The notes: a model not told the origin generated them from the letters alone. Positions 1 to 64,000 are shown, counted from the stretch's first letter. The stretch is DNA of 64,000 bases from a virus (IMGVR_UViG_3300032214_001486:32001-96000), one strand, 5' to 3'. Translations and numbers: made by a program.

Positions 1-9
1 GAGGACTGA

Positions 10-369
10 ATGACGACCACACCCCCTGATTTGTCAGCAACCTACGCTGCCTTTGGTGACCTTAGCGCGGCGGTTTCCGCCTTGCCAGAGGCGGAGCGGC
101 TGACCCTTCAAGACCAGCTTGGAGAATTGGCGGACAGCTTAAACGCCTATGCGCGAGAAGTAGACCAGAAGCTAACGATAAGTAGGGTATTGTTTGCCCT
201 TGCCGCAAAGCATTGGAGGGGTTATACAAGCCAACACACAACCCCCGCCCACCGTAGCGCGGCCGGGGAACACATGCACAAGCTCATGGGTGAGTTAGAG
301 CAGGAAGCCAAGAGACACCCGCAACGCTTATCGGTGTCTGAGCGGTACGATTTCAGAAAAATAATGTAG
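10..369 (+). CDS. hypothetical helical protein
   Basis: GAGGA RBS before ATG; same strand and directly upstream of polA. Confidence 0.6.
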   Translation: MTTTPPDLSATYAAFGDLSAAVSALPEAERLTLQDQLGELADSLNAYAREVDQKLTISRVLFALAAKHWRGYTSQHTTPAHRSAAGEHMHKLMGELEQEAKRHPQRLSVSERYDFRKIM

Positions 370-382
370 CTTTGGGGACAGA

Positions 383-3091
383 ATGAAAGAGGAAGCCAAG
401 GCCCGCGGCTGTAAGTGTGACGAATGTCCGCTAAAAAATCAGCCCGGCCCTGTGTTCCCTGAACCCCGACCCGTTGGGACGCCTCTCGCACTTATTGGGG
501 AATTTCCAGGGGATATGGAAGTGAGTGAGGGGCGTCCCTTTGTCGGGCCGCAAGGGAAGCTGCTGGCGAAGGTACTGAAAAAGGCAGGTCTGGATCGAAA
601 CCGCGCCCATATGACCCTGGCCGTGCTCTGTCAGCCGCCGGGCAACGATATGAAAAAGCTGCTGGCGCGGCTCCGCTCAGACAACGCCGCGAAAAAGAAA
701 GAGAATACGAAGCGGTCGAAACAGGGACTCCCGCCCGTACCGTTGACCCCAAACCCGGTGGACTGCTGCCGGCCGAGGCTGGTCGCGGAAGTCGCAGCTT
801 TTCACTATCTCATGCCGCTCGGAGGGTTAGCGGCGGGGACAATCTTAGGGGGCACACCCGCCATTGACCCTATCCGTGGCTCGCTCATGGACGGGTCTTT
901 GATCTATGACGGGGAACGAAACGTGATGGGCCTCACCGATCCATCGGTGCCCGGTCACCCCGTCCGCATGATCCCCAGCCTGTCGCTTGCCCGCGTCCGC
1001 AAACAGCCCCGTTGGTTAGAGACATTCCAGGGTGATTTTGAGCGTATGGCCCGGTGGATGAACGGCCAATTGCGCTGGACAAACCCACAAGAGGCATATC
1101 ACCCCTCCGCGGACGCCCTCTATGCCTTCCTCTCGTCGGGCCAGCCCGCGTATACCTTTGACGTGGAAACAGACGGTATCGCCGCGCTGGCCTGCAATAT
1201 CCGCTGCATATCCATCGGCACGCCAACCCATGTGATGTGCATTGGCACCCGGCCAAAAGACGCGGACAAATCAGTACGCGGGGATGGGGGCTTCTACCCT
1301 CCCGCGGAAATGGAGCGGGTCAAAGAGGTTCTGCGCTGGTTTTTCACAAACCCCGCAATCCTGAAAGTCGGCCACAATGCCGGTTACTATGACCGTCTGG
1401 TGGTCCGTCAATGGCTCGGCATAGACCCACACCCGATCTTAGACACCATCCTGCTTCACCGCTTGGCAGAGAGCGAGCTTCCACACTCGCTGGGCTTTGT
1501 CGGCAGCAAGTACACCGACGTTCACGCTTGGAAAGCCAACCGGGCGGGAAAGAAGCTGGCGACCGACGCGGAAAGCGACCACGAATTGCATCACTACTGC
1601 AATCTCGACGTTGCGGTAACCGCCCGCGTGCTCGCCCCTCTATGGGCCGACGTAAACAAGGCCCAGCAGCAATCTCTGGTCGAAAAAGACCATCTGGTGC
1701 AGCGTGTGTGCGCCGACATGCACACCGCGGGTATGCGGGTCAATCAGGAGGCACGAAAGAAGGCCGAGGACGACCTGATCCGCTCTATTGTCAAGGTGCG
1801 GACTCAGCTACAAGAAATGTCGTCGGCTGACTTCAACCCCGGCTCTACCCACCAGTTACGCAAAATTTTGTTTGACGAATGGAAGCTAACGCCTCCGTTG
1901 GATGAAGAACTTAGGTACACCGAAACCGGCGACCCGAGCACGTCCGACAACATCATGCGGTCCCTGCTCAGCTTGGATCACCTGCCGGAGCACCCGCGGC
2001 AATTCATCATCGGCCTGCGGCGCTACCGGAAACTTACGAAGGAATTGGGGACATATGTAGCCAAGCTGCGGCCTATGTCCGAGGTCATCCCGACCGGGAT
2101 GGGCTTTGACGCAGACGAGGAGGAGGAAGTACGCAAAGAGCGGGAGGAACGCGGATACGAAAAGCGCGGGATTGTGTGGGCAGACGGCCGGATGCGTCCG
2201 GGCTATAACGCCCACGTCGCCCTGACTGGACGGCTATCGAGCAGCAGCCCGATCAACGCGCAGAATTTCCCCAAGCATCTACGCAAACTCATTATTCCGC
2301 AGCCCGGCCATGTGTTTGTCGGCGCCGACGCCGACCAGCTTGAATTGCGGATCGCCGCGGCCCGCTGGCAGCTTAAACGCTACCTTGACGCGCTTTTAGA
2401 GGGTATCGACCCTCACTCAATGGTGACCGCGCAAGCGATCTTCGGTGATGTATTTATGAAGTGTGCGGGCTGGCCGGGCCCCACGAACGGAAACAAGTGG
2501 TCGGGCGATGCGTATGACTACCGGCAGCTTGCGAAGATCATCCAGTATGCCTTTCAATACAAAGCGTCGGTCGAGACAGGCACCCGGATTATTCAGTCTA
2601 CCGAGGTCGAGGACAAAGACACCGGGCGTACTCGCCTGCCCTATGTCAAAAAGACTGTCCGAGAAGTCCGGCAGATGCGCGAAGCGTGGCTGCGCGGTGT
2701 CCCCGAGTTAGAGACGGGCTGGGAAAAGGAGATTGCGCACTATCGGCAATACGGTTATGTGCAGGAGCCTGTGCATGGTCGGCGCCGGTTCTGCAAAGAC
2801 GGCGAAAACCCTAACGAGATTGTTAACTTCCCGATCCAGGGGAGCGCGTCGGCCTTGATGAACAATGCCATGATCGCCATTTGGCAGGAGATCCCCCTGC
2901 ACAAGTGGGGTCCGGGTACGGGCCTTTTGACGCAAACTCACGACGCTTTGGTGGTGGAGTGCCCCATTGATCAGGCGGATTGGGTCAAGGCTGTAATCGA
3001 GCACTACATGAACCAGACCCACCCTTCGCTCCCTGGGGTGCGGTTCACCGCAACGGCCGATATTGGCTATAACTGGAAGGAGGTAGGCTGA
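383..3091 (+). CDS. polA: Family A DNA polymerase with N-terminal family-4 UDG-like domain and 3'-5' exonuclease
   Basis: CDECPL..IGEFPG..GRPFVG..CQPPGN (UDG4-like); exonuclease FDVET, GHNAGYYD, YCNLD; TGRLSSS, motif A DADQLELR, motif B RQLAKIIQY, motif C THD. Confidence 0.95.
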   Translation: MKEEAKARGCKCDECPLKNQPGPVFPEPRPVGTPLALIGEFPGDMEVSEGRPFVGPQGKLLAKVLKKAGLDRNRAHMTLAVLCQPPGNDMKKLLARLRSDNAAKKKENTKRSKQGLPPVPLTPNPVDCCRPRLVAEVAAFHYLMPLGGLAAGTILGGTPAIDPIRGSLMDGSLIYDGERNVMGLTDPSVPGHPVRMIPSLSLARVRKQPRWLETFQGDFERMARWMNGQLRWTNPQEAYHPSADALYAFLSSGQPAYTFDVETDGIAALACNIRCISIGTPTHVMCIGTRPKDADKSVRGDGGFYPPAEMERVKEVLRWFFTNPAILKVGHNAGYYDRLVVRQWLGIDPHPILDTILLHRLAESELPHSLGFVGSKYTDVHAWKANRAGKKLATDAESDHELHHYCNLDVAVTARVLAPLWADVNKAQQQSLVEKDHLVQRVCADMHTAGMRVNQEARKKAEDDLIRSIVKVRTQLQEMSSADFNPGSTHQLRKILFDEWKLTPPLDEELRYTETGDPSTSDNIMRSLLSLDHLPEHPRQFIIGLRRYRKLTKELGTYVAKLRPMSEVIPTGMGFDADEEEEVRKEREERGYEKRGIVWADGRMRPGYNAHVALTGRLSSSSPINAQNFPKHLRKLIIPQPGHVFVGADADQLELRIAAARWQLKRYLDALLEGIDPHSMVTAQAIFGDVFMKCAGWPGPTNGNKWSGDAYDYRQLAKIIQYAFQYKASVETGTRIIQSTEVEDKDTGRTRLPYVKKTVREVRQMREAWLRGVPELETGWEKEIAHYRQYGYVQEPVHGRRRFCKDGENPNEIVNFPIQGSASALMNNAMIAIWQEIPLHKWGPGTGLLTQTHDALVVECPIDQADWVKAVIEHYMNQTHPSLPGVRFTATADIGYNWKEVG

Positions 3092-3092
3092 T

Positions 3093-3401
3093 ATGTCGAA
3101 GTCTAATCAGACCCCGGATAACTGGGTTTTTTGCAGCCCGGATGGAAAGTACGGCGGGCTTCTGTTCAACGTGCCCCGCTCGGAAGTAGAGCAGGCGGCG
3201 CTGCTTGCGCTCGACGGCCTGAGCCCGGAAACGGACTACCAAGAGGTGAAGTACACCCGGTACAAGGGCTCCACCCTCGTTCTCGCGTTCCGCCCCACCG
3301 ACGAAGATGAGGGCGTCGCTGAGGTCATTTTGGGTGATATGGGCACCACGAAGGCCCTACACGAATTCGCAGAGTGGCCCATTAACTTCGACGAAGAATA
3401 A
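3093..3401 (+). CDS. hypothetical protein
   Basis: GGAGG RBS; starts 1 bp after polA stop. Confidence 0.7.
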   Translation: MSKSNQTPDNWVFCSPDGKYGGLLFNVPRSEVEQAALLALDGLSPETDYQEVKYTRYKGSTLVLAFRPTDEDEGVAEVILGDMGTTKALHEFAEWPINFDEE

Positions 3402-3411
3402 GGAGGACAAC

Positions 3412-3657
3412 ATGAAGTATTCGTACACCCTGGACGTGGACGTAACTCCGGCTGAGGTTGCCGAGCTTGTGCAGGTGGCAACACAATTGCCCAGCGTGTT
3501 CCGCGCGTTTGTCGGCGAAATGGCGGATATTCAGCGGGAAGTCGCTGACCGTGCGGCTGTCCGCGCCGCCGTGTCTCGCGCCCGCGCGAAGGCTGAGGCT
3601 GAGGCTGAGGCCGAGGCGAAAGCCAGTCGCCGCCGCGGTCGTCGTCGGCGCCGCTGA
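3412..3657 (+). CDS. small protein with Arg-rich C-terminus
   Basis: AAGGAGG RBS before ATG 3412 (MKYSYTLD); ends AEAEAEA..RRRGRRRRR. Confidence 0.7.
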   Translation: MKYSYTLDVDVTPAEVAELVQVATQLPSVFRAFVGEMADIQREVADRAAVRAAVSRARAKAEAEAEAEAKASRRRGRRRRR

Positions 3658-3680
3658 TCTGCTGAGTCTGTACCGGAGGA

Positions 3681-4478
3681 ATGACCATGACAACAGACGG
3701 GCTGTATCCCCTGCGTGATGACCCTAAGCTGCTGTTTTGCTTGGGGGATACAGCCGCGGTCTGCGCTAAACTCCCCGAGGGGCGCTTTTCGCTTATTCAT
3801 TCTGATCTGCCGTTCAACACCGGCAAGGTCCAGAAGGGGAGAGCGGGCGCCTACGCAGACACCTTCGAGGATTTCCCGGCTTGGCTCACAACGCAAGTAA
3901 CCCGCTACAAGGCCCTTTTGGCGCCCAACGGGCTGCTTGCGTTGCAGTTAGACGACCGGGAACACTTGACGCTGCGAAACGTGTGCGATGCAGTCATGGG
4001 CCCCGATAGCTACAAAGGCACCCTGATTTGGCACTATGACACCGGGGGCGTGGCTAAGAATTGGTGGTCGATGAAACACCAATACATCGTCCTCTATTCG
4101 CTGGGAGAGCCGATCTTCCACCCCAACGCCGTGCCCACCCTGCCCCGCAAGTCCGCGCCCAAGCGGGTCATCAACGCGGCGGGCGAAGAACGGGTGTATG
4201 ACGGGGATAAGAAAATTTCGTCTGTCTGGAATATCAATTGGTCTACTACCGCACCGGAGCGGTGTGGATACCCGAGCCAAAAACCGATGGATTTGGCGCA
4301 GACGCTAATCTCGGTACACACCAACCCCGGCGATTGGGTCTTAGACCCGTGCTGCGGGTCGGGCACAACCGGCTTTGCGGCCCACAAGTTAGGCCGCAAC
4401 GCGCTGATCGTGGACAGGAACTCGGAAGCCTTAGAGGCCGCCCAGCGCCGGGCCGCGGGCGGGTATGACCGGCCTTAA
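3681..4478 (+). CDS. N6-adenine/N4-cytosine DNA methyltransferase (beta class)
   Basis: Motif IV variant SDLPF precedes YPSQKP and motif I VLDPCCGSGTT. Confidence 0.9.
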   Translation: MTMTTDGLYPLRDDPKLLFCLGDTAAVCAKLPEGRFSLIHSDLPFNTGKVQKGRAGAYADTFEDFPAWLTTQVTRYKALLAPNGLLALQLDDREHLTLRNVCDAVMGPDSYKGTLIWHYDTGGVAKNWWSMKHQYIVLYSLGEPIFHPNAVPTLPRKSAPKRVINAAGEERVYDGDKKISSVWNINWSTTAPERCGYPSQKPMDLAQTLISVHTNPGDWVLDPCCGSGTTGFAAHKLGRNALIVDRNSEALEAAQRRAAGGYDRP

Positions 4479-5345
4479 ATGACCACCGACCTGCTACTCG
4501 ACCCTGCCCGTATCCCGCGGGTAGTGAACCAAAAGCACGCGCAATACACTGTTTACATCGGTCGCTCGGGCCGCGGGGCCTTCTCCGTTCTCGGCAACCC
4601 GGTTATTCGTGGTGATCTCTGCCCCGTCTGCGGGCAGGTTCACGACTACCGGGGCGATACCCTGCCCTGCTTTGAGCGATACGCTCGGGCCAGGATGGAG
4701 ACAGACAGCAGCTATCGGGCGGCGATCTTAGCCTTGACGGGTCAAGTCCTCGGCTGTTTCTGCAAGCCCGGACCCTGCCACGGGGATATACTAATCAAGT
4801 TATGGGGAGAGCTAATGGCACCAAAAGTAAGCTACACACCGCTGTTTTCGCAGGCGCAGGCCGCCGATCCGACCGTCAGCCGGGTTCTGGAACACTACGA
4901 ATTGCAGTTACAGGCAGCCCCCGCTTGGCTGGGTGATTTCTCGCTAAAGGTTTGGAGTACAGCCGATGCTCCCAGCCCCTTAAAGCTGCTTGCGGGCCGC
5001 ATGGTCGCAAAGGCGCGGGATTGTGTGTGGTCGCTGCCCCGGCAGGCGGAAACACTCGGCGGCTACAACACCCTGTATTTACAGCGGTATTTTGAGGGTC
5101 AGTCAGTTAAGCCCCACAAAGACCCCAAGAACAACCGCCACAGCGTCCTTTTGCTCTCCCTGGGGGACTTCGATCCCCCTGAGCACCTGTTTGACGGGGC
5201 GCCCCACCGCCTCCCAACGGGTACACTTCTGCATTTTTCAGCTTGGCTCGATACCCTCGGCGGCTCTTGGCTTAGCCCAGCCCATAGCGTCGGCCCGTTG
5301 CCCCGCGGCGAACGCTGGGCCCTCATTCTCACCCACAATGTTTAG
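4479..5345 (+). CDS. DUF4326-like domain fused to AlkB-like 2OG-Fe(II) dioxygenase
   Basis: VYIGR..GNP..LGCFCKPGPCHGD (DUF4326); Y..G..V.PHKD..LLSLG..HSV..R (HxD..H..R of the 2OG-Fe(II) fold). Confidence 0.75.
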   Translation: MTTDLLLDPARIPRVVNQKHAQYTVYIGRSGRGAFSVLGNPVIRGDLCPVCGQVHDYRGDTLPCFERYARARMETDSSYRAAILALTGQVLGCFCKPGPCHGDILIKLWGELMAPKVSYTPLFSQAQAADPTVSRVLEHYELQLQAAPAWLGDFSLKVWSTADAPSPLKLLAGRMVAKARDCVWSLPRQAETLGGYNTLYLQRYFEGQSVKPHKDPKNNRHSVLLLSLGDFDPPEHLFDGAPHRLPTGTLLHFSAWLDTLGGSWLSPAHSVGPLPRGERWALILTHNV

Positions 5346-5357
5346 GGGGCAAACAAT

Positions 5358-5885
5358 ATGTCGGTAACTTGGACGTTGGCGGGACAACGACACAAAGAGA
5401 ACACCCGCGTTAGGTACTCGATACGGAGTGTTTCGCACGTTTGCCCTACCTGCGAGGGCTCGGGTCGGGTTGGAGAAAAAGTTCCCACCTGGGATTGCTG
5501 CCCCGGCTTCGTTGACGATGGGGGAGATTGGTATTCTTGCCCCTTCGAGGAAGCGCAAAAATTGGGCCCCATTACTTACCGCTTTGAGATTGAAGGCGAG
5601 GGTGACTTCGCTGCTTGCCTGCATTGTGGCCCAAAATACCCTGAACCCGTGACCATGAAAGAGAAGATAGAAGCCCGGCTACAGGGCTCTGAGTCTTGTA
5701 CGGACTGTTCTCGTAACGGGCAATCCTTGGGGAAGATCGTCCACTTTGAGCTTGTTCTGCTGTTTCCGGTCGGGGCTCTAACTGACCAGGGGGCGGACTC
5801 TATCGTTTTAGCTACAGACAAGTCTCGGTCAGCCCTGCAAAGAGCGTGTTTAAGCCTCTATCTAACGCAGAACCGGCTAACCTAA
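5358..5885 (+). CDS. Cys-rich putative zinc-binding protein
   Basis: CPTC, CLHC and CTDC motifs; in operon. Confidence 0.6.
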   Translation: MSVTWTLAGQRHKENTRVRYSIRSVSHVCPTCEGSGRVGEKVPTWDCCPGFVDDGGDWYSCPFEEAQKLGPITYRFEIEGEGDFAACLHCGPKYPEPVTMKEKIEARLQGSESCTDCSRNGQSLGKIVHFELVLLFPVGALTDQGADSIVLATDKSRSALQRACLSLYLTQNRLT

Positions 5886-5898
5886 CGGGGAGAACACC

Positions 5899-6525
5899 AT
5901 GCTGGAAGTCATCACAGGCTGTATGTACGCAGGCAAAAGCTCGGAGCTATTGCGCCGGGTCCGCCTCAGTCAGATCGCCGGGCTTAGGTGCATGTCTTAC
6001 AAGCACAGCCTGGATCAAAGGTATTCCCCCACACACATCGCTACCCACCCCAACCCTGCGGCGGCCTCGACCGGGCAGCAGCAGCAGGAATTCGGGGAGT
6101 GTGTGCTGGTGCGGAACGAATGGGAGTTAGGGCAGGCGCTCACAGACGCCCTTGAAGCAAAGGCAGACGTGATCTCTATTGACGAAGTGCAATTCTTCGG
6201 AAAGGAAGCCCTGCACGACATTTTCGCGGCGGCCGACCGGGTGCGTGTCATCGTCGCGGGGCTCAGCCTTGACGCTTACGGTGTGCCTTTCGACATTATG
6301 CCCGAGCTATTGGCAGACGCCGACGAGATTAAGCGCCTGCACGCCGTTTGCACAAACAAGGTCCGGGGCCCCCTTGGCGTAGAGGCACTCTGCGGCAAAA
6401 AAGCATCGCGTACCGTCGATCTCGACCCCAAGGGAGAGCAAAATCAAGGTAAAACCCCGCTTGTAGCCGTGGGTTCCTATGGAAAGTATGCTGCCCGTTG
6501 CCGTCATTGTTGGACTTGGGGCTGA
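5899..6525 (+). CDS. tdk: thymidine kinase
   Basis: GCMYAGKS P-loop, IDEVQF, VIVAGL, C-terminal CRHC zinc site. Confidence 0.95.
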   Translation: MLEVITGCMYAGKSSELLRRVRLSQIAGLRCMSYKHSLDQRYSPTHIATHPNPAAASTGQQQQEFGECVLVRNEWELGQALTDALEAKADVISIDEVQFFGKEALHDIFAAADRVRVIVAGLSLDAYGVPFDIMPELLADADEIKRLHAVCTNKVRGPLGVEALCGKKASRTVDLDPKGEQNQGKTPLVAVGSYGKYAARCRHCWTWG

Positions 6526-6560
6526 ACCCTAACCTTGACGAGCGGCAGGAAACGCATTAT

Positions 6561-6590
6561 GGCCCCTGGGCAACGCCGGGGGCCCTTTTC
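6561..6590 (+). terminator. possible intrinsic terminator
   Basis: GGCCCCTGG..CCGGGGGCC hairpin followed by CTTTT, downstream of tdk. Confidence 0.5.
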
Positions 6591-6592
6591 GT

Positions 6593-7087
6593 ATGTTTCC
6601 AAGCATGTATCCAGTCTTAGGCGTATATTCTATCTTTCTGGCACACCCTTCCTCTGCGACCTTACCCGACATTGACTCTTGGGCGCAAACAATTGTGTCC
6701 TTCTACCCTCAAATGAGCGTAGAGGCGGTCGTACCCGCCCGTGTCTCGATGCGGAACCACCTGGGCTCGGTAGGCGGCTGGGAGGCTTGGTATCGGTGGG
6801 TTGCCGGGGCAAAGGACTTGGCGGGCCAGCCCGTCTACTCAGTGATGATTTGCCCTAAACAGTGGGTAGGCAAGCGGACGTACCGCTTGGTCGAAGAATT
6901 CCTACGGGTAGGCAAGCCCGTCTACTTTATCGACGGTGACGGGTTAACCCCCGTCGTCGAGGTGAAGATAGATGACGGGGCTGAGCGTGACGCCAACGGG
7001 GAACCGTTGAATTGGTCATCGTCTTGGGTACTCTGCCCCGCCGCGGAGCCCGATGGGGCATGGGAGAACGGCACATGGAACCCGTAA
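6593..7087 (+). CDS. hypothetical protein
   Basis: ORF in + strand cluster, downstream of TTGACG promoter-like motif at 6535. Confidence 0.65.
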   Translation: MFPSMYPVLGVYSIFLAHPSSATLPDIDSWAQTIVSFYPQMSVEAVVPARVSMRNHLGSVGGWEAWYRWVAGAKDLAGQPVYSVMICPKQWVGKRTYRLVEEFLRVGKPVYFIDGDGLTPVVEVKIDDGAERDANGEPLNWSSSWVLCPAAEPDGAWENGTWNP

Positions 7088-7638
7088 ACAGCTTGACTCC
7101 GGCCTTACCGGCAGACCCGGCTCATTTTCCCTGCATCCTCATGGACCCGCCCTGGACAGAGAACGGGGGCGGCAAGGTCAAGCGGGGCGCGGATAGGCAC
7201 TATCCTACGCTTCCGGTGCGGGAGATCCTGCCCGTGGTGCTCAAAAGCCCATTGTGGCGCCCCGATCCGGCCGGTTGTGTCCTTTGGTGCTGGGCCACGA
7301 ATAACTACCTACCTGACGCTCTTTGGCTAATTGATGCGCTGGGCTTCCGGTACATCACCAACGCCGTGTGGGTAAAGCAGGGGCGGGCGGGCTTGGGTCA
7401 ATGGCTTCGCGGCCGGCATGAATTGCTGCTGCTCGCCAGTCGAGGGGAGAGCCCGGCGAGCACGGTGCGGACAAATCGAAAAGACCTGTCCACCCTTCTA
7501 ATCGCGGAGCGGGGCGCCCATAGCGCCAAGCCTGAGAGGGCATACAAGTTAATCCAAGAGCGTTGTCGGGGCCCTTACGCTGAATTGTTTGCACGAAAGC
7601 CGCGGCCCGGCTGGTCTGTGTGGGGGAACGAAGTATGA
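7075..7638 (+). CDS. MT-A70-family adenine methyltransferase
   Basis: MDPPW, HYPT, LWCWAT, GFRY..W.K, RGRHELLL, HSAKP, ELFAR..GW..WGNE; GGAG RBS before ATG 7075. Confidence 0.92.
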   Translation: MEPVNSLTPALPADPAHFPCILMDPPWTENGGGKVKRGADRHYPTLPVREILPVVLKSPLWRPDPAGCVLWCWATNNYLPDALWLIDALGFRYITNAVWVKQGRAGLGQWLRGRHELLLLASRGESPASTVRTNRKDLSTLLIAERGAHSAKPERAYKLIQERCRGPYAELFARKPRPGWSVWGNEV

Positions 7639-8012
7639 GTATGAGCAGGGCGTGGACGGATCAACCGATTGATCACAGCGGCTTAGAATTCACACCCGAT
7701 CAGATGATTTGGGTAAAGGAGGCGCAAGCCTACTACACCCAGGTTTTCATTCACGACGAGGCCGGGACTGAAACGGTCGCAGAGTTAGGCGAAAGGGTGC
7801 GGGCTACGGTGCCCATTGAGCTAACGTGCGGCGACTACTACTTAGGTCGGTTCGGGTTTTTGGGGCAACAGGTCTACTTGTTAGGTGGTGTACCTACGGT
7901 GGGCTCTTTGTCCCCATGCTCAGTTTGCGGCGAGCCGCAGACGTTTGAGCGAAACAGTCAAAAGTATTGTGTCCCCTGCGGGGGTTATGTAGGGGGAAAT
8001 GATGGAGGCTGA
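7635..8012 (+). CDS. hypothetical protein with C-terminal zinc ribbon
   Basis: CSVC..CVPC; ATG overlaps MT-A70 stop. Confidence 0.6.
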   Translation: MSMSRAWTDQPIDHSGLEFTPDQMIWVKEAQAYYTQVFIHDEAGTETVAELGERVRATVPIELTCGDYYLGRFGFLGQQVYLLGGVPTVGSLSPCSVCGEPQTFERNSQKYCVPCGGYVGGNDGG

Positions 8013-8364
8013 CAACACACGGTATCCCATTCGTCCGGCAAAGCTGGTGACCATCCTCTCGGATGGCGGGTACTCTCCGACCCAAGTGAGCCAGATGTTA
8101 GGGGGCCGCATCAGTTTTCGCGCCCTCTACAGGTGGCGAAACGAGGAGGCCATGCCCCAGCGGTATGCTGATTATGTGGATGTTTTGCAGTTAGCTACCG
8201 GCTTAGGTCTGCTCGGCGCGCTGCCTGAGCAGGCAGAAACCGAGGAACAGCCGGTGTTCCCGGCGTTGGCCCCTGAACCCGATGTAGATGACGCAGATAC
8301 AGCCTCCGCAGAAACAGACCCCTATGCGCTCGACGTGGACGGGGACAGCGACGGCGAAGAATAA
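7999..8364 (+). CDS. helix-turn-helix protein with acidic tail
   Basis: GYSPTQVSQML..ISFRALYRW (XRE-like HTH). Confidence 0.6.
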   Translation: MMEADNTRYPIRPAKLVTILSDGGYSPTQVSQMLGGRISFRALYRWRNEEAMPQRYADYVDVLQLATGLGLLGALPEQAETEEQPVFPALAPEPDVDDADTASAETDPYALDVDGDSDGEE

Positions 8365-8369
8365 CAGCC

Positions 8370-8400
8370 CCTTGACGAACGACAAAGGGTAAGCTAAGGG
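8370..8400 (+). promoter_or_regulatory. sigma70-like promoter, CCTTGACGA class
   Basis: TTGACG-17 bp-TAAGGG; same extended motif at 6533(+), 19163(-) and 38277(-). Confidence 0.55.
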
Positions 8401-8446
8401 GGGACAGCTTTGCGTACCCCCCACAACACAAGGAAATGAGTGAAAA

Positions 8447-10267
8447 ATGCTGTTCATTGAACGGGTGATTGGTAACGTCAAGGGCGGCGCCGATGTGAAG
8501 ATCGGCCGCTGCACGCTGATCTCTGGCCCAAACGGGTCGGGGAAGTCCACCGTGGTCAATATCATTGAGCTTGCCTTGATGGGCTATGCCTCCGATATTG
8601 TCGGCCGCCCCGAGGTACGCAAAGGGGTAGACCTGATCACGCTGGCGCCGGAAGGCGAGGCCCTAAAGGCCGAGGTCTACACGACCGAGAACGACCGGGC
8701 ACACTTCACCATCGAGCGGAACGGCCCCGGCAAAACGAAGGAAGCCGAGCATGTGGGCCTTGCGGATATTGCCGTGGTGTGGCCCATTCGGGAGGCGGTT
8801 ACCGCGCTGCGCGGGTCAACCGCCACGGCGCGGTCCTTTGTGCTGCGCCACGGCGGGTTGAGCGTAGCTGAGGACAGCATTTTGGCCCGGTTTGGCGACG
8901 AGCAGACCCGGACCCTGTATCAGACCCTTGCGGCCGGCGTGGTGGCCCAGGCAAAGACCGATCTCGACACGGTGGACGTGCTTTTGGGCGTACAGGACGC
9001 CGCGAAGGTGGCAGAACGGACGATCAAGGCCAAGGCCAAGGGCGCAAAAGAGATCATCGACCAGACCAGCGCGACGCTGACGGTTGATTTTGCACCCGAG
9101 GCAGAAAAGGAAGCCGAGGACAAGATCAACGCCTTGAACGAAAAGTTGGCGAACCTGCGCGTTGCTCGCAAGCCCCCGCCGGCTAAGCCTGCGGGTCTGA
9201 GCAAGGCTACGTTTGAGGCCAAAATCAACGCTTTGGTGGATACGATCAACAAGGGGGAACAGCACCTTGCCGACGTGGCCGGGCAGTACCAGAAGTTGAG
9301 CGAGGATTTGGCTAATCCTGGCTTGACCACCCCGCCGGCCCGCACCATCGACCCGGCGCAGGTCGAGGGGGTCATCGCCGCGGACGGAACCTATGCCTTC
9401 CACCAGCAGCACGCGGAATTGGCCCATTGTATTGTGTGCTGGCAGCCCTGGCAGCCGGGGAGCGAGGTTTTGGCCGCCCGGCGTCAGACCATTTCCGGTC
9501 TGCTGACTGCGTACCGCGAGCAAGAACAGAAGATTAGTGATCAGGCGAGTTGGGTCCAGACCGCCAACACCCGGATGCAAGAGCTTATGCGGCAGGGAAA
9601 CACCCTGCACCAGATGAACGTAGCCAATCGAGCCGCGGCGGAAGCCTTCGCAGCGCAGTACCAAGCTGCGGGCGAGGAAGAACAAGAGCAGCCCGTTGAC
9701 TTTTCCGAGATCGACCGGCAGATCAACGAAGTTATGACACAATTGGCTGATGCCCGTAAGGGGCTGACGGAAATTCAGCAGACCCGCGCGAGTTGGGCCC
9801 TGGTACGCAAGGCACAGAAGCAAATCATCGAAGCCAAGCGGGAGTCCGAGGCTGCGAAGAATTTGGCCGAGGAGGCGGGTTCTGTCGCCGATGCTCTGCT
9901 CTCGCAGGGTCGCGCCGGGTTTGTTAGCCGGGTTCAAGCCTTCCTGCCGCCGGACGATGAATTCGACGTGGTGCTCAAAGACGGCAAGCGTTCCGTCTGT
10001 ATGTTTGGGTTCCGGCGAAACGGGGTGCTGCACACGGCGTTGTCGGGCGCGGAATGGGCCCGGCTGACGATTGCGTTGGGCGCCGCCATCATCCCCACCG
10101 AAGGGCGGGTACTGGCTATTCTTACACCCGAAGAACGGGCGTTTGACGCCGATACGCTGGGCGAAGTCATGGAAGCCTTGAAAGCAGCCCCCGGCCAAGT
10201 TATCCTCACCTCGCCAGTAGAGCCCCCGAGCCCGATTGAGGGCTGGACGATGCTTAGACGCGGGTAG
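8447..10267 (+). CDS. Rad50/SbcC/SMC-like ABC ATPase
   Basis: Walker A GPNGSGKS, long coiled coil with central CIVC hook, signature LSGAE, degenerate Walker B ILTPEERAFD. Confidence 0.85.
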   Translation: MLFIERVIGNVKGGADVKIGRCTLISGPNGSGKSTVVNIIELALMGYASDIVGRPEVRKGVDLITLAPEGEALKAEVYTTENDRAHFTIERNGPGKTKEAEHVGLADIAVVWPIREAVTALRGSTATARSFVLRHGGLSVAEDSILARFGDEQTRTLYQTLAAGVVAQAKTDLDTVDVLLGVQDAAKVAERTIKAKAKGAKEIIDQTSATLTVDFAPEAEKEAEDKINALNEKLANLRVARKPPPAKPAGLSKATFEAKINALVDTINKGEQHLADVAGQYQKLSEDLANPGLTTPPARTIDPAQVEGVIAADGTYAFHQQHAELAHCIVCWQPWQPGSEVLAARRQTISGLLTAYREQEQKISDQASWVQTANTRMQELMRQGNTLHQMNVANRAAAEAFAAQYQAAGEEEQEQPVDFSEIDRQINEVMTQLADARKGLTEIQQTRASWALVRKAQKQIIEAKRESEAAKNLAEEAGSVADALLSQGRAGFVSRVQAFLPPDDEFDVVLKDGKRSVCMFGFRRNGVLHTALSGAEWARLTIALGAAIIPTEGRVLAILTPEERAFDADTLGEVMEALKAAPGQVILTSPVEPPSPIEGWTMLRRG

Positions 10268-10278
10268 AGGATTGTGGG

Positions 10279-10587
10279 ATGGATACGCTTGACGCGCTTA
10301 GGTTGATCGGAATTTACAGACTAAGCGAGTCAGGCCGCGAAGATACCGCGATACTGCGCCTTCGGGATTTAATCTTAGAGAGCGTAGAAGATCAGCGCAC
10401 CGACGCCATTGAGGGGATAGACCTAAGCCGTCTATCCCCTCCGATTTTGTTTTGGCTATTGGCTTTCCTGCCCAGCGTAGGGTTAAAACGGAATGTCATC
10501 TATGCACGGGTCCAGGGGCAGGTATTGAATTTCCCCCGCCCCCGCCGTGTCCTCCCCTTCACCCTCGCCGTCGTTCCCGCCCCCTAA
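10279..10587 (+). CDS. hypothetical protein
   Basis: GAGG RBS after the ATPase; 3' end overlaps a convergent ORF. Confidence 0.45.
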   Translation: MDTLDALRLIGIYRLSESGREDTAILRLRDLILESVEDQRTDAIEGIDLSRLSPPILFWLLAFLPSVGLKRNVIYARVQGQVLNFPRPRRVLPFTLAVVPAP

Positions 10588-10857
10588 CCGCCAGCCGCAG
10601 ACGGCGTGCTCGGCCCACCAGCGATCTGTTTTCAGCACGCGGAGCGCCCACAGGACCGCCCCCCGGCTCCGGTAGCCCCCGCCCTCGCCGTTCGCGCTCC
10701 GCACGAGCCTAACCCCGTCCTCCCAACGCAAGCCAAAACGGGAGGATTTGTAGCGGGCACCACAAACGCAGTTATCCCCGTCCACCCAAGGTCCGGGCGA
10801 ACGGGGCAAAGGCAGCAGCGCGTTAACGCTGCCCCGGCGGCCTAAACGGGAAGCCAC
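10483..10857 (-). CDS. small protein ending in SSB-like DDIPF tail
   Basis: CVCG motif; acidic C-terminus ending CIDDIPF; GTG start uncertain. Confidence 0.5.
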   Translation of the reverse strand: MASRLGRRGSVNALLPLPRSPGPWVDGDNCVCGARYKSSRFGLRWEDGVRLVRSANGEGGGYRSRGAVLWALRVLKTDRWWAEHAVCGWRLGGGNDGEGEGEDTAGAGEIQYLPLDPCIDDIPF

Positions 10858-11031
10858 ATCGCCAGAAACAAAAGAGCCATGAAAAGGGCCACCCCGGCCG
10901 CGTCCTGCACGTCTTTCACGCTCACGCTCACTCCCTGGCCCGGTGGGCCCCGGCCCGGCGGGGGATTGCCGAGCGACAACACCCACCTATCAAGCCCCCG
11001 CTGACCTGTCAAGGGGGGAAGGTAAAAGAAC

Positions 11032-11466
11032 ATGAGCGCCCCCGCAAAACAGCGTCGGCAAGCAGCTTTTGAGGCCCTGGTCCGCAAGCGGGTCACGCAG
11101 GCGGGCGCGGCCTTCCCCGACTTGCCGCTGCGCGTGTCGGTGTCGCTGGGCGATCCCGCGGAATTTCCAGAAGATCGTAACTACGCATATTCTGCCTGGG
11201 ACGGGGACTCAGCTTCTATCGTTTTCTCGCCAAAGGTGCTCGACGCGGACGCGGAGCAGCAGGACGCGCTATTGCGGCATGAATTGTCGCACGCGGTTTT
11301 GCAGCACGCCGGGCTCCCCCACAGCGAAAGGGACTGCGACGACGCAGCAGAGCGTATTTTTGGTGACCCTCTGTATTATGATCACCGGGACGTGCAGACC
11401 TTGAACCCCCGCGCCCCCGGCGCCCGCCGGCCGCGGCCCGCCTATCTGCCGACAGGGGAGGAATAA
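11032..11466 (+). CDS. zincin-like HExxH protein
   Basis: LLRHELSHAV..HSE. Confidence 0.65.
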   Translation: MSAPAKQRRQAAFEALVRKRVTQAGAAFPDLPLRVSVSLGDPAEFPEDRNYAYSAWDGDSASIVFSPKVLDADAEQQDALLRHELSHAVLQHAGLPHSERDCDDAAERIFGDPLYYDHRDVQTLNPRAPGARRPRPAYLPTGEE

Positions 11467-11927
11467 TGGTAATTGATCGGGATAGCGATGCGGGCGCTGC
11501 CGCGGGGAGCCTGGGCGGCCTGGGCGGCCTCGACACCCTGGGCGGCATTGAGCCTAACCTTGACTTTTTGGGCGCGGAGCCTGACAGCGCGGAGCCCCGG
11601 CCCGCGGAGCCTGTCTACGCCCTTGTGCAGCATGGGCCTTGCCCTGCCGTTGGTGTACCCGTGGGGGAGAGATACCGGAATTATCTCTTTCCGCAGGCTG
11701 TCTGCGCCGATCTGAGGCTTAGGGGGCAAGTGGGGGAGATCAAGTATGGGCACGGGCTGACCGTGGGCTGGAACGCAGCAGACACCGCGCTATATCAGGA
11801 AATTTTGGACGGCTGCCAGTATGCAGTCGCGGGGCAACGGGTTATCCTCGCCCACGTCTTAGCGTGGCTGGCTTTTTGGCTTCGATTTAGCCTGCACCAC
11901 GCTTGGCTTAGGGGGAACGGTGGGTAG
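11466..11927 (+). CDS. hypothetical protein
   Basis: GGAGG RBS; overlaps both neighbours. Confidence 0.6.
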   Translation: MVIDRDSDAGAAAGSLGGLGGLDTLGGIEPNLDFLGAEPDSAEPRPAEPVYALVQHGPCPAVGVPVGERYRNYLFPQAVCADLRLRGQVGEIKYGHGLTVGWNAADTALYQEILDGCQYAVAGQRVILAHVLAWLAFWLRFSLHHAWLRGNGG

Positions 11928-12753
11928 TGACGGCGAAAAGTTGGCCGGTTTTGACGATTATCTCAGGGACCGCGGGTTGAGCGCAAACACCCGCCGCAGC
12001 TACTTAAACGTAGCCATTCAAGCGGGGCAAGAACCAGAGGCGACGCTGCGCTGGTATACCGGCTTGCTTGCGAAACGGGCGCCCATCGGCACAGTCCAGC
12101 AGGCTCGCTCTGCGCTGGCCCGCTGGTACACCTACCTTAAACAGCCCGAGCACATCGTCGCTCTGCCCCCAGCCCGCGGCAAACAGCGGGAGCATCGCCA
12201 AGGGCTCACCGATGGTCAGTTAGGGCTATATTTATCGGAAGCAGACAAGCAAAAAGAGCCTGCGCGCACCATTCTCGCTCTACTGCCCCGGACGGGGTTG
12301 CGTATCTCAGAGATATGCCAATTGCGGTTAGATCAAGTCAAAAGTACCGAGGAAGTTCACTACTTTAGCTTCCGAGGCAAGGGGGATAAGCCGCGCGTTG
12401 TGCCGCTCGGGGCAGAAGGCTTAGCCGTGCTGCGGGCTTACCTTGACTGGCGGGCCAAGCGAAAAGCCCTCGCCGCGTCGCCCTTCCTGTTTCCCGGCCG
12501 CGGAGGCTCGCACTACCGGCCCAATACCATCCGTAGGGTCTGCGCAGATATTCAGCAGGGTTGTCCTGACCTTGATGGTCTGTCCCCTCACGTTCTGCGC
12601 CACACTTACGCCACCAGGGCCGTTGTCAACGGGGTCGATTTGGCCCGCCTCCAAAAACTTTTGGGTCACGGCTCTATCCGTACCACTGAGCGTTACTTGC
12701 ACCCGACCGTGCAAGACCTCTCGGCGGCGGTTACAAAGGTCGCGGGACTTTGA
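11920..12753 (+). CDS. XerC/D-like tyrosine recombinase
   Basis: SANTRRSY, TGLRISE, GKGDK, HVLRHTYAT, LLGH, TERY (complete R-K-H-R-H-Y set). Confidence 0.95.
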   Translation: MGSDGEKLAGFDDYLRDRGLSANTRRSYLNVAIQAGQEPEATLRWYTGLLAKRAPIGTVQQARSALARWYTYLKQPEHIVALPPARGKQREHRQGLTDGQLGLYLSEADKQKEPARTILALLPRTGLRISEICQLRLDQVKSTEEVHYFSFRGKGDKPRVVPLGAEGLAVLRAYLDWRAKRKALAASPFLFPGRGGSHYRPNTIRRVCADIQQGCPDLDGLSPHVLRHTYATRAVVNGVDLARLQKLLGHGSIRTTERYLHPTVQDLSAAVTKVAGL

Positions 12754-12768
12754 TTAGAGGGGGGTAAT

Positions 12769-13554
12769 ATGTCAAAGGCAGAAAAGGTACGCGCTCTATT
12801 CCGCACCGCGGCTGATTTTGGGGCGACTGAGAATGAGCGGCAGGTAGCGGAACGCTTTGCGTGGGAGCTACTGCGAAAGGACGAAAGCCTAATCCAAGAA
12901 ATTGCGGCCTCTGTGTTGCAGGAGGCCCAAGATCAGGGGCGGGAGCCTCAGTGGCCCTCACCGTTGTTCTTCGACGTGTGGACCCGTACCCAGCAGGCCA
13001 AGGCGGCCCAGGCATCCGAGGCCCGCCGGCAGGAGCAGGAGCGCAAGCAAGCTGGCGCCCGCGCTCGCGCACAAGCTGCCGCTGACGCTCGCGCGGCGGG
13101 GTTGCGGGCTGCCGCGGCGGCTGCTGCTGCCTCCGCTGCCGCTGCCGCTGGGCCCCCGCCGGGTTGGGTGCCGCCGGGTCTGCCGCCGGGGCCGCCGCCG
13201 GGCCCACCACCGGGACCGCCGCCGGGTTGGGTGCCGCCGGGTTGGGCTCCGCCGGGTTGGGCCCCGCCGCCTGCTGAAAATCGGTGGGAGCGGCTGAAGA
13301 ACGTGGCCGCGGAATGGATCGGGGACACCTTAGAGGAAGTCGCGGACGGGCTCAACCTTGTCGAGCAGATCAACGAGGAAGTAAACGTCAGGATTTCCGA
13401 CACAAGCAAAACGGTGACCGTCAAAGTCACCTTCCCCGTTGAATTGGTGCGGGAAATCTACGAAGAACATGGAAATTTAGATGAATTCTCCCGGCTTGTC
13501 GGGGTGAAGATGGGCGAGGATCTGGCCCAGGCTTTCCGCGACTCGGGGTACTGA
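12769..13554 (+). CDS. DUF2786-like N-terminal protein with PPG(W) repeats
   Basis: EKVRALF..ATENERQVA..A.ELL N-terminus; Ala run and PPG repeats. Confidence 0.6.
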   Translation: MSKAEKVRALFRTAADFGATENERQVAERFAWELLRKDESLIQEIAASVLQEAQDQGREPQWPSPLFFDVWTRTQQAKAAQASEARRQEQERKQAGARARAQAAADARAAGLRAAAAAAAASAAAAAGPPPGWVPPGLPPGPPPGPPPGPPPGWVPPGWAPPGWAPPPAENRWERLKNVAAEWIGDTLEEVADGLNLVEQINEEVNVRISDTSKTVTVKVTFPVELVREIYEEHGNLDEFSRLVGVKMGEDLAQAFRDSGY

Positions 13555-13583
13555 CCAAAATGTAACCGACGTGTCATCGGGGG

Positions 13584-13937
13584 TTATGGCGGGGTGTCGC
13601 CGGTCGAGTTGACAAATTGAATGGACAAGATCGGCGTACCCGCCCCGTTGTTTTTGACCCGCATGACGATAGAGCTAATGCCCCCAAAACGTCCACAGGG
13701 GCGATACTTTGCCGTGCCAATTCTCAGCGTGACAGCCGAGCCGGGAGGCACGATGACAGAATTTGCAGTCGTAAGCGCCGTGGCGGTGCTCACAAAGCCA
13801 AAGAGGGCCGAGTTTGTACCGTCCTCGTTGTAAACAATGACGGTGTGGCAGTTGTCCGAGGGTTGTGTCCCCACGGTCGCGGTTGCCGCCCCCGTTGTGA
13901 CTTCAACCGTATCCATCAGGTTCGTACTTAAAGCCAT
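13584..13937 (-). CDS. small beta-rich protein, possible virion component
   Basis: GAGGGG RBS before ATG 13937; alternating beta pattern, VPPGSAVTL. Confidence 0.55.
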   Translation of the reverse strand: MALSTNLMDTVEVTTGAATATVGTQPSDNCHTVIVYNEDGTNSALFGFVSTATALTTANSVIVPPGSAVTLRIGTAKYRPCGRFGGISSIVMRVKNNGAGTPILSIQFVNSTGDTPP

Positions 13938-13992
13938 GTTGAGCCCTCGACGGGAGAATGATAGGCATAGCACACCCTTGGAGGCCGCCGCT

Positions 13993-14442
13993 ATGCACAA
14001 CGAAGATCAAAAAGTCGGTCAAGGCTCCGAGGGCGTTCTCGGGGCGACCCGCAAGCCAATGTATCACGGGGGACTAAAAGAGCGCAAGGGCAAGGTTTTC
14101 CCGGCTAAGACCCTGGAACAAATGCGTACCGACCTTGATCTGACCGTGGAGGACTTCGCGCGCCTGCTCGGGTTGAGCTTCATGGCGGTCTACAATTGGG
14201 AACGGGGCGGCGGCATGGTGGAGGTGTCCGACCTTCAATCCCGCATCCTGACCGCCCTTAATCACATGACCGTGGCGCACCCGGACCTGTATTGGGCCGA
14301 CGACGTGAGCAAGGCTGTGGTCAATCAGGGCGGTCTGTACGGGCTCTACAAGCTGTTGACGCACTACTACCGCTCCCTCGCCCAGCAGCAAGCCCAGCGT
14401 CGGGCCGCCCAGGCGCAAGCCGCCCTCGCGGACGCCCCGTAA
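13993..14442 (+). CDS. XRE-family HTH transcriptional regulator (start uncertain)
   Basis: MRTDLDLTVEDFARLLGLSFMAVYNWERG; GGAGG before ATG 13993. Confidence 0.8.
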   Translation: MHNEDQKVGQGSEGVLGATRKPMYHGGLKERKGKVFPAKTLEQMRTDLDLTVEDFARLLGLSFMAVYNWERGGGMVEVSDLQSRILTALNHMTVAHPDLYWADDVSKAVVNQGGLYGLYKLLTHYYRSLAQQQAQRRAAQAQAALADAP

Positions 14443-14477
14443 GCCACGTAAGCCCTTGATTTCATGGGTTTTTCGAT

Positions 14478-15196
14478 ATGATCGGGGCTTGAACGGTGCG
14501 TGCTGCCGGCGCGGTGTGCGCCGACGCTCGGGCGCTGCGTTCACACCCCGATCATCGTGTATGGCGATAATGTACCCTTATCACCACACACCAGAATAGG
14601 CTGCTGGACGCTATTCTCGCACTTTCGATCCGTGATCGGGGCTTGAACGGGGCCGCCCTGCTCAGCCGGCGTGCGCGGTGTGCTGGGCGCGGTTATGCGC
14701 TCGGGTCAAGGCCCAACGTACAGAGCGTTCAAGACCCGATCATGGTGCAATTATGCCAAAGAAGAAGCCCTCAGCCACCACGTCGGCCACCACGTCGGCC
14801 ACCACGCCAGAGAACAATCCGGGGGCGTGGGTGCTACGGGCCCCAGACTGGACCGGGGATGCGGAGGCGATCCGAGCGGACGGGTTGATCGTGGACGTGC
14901 GGGAGCGCGGGGCTCAGCTTACGCTTAAATCCCCCCTCGGGGACGTTGTACCCTTGACCCCTAAAGACGTAGCCGGGTTGGAGGCTTGGTTAGGGGGGCC
15001 TTTCGAGCCTTTGTTCCCCCCGGATATATCTACCCCCTGCTTCTACATTCCAGCGAAATACTACACGTCCTCCGCGCAGCTACGGGCCAAGTTAGATCAG
15101 CTTATGCCTGCCCCCCTTCGGGTGTGGGTAGCAGGCCGCGCCTGGGGTGCGTAGCCGGGCGTAGCCGGGTGCGTAGCGTTCAAGACCCGATCATGG
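14478..15196. repeat. five copies of an 18-bp motif (RTGATCGGGNYKTGAACG) in both orientations
   Basis: + at 14478-14495 and 14632-14649; - at 14538-14555, 14726-14743 and 15177-15194. Confidence 0.9.
14753..15154 (+). CDS. hypothetical protein flanked by 22-bp direct repeats
   Basis: MPKKKP(SATT)x3; lies between AGCGTTCAAGACCCGATCATGG copies; RBS weak. Confidence 0.55.
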   Translation: MPKKKPSATTSATTSATTPENNPGAWVLRAPDWTGDAEAIRADGLIVDVRERGAQLTLKSPLGDVVPLTPKDVAGLEAWLGGPFEPLFPPDISTPCFYIPAKYYTSSAQLRAKLDQLMPAPLRVWVAGRAWGA

Positions 15197-15248
15197 GGAA
15201 GTCAGCCAAAATGAGCCACGAAAGCCCACTTTGGCTGACCGTGCCCAT

Positions 15249-15671
15249 TCACTGACCAAAGTAGAAGCCGACCGCCGTGGTAAACGCGCCAATGAGCGCG
15301 GTGACTGCGGGGATCACAATGCTGCGTACCCGTAGCTCCGTGAGTTGGGCCCCGCGGGCTTCCCGCTGCTCGTCGAGCTTGATCCTGCGCTCCTCTAAAT
15401 CGTTCCGCCGCCGTTCCTGCTCAGCCATGCGCTCCAATGCCTCCGTTGTCCGCTCCATCAGCGGTTTGAGGCTCAGCAGATTTTCCGCGGTACGTTCCTC
15501 CGCGCTGCGGCTCGCTGCCATGCTTTCGACCACTTCGCGGACAAGGGCGGTCCACGCTTCCTCGACTGATAGCTGGTCGATATGCCCCTGCAAGAGCTTT
15601 GTTTCTTCTGGAAACGCAGGTTTCATGCGTTCCAGAATGAGCGCCACGTCCACGGCTTTCATGCGGGTCAT
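15249..15671 (-). CDS. coiled-coil protein with C-terminal TM helix (holin-like position)
   Basis: IVIPAVTALIGAFTTAVGFYFG; ATGA overlap with endolysin-like gene. Confidence 0.55.
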   Translation of the reverse strand: MTRMKAVDVALILERMKPAFPEETKLLQGHIDQLSVEEAWTALVREVVESMAASRSAEERTAENLLSLKPLMERTTEALERMAEQERRRNDLEERRIKLDEQREARGAQLTELRVRSIVIPAVTALIGAFTTAVGFYFGQ

Positions 15672-16255
15672 GCGCGCTCCCCGACAAGCAGCGTGTACGA
15701 AAACGATTTCCAGCCTCGCTTGGCTGTTTGTTGCCGGCAAAGACTCAGGAAGTGTTCAAATTCCGCGTCCTGCGCCCACACTTGGCAGCCGGCTGACCAT
15801 TTATCGACGTTGGTGGAATTCGTACCCGCCCGGTGAAGGTTAATGCCGAATAGACCTGTCTCTGTTTGTCTCGCGTTCATATCGTGCTGGTTGTCTTTGT
15901 CGGCGTCCCGGTATACCGTCACGGGTTTGACCTGTACCAAAGCTGGCTTTTCGCCCTTGTGTAGACCCAATTGCCAGCAGCCCCGATACTGACCTTCCTT
16001 TAGAATGGCGGTCCCCGCAACCCGTCCAGGGTTCTGTAGCCAGAACGTGCCGGGGTCCGTCGTGATGGTGTAACGGTAGACCTTCCACGTCCCGCTGTCA
16101 TCGCGGTATACTACATAGCAGCAGTCGTCAAACTTGTTTGGCTCCCCGTTCTCTTTGCGGAAACCGACGATATTCAAGTCCCAATTTCCGTTGCGGAACG
16201 CCGTGAAACCTTCACGTTCGACACGGGCTAACACTTGCTCGGCTGTCAAGGGCAT
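15668..16255 (-). CDS. putative endolysin (L,D-transpeptidase-like Cys fold)
   Basis: LNIVGFR..FDD..TTDPG..GQY..FGINLHRA..WSAGCQV (H..SxGC); GAGG RBS before ATG 16255. Confidence 0.7.
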   Translation of the reverse strand: MPLTAEQVLARVEREGFTAFRNGNWDLNIVGFRKENGEPNKFDDCCYVVYRDDSGTWKVYRYTITTDPGTFWLQNPGRVAGTAILKEGQYRGCWQLGLHKGEKPALVQVKPVTVYRDADKDNQHDMNARQTETGLFGINLHRAGTNSTNVDKWSAGCQVWAQDAEFEHFLSLCRQQTAKRGWKSFSYTLLVGERA

Positions 16256-16342
16256 ATTACACCTCGCCTGATGGGGTTGTGACGCCCGAGAGTGTACCCC
16301 AAATGCTCGCCCCCAGGCAAGGGCGGCAGAGGCGCGAGGACA

Positions 16343-16825
16343 ATGAACATGACCACGGTATTTTGGGTCGCTTTGATTATCGGCGTCACCGCGGGCGGCG
16401 CGACCGGCTTTAGCGTAGGCAAGCACCGCGGGAAGGTGGAGGCAGAAGCCGATCTTGCAGCGGCGACTGCAAACGCAGCGCAGATTGCCAAGGCGGTTGA
16501 AGGCAATACACTGGCAATTGCGGGGCTCACAGAAGCGGCGCAGAAGCCCGTCGTGCTCGACGCGGAAACGCGGGCGGCCCTTGCATCGGACGTTCCTACG
16601 GGCTGCCGGGATGAAAAAAGCAGCCTCAGCGCCGCTTGTCTCACCGCTCAATGCTGGCGTTTTCAGCAGGGCAACGGCGGTCGGTCAGACGCAAAGACGT
16701 GTGCAGAATTGGCCGATGACGCCCGTATTCATGCCTGGGTCCAGCTTTGCGCGCAGCCTGACCGGGCGGGCCCCGATTGGGATTGTGTCGCCGCGGGCAT
16801 AAAAGCAGCGCGGGAACAGGACTAA
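16343..16825 (+). CDS. N-terminally anchored membrane protein, spanin-like
   Basis: N-terminal TM helix, Ala-rich helix, six C-terminal Cys; divergent from endolysin-like gene. Confidence 0.45.
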   Translation: MNMTTVFWVALIIGVTAGGATGFSVGKHRGKVEAEADLAAATANAAQIAKAVEGNTLAIAGLTEAAQKPVVLDAETRAALASDVPTGCRDEKSSLSAACLTAQCWRFQQGNGGRSDAKTCAELADDARIHAWVQLCAQPDRAGPDWDCVAAGIKAAREQD

Positions 16826-16880
16826 CCCTGCCCCCGCGCCCTTGCCGCGGCTGTCCACCGTGGGTTGCCGCCGGCCGCCC

Positions 16881-17216
16881 TCAGTCCCGGTAGACCTTTT
16901 CACCCCGCTTGGGCTTGTAGTCGTCATCGACCTGATAGTAACGGCCGATCTTGTATTCTTCGCCGTCATCGGTCATTTTGATCACGGTGCCGGAGAAGTA
17001 GCTATCGCCGTTATGGCCGTTCCAGTCGCGGCCCATCCCTGAACCGGACAGCCGCATAAAATCGCTCAGGTGCATGTACTCGTTCTTGTACTTCACCCAC
17101 CCGTCCGCCTTGGCGTCATCGTCCAGCCAGTCATAGGCAGCGAGCACCTTTTTCGGGACTTCGTAATCATACAGAAACGGCTTAAACTTGCCGTCGCTCG
17201 ATACTACAATAGCCAT
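16881..17216 (-). CDS. hypothetical protein
   Basis: AAAGGAAGG RBS; WNGHNGDSYFSG. Confidence 0.75.
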   Translation of the reverse strand: MAIVVSSDGKFKPFLYDYEVPKKVLAAYDWLDDDAKADGWVKYKNEYMHLSDFMRLSGSGMGRDWNGHNGDSYFSGTVIKMTDDGEEYKIGRYYQVDDDYKPKRGEKVYRD

Positions 17217-17244
17217 CGTGGGCCTTCCTTTGCACCTTAGCGCC

Positions 17245-17532
17245 TTAGTAGCCGTGGGCGGCTTCTTCTAACTGACGCACAATATCTCGGGCCAATTCGT
17301 CAGAATTGCTGCTCGACTCGACCTCGACCACCGCCCAATGCGGATACAGGTAGGCGCCTCCCGTGAACGAATTGTCCCCGGTCTGGAAACTCCACGACTT
17401 CCGGCCCTTGCCGTCCGCGCCCACCGTTAGGGTGATCGCACCCTCCCCGTAGCCGCGAACGTCCTTTTTGACCTCTTTGATCAGGTCGGCAAGGTTGGAA
17501 ATTGCGGGGAACACCATTTTGCCTTTCGCCAT
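17245..17532 (-). CDS. hypothetical protein
   Basis: Same leader as 17216 gene; WSFQTGDNSFTGGAY..PHW. Confidence 0.75.
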   Translation of the reverse strand: MAKGKMVFPAISNLADLIKEVKKDVRGYGEGAITLTVGADGKGRKSWSFQTGDNSFTGGAYLYPHWAVVEVESSSNSDELARDIVRQLEEAAHGY

Positions 17533-17552
17533 TGCGGGCCTTCCTTTGCGCC

Positions 17553-17762
17553 TTAGCGCAGCTTTTTGGCTACAACGTAGCCCAGGGTGTAGAGCAGGGT
17601 CCGGGTGACCATCGGCTGATTATTCAGCACCGGGATTTTGCGGGTCGCTTGCGCGAGCCCGAACCCGACCAGGGCCACCAGGGCCAATTCAGGCAACGGG
17701 GGCAGGTATTTTGTGACGGCAGACAAGGGGCCTCCGGGGATAGACAGAGAAAGCCCGCTCAC
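17553..17762 (-). CDS. small two-TM membrane protein
   Basis: Two hydrophobic segments and a basic C-terminus. Confidence 0.55.
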   Translation of the reverse strand: MSGLSLSIPGGPLSAVTKYLPPLPELALVALVGFGLAQATRKIPVLNNQPMVTRTLLYTLGYVVAKKLR

Positions 17763-17795
17763 GTTACCGCAAGCGGGCTCTGCCCGTCAACCCCC

Positions 17796-18056
17796 TTACT
17801 TCCCCGCCGATGGGGGCGCGGGTATTTCGTGCCGGGTGCCGTCCTTTAAGGTCGCCTCCACCCTCCCGGCACGGGCCGCGGTCATGCCCGCAATTTCCGC
17901 CGGGTCAACCCCGTGCTCCATGACCGCCGCTTGCCAGTCCAGCACGCGGAGCAGCTTTTGCATTTCCGCGATCTTGGCCTGGATGGTGCCCACCAATTGC
18001 CGGGTAGCCCGGCCACGGGCGGGCAGGTCCAGCGGGGCGTCGGGGTCACCAGCCAT
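17796..18056 (-). CDS. hypothetical protein
   Basis: Likely start MAGDPD, overlapping upstream stop. Confidence 0.5.
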   Translation of the reverse strand: MAGDPDAPLDLPARGRATRQLVGTIQAKIAEMQKLLRVLDWQAAVMEHGVDPAEIAGMTAARAGRVEATLKDGTRHEIPAPPSAGK

Positions 18057-18327
18057 CGGGGCCGCCGTCGTCGGGGCCATCGTCGTAACAACCCCCGTAA
18101 CCCCCGTCCTCGTCGTCGATGGGCTCGTCGGCCTCATACCGATCCCTAATGTCGGGCCGGAATTGGGCCAATTTCTCGTCCTCACAGTCGGGGCAGACCC
18201 GGCAGAGAGGAATTCCATACCCGTCCTTAATCCAGTAGGTTGAAAGGGTGCTGATTTTGCCGCCGACACACTTATGCTCTTGCTTGGGCGGGGCGGGGGG
18301 ATCGTAAAGGTGAACGATGGTGGACAT
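18046..18327 (-). CDS. small Cys-containing protein
   Basis: HKC..CRVCPDC; GGAG RBS; coupled to upstream gene. Confidence 0.65.
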   Translation of the reverse strand: MSTIVHLYDPPAPPKQEHKCVGGKISTLSTYWIKDGYGIPLCRVCPDCEDEKLAQFRPDIRDRYEADEPIDDEDGGYGGCYDDGPDDGGPDGW

Positions 18328-18518
18328 TATTTCTCCTCCGTGTAGCCGTCAAACCACGGGCCGCGCTTTTGGGTGTAAGCGCGGGCCTTCGCCGTCGTCG
18401 CCGTCTTGGACGACGTTTCGGGGTCACTACAATGGGCCTGCGCTTCCGCCAGCGTCAAGCCGGTCTTGACTGTGCGCTTGCGCGAGCCATTGTAGAATTG
18501 TCGGACGATCTTATACAC
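18327..18518 (-). CDS. small phage protein (GLTLAEAQAHC type)
   Basis: GTG start; YKIVR..TGLTLAEAQAHCSDPETSS..WFDGY. Confidence 0.7.
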   Translation of the reverse strand: MYKIVRQFYNGSRKRTVKTGLTLAEAQAHCSDPETSSKTATTAKARAYTQKRGPWFDGYTEEK

Positions 18519-18780
18519 CTTCCGCCTCCCATGCGGCCTCAGCCGCATCGTTTTCAGCTTCCTCGGCCTCGACCGCGGCCCACACCAGGGCCTCAACCTC
18601 GGACCACCCCGCCTCGTCGTCGCTCAGGCCAGGGTCGGCGCCCTCGGCCCACACGACGGCCCCCAATTCGGGGCCTTCGGGGGGCTGCCAGTAATTTCCG
18701 GGGTGACCGGGGCCGTATTCCGCGACCCCCCGGACCTCGACACCGCGGACGGTGCCGGAAAATTCGACCCGGCGGGCCAT
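18511..18780 (-). CDS. small acidic protein
   Basis: GGAG RBS; PGNYWQPPEGPE. Confidence 0.65.
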   Translation of the reverse strand: MARRVEFSGTVRGVEVRGVAEYGPGHPGNYWQPPEGPELGAVVWAEGADPGLSDDEAGWSEVEALVWAAVEAEEAENDAAEAAWEAEGV

Positions 18781-19076
18781 TATTTCTCCCCGGCGGGCTC
18801 GGAGGCGGCGGCCTCAGCGGCGGCGGCGAGCTGGGCGGTGGGCTGGGCGGCGAGCTGGGCGTCCAGCCACGCCGTATAGAGCGGCAACATTTCCGCCGCG
18901 GTGCGGGCTTTGAGTCCGCTGACTTCTTTCGCCGCGGCGAGCGCGCTGCCGTTGCGGGCTACCCGCATACCGGCAGCCTCCAAGCGGAGCGCGCTTTTGA
19001 TCGTCACACACCGGTATAGGATCACGTCGGCGCCTGTGAAAATCACGGTGCCGTTGGGCTTTCTCTCGATAGCCAA
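18780..19076 (-). CDS. small phage protein
   Basis: AGGAG RBS; first gene after the TTGACG promoter at 19161. Confidence 0.65.
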   Translation of the reverse strand: MAIERKPNGTVIFTGADVILYRCVTIKSALRLEAAGMRVARNGSALAAAKEVSGLKARTAAEMLPLYTAWLDAQLAAQPTAQLAAAAEAAASEPAGEK

Positions 19077-19132
19077 GGGGGCTCCTGGGCGGGGCGTGGG
19101 GGAGAGGGGAGGGGGCCGCCGCCGACACCAAC

Positions 19133-19163
19133 CTGATAGCCGCCCCCCTGCCGGTCGTCAAGG
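19133..19163 (-). promoter_or_regulatory. sigma70-like promoter, CCTTGACGA class
   Basis: TTGACG-17 bp-TATCAG upstream of the small-ORF cluster. Confidence 0.55.
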
Positions 19164-19256
19164 CTGGACCCTCAACTTTTTGTGTGCTACGCTGTGGGCG
19201 CGGCCAGCGGCGCGTTTTGCGCTATTCCTGCGCCTTTACACACCAGGGGGCTTATC

Positions 19257-20759
19257 GTGTCGATTTATGCTTTTAGCGGAGTCAGCGCCGCGGGCGCTGC
19301 CGCCACGCCGGTCGTGATCGACGGGCCTCTCGGCGGTTTCGGCGAAGTATCTACGGAAATTCCCACGCCGGCCGCTCAGGTAGACTTCATCTATAACGTC
19401 AACGCCGTCGTTTTGGCGACCTACACCTACCTTGCGGGTGCAACGGTCGCGCAGAGCGCGGGGGAAGCCGTCGTTAGCTCAGGCACAAACGCGGCCGGCT
19501 ATTCTCGCCTTTTCGCGCGTCGGGTTATCCGGTATCGGCCCGGTCAGGGCTCGCTTATCCGCATGACAGCGCGGTTTTCGGCAGGCACCGTGGGAAACCG
19601 GCAGCTAATCGGCGCCTATAACGTCATCGCCGGCTATCAATTTGGCTACGTTGACGATGTTTTTGGTATTCTGCACACCAGCGCCGCGGGCGTTGAAATT
19701 CAAGCGTTGACCATCACCGGGTCGCCCGCAGCCCCCGGCAACGTGACAATTACCTTGGACGGCGGGACAGCAGTAACCGCCGCGGTAACGGCGTCAGGCA
19801 GCACCTCAATCTGCGCTTGGCAAATTAGTCAAGCAGATTATTCGCAGACCGCGGGCGGCTGGGATGCGATGGCGCTGGGCAACATTGTGTACTTTGTCCG
19901 CCGGATTGCGGGCCCCGCCGGGGCGTCTACCTTCGCTGCGGGGGCTACGGGCACGGTCGCGGCGTTCACGATCCCGACCATCGGCGTAGCTCCGACAGAA
20001 ACTTTCATCCCGCAGGCCGCCTGGAACGGGGACAAATTCAACGGAACCGGGGCGTCAGCCGTTACTCTCAACCCGCAGAACGGCAACATCTACGCCATTC
20101 AATTCCAATACTTAGGCTACGGGGATGCGTTCTTCTACATCGAGAACCCCAAGACGGGGCGGTTTGCGCTCTGCCACACCATTCAGAACGCCAACGCGCG
20201 GACTTCGACGGTGCTCCGCAACCCGGCGGCGTACATCACTTGGGAGAGCCGGAACACCGGGTCCACCACCAGCGTAGCTGTCCGGGGCGCGTCGGGGTCG
20301 GCCTTCACCGAGGGCGATGTGCGCTTCCTTGGGCCGCGGTTTGCCTACCCGGCGACGCGGGCCGTTGGGGCCGGCGTGCTCACGCCCCTAATGACCTTGC
20401 GCTCTACGCGGGTGTACCAGAACCAAGCGGCCACAGGGCAGCTTCGCCTCGACCGCCTATCGGTTGCCTGCGACGGCACAAAGTCAGTGGAGATCAGGCT
20501 GTATACCGGCGCAACCTTGACTGCTGCTCAATTCTCGCGGGTGTCTGCGGCTACGTCAATGACTGACGTGGACACCGCGGCGACCGCAGTATCCGGTGGA
20601 ACCTTGATCTACGCTTTCACCCTGGCAAAAACCGGAAACTCGACTGACGACCTATCCGACCTCGATATTGTCTTAGAGGCGGGTACTATCGTCACGGTGA
20701 CTGCATTTTCGGCCAACGCCAACGATGTGACCGCGACCGTAACGTGGGTCGAGGACTAA
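19257..20759 (+). CDS. beta-rich virion-like protein (possible spike or lectin fold)
   Basis: Ala/Gly/Thr-rich all-beta pattern, RYRPGQG..ARF, IQFQYLGYG; TGTGCTACGCT extended -10 at 19183. Confidence 0.6.
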   Translation: MSIYAFSGVSAAGAAATPVVIDGPLGGFGEVSTEIPTPAAQVDFIYNVNAVVLATYTYLAGATVAQSAGEAVVSSGTNAAGYSRLFARRVIRYRPGQGSLIRMTARFSAGTVGNRQLIGAYNVIAGYQFGYVDDVFGILHTSAAGVEIQALTITGSPAAPGNVTITLDGGTAVTAAVTASGSTSICAWQISQADYSQTAGGWDAMALGNIVYFVRRIAGPAGASTFAAGATGTVAAFTIPTIGVAPTETFIPQAAWNGDKFNGTGASAVTLNPQNGNIYAIQFQYLGYGDAFFYIENPKTGRFALCHTIQNANARTSTVLRNPAAYITWESRNTGSTTSVAVRGASGSAFTEGDVRFLGPRFAYPATRAVGAGVLTPLMTLRSTRVYQNQAATGQLRLDRLSVACDGTKSVEIRLYTGATLTAAQFSRVSAATSMTDVDTAATAVSGGTLIYAFTLAKTGNSTDDLSDLDIVLEAGTIVTVTAFSANANDVTATVTWVED

Positions 20760-20770
20760 GCGAAGGCGGG

Positions 20771-21457
20771 TCAAGGCGCGAGCAGAGCATCCACAAACAG
20801 GTTTAGCGATTGCTGGCCTGCTTTGCTCTCTAACCATCGTTCGCAGAACGGCTTGTCTGCGCCCGGATGCTCAAAGTAGGGGTCGTTTGTCCGCTGCCAC
20901 ACAAAGGCCCCATTTTCCGTGGGTACTTGGAAGTGGAACCAGCGAAAGACCTCCTGTAAGTGTGTAGCCGCGGCGAGGGATTTCCAGTGTAGACCCGCGA
21001 CGATGACCCCACACCGCTTGCCGGTCATCGGGTAGGGCTCACCCCAGCTTGCGCCTCGGTTTTCCAGGGTGTCCATGCGCTCGATGATCTTCTGCATGAG
21101 GGCTGAGTGTGAACCCCACCGGGTTGAAGTCGCAAAAAGCACGGTGTCGGCCCACGCAAGGCCATCGTAGATCACAGGCATCTGATCGACGCCGCCGTAC
21201 TTCTTGGGGTTCTTCACACTTTCGTAGTGCGCCCAGCACCGATAGGGTCCAGACTCCGGGTTCGCGCAGTCCCGCTTGCCGTTGGCATAGCAGCTTAGGT
21301 TCTGCACAATGTGCAGGTCGTTCGCGTTGATGGTGCGGATAACCGCCTGGGGATTGCGCTCTTTGATGCGAAACAGGGCCGCCTCGGTCATCGCAACCGA
21401 CGTACTCAGCTTCGCGTCATGCGTCGTCGTGCTGATCGCAAGGACATTCTTTGCCAT
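20771..21457 (-). CDS. flavodoxin-like / NADPH-dependent FMN reductase-like protein
   Basis: VLAIS, SCY..C..C, DQM..IY..L..ADTVLFATSTRWG..S.LMQK.IERM. Confidence 0.75.
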   Translation of the reverse strand: MAKNVLAISTTTHDAKLSTSVAMTEAALFRIKERNPQAVIRTINANDLHIVQNLSCYANGKRDCANPESGPYRCWAHYESVKNPKKYGGVDQMPVIYDGLAWADTVLFATSTRWGSHSALMQKIIERMDTLENRGASWGEPYPMTGKRCGVIVAGLHWKSLAAATHLQEVFRWFHFQVPTENGAFVWQRTNDPYFEHPGADKPFCERWLESKAGQQSLNLFVDALLAP

Positions 21458-21502
21458 TAGCTTGCTCTCCAGATACCCCAGGGGCGAGCGGCGGACGGGG
21501 CT

Positions 21503-22234
21503 CTACTTGCCCCGCACGGACTCCACGAGAGCAAGGGCCAGGGCGTACTCCAATAGGTGCTCATAGGACCATGCAAGATCGGACAGCGTTGCTTTTTGAG
21601 GCACCCCGTTGACAGACCAGCCGGAATTGCCTGTCTTTTTCTTGAACTTTAGGGTTTTGAGGCTGTTCACGAGGCCGGCGACAAGATATGCGTTGATCTC
21701 ACCCCATACTTCGGGTCCGTAGGACTGACCATAAGCCCGGATATTGCGGATTGTGCCCAAGGGGCCGGAGGAAACAGGGTCGGTAGAATGAACGTGGTCG
21801 TTGCTGAACAGCCGGACCATCAGCAGGTAGGTAGAATAGGTGCCTGGGTGGGGGTTATTCCACCGTTTTGTCGTGGGGTTCAGCGTTTGCGCGACAAACC
21901 GATACCCCTTGTTCTTTTTGTACTCCAGCCAGTACCGCATGAGCGTCCGGTGTCGCCCATAGGGGTAGTCCTCCACGACATACGCGGTGTTCTCGTCGGT
22001 ATGCCCATAGAGGACTTCGCCCTTTGGGTCAAATTCAAACGGGGCCCGTTCCCACAATAGCTCTGCGGTACGGATGGGGTTCGCCTCGATCCAGTCGAGC
22101 AGCCGGGCTTGCTCCGGGTAGGCGGCGAGCCAGTCTAATAGGTTCAAGTCGCTGCTGCCCCGCGCCGGGGTGAGCCGCCGCACAATCTTTTGGGCGGCCT
22201 TGTAGGCTAAGGGCTCGTACTTTTCGTCAGACAC
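21503..22234 (-). CDS. hypothetical protein with shared N-terminal module
   Basis: LLDWIEANPIRTAELL; TAYVVEDYPYG..RT..RYWLE..TLNP..WNNP..TY. Confidence 0.75.
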   Translation of the reverse strand: MSDEKYEPLAYKAAQKIVRRLTPARGSSDLNLLDWLAAYPEQARLLDWIEANPIRTAELLWERAPFEFDPKGEVLYGHTDENTAYVVEDYPYGRHRTLMRYWLEYKKNKGYRFVAQTLNPTTKRWNNPHPGTYSTYLLMVRLFSNDHVHSTDPVSSGPLGTIRNIRAYGQSYGPEVWGEINAYLVAGLVNSLKTLKFKKKTGNSGWSVNGVPQKATLSDLAWSYEHLLEYALALALVESVRGK

Positions 22235-22299
22235 GGGATACCTCGGGGGTGTATGGGGGGAAAGGGGCCAGTCTACCCTTTAGCGGCAGGCGCAAGCAA
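22232..22299 (-). promoter_or_regulatory. promoter plus RBS leader, copy 1
   Basis: TTGCTT-18 bp-TAGACTGGCCCCT..CCCCCGAGGTATCCC-GTG. Confidence 0.75.
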
Positions 22300-22348
22300 G
22301 CACGGGGCTCACGTTCCTGCGGCCCGCGCCGGCAGAATACCTTAACAC

Positions 22349-23182
22349 TCAACGCTGAGCCCTTAACTGATTTACTACCTGCCTAATCACCCCCCAAAAC
22401 AGCAAGAGCTTAAATAGGTGCGCCCAAGAGTCATCGTACTCCCCAAAGTTTTCGAGGGGAAGCCCCTGCTTTTTTCTCCACATTTCTTGTTGAATTGCCC
22501 CAATTATGGGCTGGATATGGGCTGTCGGGGCAAAGTGTGCCCTCCAGACAGCAGTTTTGGGGTCATTGTCGAGGATGCACACCCCGCAATCCTGTAGGGC
22601 TTTAAGTAGACTTTCGGGGTCATGGGCATCGTACTCGACCAGCCAAGGGTCGCGGATAACACGAGTAGAACCAACACTGATTTCAACCCCCCTTAGTACA
22701 ACAAAATCTGCGGAGCGGTGAAGTTCGGTGGGGGGTTTTGTCCTTGGGTCCATATTGTCCACAACGTCACTGATCGACATCGTTTCGTGGTTGGGCCACT
22801 GAGACTGCAAAATCAAGAGAGACGGACTTTTGCGGGTTGCGGCTTTGGGTACAACCCAAATATCCTTTATGTTACCTACGGATTGGCCTCCTTCTATTTC
22901 TTCCGTTTCTTTCTTTGCCTTTTTGTGCCATTTGGGCCAAGTACTCACAGGGATGGCCCGCGGGTCCGAGGGAATGACAGGAGGAAACGCTCGAAGAAAC
23001 TCGTTTACGATCAAAGTCGGCCAGCGGTTTCTGGTTTTTTCGTGCCCGTCCCCGTTCTCGGGGCTACCCTCACCACCGGAGGCTATAAGGTCGGGCAGGA
23101 CAGCCTGAAACACAGGCAGGGGCATCTTATCCACAAAGAGATCAAGAGCGGCCCAAATTTTAGGGGGGCTACGGTAGGACAC
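22349..23182 (-). CDS. hypothetical protein
   Basis: GTG start at 23182 set by the duplicated leader; in frame with ORF 22349..23278. Confidence 0.7.
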   Translation of the reverse strand: MSYRSPPKIWAALDLFVDKMPLPVFQAVLPDLIASGGEGSPENGDGHEKTRNRWPTLIVNEFLRAFPPVIPSDPRAIPVSTWPKWHKKAKKETEEIEGGQSVGNIKDIWVVPKAATRKSPSLLILQSQWPNHETMSISDVVDNMDPRTKPPTELHRSADFVVLRGVEISVGSTRVIRDPWLVEYDAHDPESLLKALQDCGVCILDNDPKTAVWRAHFAPTAHIQPIIGAIQQEMWRKKQGLPLENFGEYDDSWAHLFKLLLFWGVIRQVVNQLRAQR

Positions 23183-23247
23183 GGGATACCTCGGGGGCGG
23201 GCAGGAGGAGAGGGGCCAGTCTACCCCTTGGCGGCGATAGAAAGCAA
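23180..23247 (-). promoter_or_regulatory. promoter plus RBS leader, copy 2
   Basis: TTGCTT-18 bp-TAGACTGGCCCCT..CCCCCGAGGTATCCC-GTG. Confidence 0.75.
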
Positions 23248-23250
23248 GGG

Positions 23251-24366
23251 TTAGAGGGGTTCGCCGGGGCCGCGCCATACGCCGCCATAGACCGGGCCCT
23301 CGGAGCCGTCCCAGGTGCCGCCGTAGATGACAGCACCGCCGCTAATTTCGGCGTCGCCCTCAACGATGGTATCATTGTAGAGCTTGCACGTCCCTACTTG
23401 TGCCCGGCCACCAACGTAAACCCGGTCGTGAAGCTGAGCATCATCATAAACCTGGGCTCCGTCGCACACTTGGCTATGGCCGTAAACGCAAGCACCGCCA
23501 ATGACGACGGCATTATCGCCTACATAGCTATCGTCCGTCACCAGGGCTTCGTCCCCGACCTGGGCGCTGCCCGATACCAGCGCCCGACCCGACACCGTAG
23601 CGGCCCCGGAAACCTCTGCGTCGCCCCTGATCTCAGGAGTACCCGCTAAGGTTGCGTTGTCCTTTACCACGGCATCATCGAACACAAACGGACCTGCGGA
23701 CGGGTCTAAGCCTTCAATATCGACCGTGCTCTCGATTACGCCCGCACCCTCAACGTAGCGCAGCCGGTTGAGTTTGGTATCGGTATTTTCCAGCTCGTTA
23801 AGGTACTGTAGGCATTTCTCCAAAAAATCGCCGTAGATGCTGTAGTCAACCTGTTTAGCCTTATACCCACGGCCAACTTTGTAATCTACCCATTTTTTGT
23901 GGGTGTAGGTCAAACGGGAAGCCTGATAGTCATACAATTCGTCTACGGTCTTGTCGATTGCCGCGGCTGCGTCTGCTCGGAAATCCTCGGCCCAACCCTC
24001 AGTGTACCCTTCTTCTCCTGCGGCCCAATCGAAGATATTGTCTACTTCGTTACTAATTTCGTGGTAGTCGTCGTGCTCAGACTTGAACCCCTGGATATGG
24101 GCGTTCACCTTGACCATGTATTGCTTGAACACGCCCAGGATGTAGCAGTAGGCGGCGATTGCATCCACCTTACCCTTCTGCCGCTCTTTGTCCCTCCGCT
24201 CAATCAAGCCCTTGGCGAGAAAGGCCCCGTAGTACAGCGGCTTGCTTTGGTACTTCTTGTCCTTTGGGCTGTTCGGCTTTAGCTTCTTTTGGATCTTATT
24301 TTCGCAAACGCCGTAGGCGCTGGCGCCCCGCTGAATGAGCACGCTTGGGTCTTGGGTGTAAGGCAT
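23251..24366 (-). CDS. protein with C-terminal hexapeptide left-handed beta-helix
   Basis: V.G.A.V repeats ending GGTWDGSEG. Confidence 0.8.
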   Translation of the reverse strand: MPYTQDPSVLIQRGASAYGVCENKIQKKLKPNSPKDKKYQSKPLYYGAFLAKGLIERRDKERQKGKVDAIAAYCYILGVFKQYMVKVNAHIQGFKSEHDDYHEISNEVDNIFDWAAGEEGYTEGWAEDFRADAAAAIDKTVDELYDYQASRLTYTHKKWVDYKVGRGYKAKQVDYSIYGDFLEKCLQYLNELENTDTKLNRLRYVEGAGVIESTVDIEGLDPSAGPFVFDDAVVKDNATLAGTPEIRGDAEVSGAATVSGRALVSGSAQVGDEALVTDDSYVGDNAVVIGGACVYGHSQVCDGAQVYDDAQLHDRVYVGGRAQVGTCKLYNDTIVEGDAEISGGAVIYGGTWDGSEGPVYGGVWRGPGEPL

Positions 24367-24395
24367 GGTGTGTGTCCTCTGGTCGAAAGCAGAAA

Positions 24396-25418
24396 TTAGC
24401 GCATAAGCATAGGCATTACCAGCATTAGCTGTTTGCCTGTGTCGGCGTCCAGTATGAGCAGCATTTCGCTTTTTGGTATCTGGTGTACTCGGAAACGGGA
24501 GTAACCCGCTTTTTTGAGCAGCGTGATAAGTTTGGCGCTTAGTGAGTATTGACCCAAGTTTATGTCTACGCTATCTCTTGTCGCGGACACGCCCCGCACG
24601 GGCTGAGGTTGGGATAGGCGGGCCGCCGCAATATTTTCCTGAGTCGGAGAAACAAGGTTGATCTGATCTTCTGCCTTTTTGCCCGTGCGGTTGTACCCCA
24701 GCGTCCGATCACAAGCGGGGTCGAACAGGTCTACCCGGTTGCCTCGGATCTTCTGGTAAACGTCGATAGGGATGATGTAAGAACCCGCCGCAACCGCGTT
24801 TTGCCCCATGTAGATTAGGGGGACTGACGTTCTTTCGCTTAACAGGTCAGACAGCTTTGCCCCAAAACCCTTTATATTTGTGCGTGTGGGCCAATTGCGG
24901 TAGAGATCGGCTACGTCTTTTTCAGCCTTGTCAAAGTAGTGCGCGATGGGGCCATTCAGATCCAGCACGCGGGGGGAGGCTTCTGCCTTGCGGATTAGAC
25001 TCGTTTGAGTAGCTCTATCCCGCCATTCTGTGAGGACTTCTCGCCCTACGTCGGTGAGTACAGCTTGTGTCTCGCTTAGATCGTACAAGGCTGATAACTG
25101 TTCTTTCGCGGCCTTTTCTTCCTTTCGTGTTGCTCGGGGAGCATAGGTACGGAAGGCAGACAGTAATTCCTCTGTTTTGATCGGTTCTGTTAAACCCCGA
25201 ACGTACAACGCAAGTAAAGCGGTGTAGTTTCGATCTGTGCTGGCTGCGAACAAGGCCCGCATGACCCGTGCCCGTGTAGTGTCCTCGTTGCGCTTGACTT
25301 CCTCCCAGGCGAGGGCCTTTTCGACCATATCGGTTAGGTCGAAGTCACGCGCGGCGGGGAACCGGGCATTGACTTCTGCGATGACCCTTTGGGGATCAAT
25401 GTTTTTGGGGGCGACCAC
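24396..25418 (-). CDS. hypothetical protein
   Basis: GAGG RBS; own promoter TCGACA..TGTGCTATACT. Confidence 0.75.
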   Translation of the reverse strand: MVAPKNIDPQRVIAEVNARFPAARDFDLTDMVEKALAWEEVKRNEDTTRARVMRALFAASTDRNYTALLALYVRGLTEPIKTEELLSAFRTYAPRATRKEEKAAKEQLSALYDLSETQAVLTDVGREVLTEWRDRATQTSLIRKAEASPRVLDLNGPIAHYFDKAEKDVADLYRNWPTRTNIKGFGAKLSDLLSERTSVPLIYMGQNAVAAGSYIIPIDVYQKIRGNRVDLFDPACDRTLGYNRTGKKAEDQINLVSPTQENIAAARLSQPQPVRGVSATRDSVDINLGQYSLSAKLITLLKKAGYSRFRVHQIPKSEMLLILDADTGKQLMLVMPMLMR

Positions 25419-25446
25419 GGCGTACCTCGCAGGGAAAAGCCCCGCC

Positions 25447-25476
25447 AGTATAGCACAGGCGGGGCCGGGTTGTCGA
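25447..25476 (-). promoter_or_regulatory. extended -10 sigma70-like promoter
   Basis: TCGACA..TGTGC-TATACT. Confidence 0.65.
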
Positions 25477-25495
25477 GCGCAGTTTTCGCCCGACC

Positions 25496-26080
25496 CTAAT
25501 CGTCAACCTTTGCCTTCCTCCGCTTGCTTGTCACCGGGTAGTGCTTATTCATCCAGGCTTTCACGGCTCCGTAGCGTTCACCGTAGGGTATCTGCCCGTA
25601 GTCGTGCGCGACATACATATCCTTTAGGTATTTCGCGGCGTCCTGACTCCAGATGCGACGGGCTTCTTCCTGCTGTTCGATGGTAATGGCGCCCGTATCT
25701 GCTCGGTCTGCGAGTACCCGTTGAATGTCCGAGACAAACATTCGCTTTACGAAGATGCCCTGTAGGGCGCCGTAGAAGTCTGCCGCCAAGCTACCGGGGG
25801 AAGGGGCCGAGCCGCGCACAAGGAACCCGCCATCGCCCCTTTCAGGGTAAGAGCTTTGTGCCCACGCTGCGATGTTCTCCCGCGTCGGGGGCAGCCGTAG
25901 TCCCGGCTGGGCCTCAACCGCAGCGTAGATCAGCCGGGCGGTCTTGCTTTCGTTCTGGTCTACCCATTCGCGCAGACCAGGGCTCTCCCGCTCCCGCAGC
26001 GTGATCTCCCGGTCTACCAGCCGCCACAACGCCGCCGCTTTCAGCCGCAACGCAAATTCTGTGTCTCGGTCTGTGGTCAT
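25496..26080 (-). CDS. hypothetical protein with shared N-terminal module
   Basis: PGLREWVDQNESKTARLI; ATGA overlap with upstream gene. Confidence 0.75.
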   Translation of the reverse strand: MTTDRDTEFALRLKAAALWRLVDREITLRERESPGLREWVDQNESKTARLIYAAVEAQPGLRLPPTRENIAAWAQSSYPERGDGGFLVRGSAPSPGSLAADFYGALQGIFVKRMFVSDIQRVLADRADTGAITIEQQEEARRIWSQDAAKYLKDMYVAHDYGQIPYGERYGAVKAWMNKHYPVTSKRRKAKVDD

Positions 26081-28539
26081 GTCGTCCTCGGTCCTTGTAG
26101 CTGCTCGTCGGTGAAGGTGCCTTCTTCTTCGCCGTTAACGTACTCAACGTACAGGCCGGGCAAGTTTTTACTTATGCGTGTCGATCCTACGCTGACCCGA
26201 TAGAACCCCAACCCGTCGTCTGTCTTGTCACCTTCGGCCCCTCTGTTCTCGTCGGTGTTATCGTCGTCGTCAGACCTGTACTTTTTGCGAAACCCAATAT
26301 CTGTGTGCCACGTTACGGGTTGCTCTGACAAAAGCTGTGTCATTCTGTTCGCATAGCCATCGCTGCCCGGCAAGTAAGGCCAATATGCCCGCCGTAGGAA
26401 GTAGTCGCTTTGGTCCTCTACGGATTGTGTGGGGAGAACCCTTCCAAACGCCTTAGTGAAGTCCGCCGCATCAGCGACAGCCCAAGAGGGTGTGTAGCGG
26501 GTCGTGTCCCGCCGCATTGAGTCAAACCGGCGTTTAAGGTAATCTGCGATATTCTCTCCCCCCTCTTTCCGGTCACGCGCACCCCGAGCTTTCTTATACA
26601 CTTCGTCTTGGATGCCGTAATACTTATGGATAAATGTTGCGAAGGTGTAGTACATATTCACGACGAGCAGAGCCAAATACTTGGCCCATCGACTACGGAC
26701 GCTTTTGACCTGTTCGACTACATCGGAAGGCAGCAGATTTTCGCACAGCAGCACATCGGGGTTGACGATCCAACCGTCCTTAGAAACGCAGAATTTCGCA
26801 AAAACATCGGCCACGACTTGCAAATCGTTATCCAGGGCCCCAAGGCGACCCGCGGCTGTATCGACACCAGACGAAAATAAGCAAGCGTCGGCCTGTCTGT
26901 AATTCAGGGCCCCCCGGCTTTCTTTCACAAGCAGGTCAAGGCAATCATTGACCTTCCGCGCTGCGGCTTGATACTCCGCGAGTAGCTGGGGGTTACAGAA
27001 AGAGAAGGGCTGGATATTCCCCCTAAAGTTCTTTGCGTACAGCCGAGCAAAGGGGTCGTTACGCCACGTTTGCTCGTCAAGATCGTAGGAGAATGGGCCC
27101 AGCAGCAATTCATTGAGGCGGTGGAAGGCATTGAAGAACGTGTGTGGTGTCTCCCGCAAAGGATCGCCGGGTTTGGCCTTGGAGCCTTGTAGCGGGGGGT
27201 GTACGAAGTCAATAAGCACCACAGACTTCCGCTTTTTGGCTTCCTCAGACGCCCTCTTGTAGAATTCCTCGCTCCGATAATTGTTAGGGGCGATCATAAA
27301 GGACAGGCGCAGCGAGGGTAGCCCCCGCTCCAAAGCGAGGCGATCAACGTGGTCTAAGCCCTTAGAGAATTTCTCTTTAGCGTCCTGCCGGAGCATGGGC
27401 CCAAAGTAGTAGTGAGCGGCGCCCTGCTTCCCCTTGAATTCATTTTGCCAGGAGAGCAGAGGGTTTGCACGGTAGCCGTTGGCCCGCGTTTTCGATTGCG
27501 TGTCGGGGGCGACCTTGCGGAAGCCACTATCCCCCTCATAAGGGATGAATTTCTTGTCAAAGAGGTTAGGTAGGTCCAGCCGGATACGGTAGCCCGACTT
27601 CGTGGCCTTTGTCGCTTCGATGACACCGCAAATCTGCGCTTCGGTAAATCCACCAAGTCTCTTAATGACAGCGCAGACGCGATCTCCGGCCGCTATCCCC
27701 TGACTCGACATACGCCCCGCGATCTTGTCTTTGTGTTCTTGCAGGTAAGCGTTGATCAGCAGGTCAATCTTGGTTTGGTTCTTTTCAAGGAATACCTTGT
27801 ACTCAGGGCTGCTTAGGTACTGATTGCGTCCGCCATATTCCTCGTATTTCCCCTCCATGTAGGCTAAGTATTCTGTGTAGGACTGTAGGCTCGGCTGTTT
27901 TTCCGGTATGACACCGGGTACACCTGGGCGCAACCGTTCTTCTGTGAACCCAGCATTGAAGGCAGTATACTGATCAATTGAGGTGCCGGCCGTGAATACC
28001 ACGCAGGGACCGCTGGTGAGGCGGTCTATTGCGATATTCTGAGCAGGAACGTGAGACAGACCCGCCTTGCCGGACAGGAGGCCGATTTCGCGCGCAGCCC
28101 GTTTCGTTTCATCCAGGCTGAGCTTGCCTTGGGGTGTGACCGTAGCAGCGAGGGTGTTCACCAGCATCTTTAGGTCAGCAGCTAAGCCTTTGTACTGGCC
28201 CCGAGCCGACCCCACAGACCACTCCCTGTTTCCCAGGATCAAGGTGCGGCCCGCCTTGCCATCCCGCATGACGCTGGGCGGGTTTGGGATGAATTCGTAA
28301 AGGCCGTCTGCCTGCGGGTCTGGACTTAGGTCCACACCATAGGCCAGCAGGACCGGGCGCAGCAGCAGAGGCAGGAACGGGTCAAGCCCTACAGCATCCC
28401 GCGCGTCCAAGGCGTCTGCGATTAGATCAAAGGTACGGGGTATATTTTGATCTACCCACGCTTTCAGCGCAGGTTTACCCTTGATCTTGGTCGATAACCG
28501 CCTGTAGACGCGGCCTTGTGTTTCGTTGACGGCTTTCAT
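26077..28539 (-). CDS. large multidomain hypothetical protein (shared N-terminal module, internal RANGYRANP)
   Basis: PALKAWVDQNIPRTFDLI; GAGGACACCGACC-ATG leader. Confidence 0.8.
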   Translation of the reverse strand: MKAVNETQGRVYRRLSTKIKGKPALKAWVDQNIPRTFDLIADALDARDAVGLDPFLPLLLRPVLLAYGVDLSPDPQADGLYEFIPNPPSVMRDGKAGRTLILGNREWSVGSARGQYKGLAADLKMLVNTLAATVTPQGKLSLDETKRAAREIGLLSGKAGLSHVPAQNIAIDRLTSGPCVVFTAGTSIDQYTAFNAGFTEERLRPGVPGVIPEKQPSLQSYTEYLAYMEGKYEEYGGRNQYLSSPEYKVFLEKNQTKIDLLINAYLQEHKDKIAGRMSSQGIAAGDRVCAVIKRLGGFTEAQICGVIEATKATKSGYRIRLDLPNLFDKKFIPYEGDSGFRKVAPDTQSKTRANGYRANPLLSWQNEFKGKQGAAHYYFGPMLRQDAKEKFSKGLDHVDRLALERGLPSLRLSFMIAPNNYRSEEFYKRASEEAKKRKSVVLIDFVHPPLQGSKAKPGDPLRETPHTFFNAFHRLNELLLGPFSYDLDEQTWRNDPFARLYAKNFRGNIQPFSFCNPQLLAEYQAAARKVNDCLDLLVKESRGALNYRQADACLFSSGVDTAAGRLGALDNDLQVVADVFAKFCVSKDGWIVNPDVLLCENLLPSDVVEQVKSVRSRWAKYLALLVVNMYYTFATFIHKYYGIQDEVYKKARGARDRKEGGENIADYLKRRFDSMRRDTTRYTPSWAVADAADFTKAFGRVLPTQSVEDQSDYFLRRAYWPYLPGSDGYANRMTQLLSEQPVTWHTDIGFRKKYRSDDDDNTDENRGAEGDKTDDGLGFYRVSVGSTRISKNLPGLYVEYVNGEEEGTFTDEQLQGPRTT

Positions 28540-28555
28540 GGTCGGTGTCCTCGAC

Positions 28556-29611
28556 TTAGGCGGGGCGCTTGGCCTTGTGGGCTTTCAGGGCGGCTTGTGC
28601 TGCTTGGTACTGCTGCGTAGCCGATTGTAATTGTTGCTCTAAAGCCCTATACTCTGTCATGCTTTTTTTGTGGCTCCTGTCCGGCCCCCCAACTCTATCC
28701 CAAGCCTTGAGTCTCCCGTGTAGTGCTGACCGGGTGCGGTCAAGCTCGCGGGCCTGCTCTTGGAGTCGCGTAAACTCTGCCTCCCAAGCCGTGTTTGCCT
28801 CGGGTGCGGGGGACTCTACTCGTTTGGTCGGCAGCATTTCGCGTAAGCCTGGGAGTAAGACGGCGTTGAGCCAATTTTGGGCTTCCGCCCGCGTCGGGTT
28901 GTCTTGTAGCTTCCCGCACAAAAAGGAATAGTTCATATTCCAATTAGAAAGGGTTGGGCCTCCGTACTTCCCTGGGGGGAGGGCTAAGTATGCGGTTTGC
29001 ATCGCCACCACCTCGGGGTGCTTAGGTAGGGCCCCCCAGGCAGCATTTAGCCGGTCACGGTTGTACCGATCAACGCCGGGGGGCAGCGGAGGCGGCCAAT
29101 CGCTTGCGTCTGTCTGAGGCAAAAGCAAGGGGGCCGGGGCAGACCGGGTGTGCGCCCACCGGGGGCTAAGGGCATTAGACACCAGCGCCCCGGCAAAACG
29201 GTCCCGTACCGCTTTGAGAATGACTTGATCTTTGAGTTGATTAGAGGGAGAGTAGATTAGGCTGGGGGGATAGTTGTCAAAGATTTTGATGATAACGGTG
29301 TCTGTGTATTCTGTCGGCTGGATAAACCGATCAGCAGGCACCGTTACTCCCGGTACTTTGCGATAAACGGTCACGGGGCTACCGCTGTAAGTGTTGGGAT
29401 GAAAGGGGGCTTGTGCGGGCAGATACCAGAGCTTCGTCTGCACGGCGGGAAGTGGGGCTGTCTCCAACCCAATTCCGCGGCGTCTTAGCTCTGTTTCAAC
29501 CCAGCCGAGTAGAATGTCCTTGGGGGGAACAGTCTCCCAGCCTAATTTGTGGTCTATGTGTTTAGCGGCATTGGCAAGAACGTGGGCTAAGTACAATTTG
29601 CGCGTCGTCAT
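28556..29611 (-). CDS. hypothetical protein with C-terminal coiled coil
   Basis: 18-bp leader identical to that of the 28539 gene. Confidence 0.75.
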   Translation of the reverse strand: MTTRKLYLAHVLANAAKHIDHKLGWETVPPKDILLGWVETELRRRGIGLETAPLPAVQTKLWYLPAQAPFHPNTYSGSPVTVYRKVPGVTVPADRFIQPTEYTDTVIIKIFDNYPPSLIYSPSNQLKDQVILKAVRDRFAGALVSNALSPRWAHTRSAPAPLLLPQTDASDWPPPLPPGVDRYNRDRLNAAWGALPKHPEVVAMQTAYLALPPGKYGGPTLSNWNMNYSFLCGKLQDNPTRAEAQNWLNAVLLPGLREMLPTKRVESPAPEANTAWEAEFTRLQEQARELDRTRSALHGRLKAWDRVGGPDRSHKKSMTEYRALEQQLQSATQQYQAAQAALKAHKAKRPA

Positions 29612-29638
29612 GGTCGGTGTCCTCGGCGGGTTTGGGCC

Positions 29639-30229
29639 TTAGCGGCGTTGTCCGTTTTTGCGTTCCAGCGTCGGGTAGGGGGAGCGGGGGCCGAGCCAGC
29701 GCCCCGACGTGACCTCCCCTTCGGAGCCATCCCAGGTGCCCCCAAGGATCACGGCTGTACCCCCGATCTTTGCTTTGCCTGTGATGCGGGCGCGCCCGCC
29801 GACGTGGGCCTCTCCTGACACAATCGCGTGTCCGCCGACCTGAGCGACCCCTTTAACGGTTGCCCGCCCGCCAACGTGCGCGTTATCAGCGACGATAGCT
29901 TGCCCGCCGACGTTGGCTTGATCGGTGACCCGAGCGTTGCCGTAGATTTGGGCCCGCTCCAACGCGCGAGCGTTGCCGTCAAGGGTTGCAGCCCCGTAGA
30001 TTAGGGCTTCTCCCTGCGTGGTTGCGTTGCCCTTCACGGTGCCCCGTTCCCACACATGGCGGAAGCGGGAGATCCCTAATGCCCGGCGGATCTCCCGTTG
30101 AACCCAATAAAACCTACGGTATGCGTACTGCCACAACCGGGGGCGGCCGGCTAACTTCGCCCCCAGGGCTTCCCAGGCGCGCACGTCCCGGTCATCCTCG
30201 GGGGCGAACGGGGTTTTGATCGAAGGCAT
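29639..30229 (-). CDS. hexapeptide beta-helix protein, C-terminal paralog of 23251..24366
   Basis: V.G.A.V repeats, GGTWDGSEG; ends RKNGQRR. Confidence 0.8.
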   Translation of the reverse strand: MPSIKTPFAPEDDRDVRAWEALGAKLAGRPRLWQYAYRRFYWVQREIRRALGISRFRHVWERGTVKGNATTQGEALIYGAATLDGNARALERAQIYGNARVTDQANVGGQAIVADNAHVGGRATVKGVAQVGGHAIVSGEAHVGGRARITGKAKIGGTAVILGGTWDGSEGEVTSGRWLGPRSPYPTLERKNGQRR

Positions 30230-30277
30230 CCATCACCCTAAACAGCGTGAGCGAGCCTGCGAGGGCCAGCGCGGTAT

Positions 30278-30661
30278 TTAGCGAAGCCAAGCCCAGCCGG
30301 CTTCTGCGTTGCGCCAGCATAGCACAGGGCCGTTGGTGCTGATCCAAATTTCTTCTGTTGTCCCCCCGTTCTTGTCGGCCCAGGTATCGCAGCGGGCTTT
30401 GAGGCCGTCCAAGTATTCCGGGGTCAAGGCCGCTTTTAGCTCAGAGAACCGACCCTGACAGTCTCGGCAATAGAGGCGGCCGTCCTTTCGCCAAGTCAAA
30501 ATCAAGCGGGCCATCTGCGGGGCGTGCGTTTCGACAATCTCCCGCGCCTTTGCCTCCACCGTTGGGCCGCTCAATCCATGCTTACGGCTCATTTTCTGCG
30601 CGAGCAGTACAGCAGCGTTGGGCGCCACACCGAAGGAGACAAAGGGCTTGGGATCATACAT
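30278..30661 (-). CDS. hypothetical protein
   Basis: AGGT RBS; CRDC motif. Confidence 0.6.
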   Translation of the reverse strand: MYDPKPFVSFGVAPNAAVLLAQKMSRKHGLSGPTVEAKAREIVETHAPQMARLILTWRKDGRLYCRDCQGRFSELKAALTPEYLDGLKARCDTWADKNGGTTEEIWISTNGPVLCWRNAEAGWAWLR

Positions 30662-30668
30662 TAGGCAC

Positions 30669-31139
30669 CTACGGGCCCACGGGGCCGGGGAGAGGGGCAG
30701 GGGCAGAGTCAGGAAGGGGGGATAGCCGCCCGCTATGCGGGTAGGACGCGGCGATCAGGACACCGGGGGGCGAGGGGAAGCTAAGCGGTTGATCGTGCAG
30801 AACGATCAAAACGCGGCTCTCAGCGAGATAACCGATACACCTCCCCTGGTAGCGCGTAATTGTGTCGATCACCCGGTCCACCGGGCTCGGCCGGTCATCG
30901 TCCCAGGCCAGCAGAAACCGGCTTTGATATTCGTGAATTCGTGAGATTGTGCGGATCGCGTGGTCCTTGTCTACTTCAATCACGTCGCCCACATGGACGC
31001 CGTGAACCTCGGCGTTGAGGGCGTTTTCGCTAAAGAGCACCAGCACAAAGTTACCGTCTAAGCGCAGGCCGGGGAACACTTCACCCCCGCAATAGACGTT
31101 GACCTCGGCGTTTTCGCGGGGGGATACGGACTCAGACAT
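30669..31139 (-). CDS. hypothetical protein
   Basis: GGAG RBS before ATG 31139. Confidence 0.6.
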   Translation of the reverse strand: MSESVSPRENAEVNVYCGGEVFPGLRLDGNFVLVLFSENALNAEVHGVHVGDVIEVDKDHAIRTISRIHEYQSRFLLAWDDDRPSPVDRVIDTITRYQGRCIGYLAESRVLIVLHDQPLSFPSPPGVLIAASYPHSGRLSPLPDSAPAPLPGPVGP

Positions 31140-31207
31140 AACGTGCGCTCCGGGTATTGTCAAGCGACAATAGGTTAGTGTAAGGGGGCGAGCGGGGCAG
31201 GGCGGGA

Positions 31208-33022
31208 TCAAAGGCGCTTTGCGCGCAATACCTTGGGTTTAACCTTGCGGTTGGAGAGAACGGACACCCCGCGCCGCTTGCGCTCGGCCCGGACCAGACG
31301 CATACGGGCGGCTGCATCGGCGGTGTTCAACGGCTTGCCGATCTCCAAAATAATACCCTCGGCCAGCTTCACCCGGCGAATGGTGTTGGGGGCAAAGCTG
31401 GTCAAGCTACGCACGATGATCTGCATGACATTGTTCTGTCGGTTGATCTTGCGGGTTCTGTATCTATTGCGGCGTAGGTGGCGCTGTAGCGCGTCAATCG
31501 GCCATCGGGTAGCGTCGAAGATGACGCTACGGACGATCTTCTCGTTGTCCGGTAGCGGAGGCAGGTCGAGCGCCGCCTTGGGGTTGTGGCTCACCAGGGG
31601 TACACCCTTGGATAGCTCTTTGATCTTCCGCCAGACGCTCAGTGTCTCGGGCGAGGATTGGTGCTCAATCGTCGCGGTCCCGATATGCTGGGCCACCAGC
31701 GTCCGCTTGCGCTCCACAATATCAGTGATCCGGTCGTCTAAGGTGCCCTCGGCGTGCAGATACCAGATGGTCGTCGGCCGCTTCTGGCCCAACCGACGAA
31801 TTCGATCTTCTGCCTGTTCCTCCGCAGCCGGGGTCCACCAGCGTTCCAAAAAGAGCAGGTTCGCGGCCCGCACCAGCGTAATGCCTTCCGCCGCGGCGCG
31901 GGAACCGATGAATACATCGACCTGCCCGGACTTGAAAGCATCGACTGACGCTTGCCGCTGTTCCGTGCTCGATGACCCGTCAAGGCGGGTGTAGGTCACA
32001 CCGAGCTTGGAGAGATACTGTCCCAAAAGGTCCAGTACGTCGGTGTATTGACCAAAGATGACGACGGGTTCGCCCTTCTTGATCATGCTGAGTGTCCAGG
32101 CAACGGCCGCAGGGATCTTCCCTCGCCCAATAATCCGCCGCAGATAGGTCAGCTTTGACAAGGGTTCCGACGACGTGGCCCGCTCTGCCGCCGCTTCCAC
32201 GTCAATCGGATCGTCCATGATTTTAGGCAGATAGGACTCCAACCACTGTTCGTACAGCGCGACGACCTCTCGATACTCGTGCAGGATCTCGTCGGGCACT
32301 TCAACGGTGAGCGTGATCCGCTTTTTCGGAGGAATGTCCGGGGCCACGTCCTCTAACAGCCGGCGCAGCATCGGCGGGCTCTCTGTTCCAAACAAGCCCC
32401 GCAGGACTTCCAATTCGTCTACGGTGTTGACCAGGGGAGTACCCGTCAGCAGCAGCATGTGATTAACGCTCTCTGCGACGGCTCCGACCGCCTGTGTCCG
32501 CTGAGCCTTTGGGTTCTTCGCATAATGCGCTTCGTCTGCGATCAGCAGCCGGTAGGTGTATTCGATGAATTCCTCCTGCCGCGAGGCGAGAACGTCCCAG
32601 GTGGTGATCGTTAGGTGGTGATTTCGCTCCAGCGGCGCGTTCACGTCCGCGGCGATCTGCACGCGGACGCCGGGTATCCACATTTCCGCTTCGTTTCGCC
32701 AGTTTTGGACAACGCTGGCAGGCACGACCGCCAGCGCGGGGCAGAGCTTTCGCACATTCTCTTTGATCGCGGTGAGCACTTGGCCGGTCTTGCCGCACCC
32801 CGGCGCGTCGGCCAGCAGTACCCGCCAGTTATGCTCGGCTAAGAAGTCCACCCCGTCGCGCTGAAACGGGCGCAGGGCGGGCGTCGGGGGCGGCGGCGGT
32901 CTGCGGGGCGGGGCCTTGGCCTTGCGCGGCGCTGGGATGCGCGCGTAGCCCGCGCTGCGCTTCTTGGGTACACGCACCCCGCTCGACCATGACTTTGCCT
33001 TTTTCAGCCTTGCCTTTTTCAC
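31208..33022 (-). CDS. SNF2-family (SMARCAL1/HARP-like) helicase with basic termini
   Basis: LRPFQRDGV, DAPGCGKT, DEAH, LTGTP, EGITL, QAEDRIRRLGQ; GTG start inferred. Confidence 0.92.
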   Translation of the reverse strand: MKKARLKKAKSWSSGVRVPKKRSAGYARIPAPRKAKAPPRRPPPPPTPALRPFQRDGVDFLAEHNWRVLLADAPGCGKTGQVLTAIKENVRKLCPALAVVPASVVQNWRNEAEMWIPGVRVQIAADVNAPLERNHHLTITTWDVLASRQEEFIEYTYRLLIADEAHYAKNPKAQRTQAVGAVAESVNHMLLLTGTPLVNTVDELEVLRGLFGTESPPMLRRLLEDVAPDIPPKKRITLTVEVPDEILHEYREVVALYEQWLESYLPKIMDDPIDVEAAAERATSSEPLSKLTYLRRIIGRGKIPAAVAWTLSMIKKGEPVVIFGQYTDVLDLLGQYLSKLGVTYTRLDGSSSTEQRQASVDAFKSGQVDVFIGSRAAAEGITLVRAANLLFLERWWTPAAEEQAEDRIRRLGQKRPTTIWYLHAEGTLDDRITDIVERKRTLVAQHIGTATIEHQSSPETLSVWRKIKELSKGVPLVSHNPKAALDLPPLPDNEKIVRSVIFDATRWPIDALQRHLRRNRYRTRKINRQNNVMQIIVRSLTSFAPNTIRRVKLAEGIILEIGKPLNTADAAARMRLVRAERKRRGVSVLSNRKVKPKVLRAKRL

Positions 33023-33084
33023 GACAAACCCCCGACCAGAGTGTAACCCGGTCGGGGGCAAGGGGCATGGGGCGTGGGGGCGGG

Positions 33085-33411
33085 CTACCGACGCCGTGTG
33101 CTCAGGCTCGGGCCTTGCTGCCCGTCCAGGGTGAATATGTACTCGATCCCGCTCCACACAAGGTAGAACGCAGGAACCCCCCGGTAAACGCCGCGGTAGT
33201 AGCCTACATGCCAATCCGTTGTGATACGGAAATCTTTTCTGTACCCCAACTGATACTGTATCCAGGCCCATTCCTCGGGGCCGAGCGCCCGTGCGAAGGT
33301 CTGCCGGCTGACTTCCTCCCCCGTCTCTTTGAGGGCGGAAATATCCTCCTCGGTAGATCCAATACAATTGGTCACAAAGCGGTATCGATCAGTGATGGGT
33401 GTCCGGGCCAC
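33085..33411 (-). CDS. hypothetical protein
   Basis: GAGGA RBS; F.TNC..DWHV.YY..WSGIEYIF. Confidence 0.7.
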   Translation of the reverse strand: MARTPITDRYRFVTNCIGSTEEDISALKETGEEVSRQTFARALGPEEWAWIQYQLGYRKDFRITTDWHVGYYRGVYRGVPAFYLVWSGIEYIFTLDGQQGPSLSTRRR

Positions 33412-33412
33412 G

Positions 33413-35311
33413 CTATGCGTCCTCGTCGGTATCGGGTTTAGACGCCAGCTTCTCCTGCACCAAAACGACCATCTGTTCTATGTCGCCGGTTCTGTTCACA
33501 TAGTCAAGGCGCTGGCTATCTGCCCAACGGATTGCTTCGTAATGGGCATTTTTGTCCCGATGGGGTACAGGCATAGCCCCAGGTAGCTCCTCCGCTACAC
33601 GGTCGTAGGCTTCAACAAATTTTTCCAGGGGAGCAACACGACCTTGCGTGTAGTCGCGCGGGCAGCGACTTCCGATTGCATCTAATAGCGGCCAGAAGCC
33701 CTGCTTTGTTTTTGCCTCTTTGGGTAAAGGTAAGTACCAGCCCCCATTAACGTAGAATATGTAGTTCTTTGTGGATTTCAGTGCCTTGCTCACGTCTACG
33801 GGGGGATAGCTCTCGATCCAAGCCTGCATACGTTCTTTGATCTCCCGCAGGACTCGGGGCCGCCGCTCATTCCGCTCTTTTCGTTCCCGTTCTTCGCGTT
33901 CTTCGCGCTCCCTCCGCTCCACATTTTCTGGCATATTGTGGTATTTGCCATGTAAGTCCTCCACCGCCGCTTCTCGCACGGCGTATACACGCTCGCCGTA
34001 CTTCTGCGCTTCGTCGTGACCCAAGTGTAGGTGATTTATGACAGCCGCAACAGGAACGGCCATAGAATAGGTCTGATCGAAGTAGATATTGGCTGCTGCA
34101 TAGGGGTAGAAGCGATCTTCTTCCTTTAAGCCCCTCTGATCCCAGCCCCTTTGTTCCCACAGGGCTAACTTCCGCTTTGCTTCCCGATCTTCCCTGATCA
34201 TCTTCTCGACTTTCAGCTTTCTTCCTCCTTCGCTGTCAGTAGCCAAATGCGTAGTACGCAAAAATACGTCTACGATGCTACGGGCAAAGTCTGAGACAGA
34301 GCCTCGGCCGAGGATGATAGTGGGGTCTTGGCGTGCGAGGAAAGCCAACGCGCCCGTAACCGCTTGGGCATACTCAGGGGGCGGCTTAGCCGGATCATAC
34401 TGTAGCTCTTTTTTCCCGTAAATATTCTTGGGGATCATGTACGGGTAGCCGAGCGTGAGTAGGTTCTGGTAGCCCTGCTCGGTCAGACCGATGGCCTCGG
34501 CGTCAGCCTCGACCTGACCACCAGACAAGATCGCCTTACGTCCCTTGGCTCTGGCGGCCTGCTCTGCGCGTTCCGCCTTCTCCGCGGCCCGTGCTTCGTT
34601 CAGGTTCAGCACGCCCTTGGGGTAAGTGACCCCATCGGGCTTCACAACGGCGTAATTGTCACGAATTCTCAGGTATTTCGTCTTTATCTCCTCTGGTATG
34701 TATACGCTGGACTTCCGCATCTGCGCGTCCCAATAGGGGAAATCCCCGGTCAACGGGTGCGCGGGGTCGCCGATATGGAGCACCACCAATACAGGCAACG
34801 TGCCGCTCTGCACAATGGGCTTAGCCCCCGGCAGGAAGTCAAAAAGGTAAAGCCCCCTGTCTGTAAAGAGGGGCCGATAGCCCCGCTCGTATCCCTCCTC
34901 GACGATACGCCCAATTTCCGGCGGAACGGCGATATACCATTGGTTAGCGAAGGCTTCTTTGCAACCTAAACGCCCTATCGCTTCCGTATACCGCTCGATG
35001 GGGAAGTCGGGGTCGCCGCTGCCTTTTACATATTTCACTTCGCTTGTGTCAGCGAAAAAGTAGGGGTTAAAGTAGAATTCTCTACCCCCCGCGGTGCCGT
35101 ACACCAAAAAGTCGCCCAGGTTAGGCTTCGTCTTGGCCTTCGTGAGCGGTGCGGGCGGGAACACACCCACGGGGGCTGTCATACCGATAATAACCCGCAA
35201 GACTACATCAAGGTTGTATAGGCCAAGCCGTTCAAGCCTGCCTCGGGCTGTGGCGAATACTCCCTCAAAGGTCAGTACCTTGGAGTAGACGTAGGTTACC
35301 TTGTCGGTCAT
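33413..35311 (-). CDS. large hypothetical protein, partial paralog of 35308..37299
   Basis: ATGA overlap sets start MTDKVT; shared LT..G..AV.GALA.LA.Q.P segment. Confidence 0.75.
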   Translation of the reverse strand: MTDKVTYVYSKVLTFEGVFATARGRLERLGLYNLDVVLRVIIGMTAPVGVFPPAPLTKAKTKPNLGDFLVYGTAGGREFYFNPYFFADTSEVKYVKGSGDPDFPIERYTEAIGRLGCKEAFANQWYIAVPPEIGRIVEEGYERGYRPLFTDRGLYLFDFLPGAKPIVQSGTLPVLVVLHIGDPAHPLTGDFPYWDAQMRKSSVYIPEEIKTKYLRIRDNYAVVKPDGVTYPKGVLNLNEARAAEKAERAEQAARAKGRKAILSGGQVEADAEAIGLTEQGYQNLLTLGYPYMIPKNIYGKKELQYDPAKPPPEYAQAVTGALAFLARQDPTIILGRGSVSDFARSIVDVFLRTTHLATDSEGGRKLKVEKMIREDREAKRKLALWEQRGWDQRGLKEEDRFYPYAAANIYFDQTYSMAVPVAAVINHLHLGHDEAQKYGERVYAVREAAVEDLHGKYHNMPENVERREREEREERERKERNERRPRVLREIKERMQAWIESYPPVDVSKALKSTKNYIFYVNGGWYLPLPKEAKTKQGFWPLLDAIGSRCPRDYTQGRVAPLEKFVEAYDRVAEELPGAMPVPHRDKNAHYEAIRWADSQRLDYVNRTGDIEQMVVLVQEKLASKPDTDEDA

Positions 35312-37299
35312 TGGAAATCCTTGCGATTTAGGGTGGGAGGGATACCGAAGCGGGCGGGCCATTGGATCAAGGGTTCTTGATCCTGTAGGTGGTTTCGGTA
35401 CATAAGGACGCGGTACATATCTTCTAACGCTGTGGGCTGATGCTCGCCCCGATAACTTCCCACAAGGAAGGACACAACGCCATTCCTTTCGTCCCCCCGA
35501 TCCCCCGTATAAGCGAAAAGCGGGTATTGCTGCATGAGTCTTTGATACCCCGCGATGAAATCGGAGAGGGGCAGACCTAATTTCTCTGCGGGGGTATTGT
35601 AGGTTCTCACTCGGCGCCCCGTCCATTCCCCAATATCGTTTGTCCCAGCTTTGTGGATGACGTAATCCCCCCTCTCCTTTTCGCCCTCTAAGTAGTAAGG
35701 CTTCTCTCCGATAAACAGGATGGCCTCTAAGGGGCCTTTTTGGGCGCGGTTGAACGCCTTGCGTTGGGTCCATGAGGTTGCGTGTTGGGTGACGTACTCG
35801 GTCAGCTTCCGCAAACCCTCTTGGCGCAGGTCATCCAGAGCGTCCTTGTTTGCTTCGATCTTTGTCCGAATTTCAGTGTTTCGGGCTGTTTTTTGGGCTT
35901 GGATCTCACGCTCACGCTCACCCCGTTTACGCTGTTCCTCCTTTTGCCGCTTCCGCTCTATCCCCGCGGGGCTTGCATCGAATTCTCGTTGTGCTTCGTC
36001 CTCTGCTTGCTTCCTTGCGGCGTCTGCGTAGGCTTGGTACTCGTCCTTTTGTTTGTCGGACAGCCCGTAGGTATTGAGCAAAAGGGCGGCGCTGTCCCAG
36101 GGTGTGTAGTAGAACGGGGCCCGGTCCCCGCTAAGAACGTAGCCTCGTTCCTTTGCTTCCTCCTGCTCTCTCTCTCGGTTTTGTAACTTCTGCTGTATGA
36201 ATTTTGCGATCATACCGGGGTTACTCTCGGGAGAATACACGTCAGCCACGGGGTACAGACTCTTGATAATGCTTCTGGTCTGCTTGCCCGCGGTGCCGCC
36301 CGCAAAGGCGAGCACGGGGTTCTGTTCCGCAAGGTAAGCCAAGGCCCCCGCCACGGCATCCCAATCCGGGGTGTCTCCAAGGTGTATGTCGCCCTCTAAG
36401 CCAAACAGCACGCGCAGTCCGTGATCGGTCAAGTGCAGCTTTTTGGCCCACCGCTGCACATCTTCGTTCTCGGGGCCCTCCTCTTTCCAGGCTGCTCGCT
36501 CTTTGGTCCCCTCTTTTTTCTGTACGGCGAGGTTTTGCCAATCTTCTGGTGTCATGCCTTCGGGGTAGCGCACCCGCCACGGGCCGAGGACCGTTTCTAA
36601 GTCGATGATTGTTCCCTGCGTGTCCCGCACCGGCTCATACCCGTAATTAGCGATTTCCGCATAGTCTCTGTTGGCGTATACGGTGTGGCCCGCTTTGCTG
36701 GTCAATACTGCGATGACGGGGCCTATCCCGGCCTTATCCGCGGTGACCACGATGCGGGGGTAGTAAGCGTAAGGGTATATACTTATTCCGTACCCCAACT
36801 CGACGGCCTGGAGCAAGAAATTGGCGTAAGGCAAAAGCAGATAGAACGATACTTGACCCTCGGCCTTTGTGTGGGGCCTCACCCTGTCATACAAACCCCG
36901 GTGTGTAGCCTCAATCCACATATTCGCGGTGCCGTCACTCATAGCGGGCTTCTCTACCCGTTTCAGCCCGAAGGCAGACGGAAAGTACCGTACATCAAAG
37001 ATCAAATCACGGTCTTTGTCAATAAACACGTTTTCTGCTACCGGCTTGACCTTGGGCTTAGGGTAGGGGGCGTCAGCATAGGTCTGATCTCCCTTGCGTT
37101 GTGCCATAGCGCGCGTGATCATCAAAGCGAGGTGGCTATCGTGCCCCATCACGCCTTGCCCCGACTTGTACCGCTTACGCAGAAACGCACCCAAGGGGGT
37201 GTTCTCCGGGCAAAGATCCAGTAGAGCTTGGAGGATGCGGTAAGGTGTAATCGGGGCGATATGTAGGGGCTTAGGCCACGGGTAGTCTACGCGCAGCAT
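35308..37299 (-). CDS. large hypothetical protein
   Basis: GGAG RBS; 663 aa; charged coiled coil. Confidence 0.8.
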   Translation of the reverse strand: MLRVDYPWPKPLHIAPITPYRILQALLDLCPENTPLGAFLRKRYKSGQGVMGHDSHLALMITRAMAQRKGDQTYADAPYPKPKVKPVAENVFIDKDRDLIFDVRYFPSAFGLKRVEKPAMSDGTANMWIEATHRGLYDRVRPHTKAEGQVSFYLLLPYANFLLQAVELGYGISIYPYAYYPRIVVTADKAGIGPVIAVLTSKAGHTVYANRDYAEIANYGYEPVRDTQGTIIDLETVLGPWRVRYPEGMTPEDWQNLAVQKKEGTKERAAWKEEGPENEDVQRWAKKLHLTDHGLRVLFGLEGDIHLGDTPDWDAVAGALAYLAEQNPVLAFAGGTAGKQTRSIIKSLYPVADVYSPESNPGMIAKFIQQKLQNREREQEEAKERGYVLSGDRAPFYYTPWDSAALLLNTYGLSDKQKDEYQAYADAARKQAEDEAQREFDASPAGIERKRQKEEQRKRGEREREIQAQKTARNTEIRTKIEANKDALDDLRQEGLRKLTEYVTQHATSWTQRKAFNRAQKGPLEAILFIGEKPYYLEGEKERGDYVIHKAGTNDIGEWTGRRVRTYNTPAEKLGLPLSDFIAGYQRLMQQYPLFAYTGDRGDERNGVVSFLVGSYRGEHQPTALEDMYRVLMYRNHLQDQEPLIQWPARFGIPPTLNRKDFQ

Positions 37300-38217
37300 T
37301 TAGGGCTCCGTAGGCGGGAATTCGACGCGCCAAGCCTGGGTTGTGCCGACAGCGGCCTTCGCTTTGTGTGAGTTGGTGCCGGACTCTATCGTAACACCGA
37401 CCAGATCCTTGTGGGCGCCGGCTATGACCCGTACCGTTGTGCCGATGGCGATGTTTTTGTCTTTCCCGTCCTCCCGCTTCAATTCATCCTTGCGTATCCA
37501 GCGGGTGTAGCCGAGCAAGGCTTCCAACCGCCGTTCTGCGTGCTCTGCGAAAGGCGGCTTCACCCGCATCGGTTTGATCGGACGGTAGTTAGCGACGAGG
37601 CGCAGAAATTCGGTGTCTCTGGACCCCAGGATTTCAGCGTTGACGCTCCGTACCCAGGCCCGATCTTCGTCCGACATGCGGGGCATAGAGAGCATCGCCC
37701 GCGCCCCACGATCAAACCAGTCGGCTATCTTCTGCTCTGTCTCGTCTTGGCTCTGCTCGTCCTTCCGTACATACAGGGTTTTCGCTACCCCTGCTTCGGT
37801 GACCCGTTTGAGGGCGCCGTCGCTGGTCAGCGCGATCAGCAGCCACTTCGCTTGGGTTTCGTCCATCCATTCCGGGTTCTTGCCCGACCGGATGATCGCC
37901 CGGACTTTGTGCTTGTCTCGGTCTGAGAACAGGGCGGGCAGCGTTGCCGGGGAGAATTCAAAGCTACGCCCGGCCTGCAAGGCAGGGCCGGGCGAGTAAA
38001 GGAACAGATCGTACACGTCGGCGTACTTGTCATCGAGCTTGTCTAAAGCGTGGGCCAGCCCTTCCTTTGCGTCAAGCCGATCTTCAACAAACTTATACAA
38101 CCGGGTTCTATGCGTCTGCATCCAAGCAAGCAACCGCTGCGAGCGGTCGTCTTGCCGCGAGCTAAGCAGCTTTTGGACTTTTTCCAGCACACTATCGGGA
38201 GTCAAAGCAGCGGGCAT
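37300..38217 (-). CDS. hypothetical protein with weak shared N-terminal module and C-terminal KOW-like motif
   Basis: RLLAWMQTHRTRLYKFV; IAIGTTVRVIAGAHKDLVG. Confidence 0.75.
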   Translation of the reverse strand: MPAALTPDSVLEKVQKLLSSRQDDRSQRLLAWMQTHRTRLYKFVEDRLDAKEGLAHALDKLDDKYADVYDLFLYSPGPALQAGRSFEFSPATLPALFSDRDKHKVRAIIRSGKNPEWMDETQAKWLLIALTSDGALKRVTEAGVAKTLYVRKDEQSQDETEQKIADWFDRGARAMLSMPRMSDEDRAWVRSVNAEILGSRDTEFLRLVANYRPIKPMRVKPPFAEHAERRLEALLGYTRWIRKDELKREDGKDKNIAIGTTVRVIAGAHKDLVGVTIESGTNSHKAKAAVGTTQAWRVEFPPTEP

Positions 38218-38246
38218 GGTGGCGGACCTCGATGGGCTTGGGGGGC

Positions 38247-38277
38247 AACGTAGCCCGACCCTTGCCGTTCGTCAAGG
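38247..38277 (-). promoter_or_regulatory. sigma70-like promoter, CCTTGACGA class
   Basis: TTGACG-17 bp-TACGTT. Confidence 0.65.
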
Positions 38278-38373
38278 GTAGTCGAACGCAATAATACCCG
38301 CCCATGATACCAGAAGGCACCGCGGGCGGGTAGGGGGATCGTCGGGCGCCGCGCTTAGCGGTTCATGTATTCG

Positions 38374-38820
38374 TTACCCGTTCCGGTACTTCTCCAGGGC
38401 CAAGCGAAGGCAGGGCATAACGCCCGGCGCGAGGGGATAGTGTGGCAAATCTTCCACCGCCACCCAGGCGAAAGCGTCGTGTTCGCCGTCCGCGAGAACA
38501 GTAGCTTGGCCGTTGTCGTAAGTCAAGTAGATGGCCCACGACCGTACTGTGCCGGCGTACCACAAGGCCCGAGGCCCCGAGGCCCCGATTTCCTCAGCCA
38601 TTTCGCGCAGCGCCGCGGCCGGCGGCGCCTCCCCCCGCTTCACATGCCCACCGGGCAGGCCCCACAGCCCCGGCGCCCAGGGGGCGGTCTTTCCCCGCAG
38701 CAGAAGCAGTACCCGCAAGGGCGCGCCGCCCTGGACGATGACGACCAGGGCGGCGGTTGCGGCTGCGGGAGCCTGGGCGGCGGCTGCGGCAGCCTGGGCG
38801 GCGGCAGCCCTGGGGTTCAT
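38374..38820 (-). CDS. Nudix hydrolase
   Basis: Nudix box GGHVKRGEAPPAAALREMAEEIG; EH..F.W. Confidence 0.9.
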   Translation of the reverse strand: MNPRAAAAQAAAAAAQAPAAATAALVVIVQGGAPLRVLLLLRGKTAPWAPGLWGLPGGHVKRGEAPPAAALREMAEEIGASGPRALWYAGTVRSWAIYLTYDNGQATVLADGEHDAFAWVAVEDLPHYPLAPGVMPCLRLALEKYRNG

Positions 38821-41800
38821 CGGTGCCGCTTCGGGACTAAGGCGCTGACCCGCCGGGGGTTCTCAGTCACCTTCCGGTCAACGATCTGGCGCAGCTTAAA
38901 CTGCCCCGGCTGGACCTTAAACTTGGGAATGTCAGCCAAGGTCAAGGGGGGCACTACAAAAGACCCATCGTTATCATCCGTCCGCACCAATCCGTTGTTT
39001 TTGAGCACACGCGGGATTGTAACTACCTTAAAGTACCCCGCTTCAATTCCAGCCTTAGCTCTTTCAGCGGGTAACCCAGCGGCCTCTAAAGCAGCGTAAG
39101 TGGCGGAACCCCCCACACTTTGCAGATACTTGTAGATTTCTCTTTGTTTGGGTCGGGACGTACCGGGATCACGGATCGCCTGCACCCCCTTGTCCGTGAA
39201 CGCATCGTCCTCGGCGGCGGCGTCCCGCACCATCTGTTCGTCAATGATGGTATCTTCTTCTGTTAGACCACTGAGCCCCTCGATATTGGCCCGCAGAGTC
39301 TCCATAAGGTCGGTAGCGTATTCCTCCTCTACTACCTTATCCCCCTTCTCCTGTAATTCTTCAAACTTATCCTCACCTACAACGTCACCGATGATCTGCC
39401 GCTTCCGCTCGATAAGGGCGTTTAGCTGCTCGTCAATCGTATCCTTGACGACCAAGAATTCAATCGTCACGTCACGGGTCTGCGTGTACCGATAAGTACG
39501 GTCCTCAGCCTGTTCTTCCCAGGCCGGGACATACCAACGGTCCACAAACAGGGTGTAGTTAGCGCGGGTGAGGGTGATACCCTCGCGCGCCGCCCGTGTC
39601 CCGATGAACACCTTGACCTTGGAGTTATCCCGGTCCTTCTGGAACGCTTCTACTCGACGACGGCGCTCCAAGGGGGGCACCTTCCCGTCAATATAGACAT
39701 AGGGGATGCTGCGGGCGTCCAGGGCTTGCCGAATGAGTCCCATATTCTCGTCAAACTCAACAAACACCACAACGGGGTCGTTAGGGTGCTCTTTCAGCCG
39801 CGTAACGATAGTCTCGATGGCGAACGGCGTCTTGACCTTCGCTACTGCCTGCCGGGCAATCAGGTAGACGACAAAGGCGGTGCCGGCGATCTTCTTGGGG
39901 TTGTATTCAAGCTCGTTTGCCATTTCGGTCGCTTGGTAGACCGTAATTTTGCCCTTTCCATCATGGATGAATTTGAGAGCGGCGTCGATACGCTTCTCCC
40001 GAATTCGCTGGATTACTACCTCCAGCACCTTAGCCATTTCTGTGTCGTAAATCTTCCGCTGCGCCGGAGTCAGCAGGACTTCCCGGTACACACGGGTCTT
40101 TTCTCCCAGGCCCAGGGGCACTTGATTTTTCAGGCGGCGGACCATGTAGCACCGGAGCATGACGCCAAGGCGCTTCCGCAGGTTGTCCACCGTATCAAGC
40201 GTGGGGATATTGCCCTTGAAGGACGTGTTTTTCTCCGAGGGTACAAAGTTGTTCGTGTACTTGTAGTAGCCCTCCCCGTCTAAGGCTTCACCAAAGGCTA
40301 CCGGGTCCACCATCGAAAGCTGGGGCCACAATTCCTCCAGCTTAGCGTTATCCAGGGCGGTGCCCGACATAACGATTGAATACTCGGCCTGATAGGACAG
40401 CTCTCGGGCGCCAATGCTGCGAACGCTATCAAATTTCTTGCCGTAGTGAGACTCGTCTACGATCAAGGTCTTGATACGGTCGTAGTAACGGGGGCCGTAC
40501 TTGCTGGTGCTCGACCAACCCATGATGATGAAGTCAGCGTTGCGCTCAGCATCGGTTAGCTCTCCATCCCCTAACTTACCCAAAATGGGCCCTGTACCTA
40601 CGAAAACCTTAGCGCCGGGATACCAACGATCAATCTCCGCAGCCCAATTGTAGAGCACGCTGGACGGGCACACGACTACAACGGGGAGTGTTTGCGGCGC
40701 CCTCATGCGGACAGCCGTGATCGCCTGCACGGTCTTACCTAAGCCCATCGCGTCGCCGATCAACGCCCGGCCCCCGCGCAGCCATACATACGCAGCCCCG
40801 ATCTTCTGATACTCCATAAGGCCCATCATTTTAGGCCCGCCGGGGTAGTCTTTGTTAAGGTACTGCATCTTGTCCCAATCATACATATTCTCAATCTGAG
40901 CACGCTCCGGTTGAGGTATATCGGAGAATTTGGCCGCAGCGGCCACAGGGAACGCCTTGGGGCAATTGAGCATATAGGCGGACAACAGAGCAATCCGCAT
41001 CGTGTAGGACAACACGAATTCATTAGACAAGTCAAGGGCGCGGGCAAGGCGCGGCACATAGCCGGCCCGGATCTCACCCAGAACAACCGGGACCGGAAAC
41101 GGCGCATACTTCAGGTTTTCTTTCAAGTCAATTCGCTTGCCCCAGCCGGGCATGAGTTCATATGTATCTTCCCCATACCCGGTCTGAGCCAAGTTAGCCG
41201 AGTAGTAGTTGAGAATGACCTCCTTTTGGTACTGCCCTGTCTCCTTGTCTACTATCTTGTTCCCCCTAATGTCTGTCCGGTACTTGGCGTACAGGAACCA
41301 ACCGCAAATTTCACTCACGTTGTCTGTGCCAATAATGACGATCTTACTCTTTGTCGCGTCTGTAGCAGCCGCCAGAGCACGCAAACCCCAGGCGTCCCCC
41401 AATTGCGGTATGAAATCGGTGCCCACCATAGAGGTAGGTACGACAAACACACCCCGACAGGCAGAGAACGAAGGTTCTGTCAATTCTTTGGCTACAGCAG
41501 CAATTGTGTCAATCGACCGACTCCAAGAAGGCAGGGGAGTTTCACCCTTAAACCCGGAGGATTGAATTTTGCTTTGGCTCTGCTCTCGCGCGTCTCCCCC
41601 TTTAATCCGTACCATTTCTGCGGCCTTGTCCTCCTTGGGCAGAAGGCGGGACCACTGGTACACAAACGAAAGATCGCGCACAATCTGTTTGCTGTCCCCA
41701 CTCACCAATTCTTCCCAGGTGTCGTGGAGCTTGGGTGTCATTGTGCTCAAATCAACAGTTTCTCCTCCACCCAACGCAAGGCGCCGGGGCGCCCTGGCTG

Positions 41801-43247
41801 TGTATACTTCCTTCTCGATCCCCTGGGGAGTGACCATCTGCCCAGGGCTTAGCTGTACCTGGGCATCGAGCCCGGCCTTTTCCCAAGCCTCGGCAAGAGC
41901 AGGCAGGTAAGCGAAAACGGCCGGGATCTCTTTCAAGTCCCCCTCAGAGTCCGCGCCTTCTCGCCATTCTTGCAGGAATACGGCAAGCTGCGTGGGCGTT
42001 GTCGGGACAAGCACCTTATACTTGTCTACCGTCAGGCGCTTACCATATCGGTTAAAATAGCCAGAGAACGAAAACAGCGCCGATACCGACTCACCGGGTA
42101 GACCGCCCCGCTTTTGGAACCGATCTCGGGTTGTGAGCCCGACCATAACCCCCGCGGGGGTTACCTCCCAAGAAAAGGCCGGGTGCCTTTGGTCAGGCGC
42201 GTAGTATTCGCCCTGGTGCAAGGCACCAGTAACCTTCCCCGTCGCGGGCCGGGGTAGCCGGGCAGATTGCTTACTCCCCTTTTTGATCTGCCGGGGCGCA
42301 GGAGCCTTAGCTGCTTGCTCAGTCCACCCTTCCCAAGAAGTCTGCAAGCGATCAGCGGCGTTGGGGTATTGATCCCGCAGGTAGTCAATAAGTAGCGGTA
42401 CTTCCTTGATCGAAATGTCGAGATACCAATTCTTGTATCCGCCCTTCTCCTCGGCTCGGGGCACGGCGTTGCCCCCAGCCTCGTTGATGGCGTTTTGAGC
42501 GGTAAACAGGTCTAAGGTCTTTGTAGATAGCGACAAGTACCCTGTTTTGGGGTCATAGCGCCAATTGAGGTTCCCGGTCTTGGTCAGAGGGATAGAGCCT
42601 CGGGCCAACGGTGTCCGCGAATAGATGTGGAAGTCCTGCTCGTCGGGCTTCTTGGCCCCAGGTTTCGTCAGCCGTGCGGGCTTTAAGTAATTCTCTAAGG
42701 TGCGGACAGCCCCCATCACCGCTTGGCGGGGTAGCTGAGTCTTGCTGTGTGTAATCAGCAGCCGGGCTGCGTACAGATAATCTTGATCGTCTGCATAGCC
42801 GCCGGCCACGCGGGAGAGGAAAGCCCGCAGCGCCCCGTTTGTGGCTAAAGAGAACCCAGCGTCATCGTTATACGGCTTGGGTAGCGGGGGCGGGAGAACT
42901 GCAAGGTCAGCTACCATCCCGACAACCGCATCCTTTGCGGCTTGCACGTTAGGGTAAGTGTAGACCGCCTCGTTGGACACCTGAGCAATCGAGCCCGTAG
43001 TCTTGCGAATTACCCGCTTTTCGCGTAATTCATTCTTCTTCTCTTTCAAGGCATTAAACAGCGCCTTTTGAATTCGCTCTTGGTGTGCAAAGTAGTACGC
43101 CCTTAGTGGGCCGGTCAACCTCGACTCTAACCGCTCGATTAGATCCAGAACGGTTACAGAGAACAAGGCCGGGGGATTATGGCCCGGAATGGAGGGAACG
43201 GGGGGCTCCCCCACGGGGCTTTCCATTTCGCTGTCGTTGCGGCGCAT
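38817..43247 (-). CDS. large SNF2-family helicase with ~800-aa unknown N-terminal region
   Basis: YQKIG, DAMGLGKT, DESH, SGT, EGITL, QAEDRTYR; GGAG RBS before MRRND. Confidence 0.9.
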   Translation of the reverse strand: MRRNDSEMESPVGEPPVPSIPGHNPPALFSVTVLDLIERLESRLTGPLRAYYFAHQERIQKALFNALKEKKNELREKRVIRKTTGSIAQVSNEAVYTYPNVQAAKDAVVGMVADLAVLPPPLPKPYNDDAGFSLATNGALRAFLSRVAGGYADDQDYLYAARLLITHSKTQLPRQAVMGAVRTLENYLKPARLTKPGAKKPDEQDFHIYSRTPLARGSIPLTKTGNLNWRYDPKTGYLSLSTKTLDLFTAQNAINEAGGNAVPRAEEKGGYKNWYLDISIKEVPLLIDYLRDQYPNAADRLQTSWEGWTEQAAKAPAPRQIKKGSKQSARLPRPATGKVTGALHQGEYYAPDQRHPAFSWEVTPAGVMVGLTTRDRFQKRGGLPGESVSALFSFSGYFNRYGKRLTVDKYKVLVPTTPTQLAVFLQEWREGADSEGDLKEIPAVFAYLPALAEAWEKAGLDAQVQLSPGQMVTPQGIEKEVYTARAPRRLALGGGETVDLSTMTPKLHDTWEELVSGDSKQIVRDLSFVYQWSRLLPKEDKAAEMVRIKGGDAREQSQSKIQSSGFKGETPLPSWSRSIDTIAAVAKELTEPSFSACRGVFVVPTSMVGTDFIPQLGDAWGLRALAAATDATKSKIVIIGTDNVSEICGWFLYAKYRTDIRGNKIVDKETGQYQKEVILNYYSANLAQTGYGEDTYELMPGWGKRIDLKENLKYAPFPVPVVLGEIRAGYVPRLARALDLSNEFVLSYTMRIALLSAYMLNCPKAFPVAAAAKFSDIPQPERAQIENMYDWDKMQYLNKDYPGGPKMMGLMEYQKIGAAYVWLRGGRALIGDAMGLGKTVQAITAVRMRAPQTLPVVVVCPSSVLYNWAAEIDRWYPGAKVFVGTGPILGKLGDGELTDAERNADFIIMGWSSTSKYGPRYYDRIKTLIVDESHYGKKFDSVRSIGARELSYQAEYSIVMSGTALDNAKLEELWPQLSMVDPVAFGEALDGEGYYKYTNNFVPSEKNTSFKGNIPTLDTVDNLRKRLGVMLRCYMVRRLKNQVPLGLGEKTRVYREVLLTPAQRKIYDTEMAKVLEVVIQRIREKRIDAALKFIHDGKGKITVYQATEMANELEYNPKKIAGTAFVVYLIARQAVAKVKTPFAIETIVTRLKEHPNDPVVVFVEFDENMGLIRQALDARSIPYVYIDGKVPPLERRRRVEAFQKDRDNSKVKVFIGTRAAREGITLTRANYTLFVDRWYVPAWEEQAEDRTYRYTQTRDVTIEFLVVKDTIDEQLNALIERKRQIIGDVVGEDKFEELQEKGDKVVEEEYATDLMETLRANIEGLSGLTEEDTIIDEQMVRDAAAEDDAFTDKGVQAIRDPGTSRPKQREIYKYLQSVGGSATYAALEAAGLPAERAKAGIEAGYFKVVTIPRVLKNNGLVRTDDNDGSFVVPPLTLADIPKFKVQPGQFKLRQIVDRKVTENPRRVSALVPKRHR

Positions 43248-43368
43248 AGGCACTCCAGGGTAAGACAAGGGCAAGGCAGGGCCTTTCGCGGTTACCCTAC
43301 CATAGACGCATATAGCCCGCAACCCCCTTTCGAGGGCTGCGGGCTGCGGGCTTAGGGGCAGACTTGGC

Positions 43369-46038
43369 TTAGGCCCTTTTCAGCCATTCGATTGTGTCAA
43401 GGCGGCCGTCCTGCTCCAGCGTTTCGATCAATTGCTGGTAGCACTTGGGGCACGACTGCGCGACCTTTAGCTCTTGGCGTAGCTTCTGCTCTGCGGTCTG
43501 GATCGACTGACGCTCGGGGTCAGGTATATCCAAAACCACAGACAACAGGCGGCTGAACGCCGGGATCAAGGGGTAGGTGCGGAAAGCTATATCCTCTCGG
43601 ATAATCGAAAATCCCTCGTCGTGACCCTCCCCGTGACTAACTCCGTAGACGTAGTGGGCTAACTCGTGGCAGATCAGGCCGTGCAGGTACGCTGCTAAGT
43701 CCCGAGAGTTGTTATACCCTTTTTTCGCCTCCTTGAAGAAGAAGGGGTTTACTCCAATTGTGCTGATCTTGGAGATGTAGATAGCAATAACATCGTCGTT
43801 AAGGACGAAGCCGGGGTATACCCGTCCCGTCACCTGCCCATAAGTGTCGATCACCATGCGAAGAAGTTGATCCCATAGAACAAGCACAGGAAGATACTTA
43901 GCGTACTCTTTCTTGAATTTCCGGGCGCCCTCCGAATTATACTTGCCGTCTTTGTTGAGAAATTGCTTTCGACTAATCAGTAAGCCCGCGAAAGCCCCAA
44001 AGGGGTTGCCAAAGAGGCGCTGACGTTTCGCGTCGTCAATATCGTATTGATCTACCAGACCAAAGCGCAGCAGGTCGTTTAGAACGTCTGTCAAGGCGGA
44101 CTCAACGCTGAGGGCGAAGCTGATACCGCCTACTTCCGGCCGCGCTGCGTTGTCCTGTACGGTATCCAATGCCTGATACAGCAGATTTAGATCAGCCAGA
44201 TATAGGTGGTATGGGTGTCTTAGTTGCTCGGCCAAGATAGAGAATACATCGCGGTGTATCTCGCTATACCGTTTTTTGCCTGCAATTTCATTGTACGCTT
44301 TGAGGTAGTCCGTCAGAACAGTGACGCTGATCCGGTAAATTTCTATGGGGTCCACTCTCCGCTGCTCTGCTTCCCTGATTTCGTCCTCTTGGTCTAAGGC
44401 TTTATCCATCGCCTTTTCAGTCGGCGTGGCTACCCGTTGTGGGCTTTGGGGTGTCTCTGGCACATGATCCGACGCTACATCACCGGCTTTTTCTTCGCGT
44501 ACTTGTGCTTTGAGCTTAGCCCCCAGCTTTCGCTCCCCCCCTGCGGCTTGTTCTTTGCGGAAATCGCGGGCAACCTTAGCTCCCGCCTGAACAATGCTAA
44601 GTAAGTCAGCGTCGCCCAAAGCCTCAGCGACTTTTTTCTGAATTTCCTCTTGTTCCGGCGGCATAGTCGAAGATGCGCGCGGGTCGTACATTTCGTCCTC
44701 TTTGTCCTCTTTGACCGTTACTTTCTTCTCACAGAAGTCACGGAAAGAGTTAAAGGCGCTATGCTCGGCGCGTGTGTTGAATTTGTCCCGCCCGGTGTTA
44801 AAGGGGTATCCCTCGGTCCCCGGCACACCCGACCTTCCTTGCAGCGCGGACAGCCCCGGAGAGTCTAAATCTACTGTCATCCCTCGACGCCCATCAAAGT
44901 AAGGGGTGACAACCTCACCATTAAGGGTTAAGGTAATGTCCGGCAGATTATTGAGGGCCAGCAGTCTGCGAATTCGGACTTCAATGGGGTCATAATCCTC
45001 AACGACGGTGTAACCGTCTTTATTTAGGTAACTCACTCGGTCAAAGTGAGGCACCTTAAAGACAGTTAGCTCTACGCCGGCAACGTAGGGCATACCCGTT
45101 TCAATGGGTTCCTGCTTGTTTAACTGCTCAGAAGTAACGAACAAGTCTTGGGTCCGAATTTCCCACGACCTGTCCGCAGAGCAGCCAAGGATAACAGCCT
45201 TGGCTACACCAAAACCTCCCGTTGTGCCCGAAGTCGCATAGTCCAGCGTATAGTCATAATCTAAGGTCTTGTCATAAGACTTTTTTGGCTGCTGGAATTG
45301 AAGCAAGCCATTGAGCCTAATGTAGTAAGCGCCGTCATTTGCGTTGAGCCCCCGCTTGTATCTCCGCACAGCTAAACTAATGGAGGCATCAAAGTCCCCG
45401 CGGGCCAAGGCTTCGTTGTACTTATCGCTTTCCCCGATGCTAAGGAAAGATTGGATAATCTTTGCGTCCATGCCCGTGCCGTTGTCTCGAAAGATCAACG
45501 CGTTTTGGGTACGGTCTACCACCACATCAAAACGGCCCTCTCCCTTCTTGATTTTGCGCTGCTCGACCGCTTTGCGTATCGCATCCACAGAATTTTGTAG
45601 GGCCTCGCGCACCGCGAGTAGAGGTAGGTCTTTGCTTTCGTAGGTATTTTTAGTAAGTAGCTCCCACATGCGCGGTATGTTCGCCCCGTAAGCCAAAACC
45701 GGGCCCTTACCGTTGCGGCGCAGGCGGCGCAGGTGGCGCAGGACGGCGACCGGGTTGGTGCGGGCGTCTACCGCTGCGGCTGCTTGCTTGGGCGTGCGGC
45801 GTACACCCGCCTTCACCACCTCGATATGCTGCTGGCGAGTCAACGCAGGGGCCATGCCCCGCAGACGAGCACGAGCCCGGACGCGAACCGGGTCCATCTG
45901 ATCCAACATCGCTTGCAGCAGCCCCAGGTAGGGCTTTAACTCAGGATTGGTCGAGATACCGGGGATCTCCCGCTCGGCGTACTGCAAAAACTCTTGCGTC
46001 GTCATCGCACGGGTGTCTTGTGCTGGTGTCCAAGCCAT
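43369..46038 (-). CDS. GHKL (HSP90/MORC-like) ATPase fused to C-terminal HExxH zincin domain
   Basis: REALQNSVDA, DNGTGM, GESDK, GGFGVAK; CHELAH..HDEGF. Confidence 0.8.
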   Translation of the reverse strand: MAWTPAQDTRAMTTQEFLQYAEREIPGISTNPELKPYLGLLQAMLDQMDPVRVRARARLRGMAPALTRQQHIEVVKAGVRRTPKQAAAAVDARTNPVAVLRHLRRLRRNGKGPVLAYGANIPRMWELLTKNTYESKDLPLLAVREALQNSVDAIRKAVEQRKIKKGEGRFDVVVDRTQNALIFRDNGTGMDAKIIQSFLSIGESDKYNEALARGDFDASISLAVRRYKRGLNANDGAYYIRLNGLLQFQQPKKSYDKTLDYDYTLDYATSGTTGGFGVAKAVILGCSADRSWEIRTQDLFVTSEQLNKQEPIETGMPYVAGVELTVFKVPHFDRVSYLNKDGYTVVEDYDPIEVRIRRLLALNNLPDITLTLNGEVVTPYFDGRRGMTVDLDSPGLSALQGRSGVPGTEGYPFNTGRDKFNTRAEHSAFNSFRDFCEKKVTVKEDKEDEMYDPRASSTMPPEQEEIQKKVAEALGDADLLSIVQAGAKVARDFRKEQAAGGERKLGAKLKAQVREEKAGDVASDHVPETPQSPQRVATPTEKAMDKALDQEDEIREAEQRRVDPIEIYRISVTVLTDYLKAYNEIAGKKRYSEIHRDVFSILAEQLRHPYHLYLADLNLLYQALDTVQDNAARPEVGGISFALSVESALTDVLNDLLRFGLVDQYDIDDAKRQRLFGNPFGAFAGLLISRKQFLNKDGKYNSEGARKFKKEYAKYLPVLVLWDQLLRMVIDTYGQVTGRVYPGFVLNDDVIAIYISKISTIGVNPFFFKEAKKGYNNSRDLAAYLHGLICHELAHYVYGVSHGEGHDEGFSIIREDIAFRTYPLIPAFSRLLSVVLDIPDPERQSIQTAEQKLRQELKVAQSCPKCYQQLIETLEQDGRLDTIEWLKRA

Positions 46039-46042
46039 AGGA

Positions 46043-46516
46043 TTAGGCCCCCATCTGAGTAGCAAGGTCAAACAAACGAGAAACAGCAGACGGCGCGCTG
46101 GCGACCTCCGCCGGGACAGTCACTTGGCCCCGCTTGCGTTCACCGGGGGTCATATTGCGTATGTCTGTGAAGATACTGAGTACCTGGGCAGCCTTTGTGG
46201 GGTCTTGCTCCCACATACCCAAGGTCACTTCCGCCAGCTTATCCAGCCGTTTGAGCAGCGCAGCATCGACGGGCAGCGTGCCTCGACTCACAGCCAGCCG
46301 GAGAGCCTGTACGTTGCTCAGCATGGACGGAAGCGTGGTCGGGGGCCGACCGCGCAGGCTGACAATATCCTTGGGGGCTGCGGTGCGGGCTTCCCAGGTA
46401 GTCTTGACGTACTTGGCCCAATACGCCTTGTTTTGCTGCAAATGAGCAGACAAGTAAGGCGCGCGTTGGGCGACCGTAGCCAATACAGCATTGACTTGAT
46501 CTTTGGTGAGGATCAT
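46043..46516 (-). CDS. hypothetical helical protein
   Basis: AGGAG RBS; promoter TTGACC-17 bp-TATGAT just upstream. Confidence 0.7.
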   Translation of the reverse strand: MILTKDQVNAVLATVAQRAPYLSAHLQQNKAYWAKYVKTTWEARTAAPKDIVSLRGRPPTTLPSMLSNVQALRLAVSRGTLPVDAALLKRLDKLAEVTLGMWEQDPTKAAQVLSIFTDIRNMTPGERKRGQVTVPAEVASAPSAVSRLFDLATQMGA

Positions 46517-46576
46517 GGAGCACTCCTGAGCCCGCATCATAGCCCAGCGGTGGGTTTTAGGTCAAGGGGTACGGCT

Positions 46577-46615
46577 AAAACAGAATAACGCCCGCGGTTT
46601 GTGCCGCAGGCGTTA
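46577..46615 (-). terminator. intrinsic terminator ending the core-protein operon
   Basis: TAACGCCTGCGGCACAAACCGCGGGCGTTA stem-loop followed by TTCTGTTTT. Confidence 0.7.
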
Positions 46616-46650
46616 CCTGGGGGTCTATGCCCTGGGGGCTATCTCTGCAA

Positions 46651-48120
46651 TCAGCGACGACGGCGGGGGTTCGACTTGACGTTCTCGCCCAGCATTTCGT
46701 CAATGACTTCGTTGATCAGCTTCTTGATCTCCGCTTCCAATTGAGCGTCGCTCATGCCCTCGCCCGACACAGCCGGGCCGCGGGAAACCGGCGCGACGAC
46801 CGGAGCGGAGACAACGGGCGACGGCGCAGGCGCGGGAGCCTCGGGGATAACCGGGGCCGGCGGCGTTGTCTCGATGATCGCCTTGGCGACTTCGGGCGAA
46901 CCCGCAGCAGCAGGACGAATGGCGGCCAGCAGAAGTACAATGTTCTTTTTGATGTTTTCGATAAACTCTTTTTGGAATTCCGCTTTGGTCTGGTTTTCTT
47001 TGGGCGCAGCCTTGGCCGCGTAACGGGCAAGACCAGCATAAACCTTATCTACCTCAGAAGGTGTACCCCCCTTCCGTTTGATCATTTCGCGTAGGGCGGC
47101 CTCGATTGCGGGTGTAATATCCACAGGATTACGCCGGGCACCGTTAGAACGTGTCAGACGGTTACGGGGGTTCCCCAGGATCTTAGCAAAGGCCGCGTCA
47201 ATCTCAGCCTGTTCGCGCTCGGCCTCTGTCATTTCCGGCGCAGCCGCAGGGGCAGGTACAGCAGACGACTCATTCATAGCAGCCAAAAGGAGATCAGACC
47301 CGTCATCTTCCTCGACGGCTTCGGCCTCGGGGGGCAGCGGCGAAGGCTGGGAGTCTACAATGTCCACGTCTACGCCGGCCTTATTGGCGATCTGCTCCAC
47401 CGTATCGGCCACGTTCTCGGAAATGGCCTGGGCCTGCTCGGCGGCGGCCGTCGCATCCTGGGCCGCAGCTACGGTCACCGGGACCGCATCGGCGGGCTTT
47501 TGCTTGCGGGTCCGGGTGACCTTTTCCGCACCCTCCACGACAGCGGCGGCGTTGTTCGTCACGCCCTGTAGACGCTTGGCCGCCTCTAACTGCGTTTTAA
47601 GATCCTCCAACGCCTGCGAGTACGCCACGGGAGGGCGGCCAACACGGGCAGGGAGGGCAGTCCAATCCTTGCCTGCGCTCGTCTTAAAGACCTTTTTTTG
47701 CAGCTCAGCGATGTTCCGCTCGATAGCCGCTACCGAGTCGGTCGTGTCCTGCTGCTTTGTCTCAACGACCGCCGCGGCGGCCTTTGTAATCTTGGCCGCA
47801 GCCTTTTGACCCTGGGCCTCGGTCAGATTGACGGTCGGAGTCGGCGGAGGGGAAACAGCCTCCTGCACCGCGGGGCTTTGCATACCCCCAGCCATAAAGT
47901 CCCTGTGGTATTCGCCGCCGGGAAGGAAGGCATTTTCGTCCAGGTTATTGTACGCGGCCAGCCACTTTAGGTAGGTCGCAACCGCACCAGGGGCCGGGTT
48001 GCGGCGGCTCTTTGGGTTGGCGCGGGGTATCCAAGAGGGCGGCGGCTGGGCCGTCCAGGCCGAGCTAACCGACACCCACCGCTCTCCACGCTGTTCGTGA
48101 CTGCTGTTCCGACGAGCCAT
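46651..48120 (-). CDS. low-complexity core-like protein with multiple RxN(P) motifs
   Basis: MARRNS, RANPKSRRNP, GNPRNRLTRSNGARRNP, KSNPRRRR; GGAGG RBS. Confidence 0.75.
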   Translation of the reverse strand: MARRNSSHEQRGERWVSVSSAWTAQPPPSWIPRANPKSRRNPAPGAVATYLKWLAAYNNLDENAFLPGGEYHRDFMAGGMQSPAVQEAVSPPPTPTVNLTEAQGQKAAAKITKAAAAVVETKQQDTTDSVAAIERNIAELQKKVFKTSAGKDWTALPARVGRPPVAYSQALEDLKTQLEAAKRLQGVTNNAAAVVEGAEKVTRTRKQKPADAVPVTVAAAQDATAAAEQAQAISENVADTVEQIANKAGVDVDIVDSQPSPLPPEAEAVEEDDGSDLLLAAMNESSAVPAPAAAPEMTEAEREQAEIDAAFAKILGNPRNRLTRSNGARRNPVDITPAIEAALREMIKRKGGTPSEVDKVYAGLARYAAKAAPKENQTKAEFQKEFIENIKKNIVLLLAAIRPAAAGSPEVAKAIIETTPPAPVIPEAPAPAPSPVVSAPVVAPVSRGPAVSGEGMSDAQLEAEIKKLINEVIDEMLGENVKSNPRRRR

Positions 48121-48179
48121 AAGTACCTCCAAAGCGAAATCGAAGTGTCCCTAACCCGGTTCAGGGCGCACGCAAGGCA

Positions 48180-48689
48180 TCATCGCACCCGCGAGGCCCG
48201 GCGTCTATACCCTTTGCGGGCCTTGTTTGCCTTGACGGTCGCAGTTTTAGGGCCCCCGGCCTTCGCTTGCACCGCTAATGCCGCCGCTTGGATTATTTCG
48301 TCCCCGTGCTCTTTTAACTGCTCGGCGACTAAGGAAGCAAGGGCCTTGGCCCGGTCGTCGTCAGACAGAAACAGCCGCGCAGCCGGGTTGAGGGTCGAGA
48401 GCTTGCGTAAAATCTCAATCTGCCTTTCCGGGGTCGCTGCTACGAATTCATCCACATGCCCCTGTACTTTCTTGATTACTGTGGGCAGAACAAGGGGGAG
48501 AATTGCACGCGCCGCTGCGACTAAGGCAGGATGGTTGGCACGAACCGGGGGAAGGGGGGAGCCCACCACGATCACATCAAGACCAGGGCGTTTAAGGGCG
48601 GCGGCGTCTAACAAGGCATCGGCCTTGTTTTTGTACGGGCCGACGTTCCCGTAAGCGTTCCCATTTTTTCTGATCTCGATGCGATACAT
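48180..48689 (-). CDS. basic protein with RxN motifs
   Basis: RKNG, RANHP, KANK; Arg-rich C-terminus. Confidence 0.7.
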   Translation of the reverse strand: MYRIEIRKNGNAYGNVGPYKNKADALLDAAALKRPGLDVIVVGSPLPPVRANHPALVAAARAILPLVLPTVIKKVQGHVDEFVAATPERQIEILRKLSTLNPAARLFLSDDDRAKALASLVAEQLKEHGDEIIQAAALAVQAKAGGPKTATVKANKARKGYRRRASRVR

Positions 48690-48718
48690 GGTGGGCTCCC
48701 AAGGTGCGACGGCTTACT

Positions 48719-49891
48719 TTACTTCCGGGCGCGGAAGCTGATTTTGCGACCATCGCGGGTACGGAAGCTCACGTTGCTGTTGCGACGGCTGTTCGCACGG
48801 AGCGCCATCGACTGCACGCGCTCACCCGCCGGCAGGACGTTATCGAGCAGGGCCCGGCTGGTGGCCGGCTTGCGGCTGCTGACGCGGTAGACCCACGCTT
48901 CCCAATTGCGACCGTTGACCGCCCCATCCACAATGAAGCCGTCCACGACTTCACCCAGACCGGCGTTCTTGAATTCGGCAAGGCTTTCATCACCATCGTC
49001 GATCATGTCCAACGCCATTTTCTGACTAATCCGGTGATCCGCGACCTTCGCCGCAGTACGGAGCAGAGTCTTGGCGTCAATGGCCGCCGCGCGAGCGGTC
49101 GCGTAAGGCCCGAGATCGGCCCCGCGGTTGAGGTCGAATTCACCGTTTACCAGCACGGCGACGCGGTAGATACCCACGCCGGCCCGCCGACCGCCCTTCG
49201 CCTTGTGCTTCTCGCTGATTTTCACCCGAGTAGCAGTAGAGGGCACAATCCCCTTGCGCGAAGCACGGCCCTTGGGGGCCTTGCGCTCCGCAGGAAATGC
49301 CTCTTTCATTCCCGCGCGCACAATAGCCAGCCGTAGCTCCTCGGCCGTCAATTGCGAGTAGCTCGGGATCTTCAGACTCTTAGCCTCCTTCAGCAGACCT
49401 TTACGGTCCAGCCCGCTGATCTCCTCTTGAATTTCTTGGCGCGTTTGAGCCCGCTCACTCTTGGGGGCTTTGTCCGGCAGCGGGTAGGAAACATCCACCT
49501 CAGCCTTGACAACGGCCGCCAGCAGATCCTTCGCGCCCATCTTCGATAGGCCGGTCAGGCCCAGATCTTTTGCATCTGTGCGAAGGATATTTAGCTTTTC
49601 TTCCCCCTTGTACTTAGCGTAAGCAGCACGGACTTCCGCCCGATACTGCTTGCGCTGCTCCTTGATTTCACTCAAAGTAAAACCGCCGGAGACAGCCTGA
49701 GCGGCGGGCTTCGAGGCGGCAGGCTTCGGAGCCGGGGCGGGGGCGGGGGCGGGCGCCGCGACCGGGGCCTTGGGGGCCTTGGGGGCAGCGGAGGCGGCAG
49801 CGGCTTGAGCCTTTGAGGGGCGGTCGCGCTTCTTTTTTTCGCCGGCCTTAGCCTCGGTTTTGGTGTCGGTGCTGTTTCGGAAAACCAACAT
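48719..49891 (-). CDS. very basic DNA-binding/core-like protein with two Rho-N/HeH-like motifs
   Basis: LRTDAKDLGLTGLSKM..DLL and LLKEAKSLKIPSYSQL..EL; FRNS N-terminus, RANSRRNS near C-terminus. Confidence 0.7.
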   Translation of the reverse strand: MLVFRNSTDTKTEAKAGEKKKRDRPSKAQAAAASAAPKAPKAPVAAPAPAPAPAPKPAASKPAAQAVSGGFTLSEIKEQRKQYRAEVRAAYAKYKGEEKLNILRTDAKDLGLTGLSKMGAKDLLAAVVKAEVDVSYPLPDKAPKSERAQTRQEIQEEISGLDRKGLLKEAKSLKIPSYSQLTAEELRLAIVRAGMKEAFPAERKAPKGRASRKGIVPSTATRVKISEKHKAKGGRRAGVGIYRVAVLVNGEFDLNRGADLGPYATARAAAIDAKTLLRTAAKVADHRISQKMALDMIDDGDESLAEFKNAGLGEVVDGFIVDGAVNGRNWEAWVYRVSSRKPATSRALLDNVLPAGERVQSMALRANSRRNSNVSFRTRDGRKISFRARK

Positions 49892-49923
49892 TACAGTCTC
49901 CTGTCGGTGCGGGGGTGTGGGGG

Positions 49924-50307
49924 TTACTGCGAAACCATCAGAGCCAATTCGACGGTCACCGCATTTCCGGCGGGTGCTGTGACGGCGAGCCGGATAAACT
50001 TGCTCGGCACGACCGCCACAGGAATTACGGTTGGAACCCCCGGTGGAAGTACAGTAGCAGATACCTCTAAGGGGATCAAGGTCTGAACCGCGTTGGCGTC
50101 AGAAATTGAGGCTTGAACCGAAACGGTCGCCCCCGCAGCCCCCGCCGTCTGACTCGCATAGACCAGAAGGCGCGGGGCGCCTCGGTTTTGGAGATAGGTG
50201 AAGAACGTGGTAGCCCCCGCATTGATCACGCGCGCTTCCCAATACTGAGAAAGCTGCGTGGCTGCGACGACTATAGCGCCCGTGGCGGTTGCGTTTACAT
50301 GCGACAT
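49924..50307 (-). CDS. small beta-rich virion-like protein
   Basis: All-beta pattern, KFIRLAVT; in capsid-like operon. Confidence 0.6.
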   Translation of the reverse strand: MSHVNATATGAIVVAATQLSQYWEARVINAGATTFFTYLQNRGAPRLLVYASQTAGAAGATVSVQASISDANAVQTLIPLEVSATVLPPGVPTVIPVAVVPSKFIRLAVTAPAGNAVTVELALMVSQ

Positions 50308-50316
50308 ACTGCCCCC

Positions 50317-51003
50317 TTAGTAGTACGACGCCATGAGTCGGAAATTGTTACTCGGGACGCCGGCCACAAGCCAGCCCGGCTCGTCTATGAGAGGCGAGCT
50401 ACGGTACTGAAAGCGAAGCTCGCAGCGCCAGTAACGGATGGGGTAGCCCCCACCAGTCGGCATGAATTGGGCGACGGCGGAAGGCATCGTGCCGACAAAA
50501 TCGGTCGTTATGTCCTCGTCGTCGGACACCTGCTGAATGGCGTTGGGGTCGTTGATGCTTGCGTATTCCCGCGCAAGCACCCGGAACCCAAAGGACCGAG
50601 CCCATGTGCGGAAATTCAGGTTGTAAATCTGGACCCACAGCTTGCCCGCAGCCCCCAACGGCCGCCAGATCGGGTATGTACCCGTGTTCTGGACGACCGT
50701 TGGCGTGGCTACAGGGGGCCCAAACGTCTGCGGCGAACCCGTCAGATAGGCTTGACCCTGGCCCCGGTCCATCGCTGCGCCACGAAGCTCGGGGCGCAGG
50801 TCGAAGGTAGCAGAGCGCCAAACCGCCTGGGCGTAGACCAGGGGCTCGGCAAGCTCCAGCGCGTACTGCAATTCGATGGGGGTGATATTCCACAACGCCG
50901 TAGGCATGTTTGCCGGATACGGGTAGGGAATGGCCCCCAGCGGATTTGCGAGGAACGCAGCATCCGAAAATTGGTCGGGATTGCGACCGGGGATTTTTGT
51001 CAT
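50317..51003 (-). CDS. virion-like protein (minor capsid or penton candidate)
   Basis: Follows the capsid-like pair; W.S.TFDLRP..RYWR.ELRF. Confidence 0.55.
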   Translation of the reverse strand: MTKIPGRNPDQFSDAAFLANPLGAIPYPYPANMPTALWNITPIELQYALELAEPLVYAQAVWRSATFDLRPELRGAAMDRGQGQAYLTGSPQTFGPPVATPTVVQNTGTYPIWRPLGAAGKLWVQIYNLNFRTWARSFGFRVLAREYASINDPNAIQQVSDDEDITTDFVGTMPSAVAQFMPTGGGYPIRYWRCELRFQYRSSPLIDEPGWLVAGVPSNNFRLMASYY

Positions 51004-51005
51004 GC

Positions 51006-51701
51006 TTATTGACCGACGGTGTAGTTGCTGGGCGCGCGAACCTCGACACAATGCAGAGAAATGTCGATCCGCAGAGAGGCGAGCAGCGGCGTGATCCCAA
51101 GCTGGACGGACGCGCCCGGCTGAATGACATAGCCCGTGCCGCCGACTTCGCCGGGGTTAAAGCCGTCACCGATACAGGTTGTCGCCAACCGCGGGCCGGT
51201 CATCAGCTTGTCGCCTGTCGAATACTCGATGCGGAACAGGTACGTTCCGTTGGCTTGCACGCCCAGCGGGAAAGCGTTGCCGACCCCCGTATTGAACGCA
51301 CCGCCGTTCATGGCGATAAGGTAACAGGGAATGTCAAAGTTGACAATTCGAATAGCCTCCTGCCCAACCGTATAGTCCGGGTCACCCGACGACAAAGTAG
51401 CGCCGTAGAACCGGGTCTGTGTGCCGATATTGCCGGAAGTAGGCAGATACGGGGCGGTCGGGAACACCGGGACACGAACAGCGCGAGGGGTCTGCGGCTT
51501 TTGCGCGGCCTGCTGCGTCACCTGCAAGAGCGCCTGCAATTGCTGGCCCTGGGCCGCAACCTGCTGGGCTTGAATATGTAGCTGGGCCTGTAGGGCTGCG
51601 ATGTAATTACCGACCGCACCGCTATTCCCGTAGGGGTCAGCCCCGGCAACCAGCGCGCCCATGCCGGGCATTTGCGTAACCGCGGATCGAAAGTCAGACA
51701 T
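51006..51701 (-). CDS. putative second single jelly-roll capsid protein
   Basis: Q-rich N-terminal helix, then beta-rich RIVNFD..FRIEY..LM.GP..G..PG..YVIQPG. Confidence 0.5.
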   Translation of the reverse strand: MSDFRSAVTQMPGMGALVAGADPYGNSGAVGNYIAALQAQLHIQAQQVAAQGQQLQALLQVTQQAAQKPQTPRAVRVPVFPTAPYLPTSGNIGTQTRFYGATLSSGDPDYTVGQEAIRIVNFDIPCYLIAMNGGAFNTGVGNAFPLGVQANGTYLFRIEYSTGDKLMTGPRLATTCIGDGFNPGEVGGTGYVIQPGASVQLGITPLLASLRIDISLHCVEVRAPSNYTVGQ

Positions 51702-51837
51702 GATTTACCCCTTTGTGGGAGTACGGAGAGGGAGACAGGGGGGAGTATACCCCAAGGGGGGCCCCGAGGGGAATAGGCAAACCGGGGCGGGCCTGGGGGC
51801 CTGGAGGCTTGGGGCCTGGGGGCCTGGGGTGTAAATG

Positions 51838-51880
51838 CACAAAAGTAAGACGGCCCGCCCGCGGAGTCCGGGGCGGGCCG
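51838..51880 (-). terminator. intrinsic terminator or attenuator after major capsid-like gene
   Basis: CGGCCCGCCCCGGACTCCGCGGGCGGGCCG stem-loop followed by TCTTACTTTT. Confidence 0.65.
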
Positions 51881-51928
51881 AATGGGGAGTATCGGAAGGG
51901 GAAACCGACCCTCCACCGGGGGTACAGA

Positions 51929-52621
51929 TCAGCCGATCTCGATCACGTTCTTGTAATAGCCCAGGAGAGCGACCTTGATCGCCAGGGCGAAGTTCGCGCC
52001 TACGGCCGGGGCGCGGCTACCAAAGCGGAGGATGGTCGAGAAGGTCGTGGTGGCCGGGAGGGCGACCGCGTGCTTCCGGTACATCCAAACGCTACCAGCA
52101 CCGTTGTTCATCGCGCCGCTGTTCGCGCCGGCCGCGTTCTGCGACACGGAACCAAACGCGCCGCCACCAGCGCCGATCATGTGGATCGGGCTAATGTCAA
52201 CGGTGGTCTGGGTGAAGTCCCAGCTCAGTACGCCGTTGTTGAGCACGTTCTGGAGGTTGCCGATCTTCTCGGGGGTGTCCAGGGGAGCCGCGAGGGAGCT
52301 ATCGAGGCCCGTGCCGCAGTAGACGTGGCACGAAATGCCGAATACGTCGAACGCGACACCGGCCGGGATACGACCGCCTTCCTTCAGAGAGGTTTCGGCG
52401 ATTGTCAAGGCTTGGCCGAAGCCTTGCCCCTGCTGCCCGAGCGGGGTCGCAAACAGACGGTTGGTGCTGTTGGCGAGCGCCGCGGTCGCCGCAAAGCCCT
52501 GGGTACTCCAAATACTTTGCTCGCCGTAGCGGAAAAGCTGGGTGGGTTGGCGGAACGGAACCGGGGGGATCGAAATGTCGGGCGGGGCCACGAGGGCCAT
52601 GCCGGGAGTGCCGTAGGACAT
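51929..52621 (-). CDS. putative major capsid protein (single jelly-roll type)
   Basis: 230 aa, beta-rich; LF..P.G..LT.AETS..GG.IP..F.V.GI pattern recalled from SJR capsid proteins; strong C/G third-position bias; own terminator. Confidence 0.6.
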   Translation of the reverse strand: MSYGTPGMALVAPPDISIPPVPFRQPTQLFRYGEQSIWSTQGFAATAALANSTNRLFATPLGQQGQGFGQALTIAETSLKEGGRIPAGVAFDVFGISCHVYCGTGLDSSLAAPLDTPEKIGNLQNVLNNGVLSWDFTQTTVDISPIHMIGAGGGAFGSVSQNAAGANSGAMNNGAGSVWMYRKHAVALPATTTFSTILRFGSRAPAVGANFALAIKVALLGYYKNVIEIG

Positions 52622-52692
52622 GGGAAATCTCCAAGGGGGGAAGGAGCGAGGGGGAGGGGTTGCACCGAGTACCAATTACCCGGCGCAGAGGG

Positions 52693-54105
52693 TCAGAACG
52701 CCGAGCCCGCAAAGAGGGTAGCACCAAGCTCCCCGCTGCTGAGGGCCAAGCCGTTCATATCGAGCGCCAAACCGGCGGTTTCACCCGCGGTCGCGGCAGA
52801 GGGGGTAACAACGGAGGCCGGTACAGTGGTCTGCGCGCCGGGGTTGGTCCCCGCCGAAGCAGCCGCCGCGGCGGTCTGCTGCTCAACCGTGGCGATAGCC
52901 TGGGCCTTGATTTGCTCCAAGAGAGCGACGCGCTTCTCGGGGGAGAGCGCCGCGATCTTCGCAAACCGTTCCCAGCCGACCAGACAGATCAACCAACCGA
53001 AACGGTGACCGGGGCGGCCCGCGAGCGAGCTAATACCCTGACCGTTATAGTTGATCGCCTGCGTCGGAGCGTCCCCGAAGGTGCGGTGCCAAGCGTGCTG
53101 ACCCGAAAGGGCAGCTTGGCCCTCCTGTACGGAGAGATCGGCGGGGGCGTAGTAGGCATCGGCAAGGCTGGCTCCGCTGTAATCTACAGCGGAGCCCTTA
53201 CCGAAAGGGACGACATCATAGGCCATCCCGTCGCCAAAGCCGGCAGTATCGGTGAGGGCAAGGCCCGACATATCGGTGAGAGCGAGGCCCGACATATCAG
53301 TGAGGGCGAGGCCATCAAGGTCGTCGTCGTCACCCGACAGATCATCGTCGTCGTCACCGTCAAGGTCGAGATCGCCAAGATCGCCGGCCTTGTCGGACAG
53401 GAAGCGGTAAATGTCGAGCGCGCCGCCTACAAGCAGAGCGCCGACCGCAACCTGATTACGAAGCTCTTTGGAGCCGACCGGGACAAAATTCAGGACAGTG
53501 GCGACAGCGGCGCCCTGTACGGTGAACTTGACCGGCGAAATGGCGCGGAGGGCCGACTTAACAGCCGGGACCGCGCTCAGACCGCGCATCAGGCCGTAGT
53601 GGACAGCGCCCACCGCGACACCGACGAGGATCGGAGAAATGTACCCCGCGACAGTGTTACCGACGACCGGGATCTTGCGGGCCAAGCCCTCGACCGGAGC
53701 GGTAAACTGGTTGCTGAACGCGCCAAAAGCGTTCCGGCGTACAACCTTCTTACCCCGGCGGCGGTTGCCGTGGAGGTTCATCAGAAGGGTGTTCCGGCGC
53801 ATACGGCGCATACCGTTCCGGTGCATACCGCGCAGCCCATTCCGGCGGCCGTTGCCGTGAAGGTTCATCAGCAGGGTGTTCCGGCGCACACCGCGGCGGG
53901 CGTTGCGGCGACCGTTGCCGTGAAGGTTCATCAGCAGCGTGTTCCGGCGGTGGGAAGTGTTCCGCCGACGAGCAGCCCCCTTCCGCTTGCGGTTGGTACG
54001 CAGCTTTAACCCAGCGAGAGCGCGAGCAGCGCCCCGCTTCGGGTTAGACTTGGATACGAACAACGCGCCGCTGAGCGGTGCGCCGTTACGGAACATGAGG
54101 GGCAT
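52693..54105 (-). CDS. tripartite core/membrane protein: RN-repeat basic N-terminus, TM segments, acidic GLALTD repeats
   Basis: RRNTLLMNLHGN x3; hydrophobic helices; GLALTD x3; AAAGGAG RBS; directly upstream of MCP candidate. Confidence 0.8.
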   Translation of the reverse strand: MPLMFRNGAPLSGALFVSKSNPKRGAARALAGLKLRTNRKRKGAARRRNTSHRRNTLLMNLHGNGRRNARRGVRRNTLLMNLHGNGRRNGLRGMHRNGMRRMRRNTLLMNLHGNRRRGKKVVRRNAFGAFSNQFTAPVEGLARKIPVVGNTVAGYISPILVGVAVGAVHYGLMRGLSAVPAVKSALRAISPVKFTVQGAAVATVLNFVPVGSKELRNQVAVGALLVGGALDIYRFLSDKAGDLGDLDLDGDDDDDLSGDDDDLDGLALTDMSGLALTDMSGLALTDTAGFGDGMAYDVVPFGKGSAVDYSGASLADAYYAPADLSVQEGQAALSGQHAWHRTFGDAPTQAINYNGQGISSLAGRPGHRFGWLICLVGWERFAKIAALSPEKRVALLEQIKAQAIATVEQQTAAAAASAGTNPGAQTTVPASVVTPSAATAGETAGLALDMNGLALSSGELGATLFAGSAF

Positions 54106-54191
54106 GAGGTAACTCCTTTTTTGGAGGTCCAGAGGGGCATGGATGATCTTTGCACAGTCGAACCCGGTTGGGTATGTGGTACAACAACACC

Positions 54192-54234
54192 GGAGGCCCT
54201 TCGAGGGCCCGCCGAGGGCCCTCAAAGGGCCTTC
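54192..54234. promoter_or_regulatory. long GC palindrome between divergent capsid operon and RHH gene
   Basis: GGAGGCCCTTCGAGGGCCC-GCCGA-GGGCCCTCAAAGGGCCTTC. Confidence 0.5.
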
Positions 54235-54278
54235 ACCCCGACCGCATCCCCCTCAATTTCGTGCCGTAGGTGACAGAT

Positions 54279-54548
54279 ATGAGCCCAAGCGCCGCTGCAA
54301 AGACAGTTACAAAGCCCGTAACGGCGGAGAAGCCAAAAAAGGATGACTGGATTACGGTGAAGCTGCGCCTAAAGCCCCATGTAGTCGCCGCGCTGCATCA
54401 GGCCGCAGAGCAGGAGAGCGAAAATACAGGCAAGCGGGTGTATGCCACTGATATACTTAGGGCTGCGCTCAAAGCCTACTGTACGACGCACAATATCGAC
54501 ATTAGAAAAAAAGAATTCCTCCCGTCTACCCTCAGTGAGAGAGCTTGA
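54279..54548 (+). CDS. ribbon-helix-helix (CopG/Arc-like) regulator
   Basis: ITVKLRL..V..L..A..E..TDILRAALKAY. Confidence 0.6.
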   Translation: MSPSAAAKTVTKPVTAEKPKKDDWITVKLRLKPHVVAALHQAAEQESENTGKRVYATDILRAALKAYCTTHNIDIRKKEFLPSTLSERA

Positions 54549-54594
54549 CGAGAGGAACGGAAAGATCGGCGTTGCGGGCCGGCTTATGCCGGTT

Positions 54595-55230
54595 TTAGTG
54601 CGTGATGCCGTTATTGGGGCAGGTGTATCCGCCGCCGACAATCCAGAAATTGCCGTCCGCAGAAACCGCCAGGGCCGGCTCGATCCCGCCTTCCTCCCCC
54701 ATCCGGTGAATGTACTTGCTCGCCGGGTCATCACCCTTTTTGTGGGTGAAGTAGGTGACGTAGTAGAGGATACCCAGCGGCTTGACGGTCACATCGGGGT
54801 AACCGTGCAGGTGGTGCCCGCCAATTTCCTTCGCCAAGTCTTTCAGCTTGATCCGCGAGCTTGACGGCAGCGCGTTCCATAGCTGCTGCGCGTCCCGCTT
54901 GGACGTTTGAGAGAGCAGAATATAGAGGCGCTGATACTTGTGCTTAGGGTCGAAACTCAGGTGATTGTTATTGTAATCTTCAGGAGGTACTTCAATCAAA
55001 GCCAGGGTAGAAGGCTCATTTCCCATGCGGGCCGCTTCCTCGTGAAGCGACTTGGTTTTCACCATACGCAGGTTGAGCCCTTCTACCGGGTCGAAGTGTA
55101 GCTCGGTGAGCAGCCCACACTCCATGAGCGGGTGCTTAGCCGACAAGCCGGGAACATCAAATTCCCGCTTGTGCGTGGCGGGATTGCCCCAATGCCAATC
55201 TTGGTAGATTTCGTTGTACTTGCGCGACAT
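54595..55230 (-). CDS. conserved-looking hypothetical protein of the virion module
   Basis: Y..WHWG..GLL.EL..Y.T.K..YIH.MGEEGG..P.L..GG.Y..GI; AGGAG RBS. Confidence 0.75.
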   Translation of the reverse strand: MSRKYNEIYQDWHWGNPATHKREFDVPGLSAKHPLMECGLLTELHFDPVEGLNLRMVKTKSLHEEAARMGNEPSTLALIEVPPEDYNNNHLSFDPKHKYQRLYILLSQTSKRDAQQLWNALPSSSRIKLKDLAKEIGGHHLHGYPDVTVKPLGILYYVTYFTHKKGDDPASKYIHRMGEEGGIEPALAVSADGNFWIVGGGYTCPNNGITH

Positions 55231-55232
55231 AG

Positions 55233-56012
55233 TTAGACTCCCTTGAAAGCCAGCAGGACCAGACCAAGAACGGCGACGGTGCCGACCCCACCATACACCA
55301 TCAACCGCTGTTTACGGGCACGCGCTCGCCGCGCTTTCACTCGCTGGTTTTTGCGTTTCTTCTTTTTTTCTTCCTCGGAAGCGCCCGGTGTGAGGGCGTC
55401 CTTGGTCGCGGCCTCCTCTGCGCTGGGGTCCAGCTTGTACTTTTGCTGGTCAGCGACCATTTGCGGTAAGCCGGTGCCCCCCTTGGGCCGCTCACCAAAG
55501 TAGACCGACAACGCTCGCAATTGAGGGTCAGACACAATCTGAGGGCCGCTGACGGCTTGAACAGCAGCCCACCCTTGACCCATGATCGAAACGATAGCCC
55601 CTATGTCCTTTGAATTGATTTTCAGAGAGTCAACGCGGCCCAAGGTAGCCTTCGCCGCGGAGGCAAGGCCGGGATTTTTGAGATACCGGGCGGCCAACGC
55701 CATGAGATAGGCGGATTTAACGTAGGCTTGCGCCATATCCGTAGGCGCCTTCTGGACCCGGTTCGCAGCAGGCCCCATGAAACCGATGATGGTGTTGAGC
55801 CAAGCCTGATTTTCAGCCAAGCCGATCTGCTCTAAGGCTTCGTCGGGCTTGACCGAAGTGAAGTCGTATTTTTCGTTTAAGTGCTCTGCGTACTTCCCGG
55901 CTGCCGCGCCAATGACGTAGCGCCCCCCATAATAGGTGCCGACCGCCAGCGGAATGAGAGGCACCCCATACCCGCCGTCAGAGTGGGCAGAGGGCCGAAA
56001 AAAGGTCGTCAT
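55233..56012 (-). CDS. tail-anchored membrane protein
   Basis: Basic run, then C-terminal TM LMVYGGVGTVAVLGLVLLAF; ATGA overlap. Confidence 0.75.
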   Translation of the reverse strand: MTTFFRPSAHSDGGYGVPLIPLAVGTYYGGRYVIGAAAGKYAEHLNEKYDFTSVKPDEALEQIGLAENQAWLNTIIGFMGPAANRVQKAPTDMAQAYVKSAYLMALAARYLKNPGLASAAKATLGRVDSLKINSKDIGAIVSIMGQGWAAVQAVSGPQIVSDPQLRALSVYFGERPKGGTGLPQMVADQQKYKLDPSAEEAATKDALTPGASEEEKKKKRKNQRVKARRARARKQRLMVYGGVGTVAVLGLVLLAFKGV

Positions 56013-56971
56013 GGTTGGGTTTCCTTCCGGCCTTTGCCGTGCGGGGCTTTGTTTGCCTGGGAGTATAGCACAGCCCCCACACCCAAAACACCCAAACTCA
56101 GCCAACCCCACACAGGTACACCGCCGACCTTGCGGGCCATTTGGCCTTGAAAAGACGCTGCTTCTACAGCTTTGGCCGTATCGACCTGCGCCTGTTGTGC
56201 CTGTTGTGCCTGTTCTTGTGCCTGCCGCCGCGCTTCTGCCCGCCGTTCCTTTCGTTCCTCCCGCCGTTCGTCATAAGACGCTTCCAACGCTTCGATAAGG
56301 GCGATTTTGGCCTCTAACCGCGTCCGTTGCTTTTTGAGCCGGTTCGGGCCGCGCATGATACCAAAAGAGAGGACTTGAAGCGTGCGGCGAGCACCGGGGC
56401 GGCGCTTCCATTTGCGCTGACGCTCCTTTACTTTGCTCAGGCGTTTCTTGTATACGCCCAACTTTTTGAGCCGCCAATCTTTCGGTTTGCGCGCTAATTT
56501 GATGACAAAGCCCGGTACTTCCTCGGGGTCGGGCAGCCCGAGCTTCTTTGCCCAGGCGATTGCCCGCTTCTTATTGACCTTGCGCTGGCGAATACCTTTG
56601 ACCAGGGCGATTGTGCCCGCGGTCGCCGCGAGCACCCCGCCGACAATCCAACCCACAACCGGGACGGTCGCAGACGCCCCCGCCGCTGTGAGAAGGCCCG
56701 TGGTGGCCCCGCCGGCAGCTACAGCCCCACCAGCCCCCGCAGCGGCAGCCGCGCCACCCGCGGCAGCAGCCCCGCCGGCAGCCGCAACGCCGCCCGCAGC
56801 CGCGCCGCCCCCGCCGGCAAGCAAGGCGCCGATTTTCAGCCCTTGAACGCCCATGCTGGCCGTATTGGCTACGCCCTCGGCGGCCATCGCGGCATTTTCG
56901 CCGCCAGAGCTAACACCGCCCCGGCCCCAATCCGGGCTGGGCTCGCTGTACGGGGATGGAAGAAAAGCCAT
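56009..56971 (-). CDS. membrane protein with Gly/Ala-rich hydrophobic region and C-terminal TM
   Basis: GA-rich run, VPVVGWIVGG, basic coil, VPVWGW TM. Confidence 0.75.
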   Translation of the reverse strand: MAFLPSPYSEPSPDWGRGGVSSGGENAAMAAEGVANTASMGVQGLKIGALLAGGGGAAAGGVAAAGGAAAAGGAAAAAGAGGAVAAGGATTGLLTAAGASATVPVVGWIVGGVLAATAGTIALVKGIRQRKVNKKRAIAWAKKLGLPDPEEVPGFVIKLARKPKDWRLKKLGVYKKRLSKVKERQRKWKRRPGARRTLQVLSFGIMRGPNRLKKQRTRLEAKIALIEALEASYDERREERKERRAEARRQAQEQAQQAQQAQVDTAKAVEAASFQGQMARKVGGVPVWGWLSLGVLGVGAVLYSQANKAPHGKGRKETQP

Positions 56972-56974
56972 AGC

Positions 56975-57766
56975 TCACCCGGTTGCGCGCTGTCGGCGCA
57001 CGAAGCGGGCTGTTAGACCCAATAAGAGCAAAACGCCGCCCACAACGGTTACTTGGCCGAGTGTCCGCCATGTGCGCCGGGCGCTCTCTTGTTCCCGCTG
57101 TAGCTCGACGCGGCGCTCGGCCGCTTTTAGCTTGGCTTTCAGGACACGAAGCCGGGCCTGTAACGGGCCCCGCAGAAGGGGCGGGGCCCGCTTGATCATT
57201 TTTTGGGTATTCTTGATCCGTGCCCGCAGTACCTCTTGCTGCTGCGTCGGGTCAAGGACTTGTTCTAAGCCCGTCTTGACCAACGGCGCATACTCTTGGA
57301 TCATGGCTTCCGTAGAAGCCGAGGACGATGCAGCCTTATCCCCGGCGGGCGCCGCTTCCCCTTCCCCGTAGTCAGACAGAACAGACGCCCGGAAAGCTCC
57401 CCCGGCAGAGCCCGCAAGGTCTGTGGGCGCCCCCGGCTGATCTTCTTCGATCTTGTACTGCAAGTAATTACGGACCTTGGCTACATCGTGAGCCGCGGTC
57501 GCAATTTTGTAGTGGTTCCATTGGGGGATAACGTCACCGTCCTGTAACAGACGGCGCAGGACGCCCGCATCCCGCTGGATCTGCGCGAGCGCCGACTTTG
57601 CCATTTTGCCTTGATACGGCATAGGGTAGTCGAAATTCCGCACAACCGGGATGGGGGTCGGCATGGTGCCCAGGCGGGTAACGCCGCTCGGGCCGGCGAA
57701 ACCGGCGAGGCCGGGGTTAGAAAACACACCGGACAGGTGGGCAAGGTGGCGAGAGCGGTAAGACAT
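56975..57766 (-). CDS. tail-anchored membrane protein with MAK..L..I..PQW..KI helical domain
   Basis: GKMAKSALAQI..IPQWNHYKIATA..V..YL; C-terminal TM. Confidence 0.75.
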   Translation of the reverse strand: MSYRSRHLAHLSGVFSNPGLAGFAGPSGVTRLGTMPTPIPVVRNFDYPMPYQGKMAKSALAQIQRDAGVLRRLLQDGDVIPQWNHYKIATAAHDVAKVRNYLQYKIEEDQPGAPTDLAGSAGGAFRASVLSDYGEGEAAPAGDKAASSSASTEAMIQEYAPLVKTGLEQVLDPTQQQEVLRARIKNTQKMIKRAPPLLRGPLQARLRVLKAKLKAAERRVELQREQESARRTWRTLGQVTVVGGVLLLLGLTARFVRRQRATG

Positions 57767-58149
57767 TACTGTTTTCCCTTACGCTTTTTGAGTACAACGT
57801 AGCCGCCGATCAAAGCCAACCCCAGCACCCCACCGATAATGAGGGGCCAGGGGGTAGCCGCGGGGGGCGCCGCCGGGGCTGCGACCGCGGGGGCTTGGGC
57901 CGGACGGGCCCGCCGACGCCCCCGGCGACGACGGCGACGGCGCAGGGATGCAATCTGCGTGCCCGCGCCGACAGCCGACGACGTGAGCGTTGACAATGCC
58001 CCGGCCCGTTCCTCCGTAAGCCACGGTGTTTTCGCTGTTTTAGTAGCAGCGGCGGCAGCGGCAACGGCCGGCGCAGCTTCCCCTAAAGCCAGAAAGCCAA
58101 AGTGACCTTCCGCCACGGGGAAGCTGTACGGGCTCGGGTTAAAGCGCAT
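57766..58149 (-). CDS. small tail-anchored membrane protein with poly-Arg
   Basis: RRRRRRRGRRR; PWPLIIGGVLGLALIGGYVVLKKRK. Confidence 0.75.
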   Translation of the reverse strand: MRFNPSPYSFPVAEGHFGFLALGEAAPAVAAAAAATKTAKTPWLTEERAGALSTLTSSAVGAGTQIASLRRRRRRRGRRRARPAQAPAVAAPAAPPAATPWPLIIGGVLGLALIGGYVVLKKRKGKQ

Positions 58150-59570
58150 TAGCTCTGCTTACCCTCTTTCTTGCCGCTCATGGTGACGAAAAGCAGGATA
58201 GCGGCACCAACGCCGACCGGAATGGCCCAGGAGGGCAGACCGCTGGTTTCTTCCGCGGGAATTTCACCTTCCGGGGCGGGCGCCTCGACCACGACCGGAG
58301 CAGCGGCAGCCGCCGCCTTCCGCCGCTTTTTGCCCTTCCGGCGCTTCTTTCGCCCGATAGCACCCGCGACGTTGGTTGCCAGCCCCGCGGCAAGGGCGAC
58401 GCCCTTTCCAATGGCTTTGCGCCGAGCTTCCCGGTAGCTTTCCCAAGTACCAATCTCACCCGTGATCGCGTTCCACTTCTTCGCGTCCGATTTCTTGATC
58501 AAGGTGCCGGTGGGCAGCGCCTTGACGTTGCCACTGACACGAATTTCAATGGTGCCGTCCATAAACTGCCGATAAACGTAGCCCCCCGAGCCCGCCACAT
58601 CGCGGTACTGGCTCTTTTTGGGGGCCTTGTAGAGATCGGAGGGGTCCGCGGGCGCGGCAGGCTCGGCGGCCCCCAGGACCATATCGAGATCGGCAAGGTC
58701 AACGCCCGCGTATCCCGCGAAACGCGGTTGATCCTGGCGGATATAGGTGCCCGACCCCATGTAGGGGTAGGTGCCCCCGGTCAGATCGCGGGGAACCTTG
58801 GGGGCCGCCGCGTAGGCGCTCACGTTGGGGTCGCCCCGGCGCATGGGGCTTGTACCTTCCGGCCCGTCAAACATTTGCGGGGGAAATTGGTGGCCCTGGG
58901 CGGGGTAGGGCGGAACGCGGTGCGGAGCCGGAACAGCGGGCGGGGGAGTCCGCAGGATTAGGCCCGAAAGGTCGCCGGGCGTGCCGGGCGTGCCGACGGT
59001 GCCGGGATTGCCAAAGGCGGCAACCGGCGTGCGCTGCACCATCGCGTTTGCATAGGGTTGAACCGCCGATTGCTGGGCAGCCTGCTGGGCGGCCTGCTGC
59101 TCAAACGCATAGAGCGGGCGTACATTGGTGTCTTGGAAAATCGGCGTGCCGCCCGGCATCTTGTAGAGCGGCTGGGCGGCGGGGGGCCGATAGAGGTTTT
59201 CAGTCGGCTTGACCGCAAAAACAGGGCGAGCGTTCGGCGTAAACATCGCCTGCTCGGCCGATGCTGCCCGGACAACCGCGGCGGGCGCAGAAGTCGAGGA
59301 CAGAGCCGCGGCAGCGGCTTGGGTAACACCCGCCGCTGCGTTGGCCCGCTGTTGGAGCACTTGTAGCTGTACTTCCCCCTGAACGGCGGACTTTGCAGCT
59401 TGTGCGCTCTGTTTTTCTTCGTATTCAGGCGATCCATCGGAGCTTGGCACTTCACCAAACCCCCATTGACCGTCGAAAGCGTTGATAGCAGTTAGCTCCC
59501 CGTTTTGCAGGTCAAAGCCATACACACGGGGGTCCGCGTCAGTGTCATAGGTCGGTACAGAACTGCTCAT
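58149..59570 (-). CDS. low-complexity tail-anchored membrane protein
   Basis: GGYVYRQF.DG.IEI domain; LPSWAIPVGVGAAILLF TM. Confidence 0.75.
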   Translation of the reverse strand: MSSSVPTYDTDADPRVYGFDLQNGELTAINAFDGQWGFGEVPSSDGSPEYEEKQSAQAAKSAVQGEVQLQVLQQRANAAAGVTQAAAAALSSTSAPAAVVRAASAEQAMFTPNARPVFAVKPTENLYRPPAAQPLYKMPGGTPIFQDTNVRPLYAFEQQAAQQAAQQSAVQPYANAMVQRTPVAAFGNPGTVGTPGTPGDLSGLILRTPPPAVPAPHRVPPYPAQGHQFPPQMFDGPEGTSPMRRGDPNVSAYAAAPKVPRDLTGGTYPYMGSGTYIRQDQPRFAGYAGVDLADLDMVLGAAEPAAPADPSDLYKAPKKSQYRDVAGSGGYVYRQFMDGTIEIRVSGNVKALPTGTLIKKSDAKKWNAITGEIGTWESYREARRKAIGKGVALAAGLATNVAGAIGRKKRRKGKKRRKAAAAAAPVVVEAPAPEGEIPAEETSGLPSWAIPVGVGAAILLFVTMSGKKEGKQS

Positions 59571-59577
59571 GGCGTTC

Positions 59578-59835
59578 TCACGGGGTTTTGGTGAGGTTGC
59601 AGGCGATCCCCGCGAGGAAGCGGGCGGCGGCTTTTCTGGTCGCCGGGTCTGCGAGAGGCCGACCTTTGAGGGTTGGGTGCCAGTCTACCATAGAGGCGTG
59701 GAGCCAGTCAGCCAAAACATCCGGGTCGGTCTGCACACCATTCATTTTGTCAGCCAACGCCTTTTCGATGGCGTTTTGCCCGTACTCGCCCAACTTTGCG
59801 AGAAGCGACATAATTGCAGGAGAAACACCAAACAT
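59578..59835 (-). CDS. hypothetical protein
   Basis: AAGGGGG RBS. Confidence 0.65.
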   Translation of the reverse strand: MFGVSPAIMSLLAKLGEYGQNAIEKALADKMNGVQTDPDVLADWLHASMVDWHPTLKGRPLADPATRKAAARFLAGIACNLTKTP

Positions 59836-59909
59836 AAACCCCCCTTAGTGCGTTGCAAATAGGGGTTAGAGGTCGTGGATAGACCCCTAACCCCTGAATT
59901 GAGTGTCAA

Positions 59910-61370
59910 TCAGGCCGCGGAAGTAGCGCCGCTGGCCTTCTTGTCTTTGCCGTCCTTGCCCTTCTTCTTGGTGTAGATGTACCCGGCGGCAGCGCCGGCA
60001 ATCAGAAGGAAGAAAATGGGCTTTTTGTAGAACGGGGTGTCCTCGCCCGCCTCCGGGGCGCCGGCATCCTCGCCGCCCTCAGCGCCCTCGCCGCCCTCGG
60101 CATCCTCGGCATCCTCGGCGCCTTCCGCACCCTCGGCGCCTTCATCCCCTTGCGGAGCGTAGCCGGGGCCCGCCGCCGGGCCGGGGCCCTGCTCCAACGG
60201 TGTCGAATTCGGGAAGGCTTGGAAAGCCCCGCCGCGCTCACTCACCTGCGAAGGCTGGAAAGCCGACGTTTGCGGAGGAATATACATCGGGCTGGACGGG
60301 GCAGAGAATTGGGCCATCTGCTGACGCATCGCCGCCAATTGCTGCTGGTACTGCGCCTGCTGGGCGGCCAAAGCCTGCGCCTGAGCGGCAGAAGCCGCCT
60401 GGGCCTGCTGCTGGGCCAAAGCCTGCTGCTGCGCTTGCATCTGAGCAAGCTGAGCCTGCAAAGCCGCCCGGCGGGCGAGCCGAGCCTGCATAATCGCGCC
60501 GGGTACACCAGGGAGGACAGGGGCCGGCATCCCCGGCATCCCCGGCAGAACAGGACGGGCACCCGCGGCGACAACGGCCGGGAGCGCGGCAGCGGCAGCC
60601 GCGGGGAACGCAGCCGATGCACCGGGCGCACCCTTTAACCATTGGCCGATGTAAGCCGTCCGGTTCTTACGGAAATGGGCAATCGCGCCGGCCTTAGACG
60701 CGGCGTTGGGCGCCGGCAGCGCGCTGACGACCTGCGAAACCGCAGCATCATAGCGGGCAACGGCTACACCCGTCATGGGACCAGCCGCAAACAGCGGGCG
60801 GGTTGTCGCATAAATCCGCGGTTCAAGGCTGCGAATATACTGGACATACCGACCGTGGCGAACGCCCTTAATCGCGTCAATGCCGACCTTGCCCTTGGCT
60901 TCCGCGCGAGCCTTGGCCCGATCTTCCTTCTTATCCTTGCGCGACTTCAATAGCTCCAACGCCGCCTTTTGGCGCCGGGTTAGCTCCTTACCCTTGCTCT
61001 GCCGGCGCTCGACCCGGCGCTCGACCTTATCCTCGGCTCGACCTAATTTCTTCTCTAACCGTTCAATACGGCGACCGTAACGACGCTTTTGCCCCTCCGT
61101 CTTAGCGTACTTTAGCTTTGCTTTGAGCTTGCGTAGACGACCTTGAAGGCGGGCGATATTCCGGGGGGTAACCGAGACACCAAGATCGGCGGACAATTCA
61201 AGGCCGTCGATCTCCTGCTCGATCTGACCCAATTCCAGGGACATTTTATCCGCGTCGAAATCGGACAGACCCAAGGCGTTGCCGAGCGGGCCGCGAATGT
61301 TAATCGCCCCCGCAAAGTCCATGAGGGCCAAGCCGCTTAGCGAGTAAACGGCGGGGAGTAGGTTCACCAT
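59910..61370 (-). CDS. tail-anchored membrane protein with basic coiled coil and Q/A-rich linker
   Basis: PFYKKPIFFLLIAGAAAGYIY TM; promoter TTGCCT-17 bp-TATAGT upstream. Confidence 0.8.
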   Translation of the reverse strand: MVNLLPAVYSLSGLALMDFAGAINIRGPLGNALGLSDFDADKMSLELGQIEQEIDGLELSADLGVSVTPRNIARLQGRLRKLKAKLKYAKTEGQKRRYGRRIERLEKKLGRAEDKVERRVERRQSKGKELTRRQKAALELLKSRKDKKEDRAKARAEAKGKVGIDAIKGVRHGRYVQYIRSLEPRIYATTRPLFAAGPMTGVAVARYDAAVSQVVSALPAPNAASKAGAIAHFRKNRTAYIGQWLKGAPGASAAFPAAAAAALPAVVAAGARPVLPGMPGMPAPVLPGVPGAIMQARLARRAALQAQLAQMQAQQQALAQQQAQAASAAQAQALAAQQAQYQQQLAAMRQQMAQFSAPSSPMYIPPQTSAFQPSQVSERGGAFQAFPNSTPLEQGPGPAAGPGYAPQGDEGAEGAEGAEDAEDAEGGEGAEGGEDAGAPEAGEDTPFYKKPIFFLLIAGAAAGYIYTKKKGKDGKDKKASGATSAA

Positions 61371-61468
61371 GTGATCTCCAGGCAGAGTGTGTGGGCACTA
61401 TACAGAACGGTGGAACGAAAGGCAAGAGGCACGGTCAACCACCCCCACGGCGGACCTACTCCCCGACC

Positions 61469-61834
61469 TCAGTACCCCGCAAGGTAGGCGGCAGCGCCGT
61501 AAATCCAGCAGAAGTTATACAACGGCTGGCCCTCGTCGCACAAGCGGAAAGCCTCACGGAATAGTGTATACTCGGTCAAGTCAGCCTTTTCGCCCTCAGT
61601 CGAGCCCCACGACCGTTGTGTGCGGCCAATTTGATCCTCCTGACGGACATGCAGGATCTCAGCCGCCTTCTCCAAAACAAGCAACAGCCGCGGATCTCGG
61701 GATCGGGCTGCGCGCATCCCCTTCTCAGAGAAGGTGTGATTACGCATTTCCATCGCTTCCATCGCCTTGCGGTACGCACGCTCTACCGAGTGCAGCGTGA
61801 TCGGCTCAGGTAGCTCAATTCCAGCGGTCCCCAT
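61469..61834 (-). CDS. hypothetical protein
   Basis: GGGGG RBS; helical. Confidence 0.6.
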   Translation of the reverse strand: MGTAGIELPEPITLHSVERAYRKAMEAMEMRNHTFSEKGMRAARSRDPRLLLVLEKAAEILHVRQEDQIGRTQRSWGSTEGEKADLTEYTLFREAFRLCDEGQPLYNFCWIYGAAAYLAGY

Positions 61835-61860
61835 AGTGAATACCCCCCTTTGATTGTGGT

Positions 61861-62751
61861 CTATGTGCTTGACTTCGACCGCTTCGTTGCCAGGGTCTTA
61901 ATCCCGGTGCGAAGGCGGTCCACTACAAACCCGGAAATCAAACCGACAATGATGATCGGAAAAAAATTGCGCGGGTGCAGCTTTGTAGTAACCTCTTTCC
62001 GTACATGCTGCACAAACGGAAGCGCCGGCCCCGCAGGGATGGGCGGAAGGGCCTCTTGGGCCTCCGAGGCCATCGCGCTCGCCGCTGCCGGCATGAGGCT
62101 GGTGAATAGGGAGGAAGCGGCCCCGTAGCTGATAGAGGGGCCAGCAAGCTCCGGCAGAATTGAAGTCTTTTTCTTCTTGTGGTGCTGGACAACATCCCAC
62201 CCTAAAGGAACACCCTGTAGCGTCGGCTCGGCATAGGCCCATTGTTTCGGTACATACGGGGGCCACCCGACCACGACATAAATATGCGACCACGAGGCAC
62301 GCTTTTTGGGTGTGCCTTCAATCCAGCGCACCATTTCGTTGCCGCGCTTTCCCGATAGCACATAACGCCAGGGAAGTCGCATACTTTCGTAGAGCGCGGC
62401 CAAAAGTATCGCCATATCGTCACAATCGCCGTGGCCCACGTCCAGGGTCACCAACGGGTCTTGTAGCCGCTCCCCGCTTTCATTGGCGTAGTAGATCGAC
62501 CCTTGAACCCAAGCAAGCATCGCCTCGGCCTGCTGCTTGTACTGTCGGGGCGGGATCTTCGCCGCCTTGCAAATGTCAACGGCCAGCTTCGCAATCCGGG
62601 GGTCTTTGCCCCCTTTAAGGGCGATCTCCCGCAACGCCGCGATGCGCGTAGGGTCATCCTGATTTTTCCAAGTGGGAAGGTGGTACACCTTTGTCGTCGC
62701 GTCGAGATCGACTTGACGAGTAGGAAACACACCCAATTGCTGCATGGTCAT
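61861..62751 (-). CDS. transglutaminase-like cysteine protease with C-terminal membrane anchor
   Basis: GDCDDMAIL (Cys), WSHIY (His), YAEPT (acid); C-terminal TM; ATGA overlap sets start. Confidence 0.85.
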   Translation of the reverse strand: MTMQQLGVFPTRQVDLDATTKVYHLPTWKNQDDPTRIAALREIALKGGKDPRIAKLAVDICKAAKIPPRQYKQQAEAMLAWVQGSIYYANESGERLQDPLVTLDVGHGDCDDMAILLAALYESMRLPWRYVLSGKRGNEMVRWIEGTPKKRASWSHIYVVVGWPPYVPKQWAYAEPTLQGVPLGWDVVQHHKKKKTSILPELAGPSISYGAASSLFTSLMPAAASAMASEAQEALPPIPAGPALPFVQHVRKEVTTKLHPRNFFPIIIVGLISGFVVDRLRTGIKTLATKRSKSST

Positions 62752-63029
62752 AGGGTCGCTCCGGTCTGGACAGCGGGAGAAGCGAGAACAGCGGCGGCTT
62801 CTGCCTTCTTTTTGCGTCGGGTCAGGACCAGCAGGACCACGCCGCCGAGCAAAAGAACGCCAGAGCCCGCCAAGGCAGGTACGAGCCAAACGGAGGGCTT
62901 CTTCTTCGGCTTCTTCTTCGGTTTCTTTTTCGCCGGGGTCGGAGCCGGGGCCGGGGGAGTGTTCCCCCAAGACTCAGACTGCGCGGAGGGCTGAAACTGA
63001 ATGGGGGGCTGAAAAATGGCTTGTGGCAT
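62748..63029 (-). CDS. small basic membrane protein
   Basis: KKKP repeats, TM helix, RRKKK; GAGGA RBS. Confidence 0.7.
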   Translation of the reverse strand: MPQAIFQPPIQFQPSAQSESWGNTPPAPAPTPAKKKPKKKPKKKPSVWLVPALAGSGVLLLGGVVLLVLTRRKKKAEAAAVLASPAVQTGATL

Positions 63030-63103
63030 ATCCTCACCTTATCGTGGTGAAGATATGCCACAGGGGACCGGGGAAGTCAAGGGGGCTCCCCGGTGGGCCC
63101 CGC

Positions 63104-63691
63104 CTACTTCCGCCGACGCTTGCGCCGAACGACCAAACCTTGCGGTGTACCGACCATTTCCTCTTGATCGTTCTCGACCAGAGGCCCCGTCGTCACCGCT
63201 TCCGCAAGGTTGCTCGATGCCTCCTGCTGCATCTGCTCGGCCATCTGTGCAAGGTCATCCTCGGACACAAACGGTTCAATGCCGAGCGATTGCAATAGGT
63301 TCTGCGCCTTGCGGGCCACCTTCAAGTCGCGCTCGGCCGGGCTGACATAGACGGCTTCCTGCTCAATAATGCTCGGGGCATAGGCAGGGTCCAGGGTCAA
63401 ACCCGCGTGCAGGGCGTCAACTTGGATCGTGATTGCCCGCAAGGCTTCGGCCGTTTGATCGGCCTGAGAGAGCGCGTCATAATTCTGGCGGATCAAGCCG
63501 TCCTTGACCTGCTGCAATTCCGTAAAGGCCGGGTTGACCTTCCGGTACTCCACCGTCACCTTCATCCACCCCAAGGGTAGCTCGGGCACCTCGTCGTCGC
63601 GGTTGGTGAAAATGTCCATCAAGTCGAGATCATCGTCGGTGGGCGACGACCCGTTGAGGGCGCAGGCGATATTCAGCCGCATCTTAGGCAT
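63104..63691 (-). CDS. hypothetical protein
   Basis: GGAAGG RBS; LPLGWMKVTV; ends RRKRRRK. Confidence 0.7.
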   Translation of the reverse strand: MPKMRLNIACALNGSSPTDDDLDLMDIFTNRDDEVPELPLGWMKVTVEYRKVNPAFTELQQVKDGLIRQNYDALSQADQTAEALRAITIQVDALHAGLTLDPAYAPSIIEQEAVYVSPAERDLKVARKAQNLLQSLGIEPFVSEDDLAQMAEQMQQEASSNLAEAVTTGPLVENDQEEMVGTPQGLVVRRKRRRK

Positions 63692-63732
63692 GTGTTTCCC
63701 CTTCCTTCCGTGTGTTAGGCCCGCTCAGCGGG

Positions 63733-64000
63733 CTACTCGGCGGCCGGATCAGCATCGTCGGGCAGCCGGCACCAATTGATATAGGGCGTGGTGTACTCCA
63801 AGTGATCTGCGAATTCTCGGTAGGCGAGGGCCGAGGCCACCTGCACGATATTTTCAGTCACTTGGCGGGCGCGCTTTTTGCCCCAATGCGGCACCAAAGC
63901 GAAGATCGCCTGGGTTAAGCCAGGGAAAGCGCGAATGTAGATCCAGGGAGCCTGCCCACCAAAATTGAGCATATCCATCAAAGCCTTTGCCCGGTCAGGC
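63733..64000 (-). CDS. hypothetical protein, probably truncated by window edge
   Basis: ORF 63733..63981 stays open to the end of the window. Confidence 0.5.
   Translation of the reverse strand, partial: PDRAKALMDMLNFGGQAPWIYIRAFPGLTQAIFALVPHWGKKRARQVTENIVQVASALAYREFADHLEYTTPYINWCRLPDDADPAAE

Follow-up and report, generated by a model that had tools for sequence, protein, structure and literature searches.

A candidate virion-morphogenesis module with predicted jelly-roll and tail-anchored proteins in a group of large, apparently tailless bacterial viruses

We analysed a 64,000-nucleotide stretch of viral DNA (the window) that sits within a 104,974-bp IMG/VR virus record, G000. This record has no terminal repeats and is 85% complete by CheckV estimate. 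From 46.6 to 64 kb, the minus strand carries a run of proteins mostly without a family match, the exception being protein R (Pfam family PF01841). The features of this region, lettered for reference, are as follows.

46651-49891, minus strand: proteins A, B and C, lineage-specific and Ala/Lys-rich (pI 10.4 for B, 10.2 for C)
49924-50307, minus strand: protein D, 127 aa, beta-rich by eye; conserved in G001 (38%, full length) and L006
50317-51003, minus strand: protein E, 228 aa, always adjoining F; 24-38% identity in seven relatives
51006-51701, minus strand: protein F, 231 aa, predicted N-terminal helix and single jelly roll (AF2)
51929-52621, minus strand: protein G, 230 aa, predicted single jelly roll (AF2 and conservation)
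52693-54105, minus strand: protein H, 470 aa; basic N-terminus of RRN repeats, hydrophobic segment, linker rich in Asp, C-terminal domain that is conserved
54595-55230, minus strand: protein I, 211-aa hallmark protein with invariant His, Glu, Cys motifs WxWG, GGxH, YxHxxGEE, GGxYTxPxxGIT
55233-61370, minus strand: six C-tail-anchored proteins and a small protein (59578-59835); basic, Ala/Pro/Gln-rich, coiled-coil, with hydrophobic 17-mers in the last 60 residues
61469-61834, minus strand: protein Q, 121-aa hallmark protein; 27-52% identity in all four complete relatives
61861-62751, minus strand: protein R, cysteine protease of transglutaminase-like type, 296 aa, held in the membrane by a C-terminal anchor at residue 262
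62748-63029, minus strand: protein S, 93-aa basic tail-anchored protein with a 4-bp overlap with the start of R
63104-64000, minus strand: the module goes on with an acidic protein of 195 aa and the first part of one of 247 aa; conserved in G001 and G005
L004:2473-5250, past the window end: 925-aa protein with a poly-Asp tail and a long Glu/Arg/Gln stretch resembling coiled coil

Four complete relatives were available, G001, G005:C152, G011 and G012; in ascending order, the four lengths are 60,113, 72,988, 92,736 and 92,743 bp. Exact terminal repeats of 127 bp and 141 bp were found in G001 and G005:C152, while G011 and G012 are counted as complete by their IMG/VR class (direct-terminal-repeat records, 100% complete). 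The only non-helicase genes common to G000 and all four are those for G, F, I, Q and R, and the gene order R..Q..I-H-G-F-E is retained in L005-L008 and L015-L017. Protein I occurs in every relative, complete genomes included, and has no match in Pfam, PHROG or PDB; the continuation proteins, including the one beyond the window, likewise have no family matches. A, B and C are not conserved among relatives, except for a 32-aa match of B in G001.

Several features of the element point to its host. It encodes a tmRNA, 10 tRNAs and a lysis-type M15 peptidase, and Shine-Dalgarno motifs precede 56 of 113 genes, compared to 10.6% of random positions. The tmRNA, these motifs and the peptidase together indicate a bacterial host, and relatives were found in proteobacterial MAG bins. 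G000 also encodes a PolA fused to UDG, TK, an SMC-like ATPase and three SNF2 helicases. A SNF2 translocase and a tyrosine recombinase are each kept in three of the four complete relatives, while PolA is missing from the complete G005:C152, as are the AAA_24 and SMC-like Walker-A proteins of G000 and G001. Elsewhere in the window, 19182-20759 encodes a 525-aa protein homologous to a T4-like cyanophage virion protein.

The module is rich in predicted membrane proteins. Eight consecutive proteins are C-tail-anchored (55233-56012, 56009-56971, 56975-57766, 57766-58149, 58149-59570, 59910-61370, 61861-62751 and 62748-63029). In a crude scan for hydrophobicity, 10 of the 20 proteins in the module were flagged, D and G among them as beta-strand false positives, compared to 7 of 95 elsewhere (Fisher p = 2.5e-5). 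In the 55233-61370 block the anchors are flanked by 3-9 Lys/Arg; its proteins are partly conserved in G001, L006 and G011, have no family matches and are, from their sequences, candidate virion membrane proteins. The anchor of S is the most hydrophobic of the block (KD 2.52), with 8 Lys/Arg in its flanks. Eight tail-anchored proteins in a row fit a lipid-containing particle.

R matched Transglut_core (PF01841) at E 3.5e-10, with 40.5 bits against a cut-off of 23 (61861-62970); its true start is probably 62751. It carries the catalytic Cys (GDCDD) and His (SHIYVV), is present in all four complete relatives, and could be a maturation protease or a virion-borne wall-degrading enzyme. Six module proteins have pI values of 10.2-12.0 (48180-48689, 48719-49891, 52693-54105, 56009-56971, 57766-58149 and 62748-63029). 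Among them is H, with a pI of 10.5, which has its hydrophobic segment at residue 147, lies directly upstream of G in six relatives and is a candidate link between DNA, membrane and capsid. A, B and C are candidate DNA-condensing core proteins; C shows a weak Rho_N/SAP-like match (Rho_N E 2.8e-4, below cut-off).

G is the most conserved protein of the group, with 36-61% identity in the four complete relatives and 188 clusters of relatives at 50% identity. Its AF2 model is an eight-stranded beta sandwich or jelly roll (pLDDT 90.2, pTM 0.81). Almost all Foldseek matches of this model were viral single-jelly-roll (SJR) coat proteins, the PRD1 vertex protein P5 among them. With VIA-align, the closest structure was the SPV1 capsid protein 6oj0 (Z 8.7, rmsd 3.2-3.4, 134-136 aa aligned), about 1 above unrelated rows and near background. 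No fold match reported here exceeds this Z, a level that the aligner treats as near background when a model has no clear relative. The gene for G is tandemly duplicated in L017, and tandem duplication is typical of capsomer proteins. On its model and conservation, G is the leading candidate for major capsid (capsomer) protein.

The F gene lies 228 bp from that of G, and both proteins are single jelly rolls in their AF2 models, with low-confidence N-terminal arms and Foldseek lists dominated by viral jelly-roll coat proteins. No profile similarity was found between the two, and sequence profiles of G, F and E retrieved nothing from PDB. The model of F (pLDDT 79.1) has a helix at residues 27-65 followed by an eight-stranded jelly roll at 74-222. 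Relatives of F form 61 clusters at 50% identity and are present in all four complete genomes. Its closest structure with VIA-align was 6h82_b (Z 8.4, near background), a chain that agrees with what has been published on the HHIV-2 penton protein VP9 (PMC6414509). Since this is its nearest neighbour, F may belong to the vertices and not be a second major capsid protein; going by the model, it is a candidate for either a second capsid protein or a penton. SPV1 6oj0 also aligned (Z 7.8-7.9). E, which had no Pfam, PHROG or PDB match and Atlas scores below 0.9, is a minor capsid or vertex candidate. D had no Pfam or PHROG family match.

Searches for the genes expected of a tailed phage were negative. 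With positive controls, Terminase_6N and TerL_ATPase profiles had no match in ten records, three of them complete, and Terminase_6C had none in five. Phage_portal and Phage_capsid, one Pfam family of each kind run directly, had no match in five records. Pox_A32 and FtsK_SpoIIIE (one or both families per record) had none in seven, three of them complete. Terminase, portal, HK97 capsid, tail, A32 and FtsK families were not among the matches listed in Pfam and PHROG sweeps of the 112 proteins of the whole 105-kb record, and direct six-frame searches for terminase, portal and HK97 capsid were also without a match. A motif scan found no Walker-A protein common to G000, G001 and G005:C152, one near-complete and two complete genomes; the replication arm houses the sole Walker-A proteins (AAA_24, SMC-like and TK), none of which occurs in the complete G005:C152. 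By profile search and Walker-A scan, then, no packaging enzyme was recognized, and a novel motor, such as the SNF2 translocase of three of the four complete relatives, is possible.

The features that a preliminary description had read from the window alone were all present, at the coordinates it gave. It had noted two adjacent beta-rich proteins of about 230 aa, which are real genes with eight-stranded jelly-roll models, and two further proteins, E and D, which are present and conserved in seven and two relatives, respectively. Its roughly eight C-terminal anchors with basic flanks, very basic proteins and membrane-anchored Cys protease all held up in the analyses above, as did its report of PolA, TK, an SMC-like ATPase and SNF2 helicases and of no terminase, portal, HK97 capsid or tail families. 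Its larger reading, the morphogenesis module of a large tailless, membrane-containing SJR virus related to SH1 and P23-77, is supported as to the module, the missing tailed-phage hallmarks and the SJR models, but not as to that kinship.

In a true sphaerolipovirus-type relative, G and F would be the small and large vertical SJR major capsid proteins, paired as heterodimers into pseudo-hexamers over an inner membrane, and packaging would fall to an FtsK-HerA/A32 ATPase too divergent to recognize or on missing sequence. The adjacency of the two SJR genes, as in VP7/VP4 and VP16/VP17, and the numerous membrane proteins speak for it. The structure comparison, which the description had proposed, returned mostly viral coat proteins, including HCIV-1, HHIV-2, SH1 and P23-77 VP17. 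G matched HCIV-1 chains of 167-174 aa (Z 6.3-6.4) and P23-77 VP17 (Z 6.1), both near background, and F matched an HCIV-1 chain of 229 aa (Z 7.4), SH1 (Z 7.0) and VP17 (Z 6.5-6.7) among many unrelated jelly rolls. However, the top match of G was SPV1, and the sphaerolipovirus values (Z 6.1-7.4 for the capsid matches, up to 8.4 with the HHIV-2 chain) are at background, those to the capsid proteins falling below those to SPV1. The sequence profiles found no similarity, the search for an FtsK-HerA/A32 ATPase that the description had called for found none in the seven records, and there is no shared Walker-A protein. The genomes are also two to three and a half times the roughly 30 kbp of Sphaerolipoviridae given in the ICTV profile. 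We therefore consider this relationship unlikely. An extremely divergent tailed phage, whose HK97 capsid, portal and terminase escape profiles, with G and F as decoration, cement, fibre or baseplate domains and the membrane proteins serving lysis or superinfection exclusion, is somewhat harder still to credit. Such a phage would account for the resemblance of G to cement proteins (Z 7.7 to KHP40, 6.5-6.7 to a chain in the asymmetric unit of the Pam1 capsid) and of F to the KP1 baseplate (Z 7.4-7.7) and a tail-fibre domain of phage 7-7-1 (Z 8.2-8.3), as well as for the 525-aa cyanophage virion-protein homologue and the Uroviricota label of Atlas neighbours. Yet TerL is normally the easiest phage gene to detect, and its profiles failed in all records searched. 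The genes common to all five genomes include no unassigned protein of at least 250 aa fit to be an HK97 capsid, portal or terminase, the large function-unknown proteins of G000 have no detectable homologue in G001, and G had no tblastn match among 50,697 GenBank phage records.

We give similarly low credence to a lipid-enveloped or pleomorphic virion with no icosahedral jelly-roll shell. Its outer envelope would hold the tail-anchored proteins, and its nucleoprotein core would be surrounded by G and F in the role of matrix, nucleocapsid or spike proteins. The row of eight anchored proteins, the abundance of basic proteins and the failure to find a packaging motor suit it, and jelly rolls also act as spikes and vertex proteins, as with P5 in the Foldseek list of G. 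Against it, G and F lead the group in conservation, and their models show coat-protein-like jelly rolls whose N-terminal arms are of low confidence; the tandem duplication of G in one lineage is also typical of capsomer proteins. The idea that the region is no virion module, but a membrane-associated apparatus (a replication compartment, or secretion- or conjugation-like machinery) belonging to a large plasmid-like element wrongly filed among viruses, is very improbable. It draws on the lack of recognizable virion hallmark families, the many membrane or coiled-coil proteins and the tyrosine recombinase. VirB4, VirD4 and other P-loop secretion ATPases are absent, though, and the structural neighbours of the jelly-roll folds are coat proteins. 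The element also encodes PolA, tRNAs, a tmRNA and a lysis-type M15 peptidase, and relatives have terminal repeats, as in packaged virus genomes.

Collectively, these findings support a tailless, jelly-roll, membrane-rich virus. We put at about 0.6 the probability of the following reading as a whole. The group would comprise undescribed large bacterial dsDNA viruses other than tailed phages, with complete genomes of 60-93 kb and the present record at least 105 kb, and 46.6-64 kb would be a late virion-morphogenesis operon extending about 3 kb past the window. In such a virus, G would form the capsomers of an icosahedral shell and F a second capsomer type or the pentons, and the shell would be built on an internal lipid vesicle carrying the tail-anchored proteins. 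The basic proteins (the N-terminus of H, B and C) would condense the DNA, which may be enclosed during assembly rather than pumped in by an ATPase, and R would process structural proteins or open the cell wall at entry. Weighing against this model are the near-background fold matches, the 525-aa homologue and the occurrence of jelly rolls in cement proteins (KHP40), in tail-fibre and baseplate domains (Z 7.7-8.3) and in nucleoplasmins (Z about 7-8).

PRD1-type phages (Tectiviridae, Corticoviridae) are tailless; they possess an inner membrane and small membrane proteins in large number, and their virions carry lytic enzymes. Their genomes of 10-15 kb encode a packaging ATPase and one capsid protein, a double jelly roll. 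F aligned to the second jelly roll of the P3 protein of PRD1 and PR772 (Z 7.5-8.0, near background; PR772 P3 at 8.0), but the jelly rolls here are single and the genome is far larger.

Sphaerolipovirus-type viruses (SH1, HCIV-1, HHIV-2; P23-77) encode two SJR capsid proteins in adjacent genes, and their particles have an inner membrane rich in protein and a jelly-roll penton bearing an N-terminal helix (PMC6414509). The adjacent SJR genes G and F, and the proximity of F to the chain fitting the HHIV-2 penton, recall this arrangement. In contrast, the present group has no sequence or profile similarity to them, no FtsK-HerA/A32 packaging ATPase that we could find, and genomes two to three and a half times larger. 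The transglutaminase-like protease, I and Q are hallmarks of the present group, and we know of no counterpart of these in sphaerolipoviruses.

SPV1 (Sulfolobus polyhedral virus 1, Portogloboviridae) builds hexamers from one single-jelly-roll capsid protein and pentamers from another. Its particle has an inner lipid layer, membrane proteins beneath the capsomers and a core of nucleoprotein, and of the nine ORFs to which its ICTV profile assigns a function none is listed as a packaging ATPase (PMC8459092). The present group likewise has two predicted jelly-roll proteins, and in the comparison with the SPV1 capsid proteins VP4/VP10 G found its closest structure, near background. No conserved ATPase was found in the present group, and basic proteins occur in it, although a nucleoprotein core is not demonstrable from sequence. 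SPV1 differs in its hyperthermophilic archaeal host (Sulfolobales), its genome of about 20 kb and its lack of a polymerase, whereas the present group shows bacterial signals, genomes of 60-105 kb and, in most members, PolA and SNF2 helicases; sequence similarity is absent and the Z values are near background. The predicted design looks more like that of SPV1, with its jelly-roll hexamers and pentamers, inner membrane and nucleoprotein core, than that of PRD1 or the sphaerolipoviruses.

From position 46651 to the end of the window, the minus strand holds about 22 closely packed genes. Every feature that the preliminary description had named was recovered where that description had placed it, and the proteins discussed here are as follows.

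46651-49891, minus strand: Ala/Lys-rich proteins A, B and C
49924-50307, minus strand: protein D
50317-51003, minus strand: protein E
51006-51701, minus strand: protein F, jelly roll
51929-52621, minus strand: protein G, jelly roll
52693-54105, minus strand: protein H
54595-55230, minus strand: protein I
61469-61834, minus strand: protein Q
61861-62751, minus strand: protease R
L004:2473-5250, minus strand, just right of the window: 925-aa acidic protein

G and F belong to uncharacterised families, that of G with 188 representative clusters at 50% identity, of which 99 reach E <= 1e-10, and that of F with 61 clusters at 90% identity. AF2 models were built for both with alignments of their relatives. 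The G model (pLDDT 90.2, pTM 0.81) has an N-terminal arm of about 25 low-confidence residues followed by an eight-stranded jelly roll. Its Foldseek list consisted almost entirely of coat proteins of small icosahedral viruses and SPV1, while searches of BFVD returned coat proteins of circoviruses and CRESS-DNA viruses, with a top TM of 0.48-0.52 to an unnamed entry, I1ZBH9. Exhaustive structural alignment placed the SPV1 capsid protein first (Z 8.7, rmsd 3.2-3.4 over 134-136 residues), in a tool for which best Z values of 7-8 are usual even without true relatives. The rows that followed, at Z 6-8, were cores of nucleoplasmins, a cement protein of a phage, the coat protein of SPMV, HHIV-2, HCIV-1 and P23-77 VP17.

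The F model (pLDDT 79.1) comprises a conserved N-terminal peptide, a helix at residues 27-65 and a jelly roll at 74-222; the long helix is restricted to the closest relatives, most F homologues being about 180 aa. Its top structural match was 6h82_b (Z 8.4), a 135-residue chain spanning residues 39-173. The penton protein VP9 of HHIV-2 is a single beta-barrel with an N-terminal helix touching the membrane and its first 40 residues disordered (PMC6414509), a description that 6h82_b, as a putative VP9 chain, fits. After it came a tail-fibre domain from a phage (Z 8.2-8.3), P3 of PR772/PRD1 through its second jelly roll (Z 7.5-8.0), SPV1 (Z 7.9) and SH1 (Z 7.0), then HCIV-1 and VP17. Since scores of this size are usual without true relatives, the models establish for G and F the fold class, a viral-type single jelly roll, and do not imply family kinship; jelly rolls are also known in cement, fibre and chaperone proteins. 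Profile comparisons with hhalign found no similarity between G and F, E and G, or E and F, so by sequence the three are not detectable paralogues, and profiles of G, F, E and I against PDB sequences gave nothing at E < 0.1.

Variants of G occur elsewhere. One relative, located on a MAG contig from an alphaproteobacterium, has the gene twice in tandem, each copy 60-62% identical to G (L017:7816-9202), an arrangement that looks like a step toward a shell with two capsomer proteins. Five distant relatives of 305-400 aa (P0136, P0140, P0142, P0156 and P0161) carry the G-like jelly roll at the C terminus, behind an N-terminal extension of 120-210 aa.

The only significant Pfam or PHROG match among the block genes was that of 61861-62970 to Transglut_core (E 3.5e-10). 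The start of this protease, R, is most likely at 62751, with a 4-bp overlap with the upstream 93-aa gene, and the protein retains the GDCDD cysteine and a downstream histidine. Eight successive proteins (55233-63029) have a C-terminal hydrophobic helix with Lys/Arg clusters on its flanks. A hydrophobicity scan flagged C-terminal anchors in 10 of 20 block proteins versus 7 of 95 elsewhere (p = 2.5e-5), two of the ten (D and G) being beta-strand false positives. Six block proteins have a pI of 10.2-12.0; a motif seemingly common to B and C was rejected as not significant. Protein I matches no known family and has 35 invariant positions in seven sequences, including WxWG, GGxH, YxHxxGEE and GGxYTxPxxGIT, a pattern more suggestive of an enzyme or metal site than of a shell component. 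In the 925-aa protein, a Glu/Arg/Gln stretch of some 370 residues resembles a coiled coil, and there are also a Pro/Gln-rich region and a tail of poly-Asp; the relatives G001 and G005 both retain this protein, a candidate for a scaffold or size ruler. ESM Atlas searches with E and the 925-aa protein were uninformative (scores below 0.9, TM below 0.2).

Further contigs carrying G were found in IMG/VR (nine, 39-93 kb) and in GTDB MAGs (three), and the gene order R, Q, membrane proteins, I-H-G-F-E is constant throughout the relatives. Four of these are taken as complete because they have direct terminal repeats.

G001, 72,988 bp: 127-bp terminal repeat, splitting PolA
G005:C152, 92,743 bp: 141-bp terminal repeat
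G011, 92,736 bp: rated 100% complete
G012, 60,113 bp: rated 100% complete

As the repeat of G001 splits PolA, that assembly is circularly closed. When all proteins of the record studied here (G000) were compared, only G, F, I, Q, R and an SNF2 helicase domain were present in all four complete relatives. G is the best-conserved protein, with 61, 54, 40 and 36% identity; PolA lies below it (54%, absent, 39% and 29%). In G005:C152, PolA, the SMC-like ATPase, AAA_24 and the nuclease are all missing together, while the morphogenesis block is kept along with SNF2, Nudix and recombinase genes, and a 920-aa Walker-A protein is carried instead. From its gene content, the replication module of this genome appears to have been swapped, which argues that the replication module is exchangeable and that the jelly-roll block defines the group. 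A tblastn search with G against 50,697 GenBank phage records gave no match, and thus no cultured relative among GenBank phages; the literature searched held no described group of this kind.

G000 is a linear IMG/VR virus record of 104,974 bp, of which the window covers bases 32001-96000; it is without end repeats, with a GC content of about 60% and an estimated completeness of 85% (CheckV), across which 113 genes were called with a codon-bias scorer. Replication and nucleotide genes fill its left arm and run into the first part of the window.

Left arm and window start: UDG-exonuclease-PolA fusion, thymidine kinase, SMC/SbcC-like ATPase and tyrosine recombinase; three SNF2 helicases, PD-(D/E)XK nuclease and AAA_24 ATPase; methyltransferases, Nudix and GHKL-type ATPase
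Contig 10974-17766, to the left of the window: a one-piece tmRNA (tag ANNNNHFGNAVPVLVAVAA) and a cluster of ten tRNA genes
Window 11920-12753, plus strand: the tyrosine recombinase, adjoining the SMC-like ATPase and kept in three of four complete relatives
Close to the right end of the record: membrane-anchored M15 peptidase

Conservation of the tyrosine recombinase hints that it resolves dimers of a circular genome or serves lysogeny. Of the 113 genes, 56 have a Shine-Dalgarno motif upstream, compared to 10.6% of random positions. A tmRNA carried by a virus speaks for a bacterial host, and taken together the tRNAs and tmRNA, the Shine-Dalgarno motifs and the M15 peptidase point to one from the gene content; MAG bins of three relatives are proteobacterial, a weak host hint. 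Both contig ends (L002:1-175 and L004:9750-10973) carry Asp/Glu-rich open frames on the plus strand, which may be one gene split by assembly in a low-complexity repeat. If so, little sequence would be missing, and the genome may be nearly complete and circularly permuted. A possible hidden RNA polymerase was rejected, as its DxDGD motif matched only inside Asp-rich low-complexity runs in three genomes.

The preliminary description had reported no terminase, portal, HK97 capsid, tape measure or baseplate, and wider searches agree with it. With control genomes positive throughout, six-frame HMM searches gave no match to Terminase_6N or TerL_ATPase in ten records, to Terminase_6C, Phage_portal, Phage_capsid or Pox_A32 in five records, or to FtsK_SpoIIIE in five records that included three complete genomes. 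The packaging ATPase of FtsK-HerA/A32 type that the description had proposed to look for was thus not detected in the records searched. Among the 25 families listed from each of two sweeps of 112 G000 proteins, one with PHROG and one with Pfam, there was no head, packaging or tail family except phrog_1645. An all-frame Walker-A scan of G000 found only AAA_24, the SMC-like ATPase and the thymidine kinase; the scan of G001 found AAA_24 and the SMC-like ATPase, and that of G005:C152 found one 920-aa protein, leaving no Walker-A protein common to the three. The AAA_24 ATPase (contig 26470-27405) was considered as a packaging enzyme and rejected because of its place in the replication arm and its loss, along with PolA, from the complete G005:C152. 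G000 proteins of 820, 786, 663, 371, 351 and 340 aa, none with an assigned function, gave no homologue when compared with the four complete relatives, and the 925-aa protein is the only large one of this kind that did (in two of four). As none of these large proteins was detected in all complete relatives, none can be a universal capsid, portal or terminase.

The phrog_1645 match (E 2.7e-39) belongs to a 525-aa protein at 19182-20759 on the plus strand, the sole long plus-strand gene there, flanked by minus-strand runs. Over 90% of its length the protein shares 27-33% identity with a "virion structural protein" of T4-like cyanophages, whose gene lies between the terminase subunits. It is not a tail hallmark. 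As no homologue could be detected in any of the four complete relatives, the gene was probably acquired, for a role at the surface or in receptor binding.

Collectively, fold class, conservation and gene context, on which the capsid roles of the block proteins rest, give somewhat better than even odds for a tailless, jelly-roll-based, lipid-containing virion. G would build the capsomers and F a second capsomer type or the pentons, with E and D as candidate minor proteins of the shell or vertices. H and the eight tail-anchored proteins would sit in an internal membrane that serves as the base for the shell, and the basic N terminus of H, with B and C, would condense the DNA. The 925-aa coiled-coil protein could serve as a scaffold or size ruler, and protease R could mature structural proteins or break down the cell wall during entry. 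Given that no conserved motor was found, we favour a mechanism proposed for SPV1, in which the condensed genome is enclosed as the particle assembles; the candidate alternative motor is an SNF2 translocase, present in three of four complete relatives.

The most far-reaching reading, at a probability of roughly 0.35, is a new high-rank lineage of bacterial viruses with 60-105 kb dsDNA genomes, an icosahedral single jelly-roll shell over an internal membrane, a protein-condensed genome and no terminase or FtsK-HerA motor, a bacterial counterpart of the SPV1 architecture three- to five-fold larger, with G, F, I, Q and the membrane-anchored transglutaminase-like protease as hallmarks. The probability not given to a tailless, jelly-roll-based, lipid-containing virion is shared among several readings. 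A larger relative of the sphaerolipoviruses, as the preliminary description proposed, could fit the matches of G to HHIV-2, HCIV-1 and VP17, at scores that unrelated jelly rolls also reach, and does not hold on either packaging ATPase or genome size. A very divergent tailed phage has the phrog_1645 protein on its side and the terminase searches against it. The rest goes to an enveloped particle that is not icosahedral, to an apparatus other than a virion, and to readings that we have not listed.

To our knowledge, all characterised tailless, membrane-containing bacterial viruses have genomes of about 45 kb or less, and we know of no such dsDNA virus, SPV1 excepted, that is without a packaging ATPase. 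If the most far-reaching reading is true, genomes of 60-105 kb would push jelly-roll capsids in prokaryotes past their present size limit, and the group would offer a bacterial example of capsid assembly around the genome. It would also have gone unrecognised although the G family alone comprises 188 metagenome sequence clusters, and would amount to a widespread capsid family, as yet without a label, that virus-detection pipelines overlook or put under tailed phages. The five hallmark genes provide a direct handle for mining the group and finding its hosts.

Among known systems, membership in the tailed phages fails on terminase, and membership in the sphaerolipovirus group fails on both the undetected packaging ATPase and a genome that is too large; with the PRD1-type phages, the sphaerolipoviruses share a looser likeness in design. 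Host and genome size separate the group from the Portogloboviridae. The proposed design of this group works most like that of SPV1, in which jelly-roll VP4 hexamers and VP10 pentamers overlie a membrane and a nucleoprotein core (PMC8459092).
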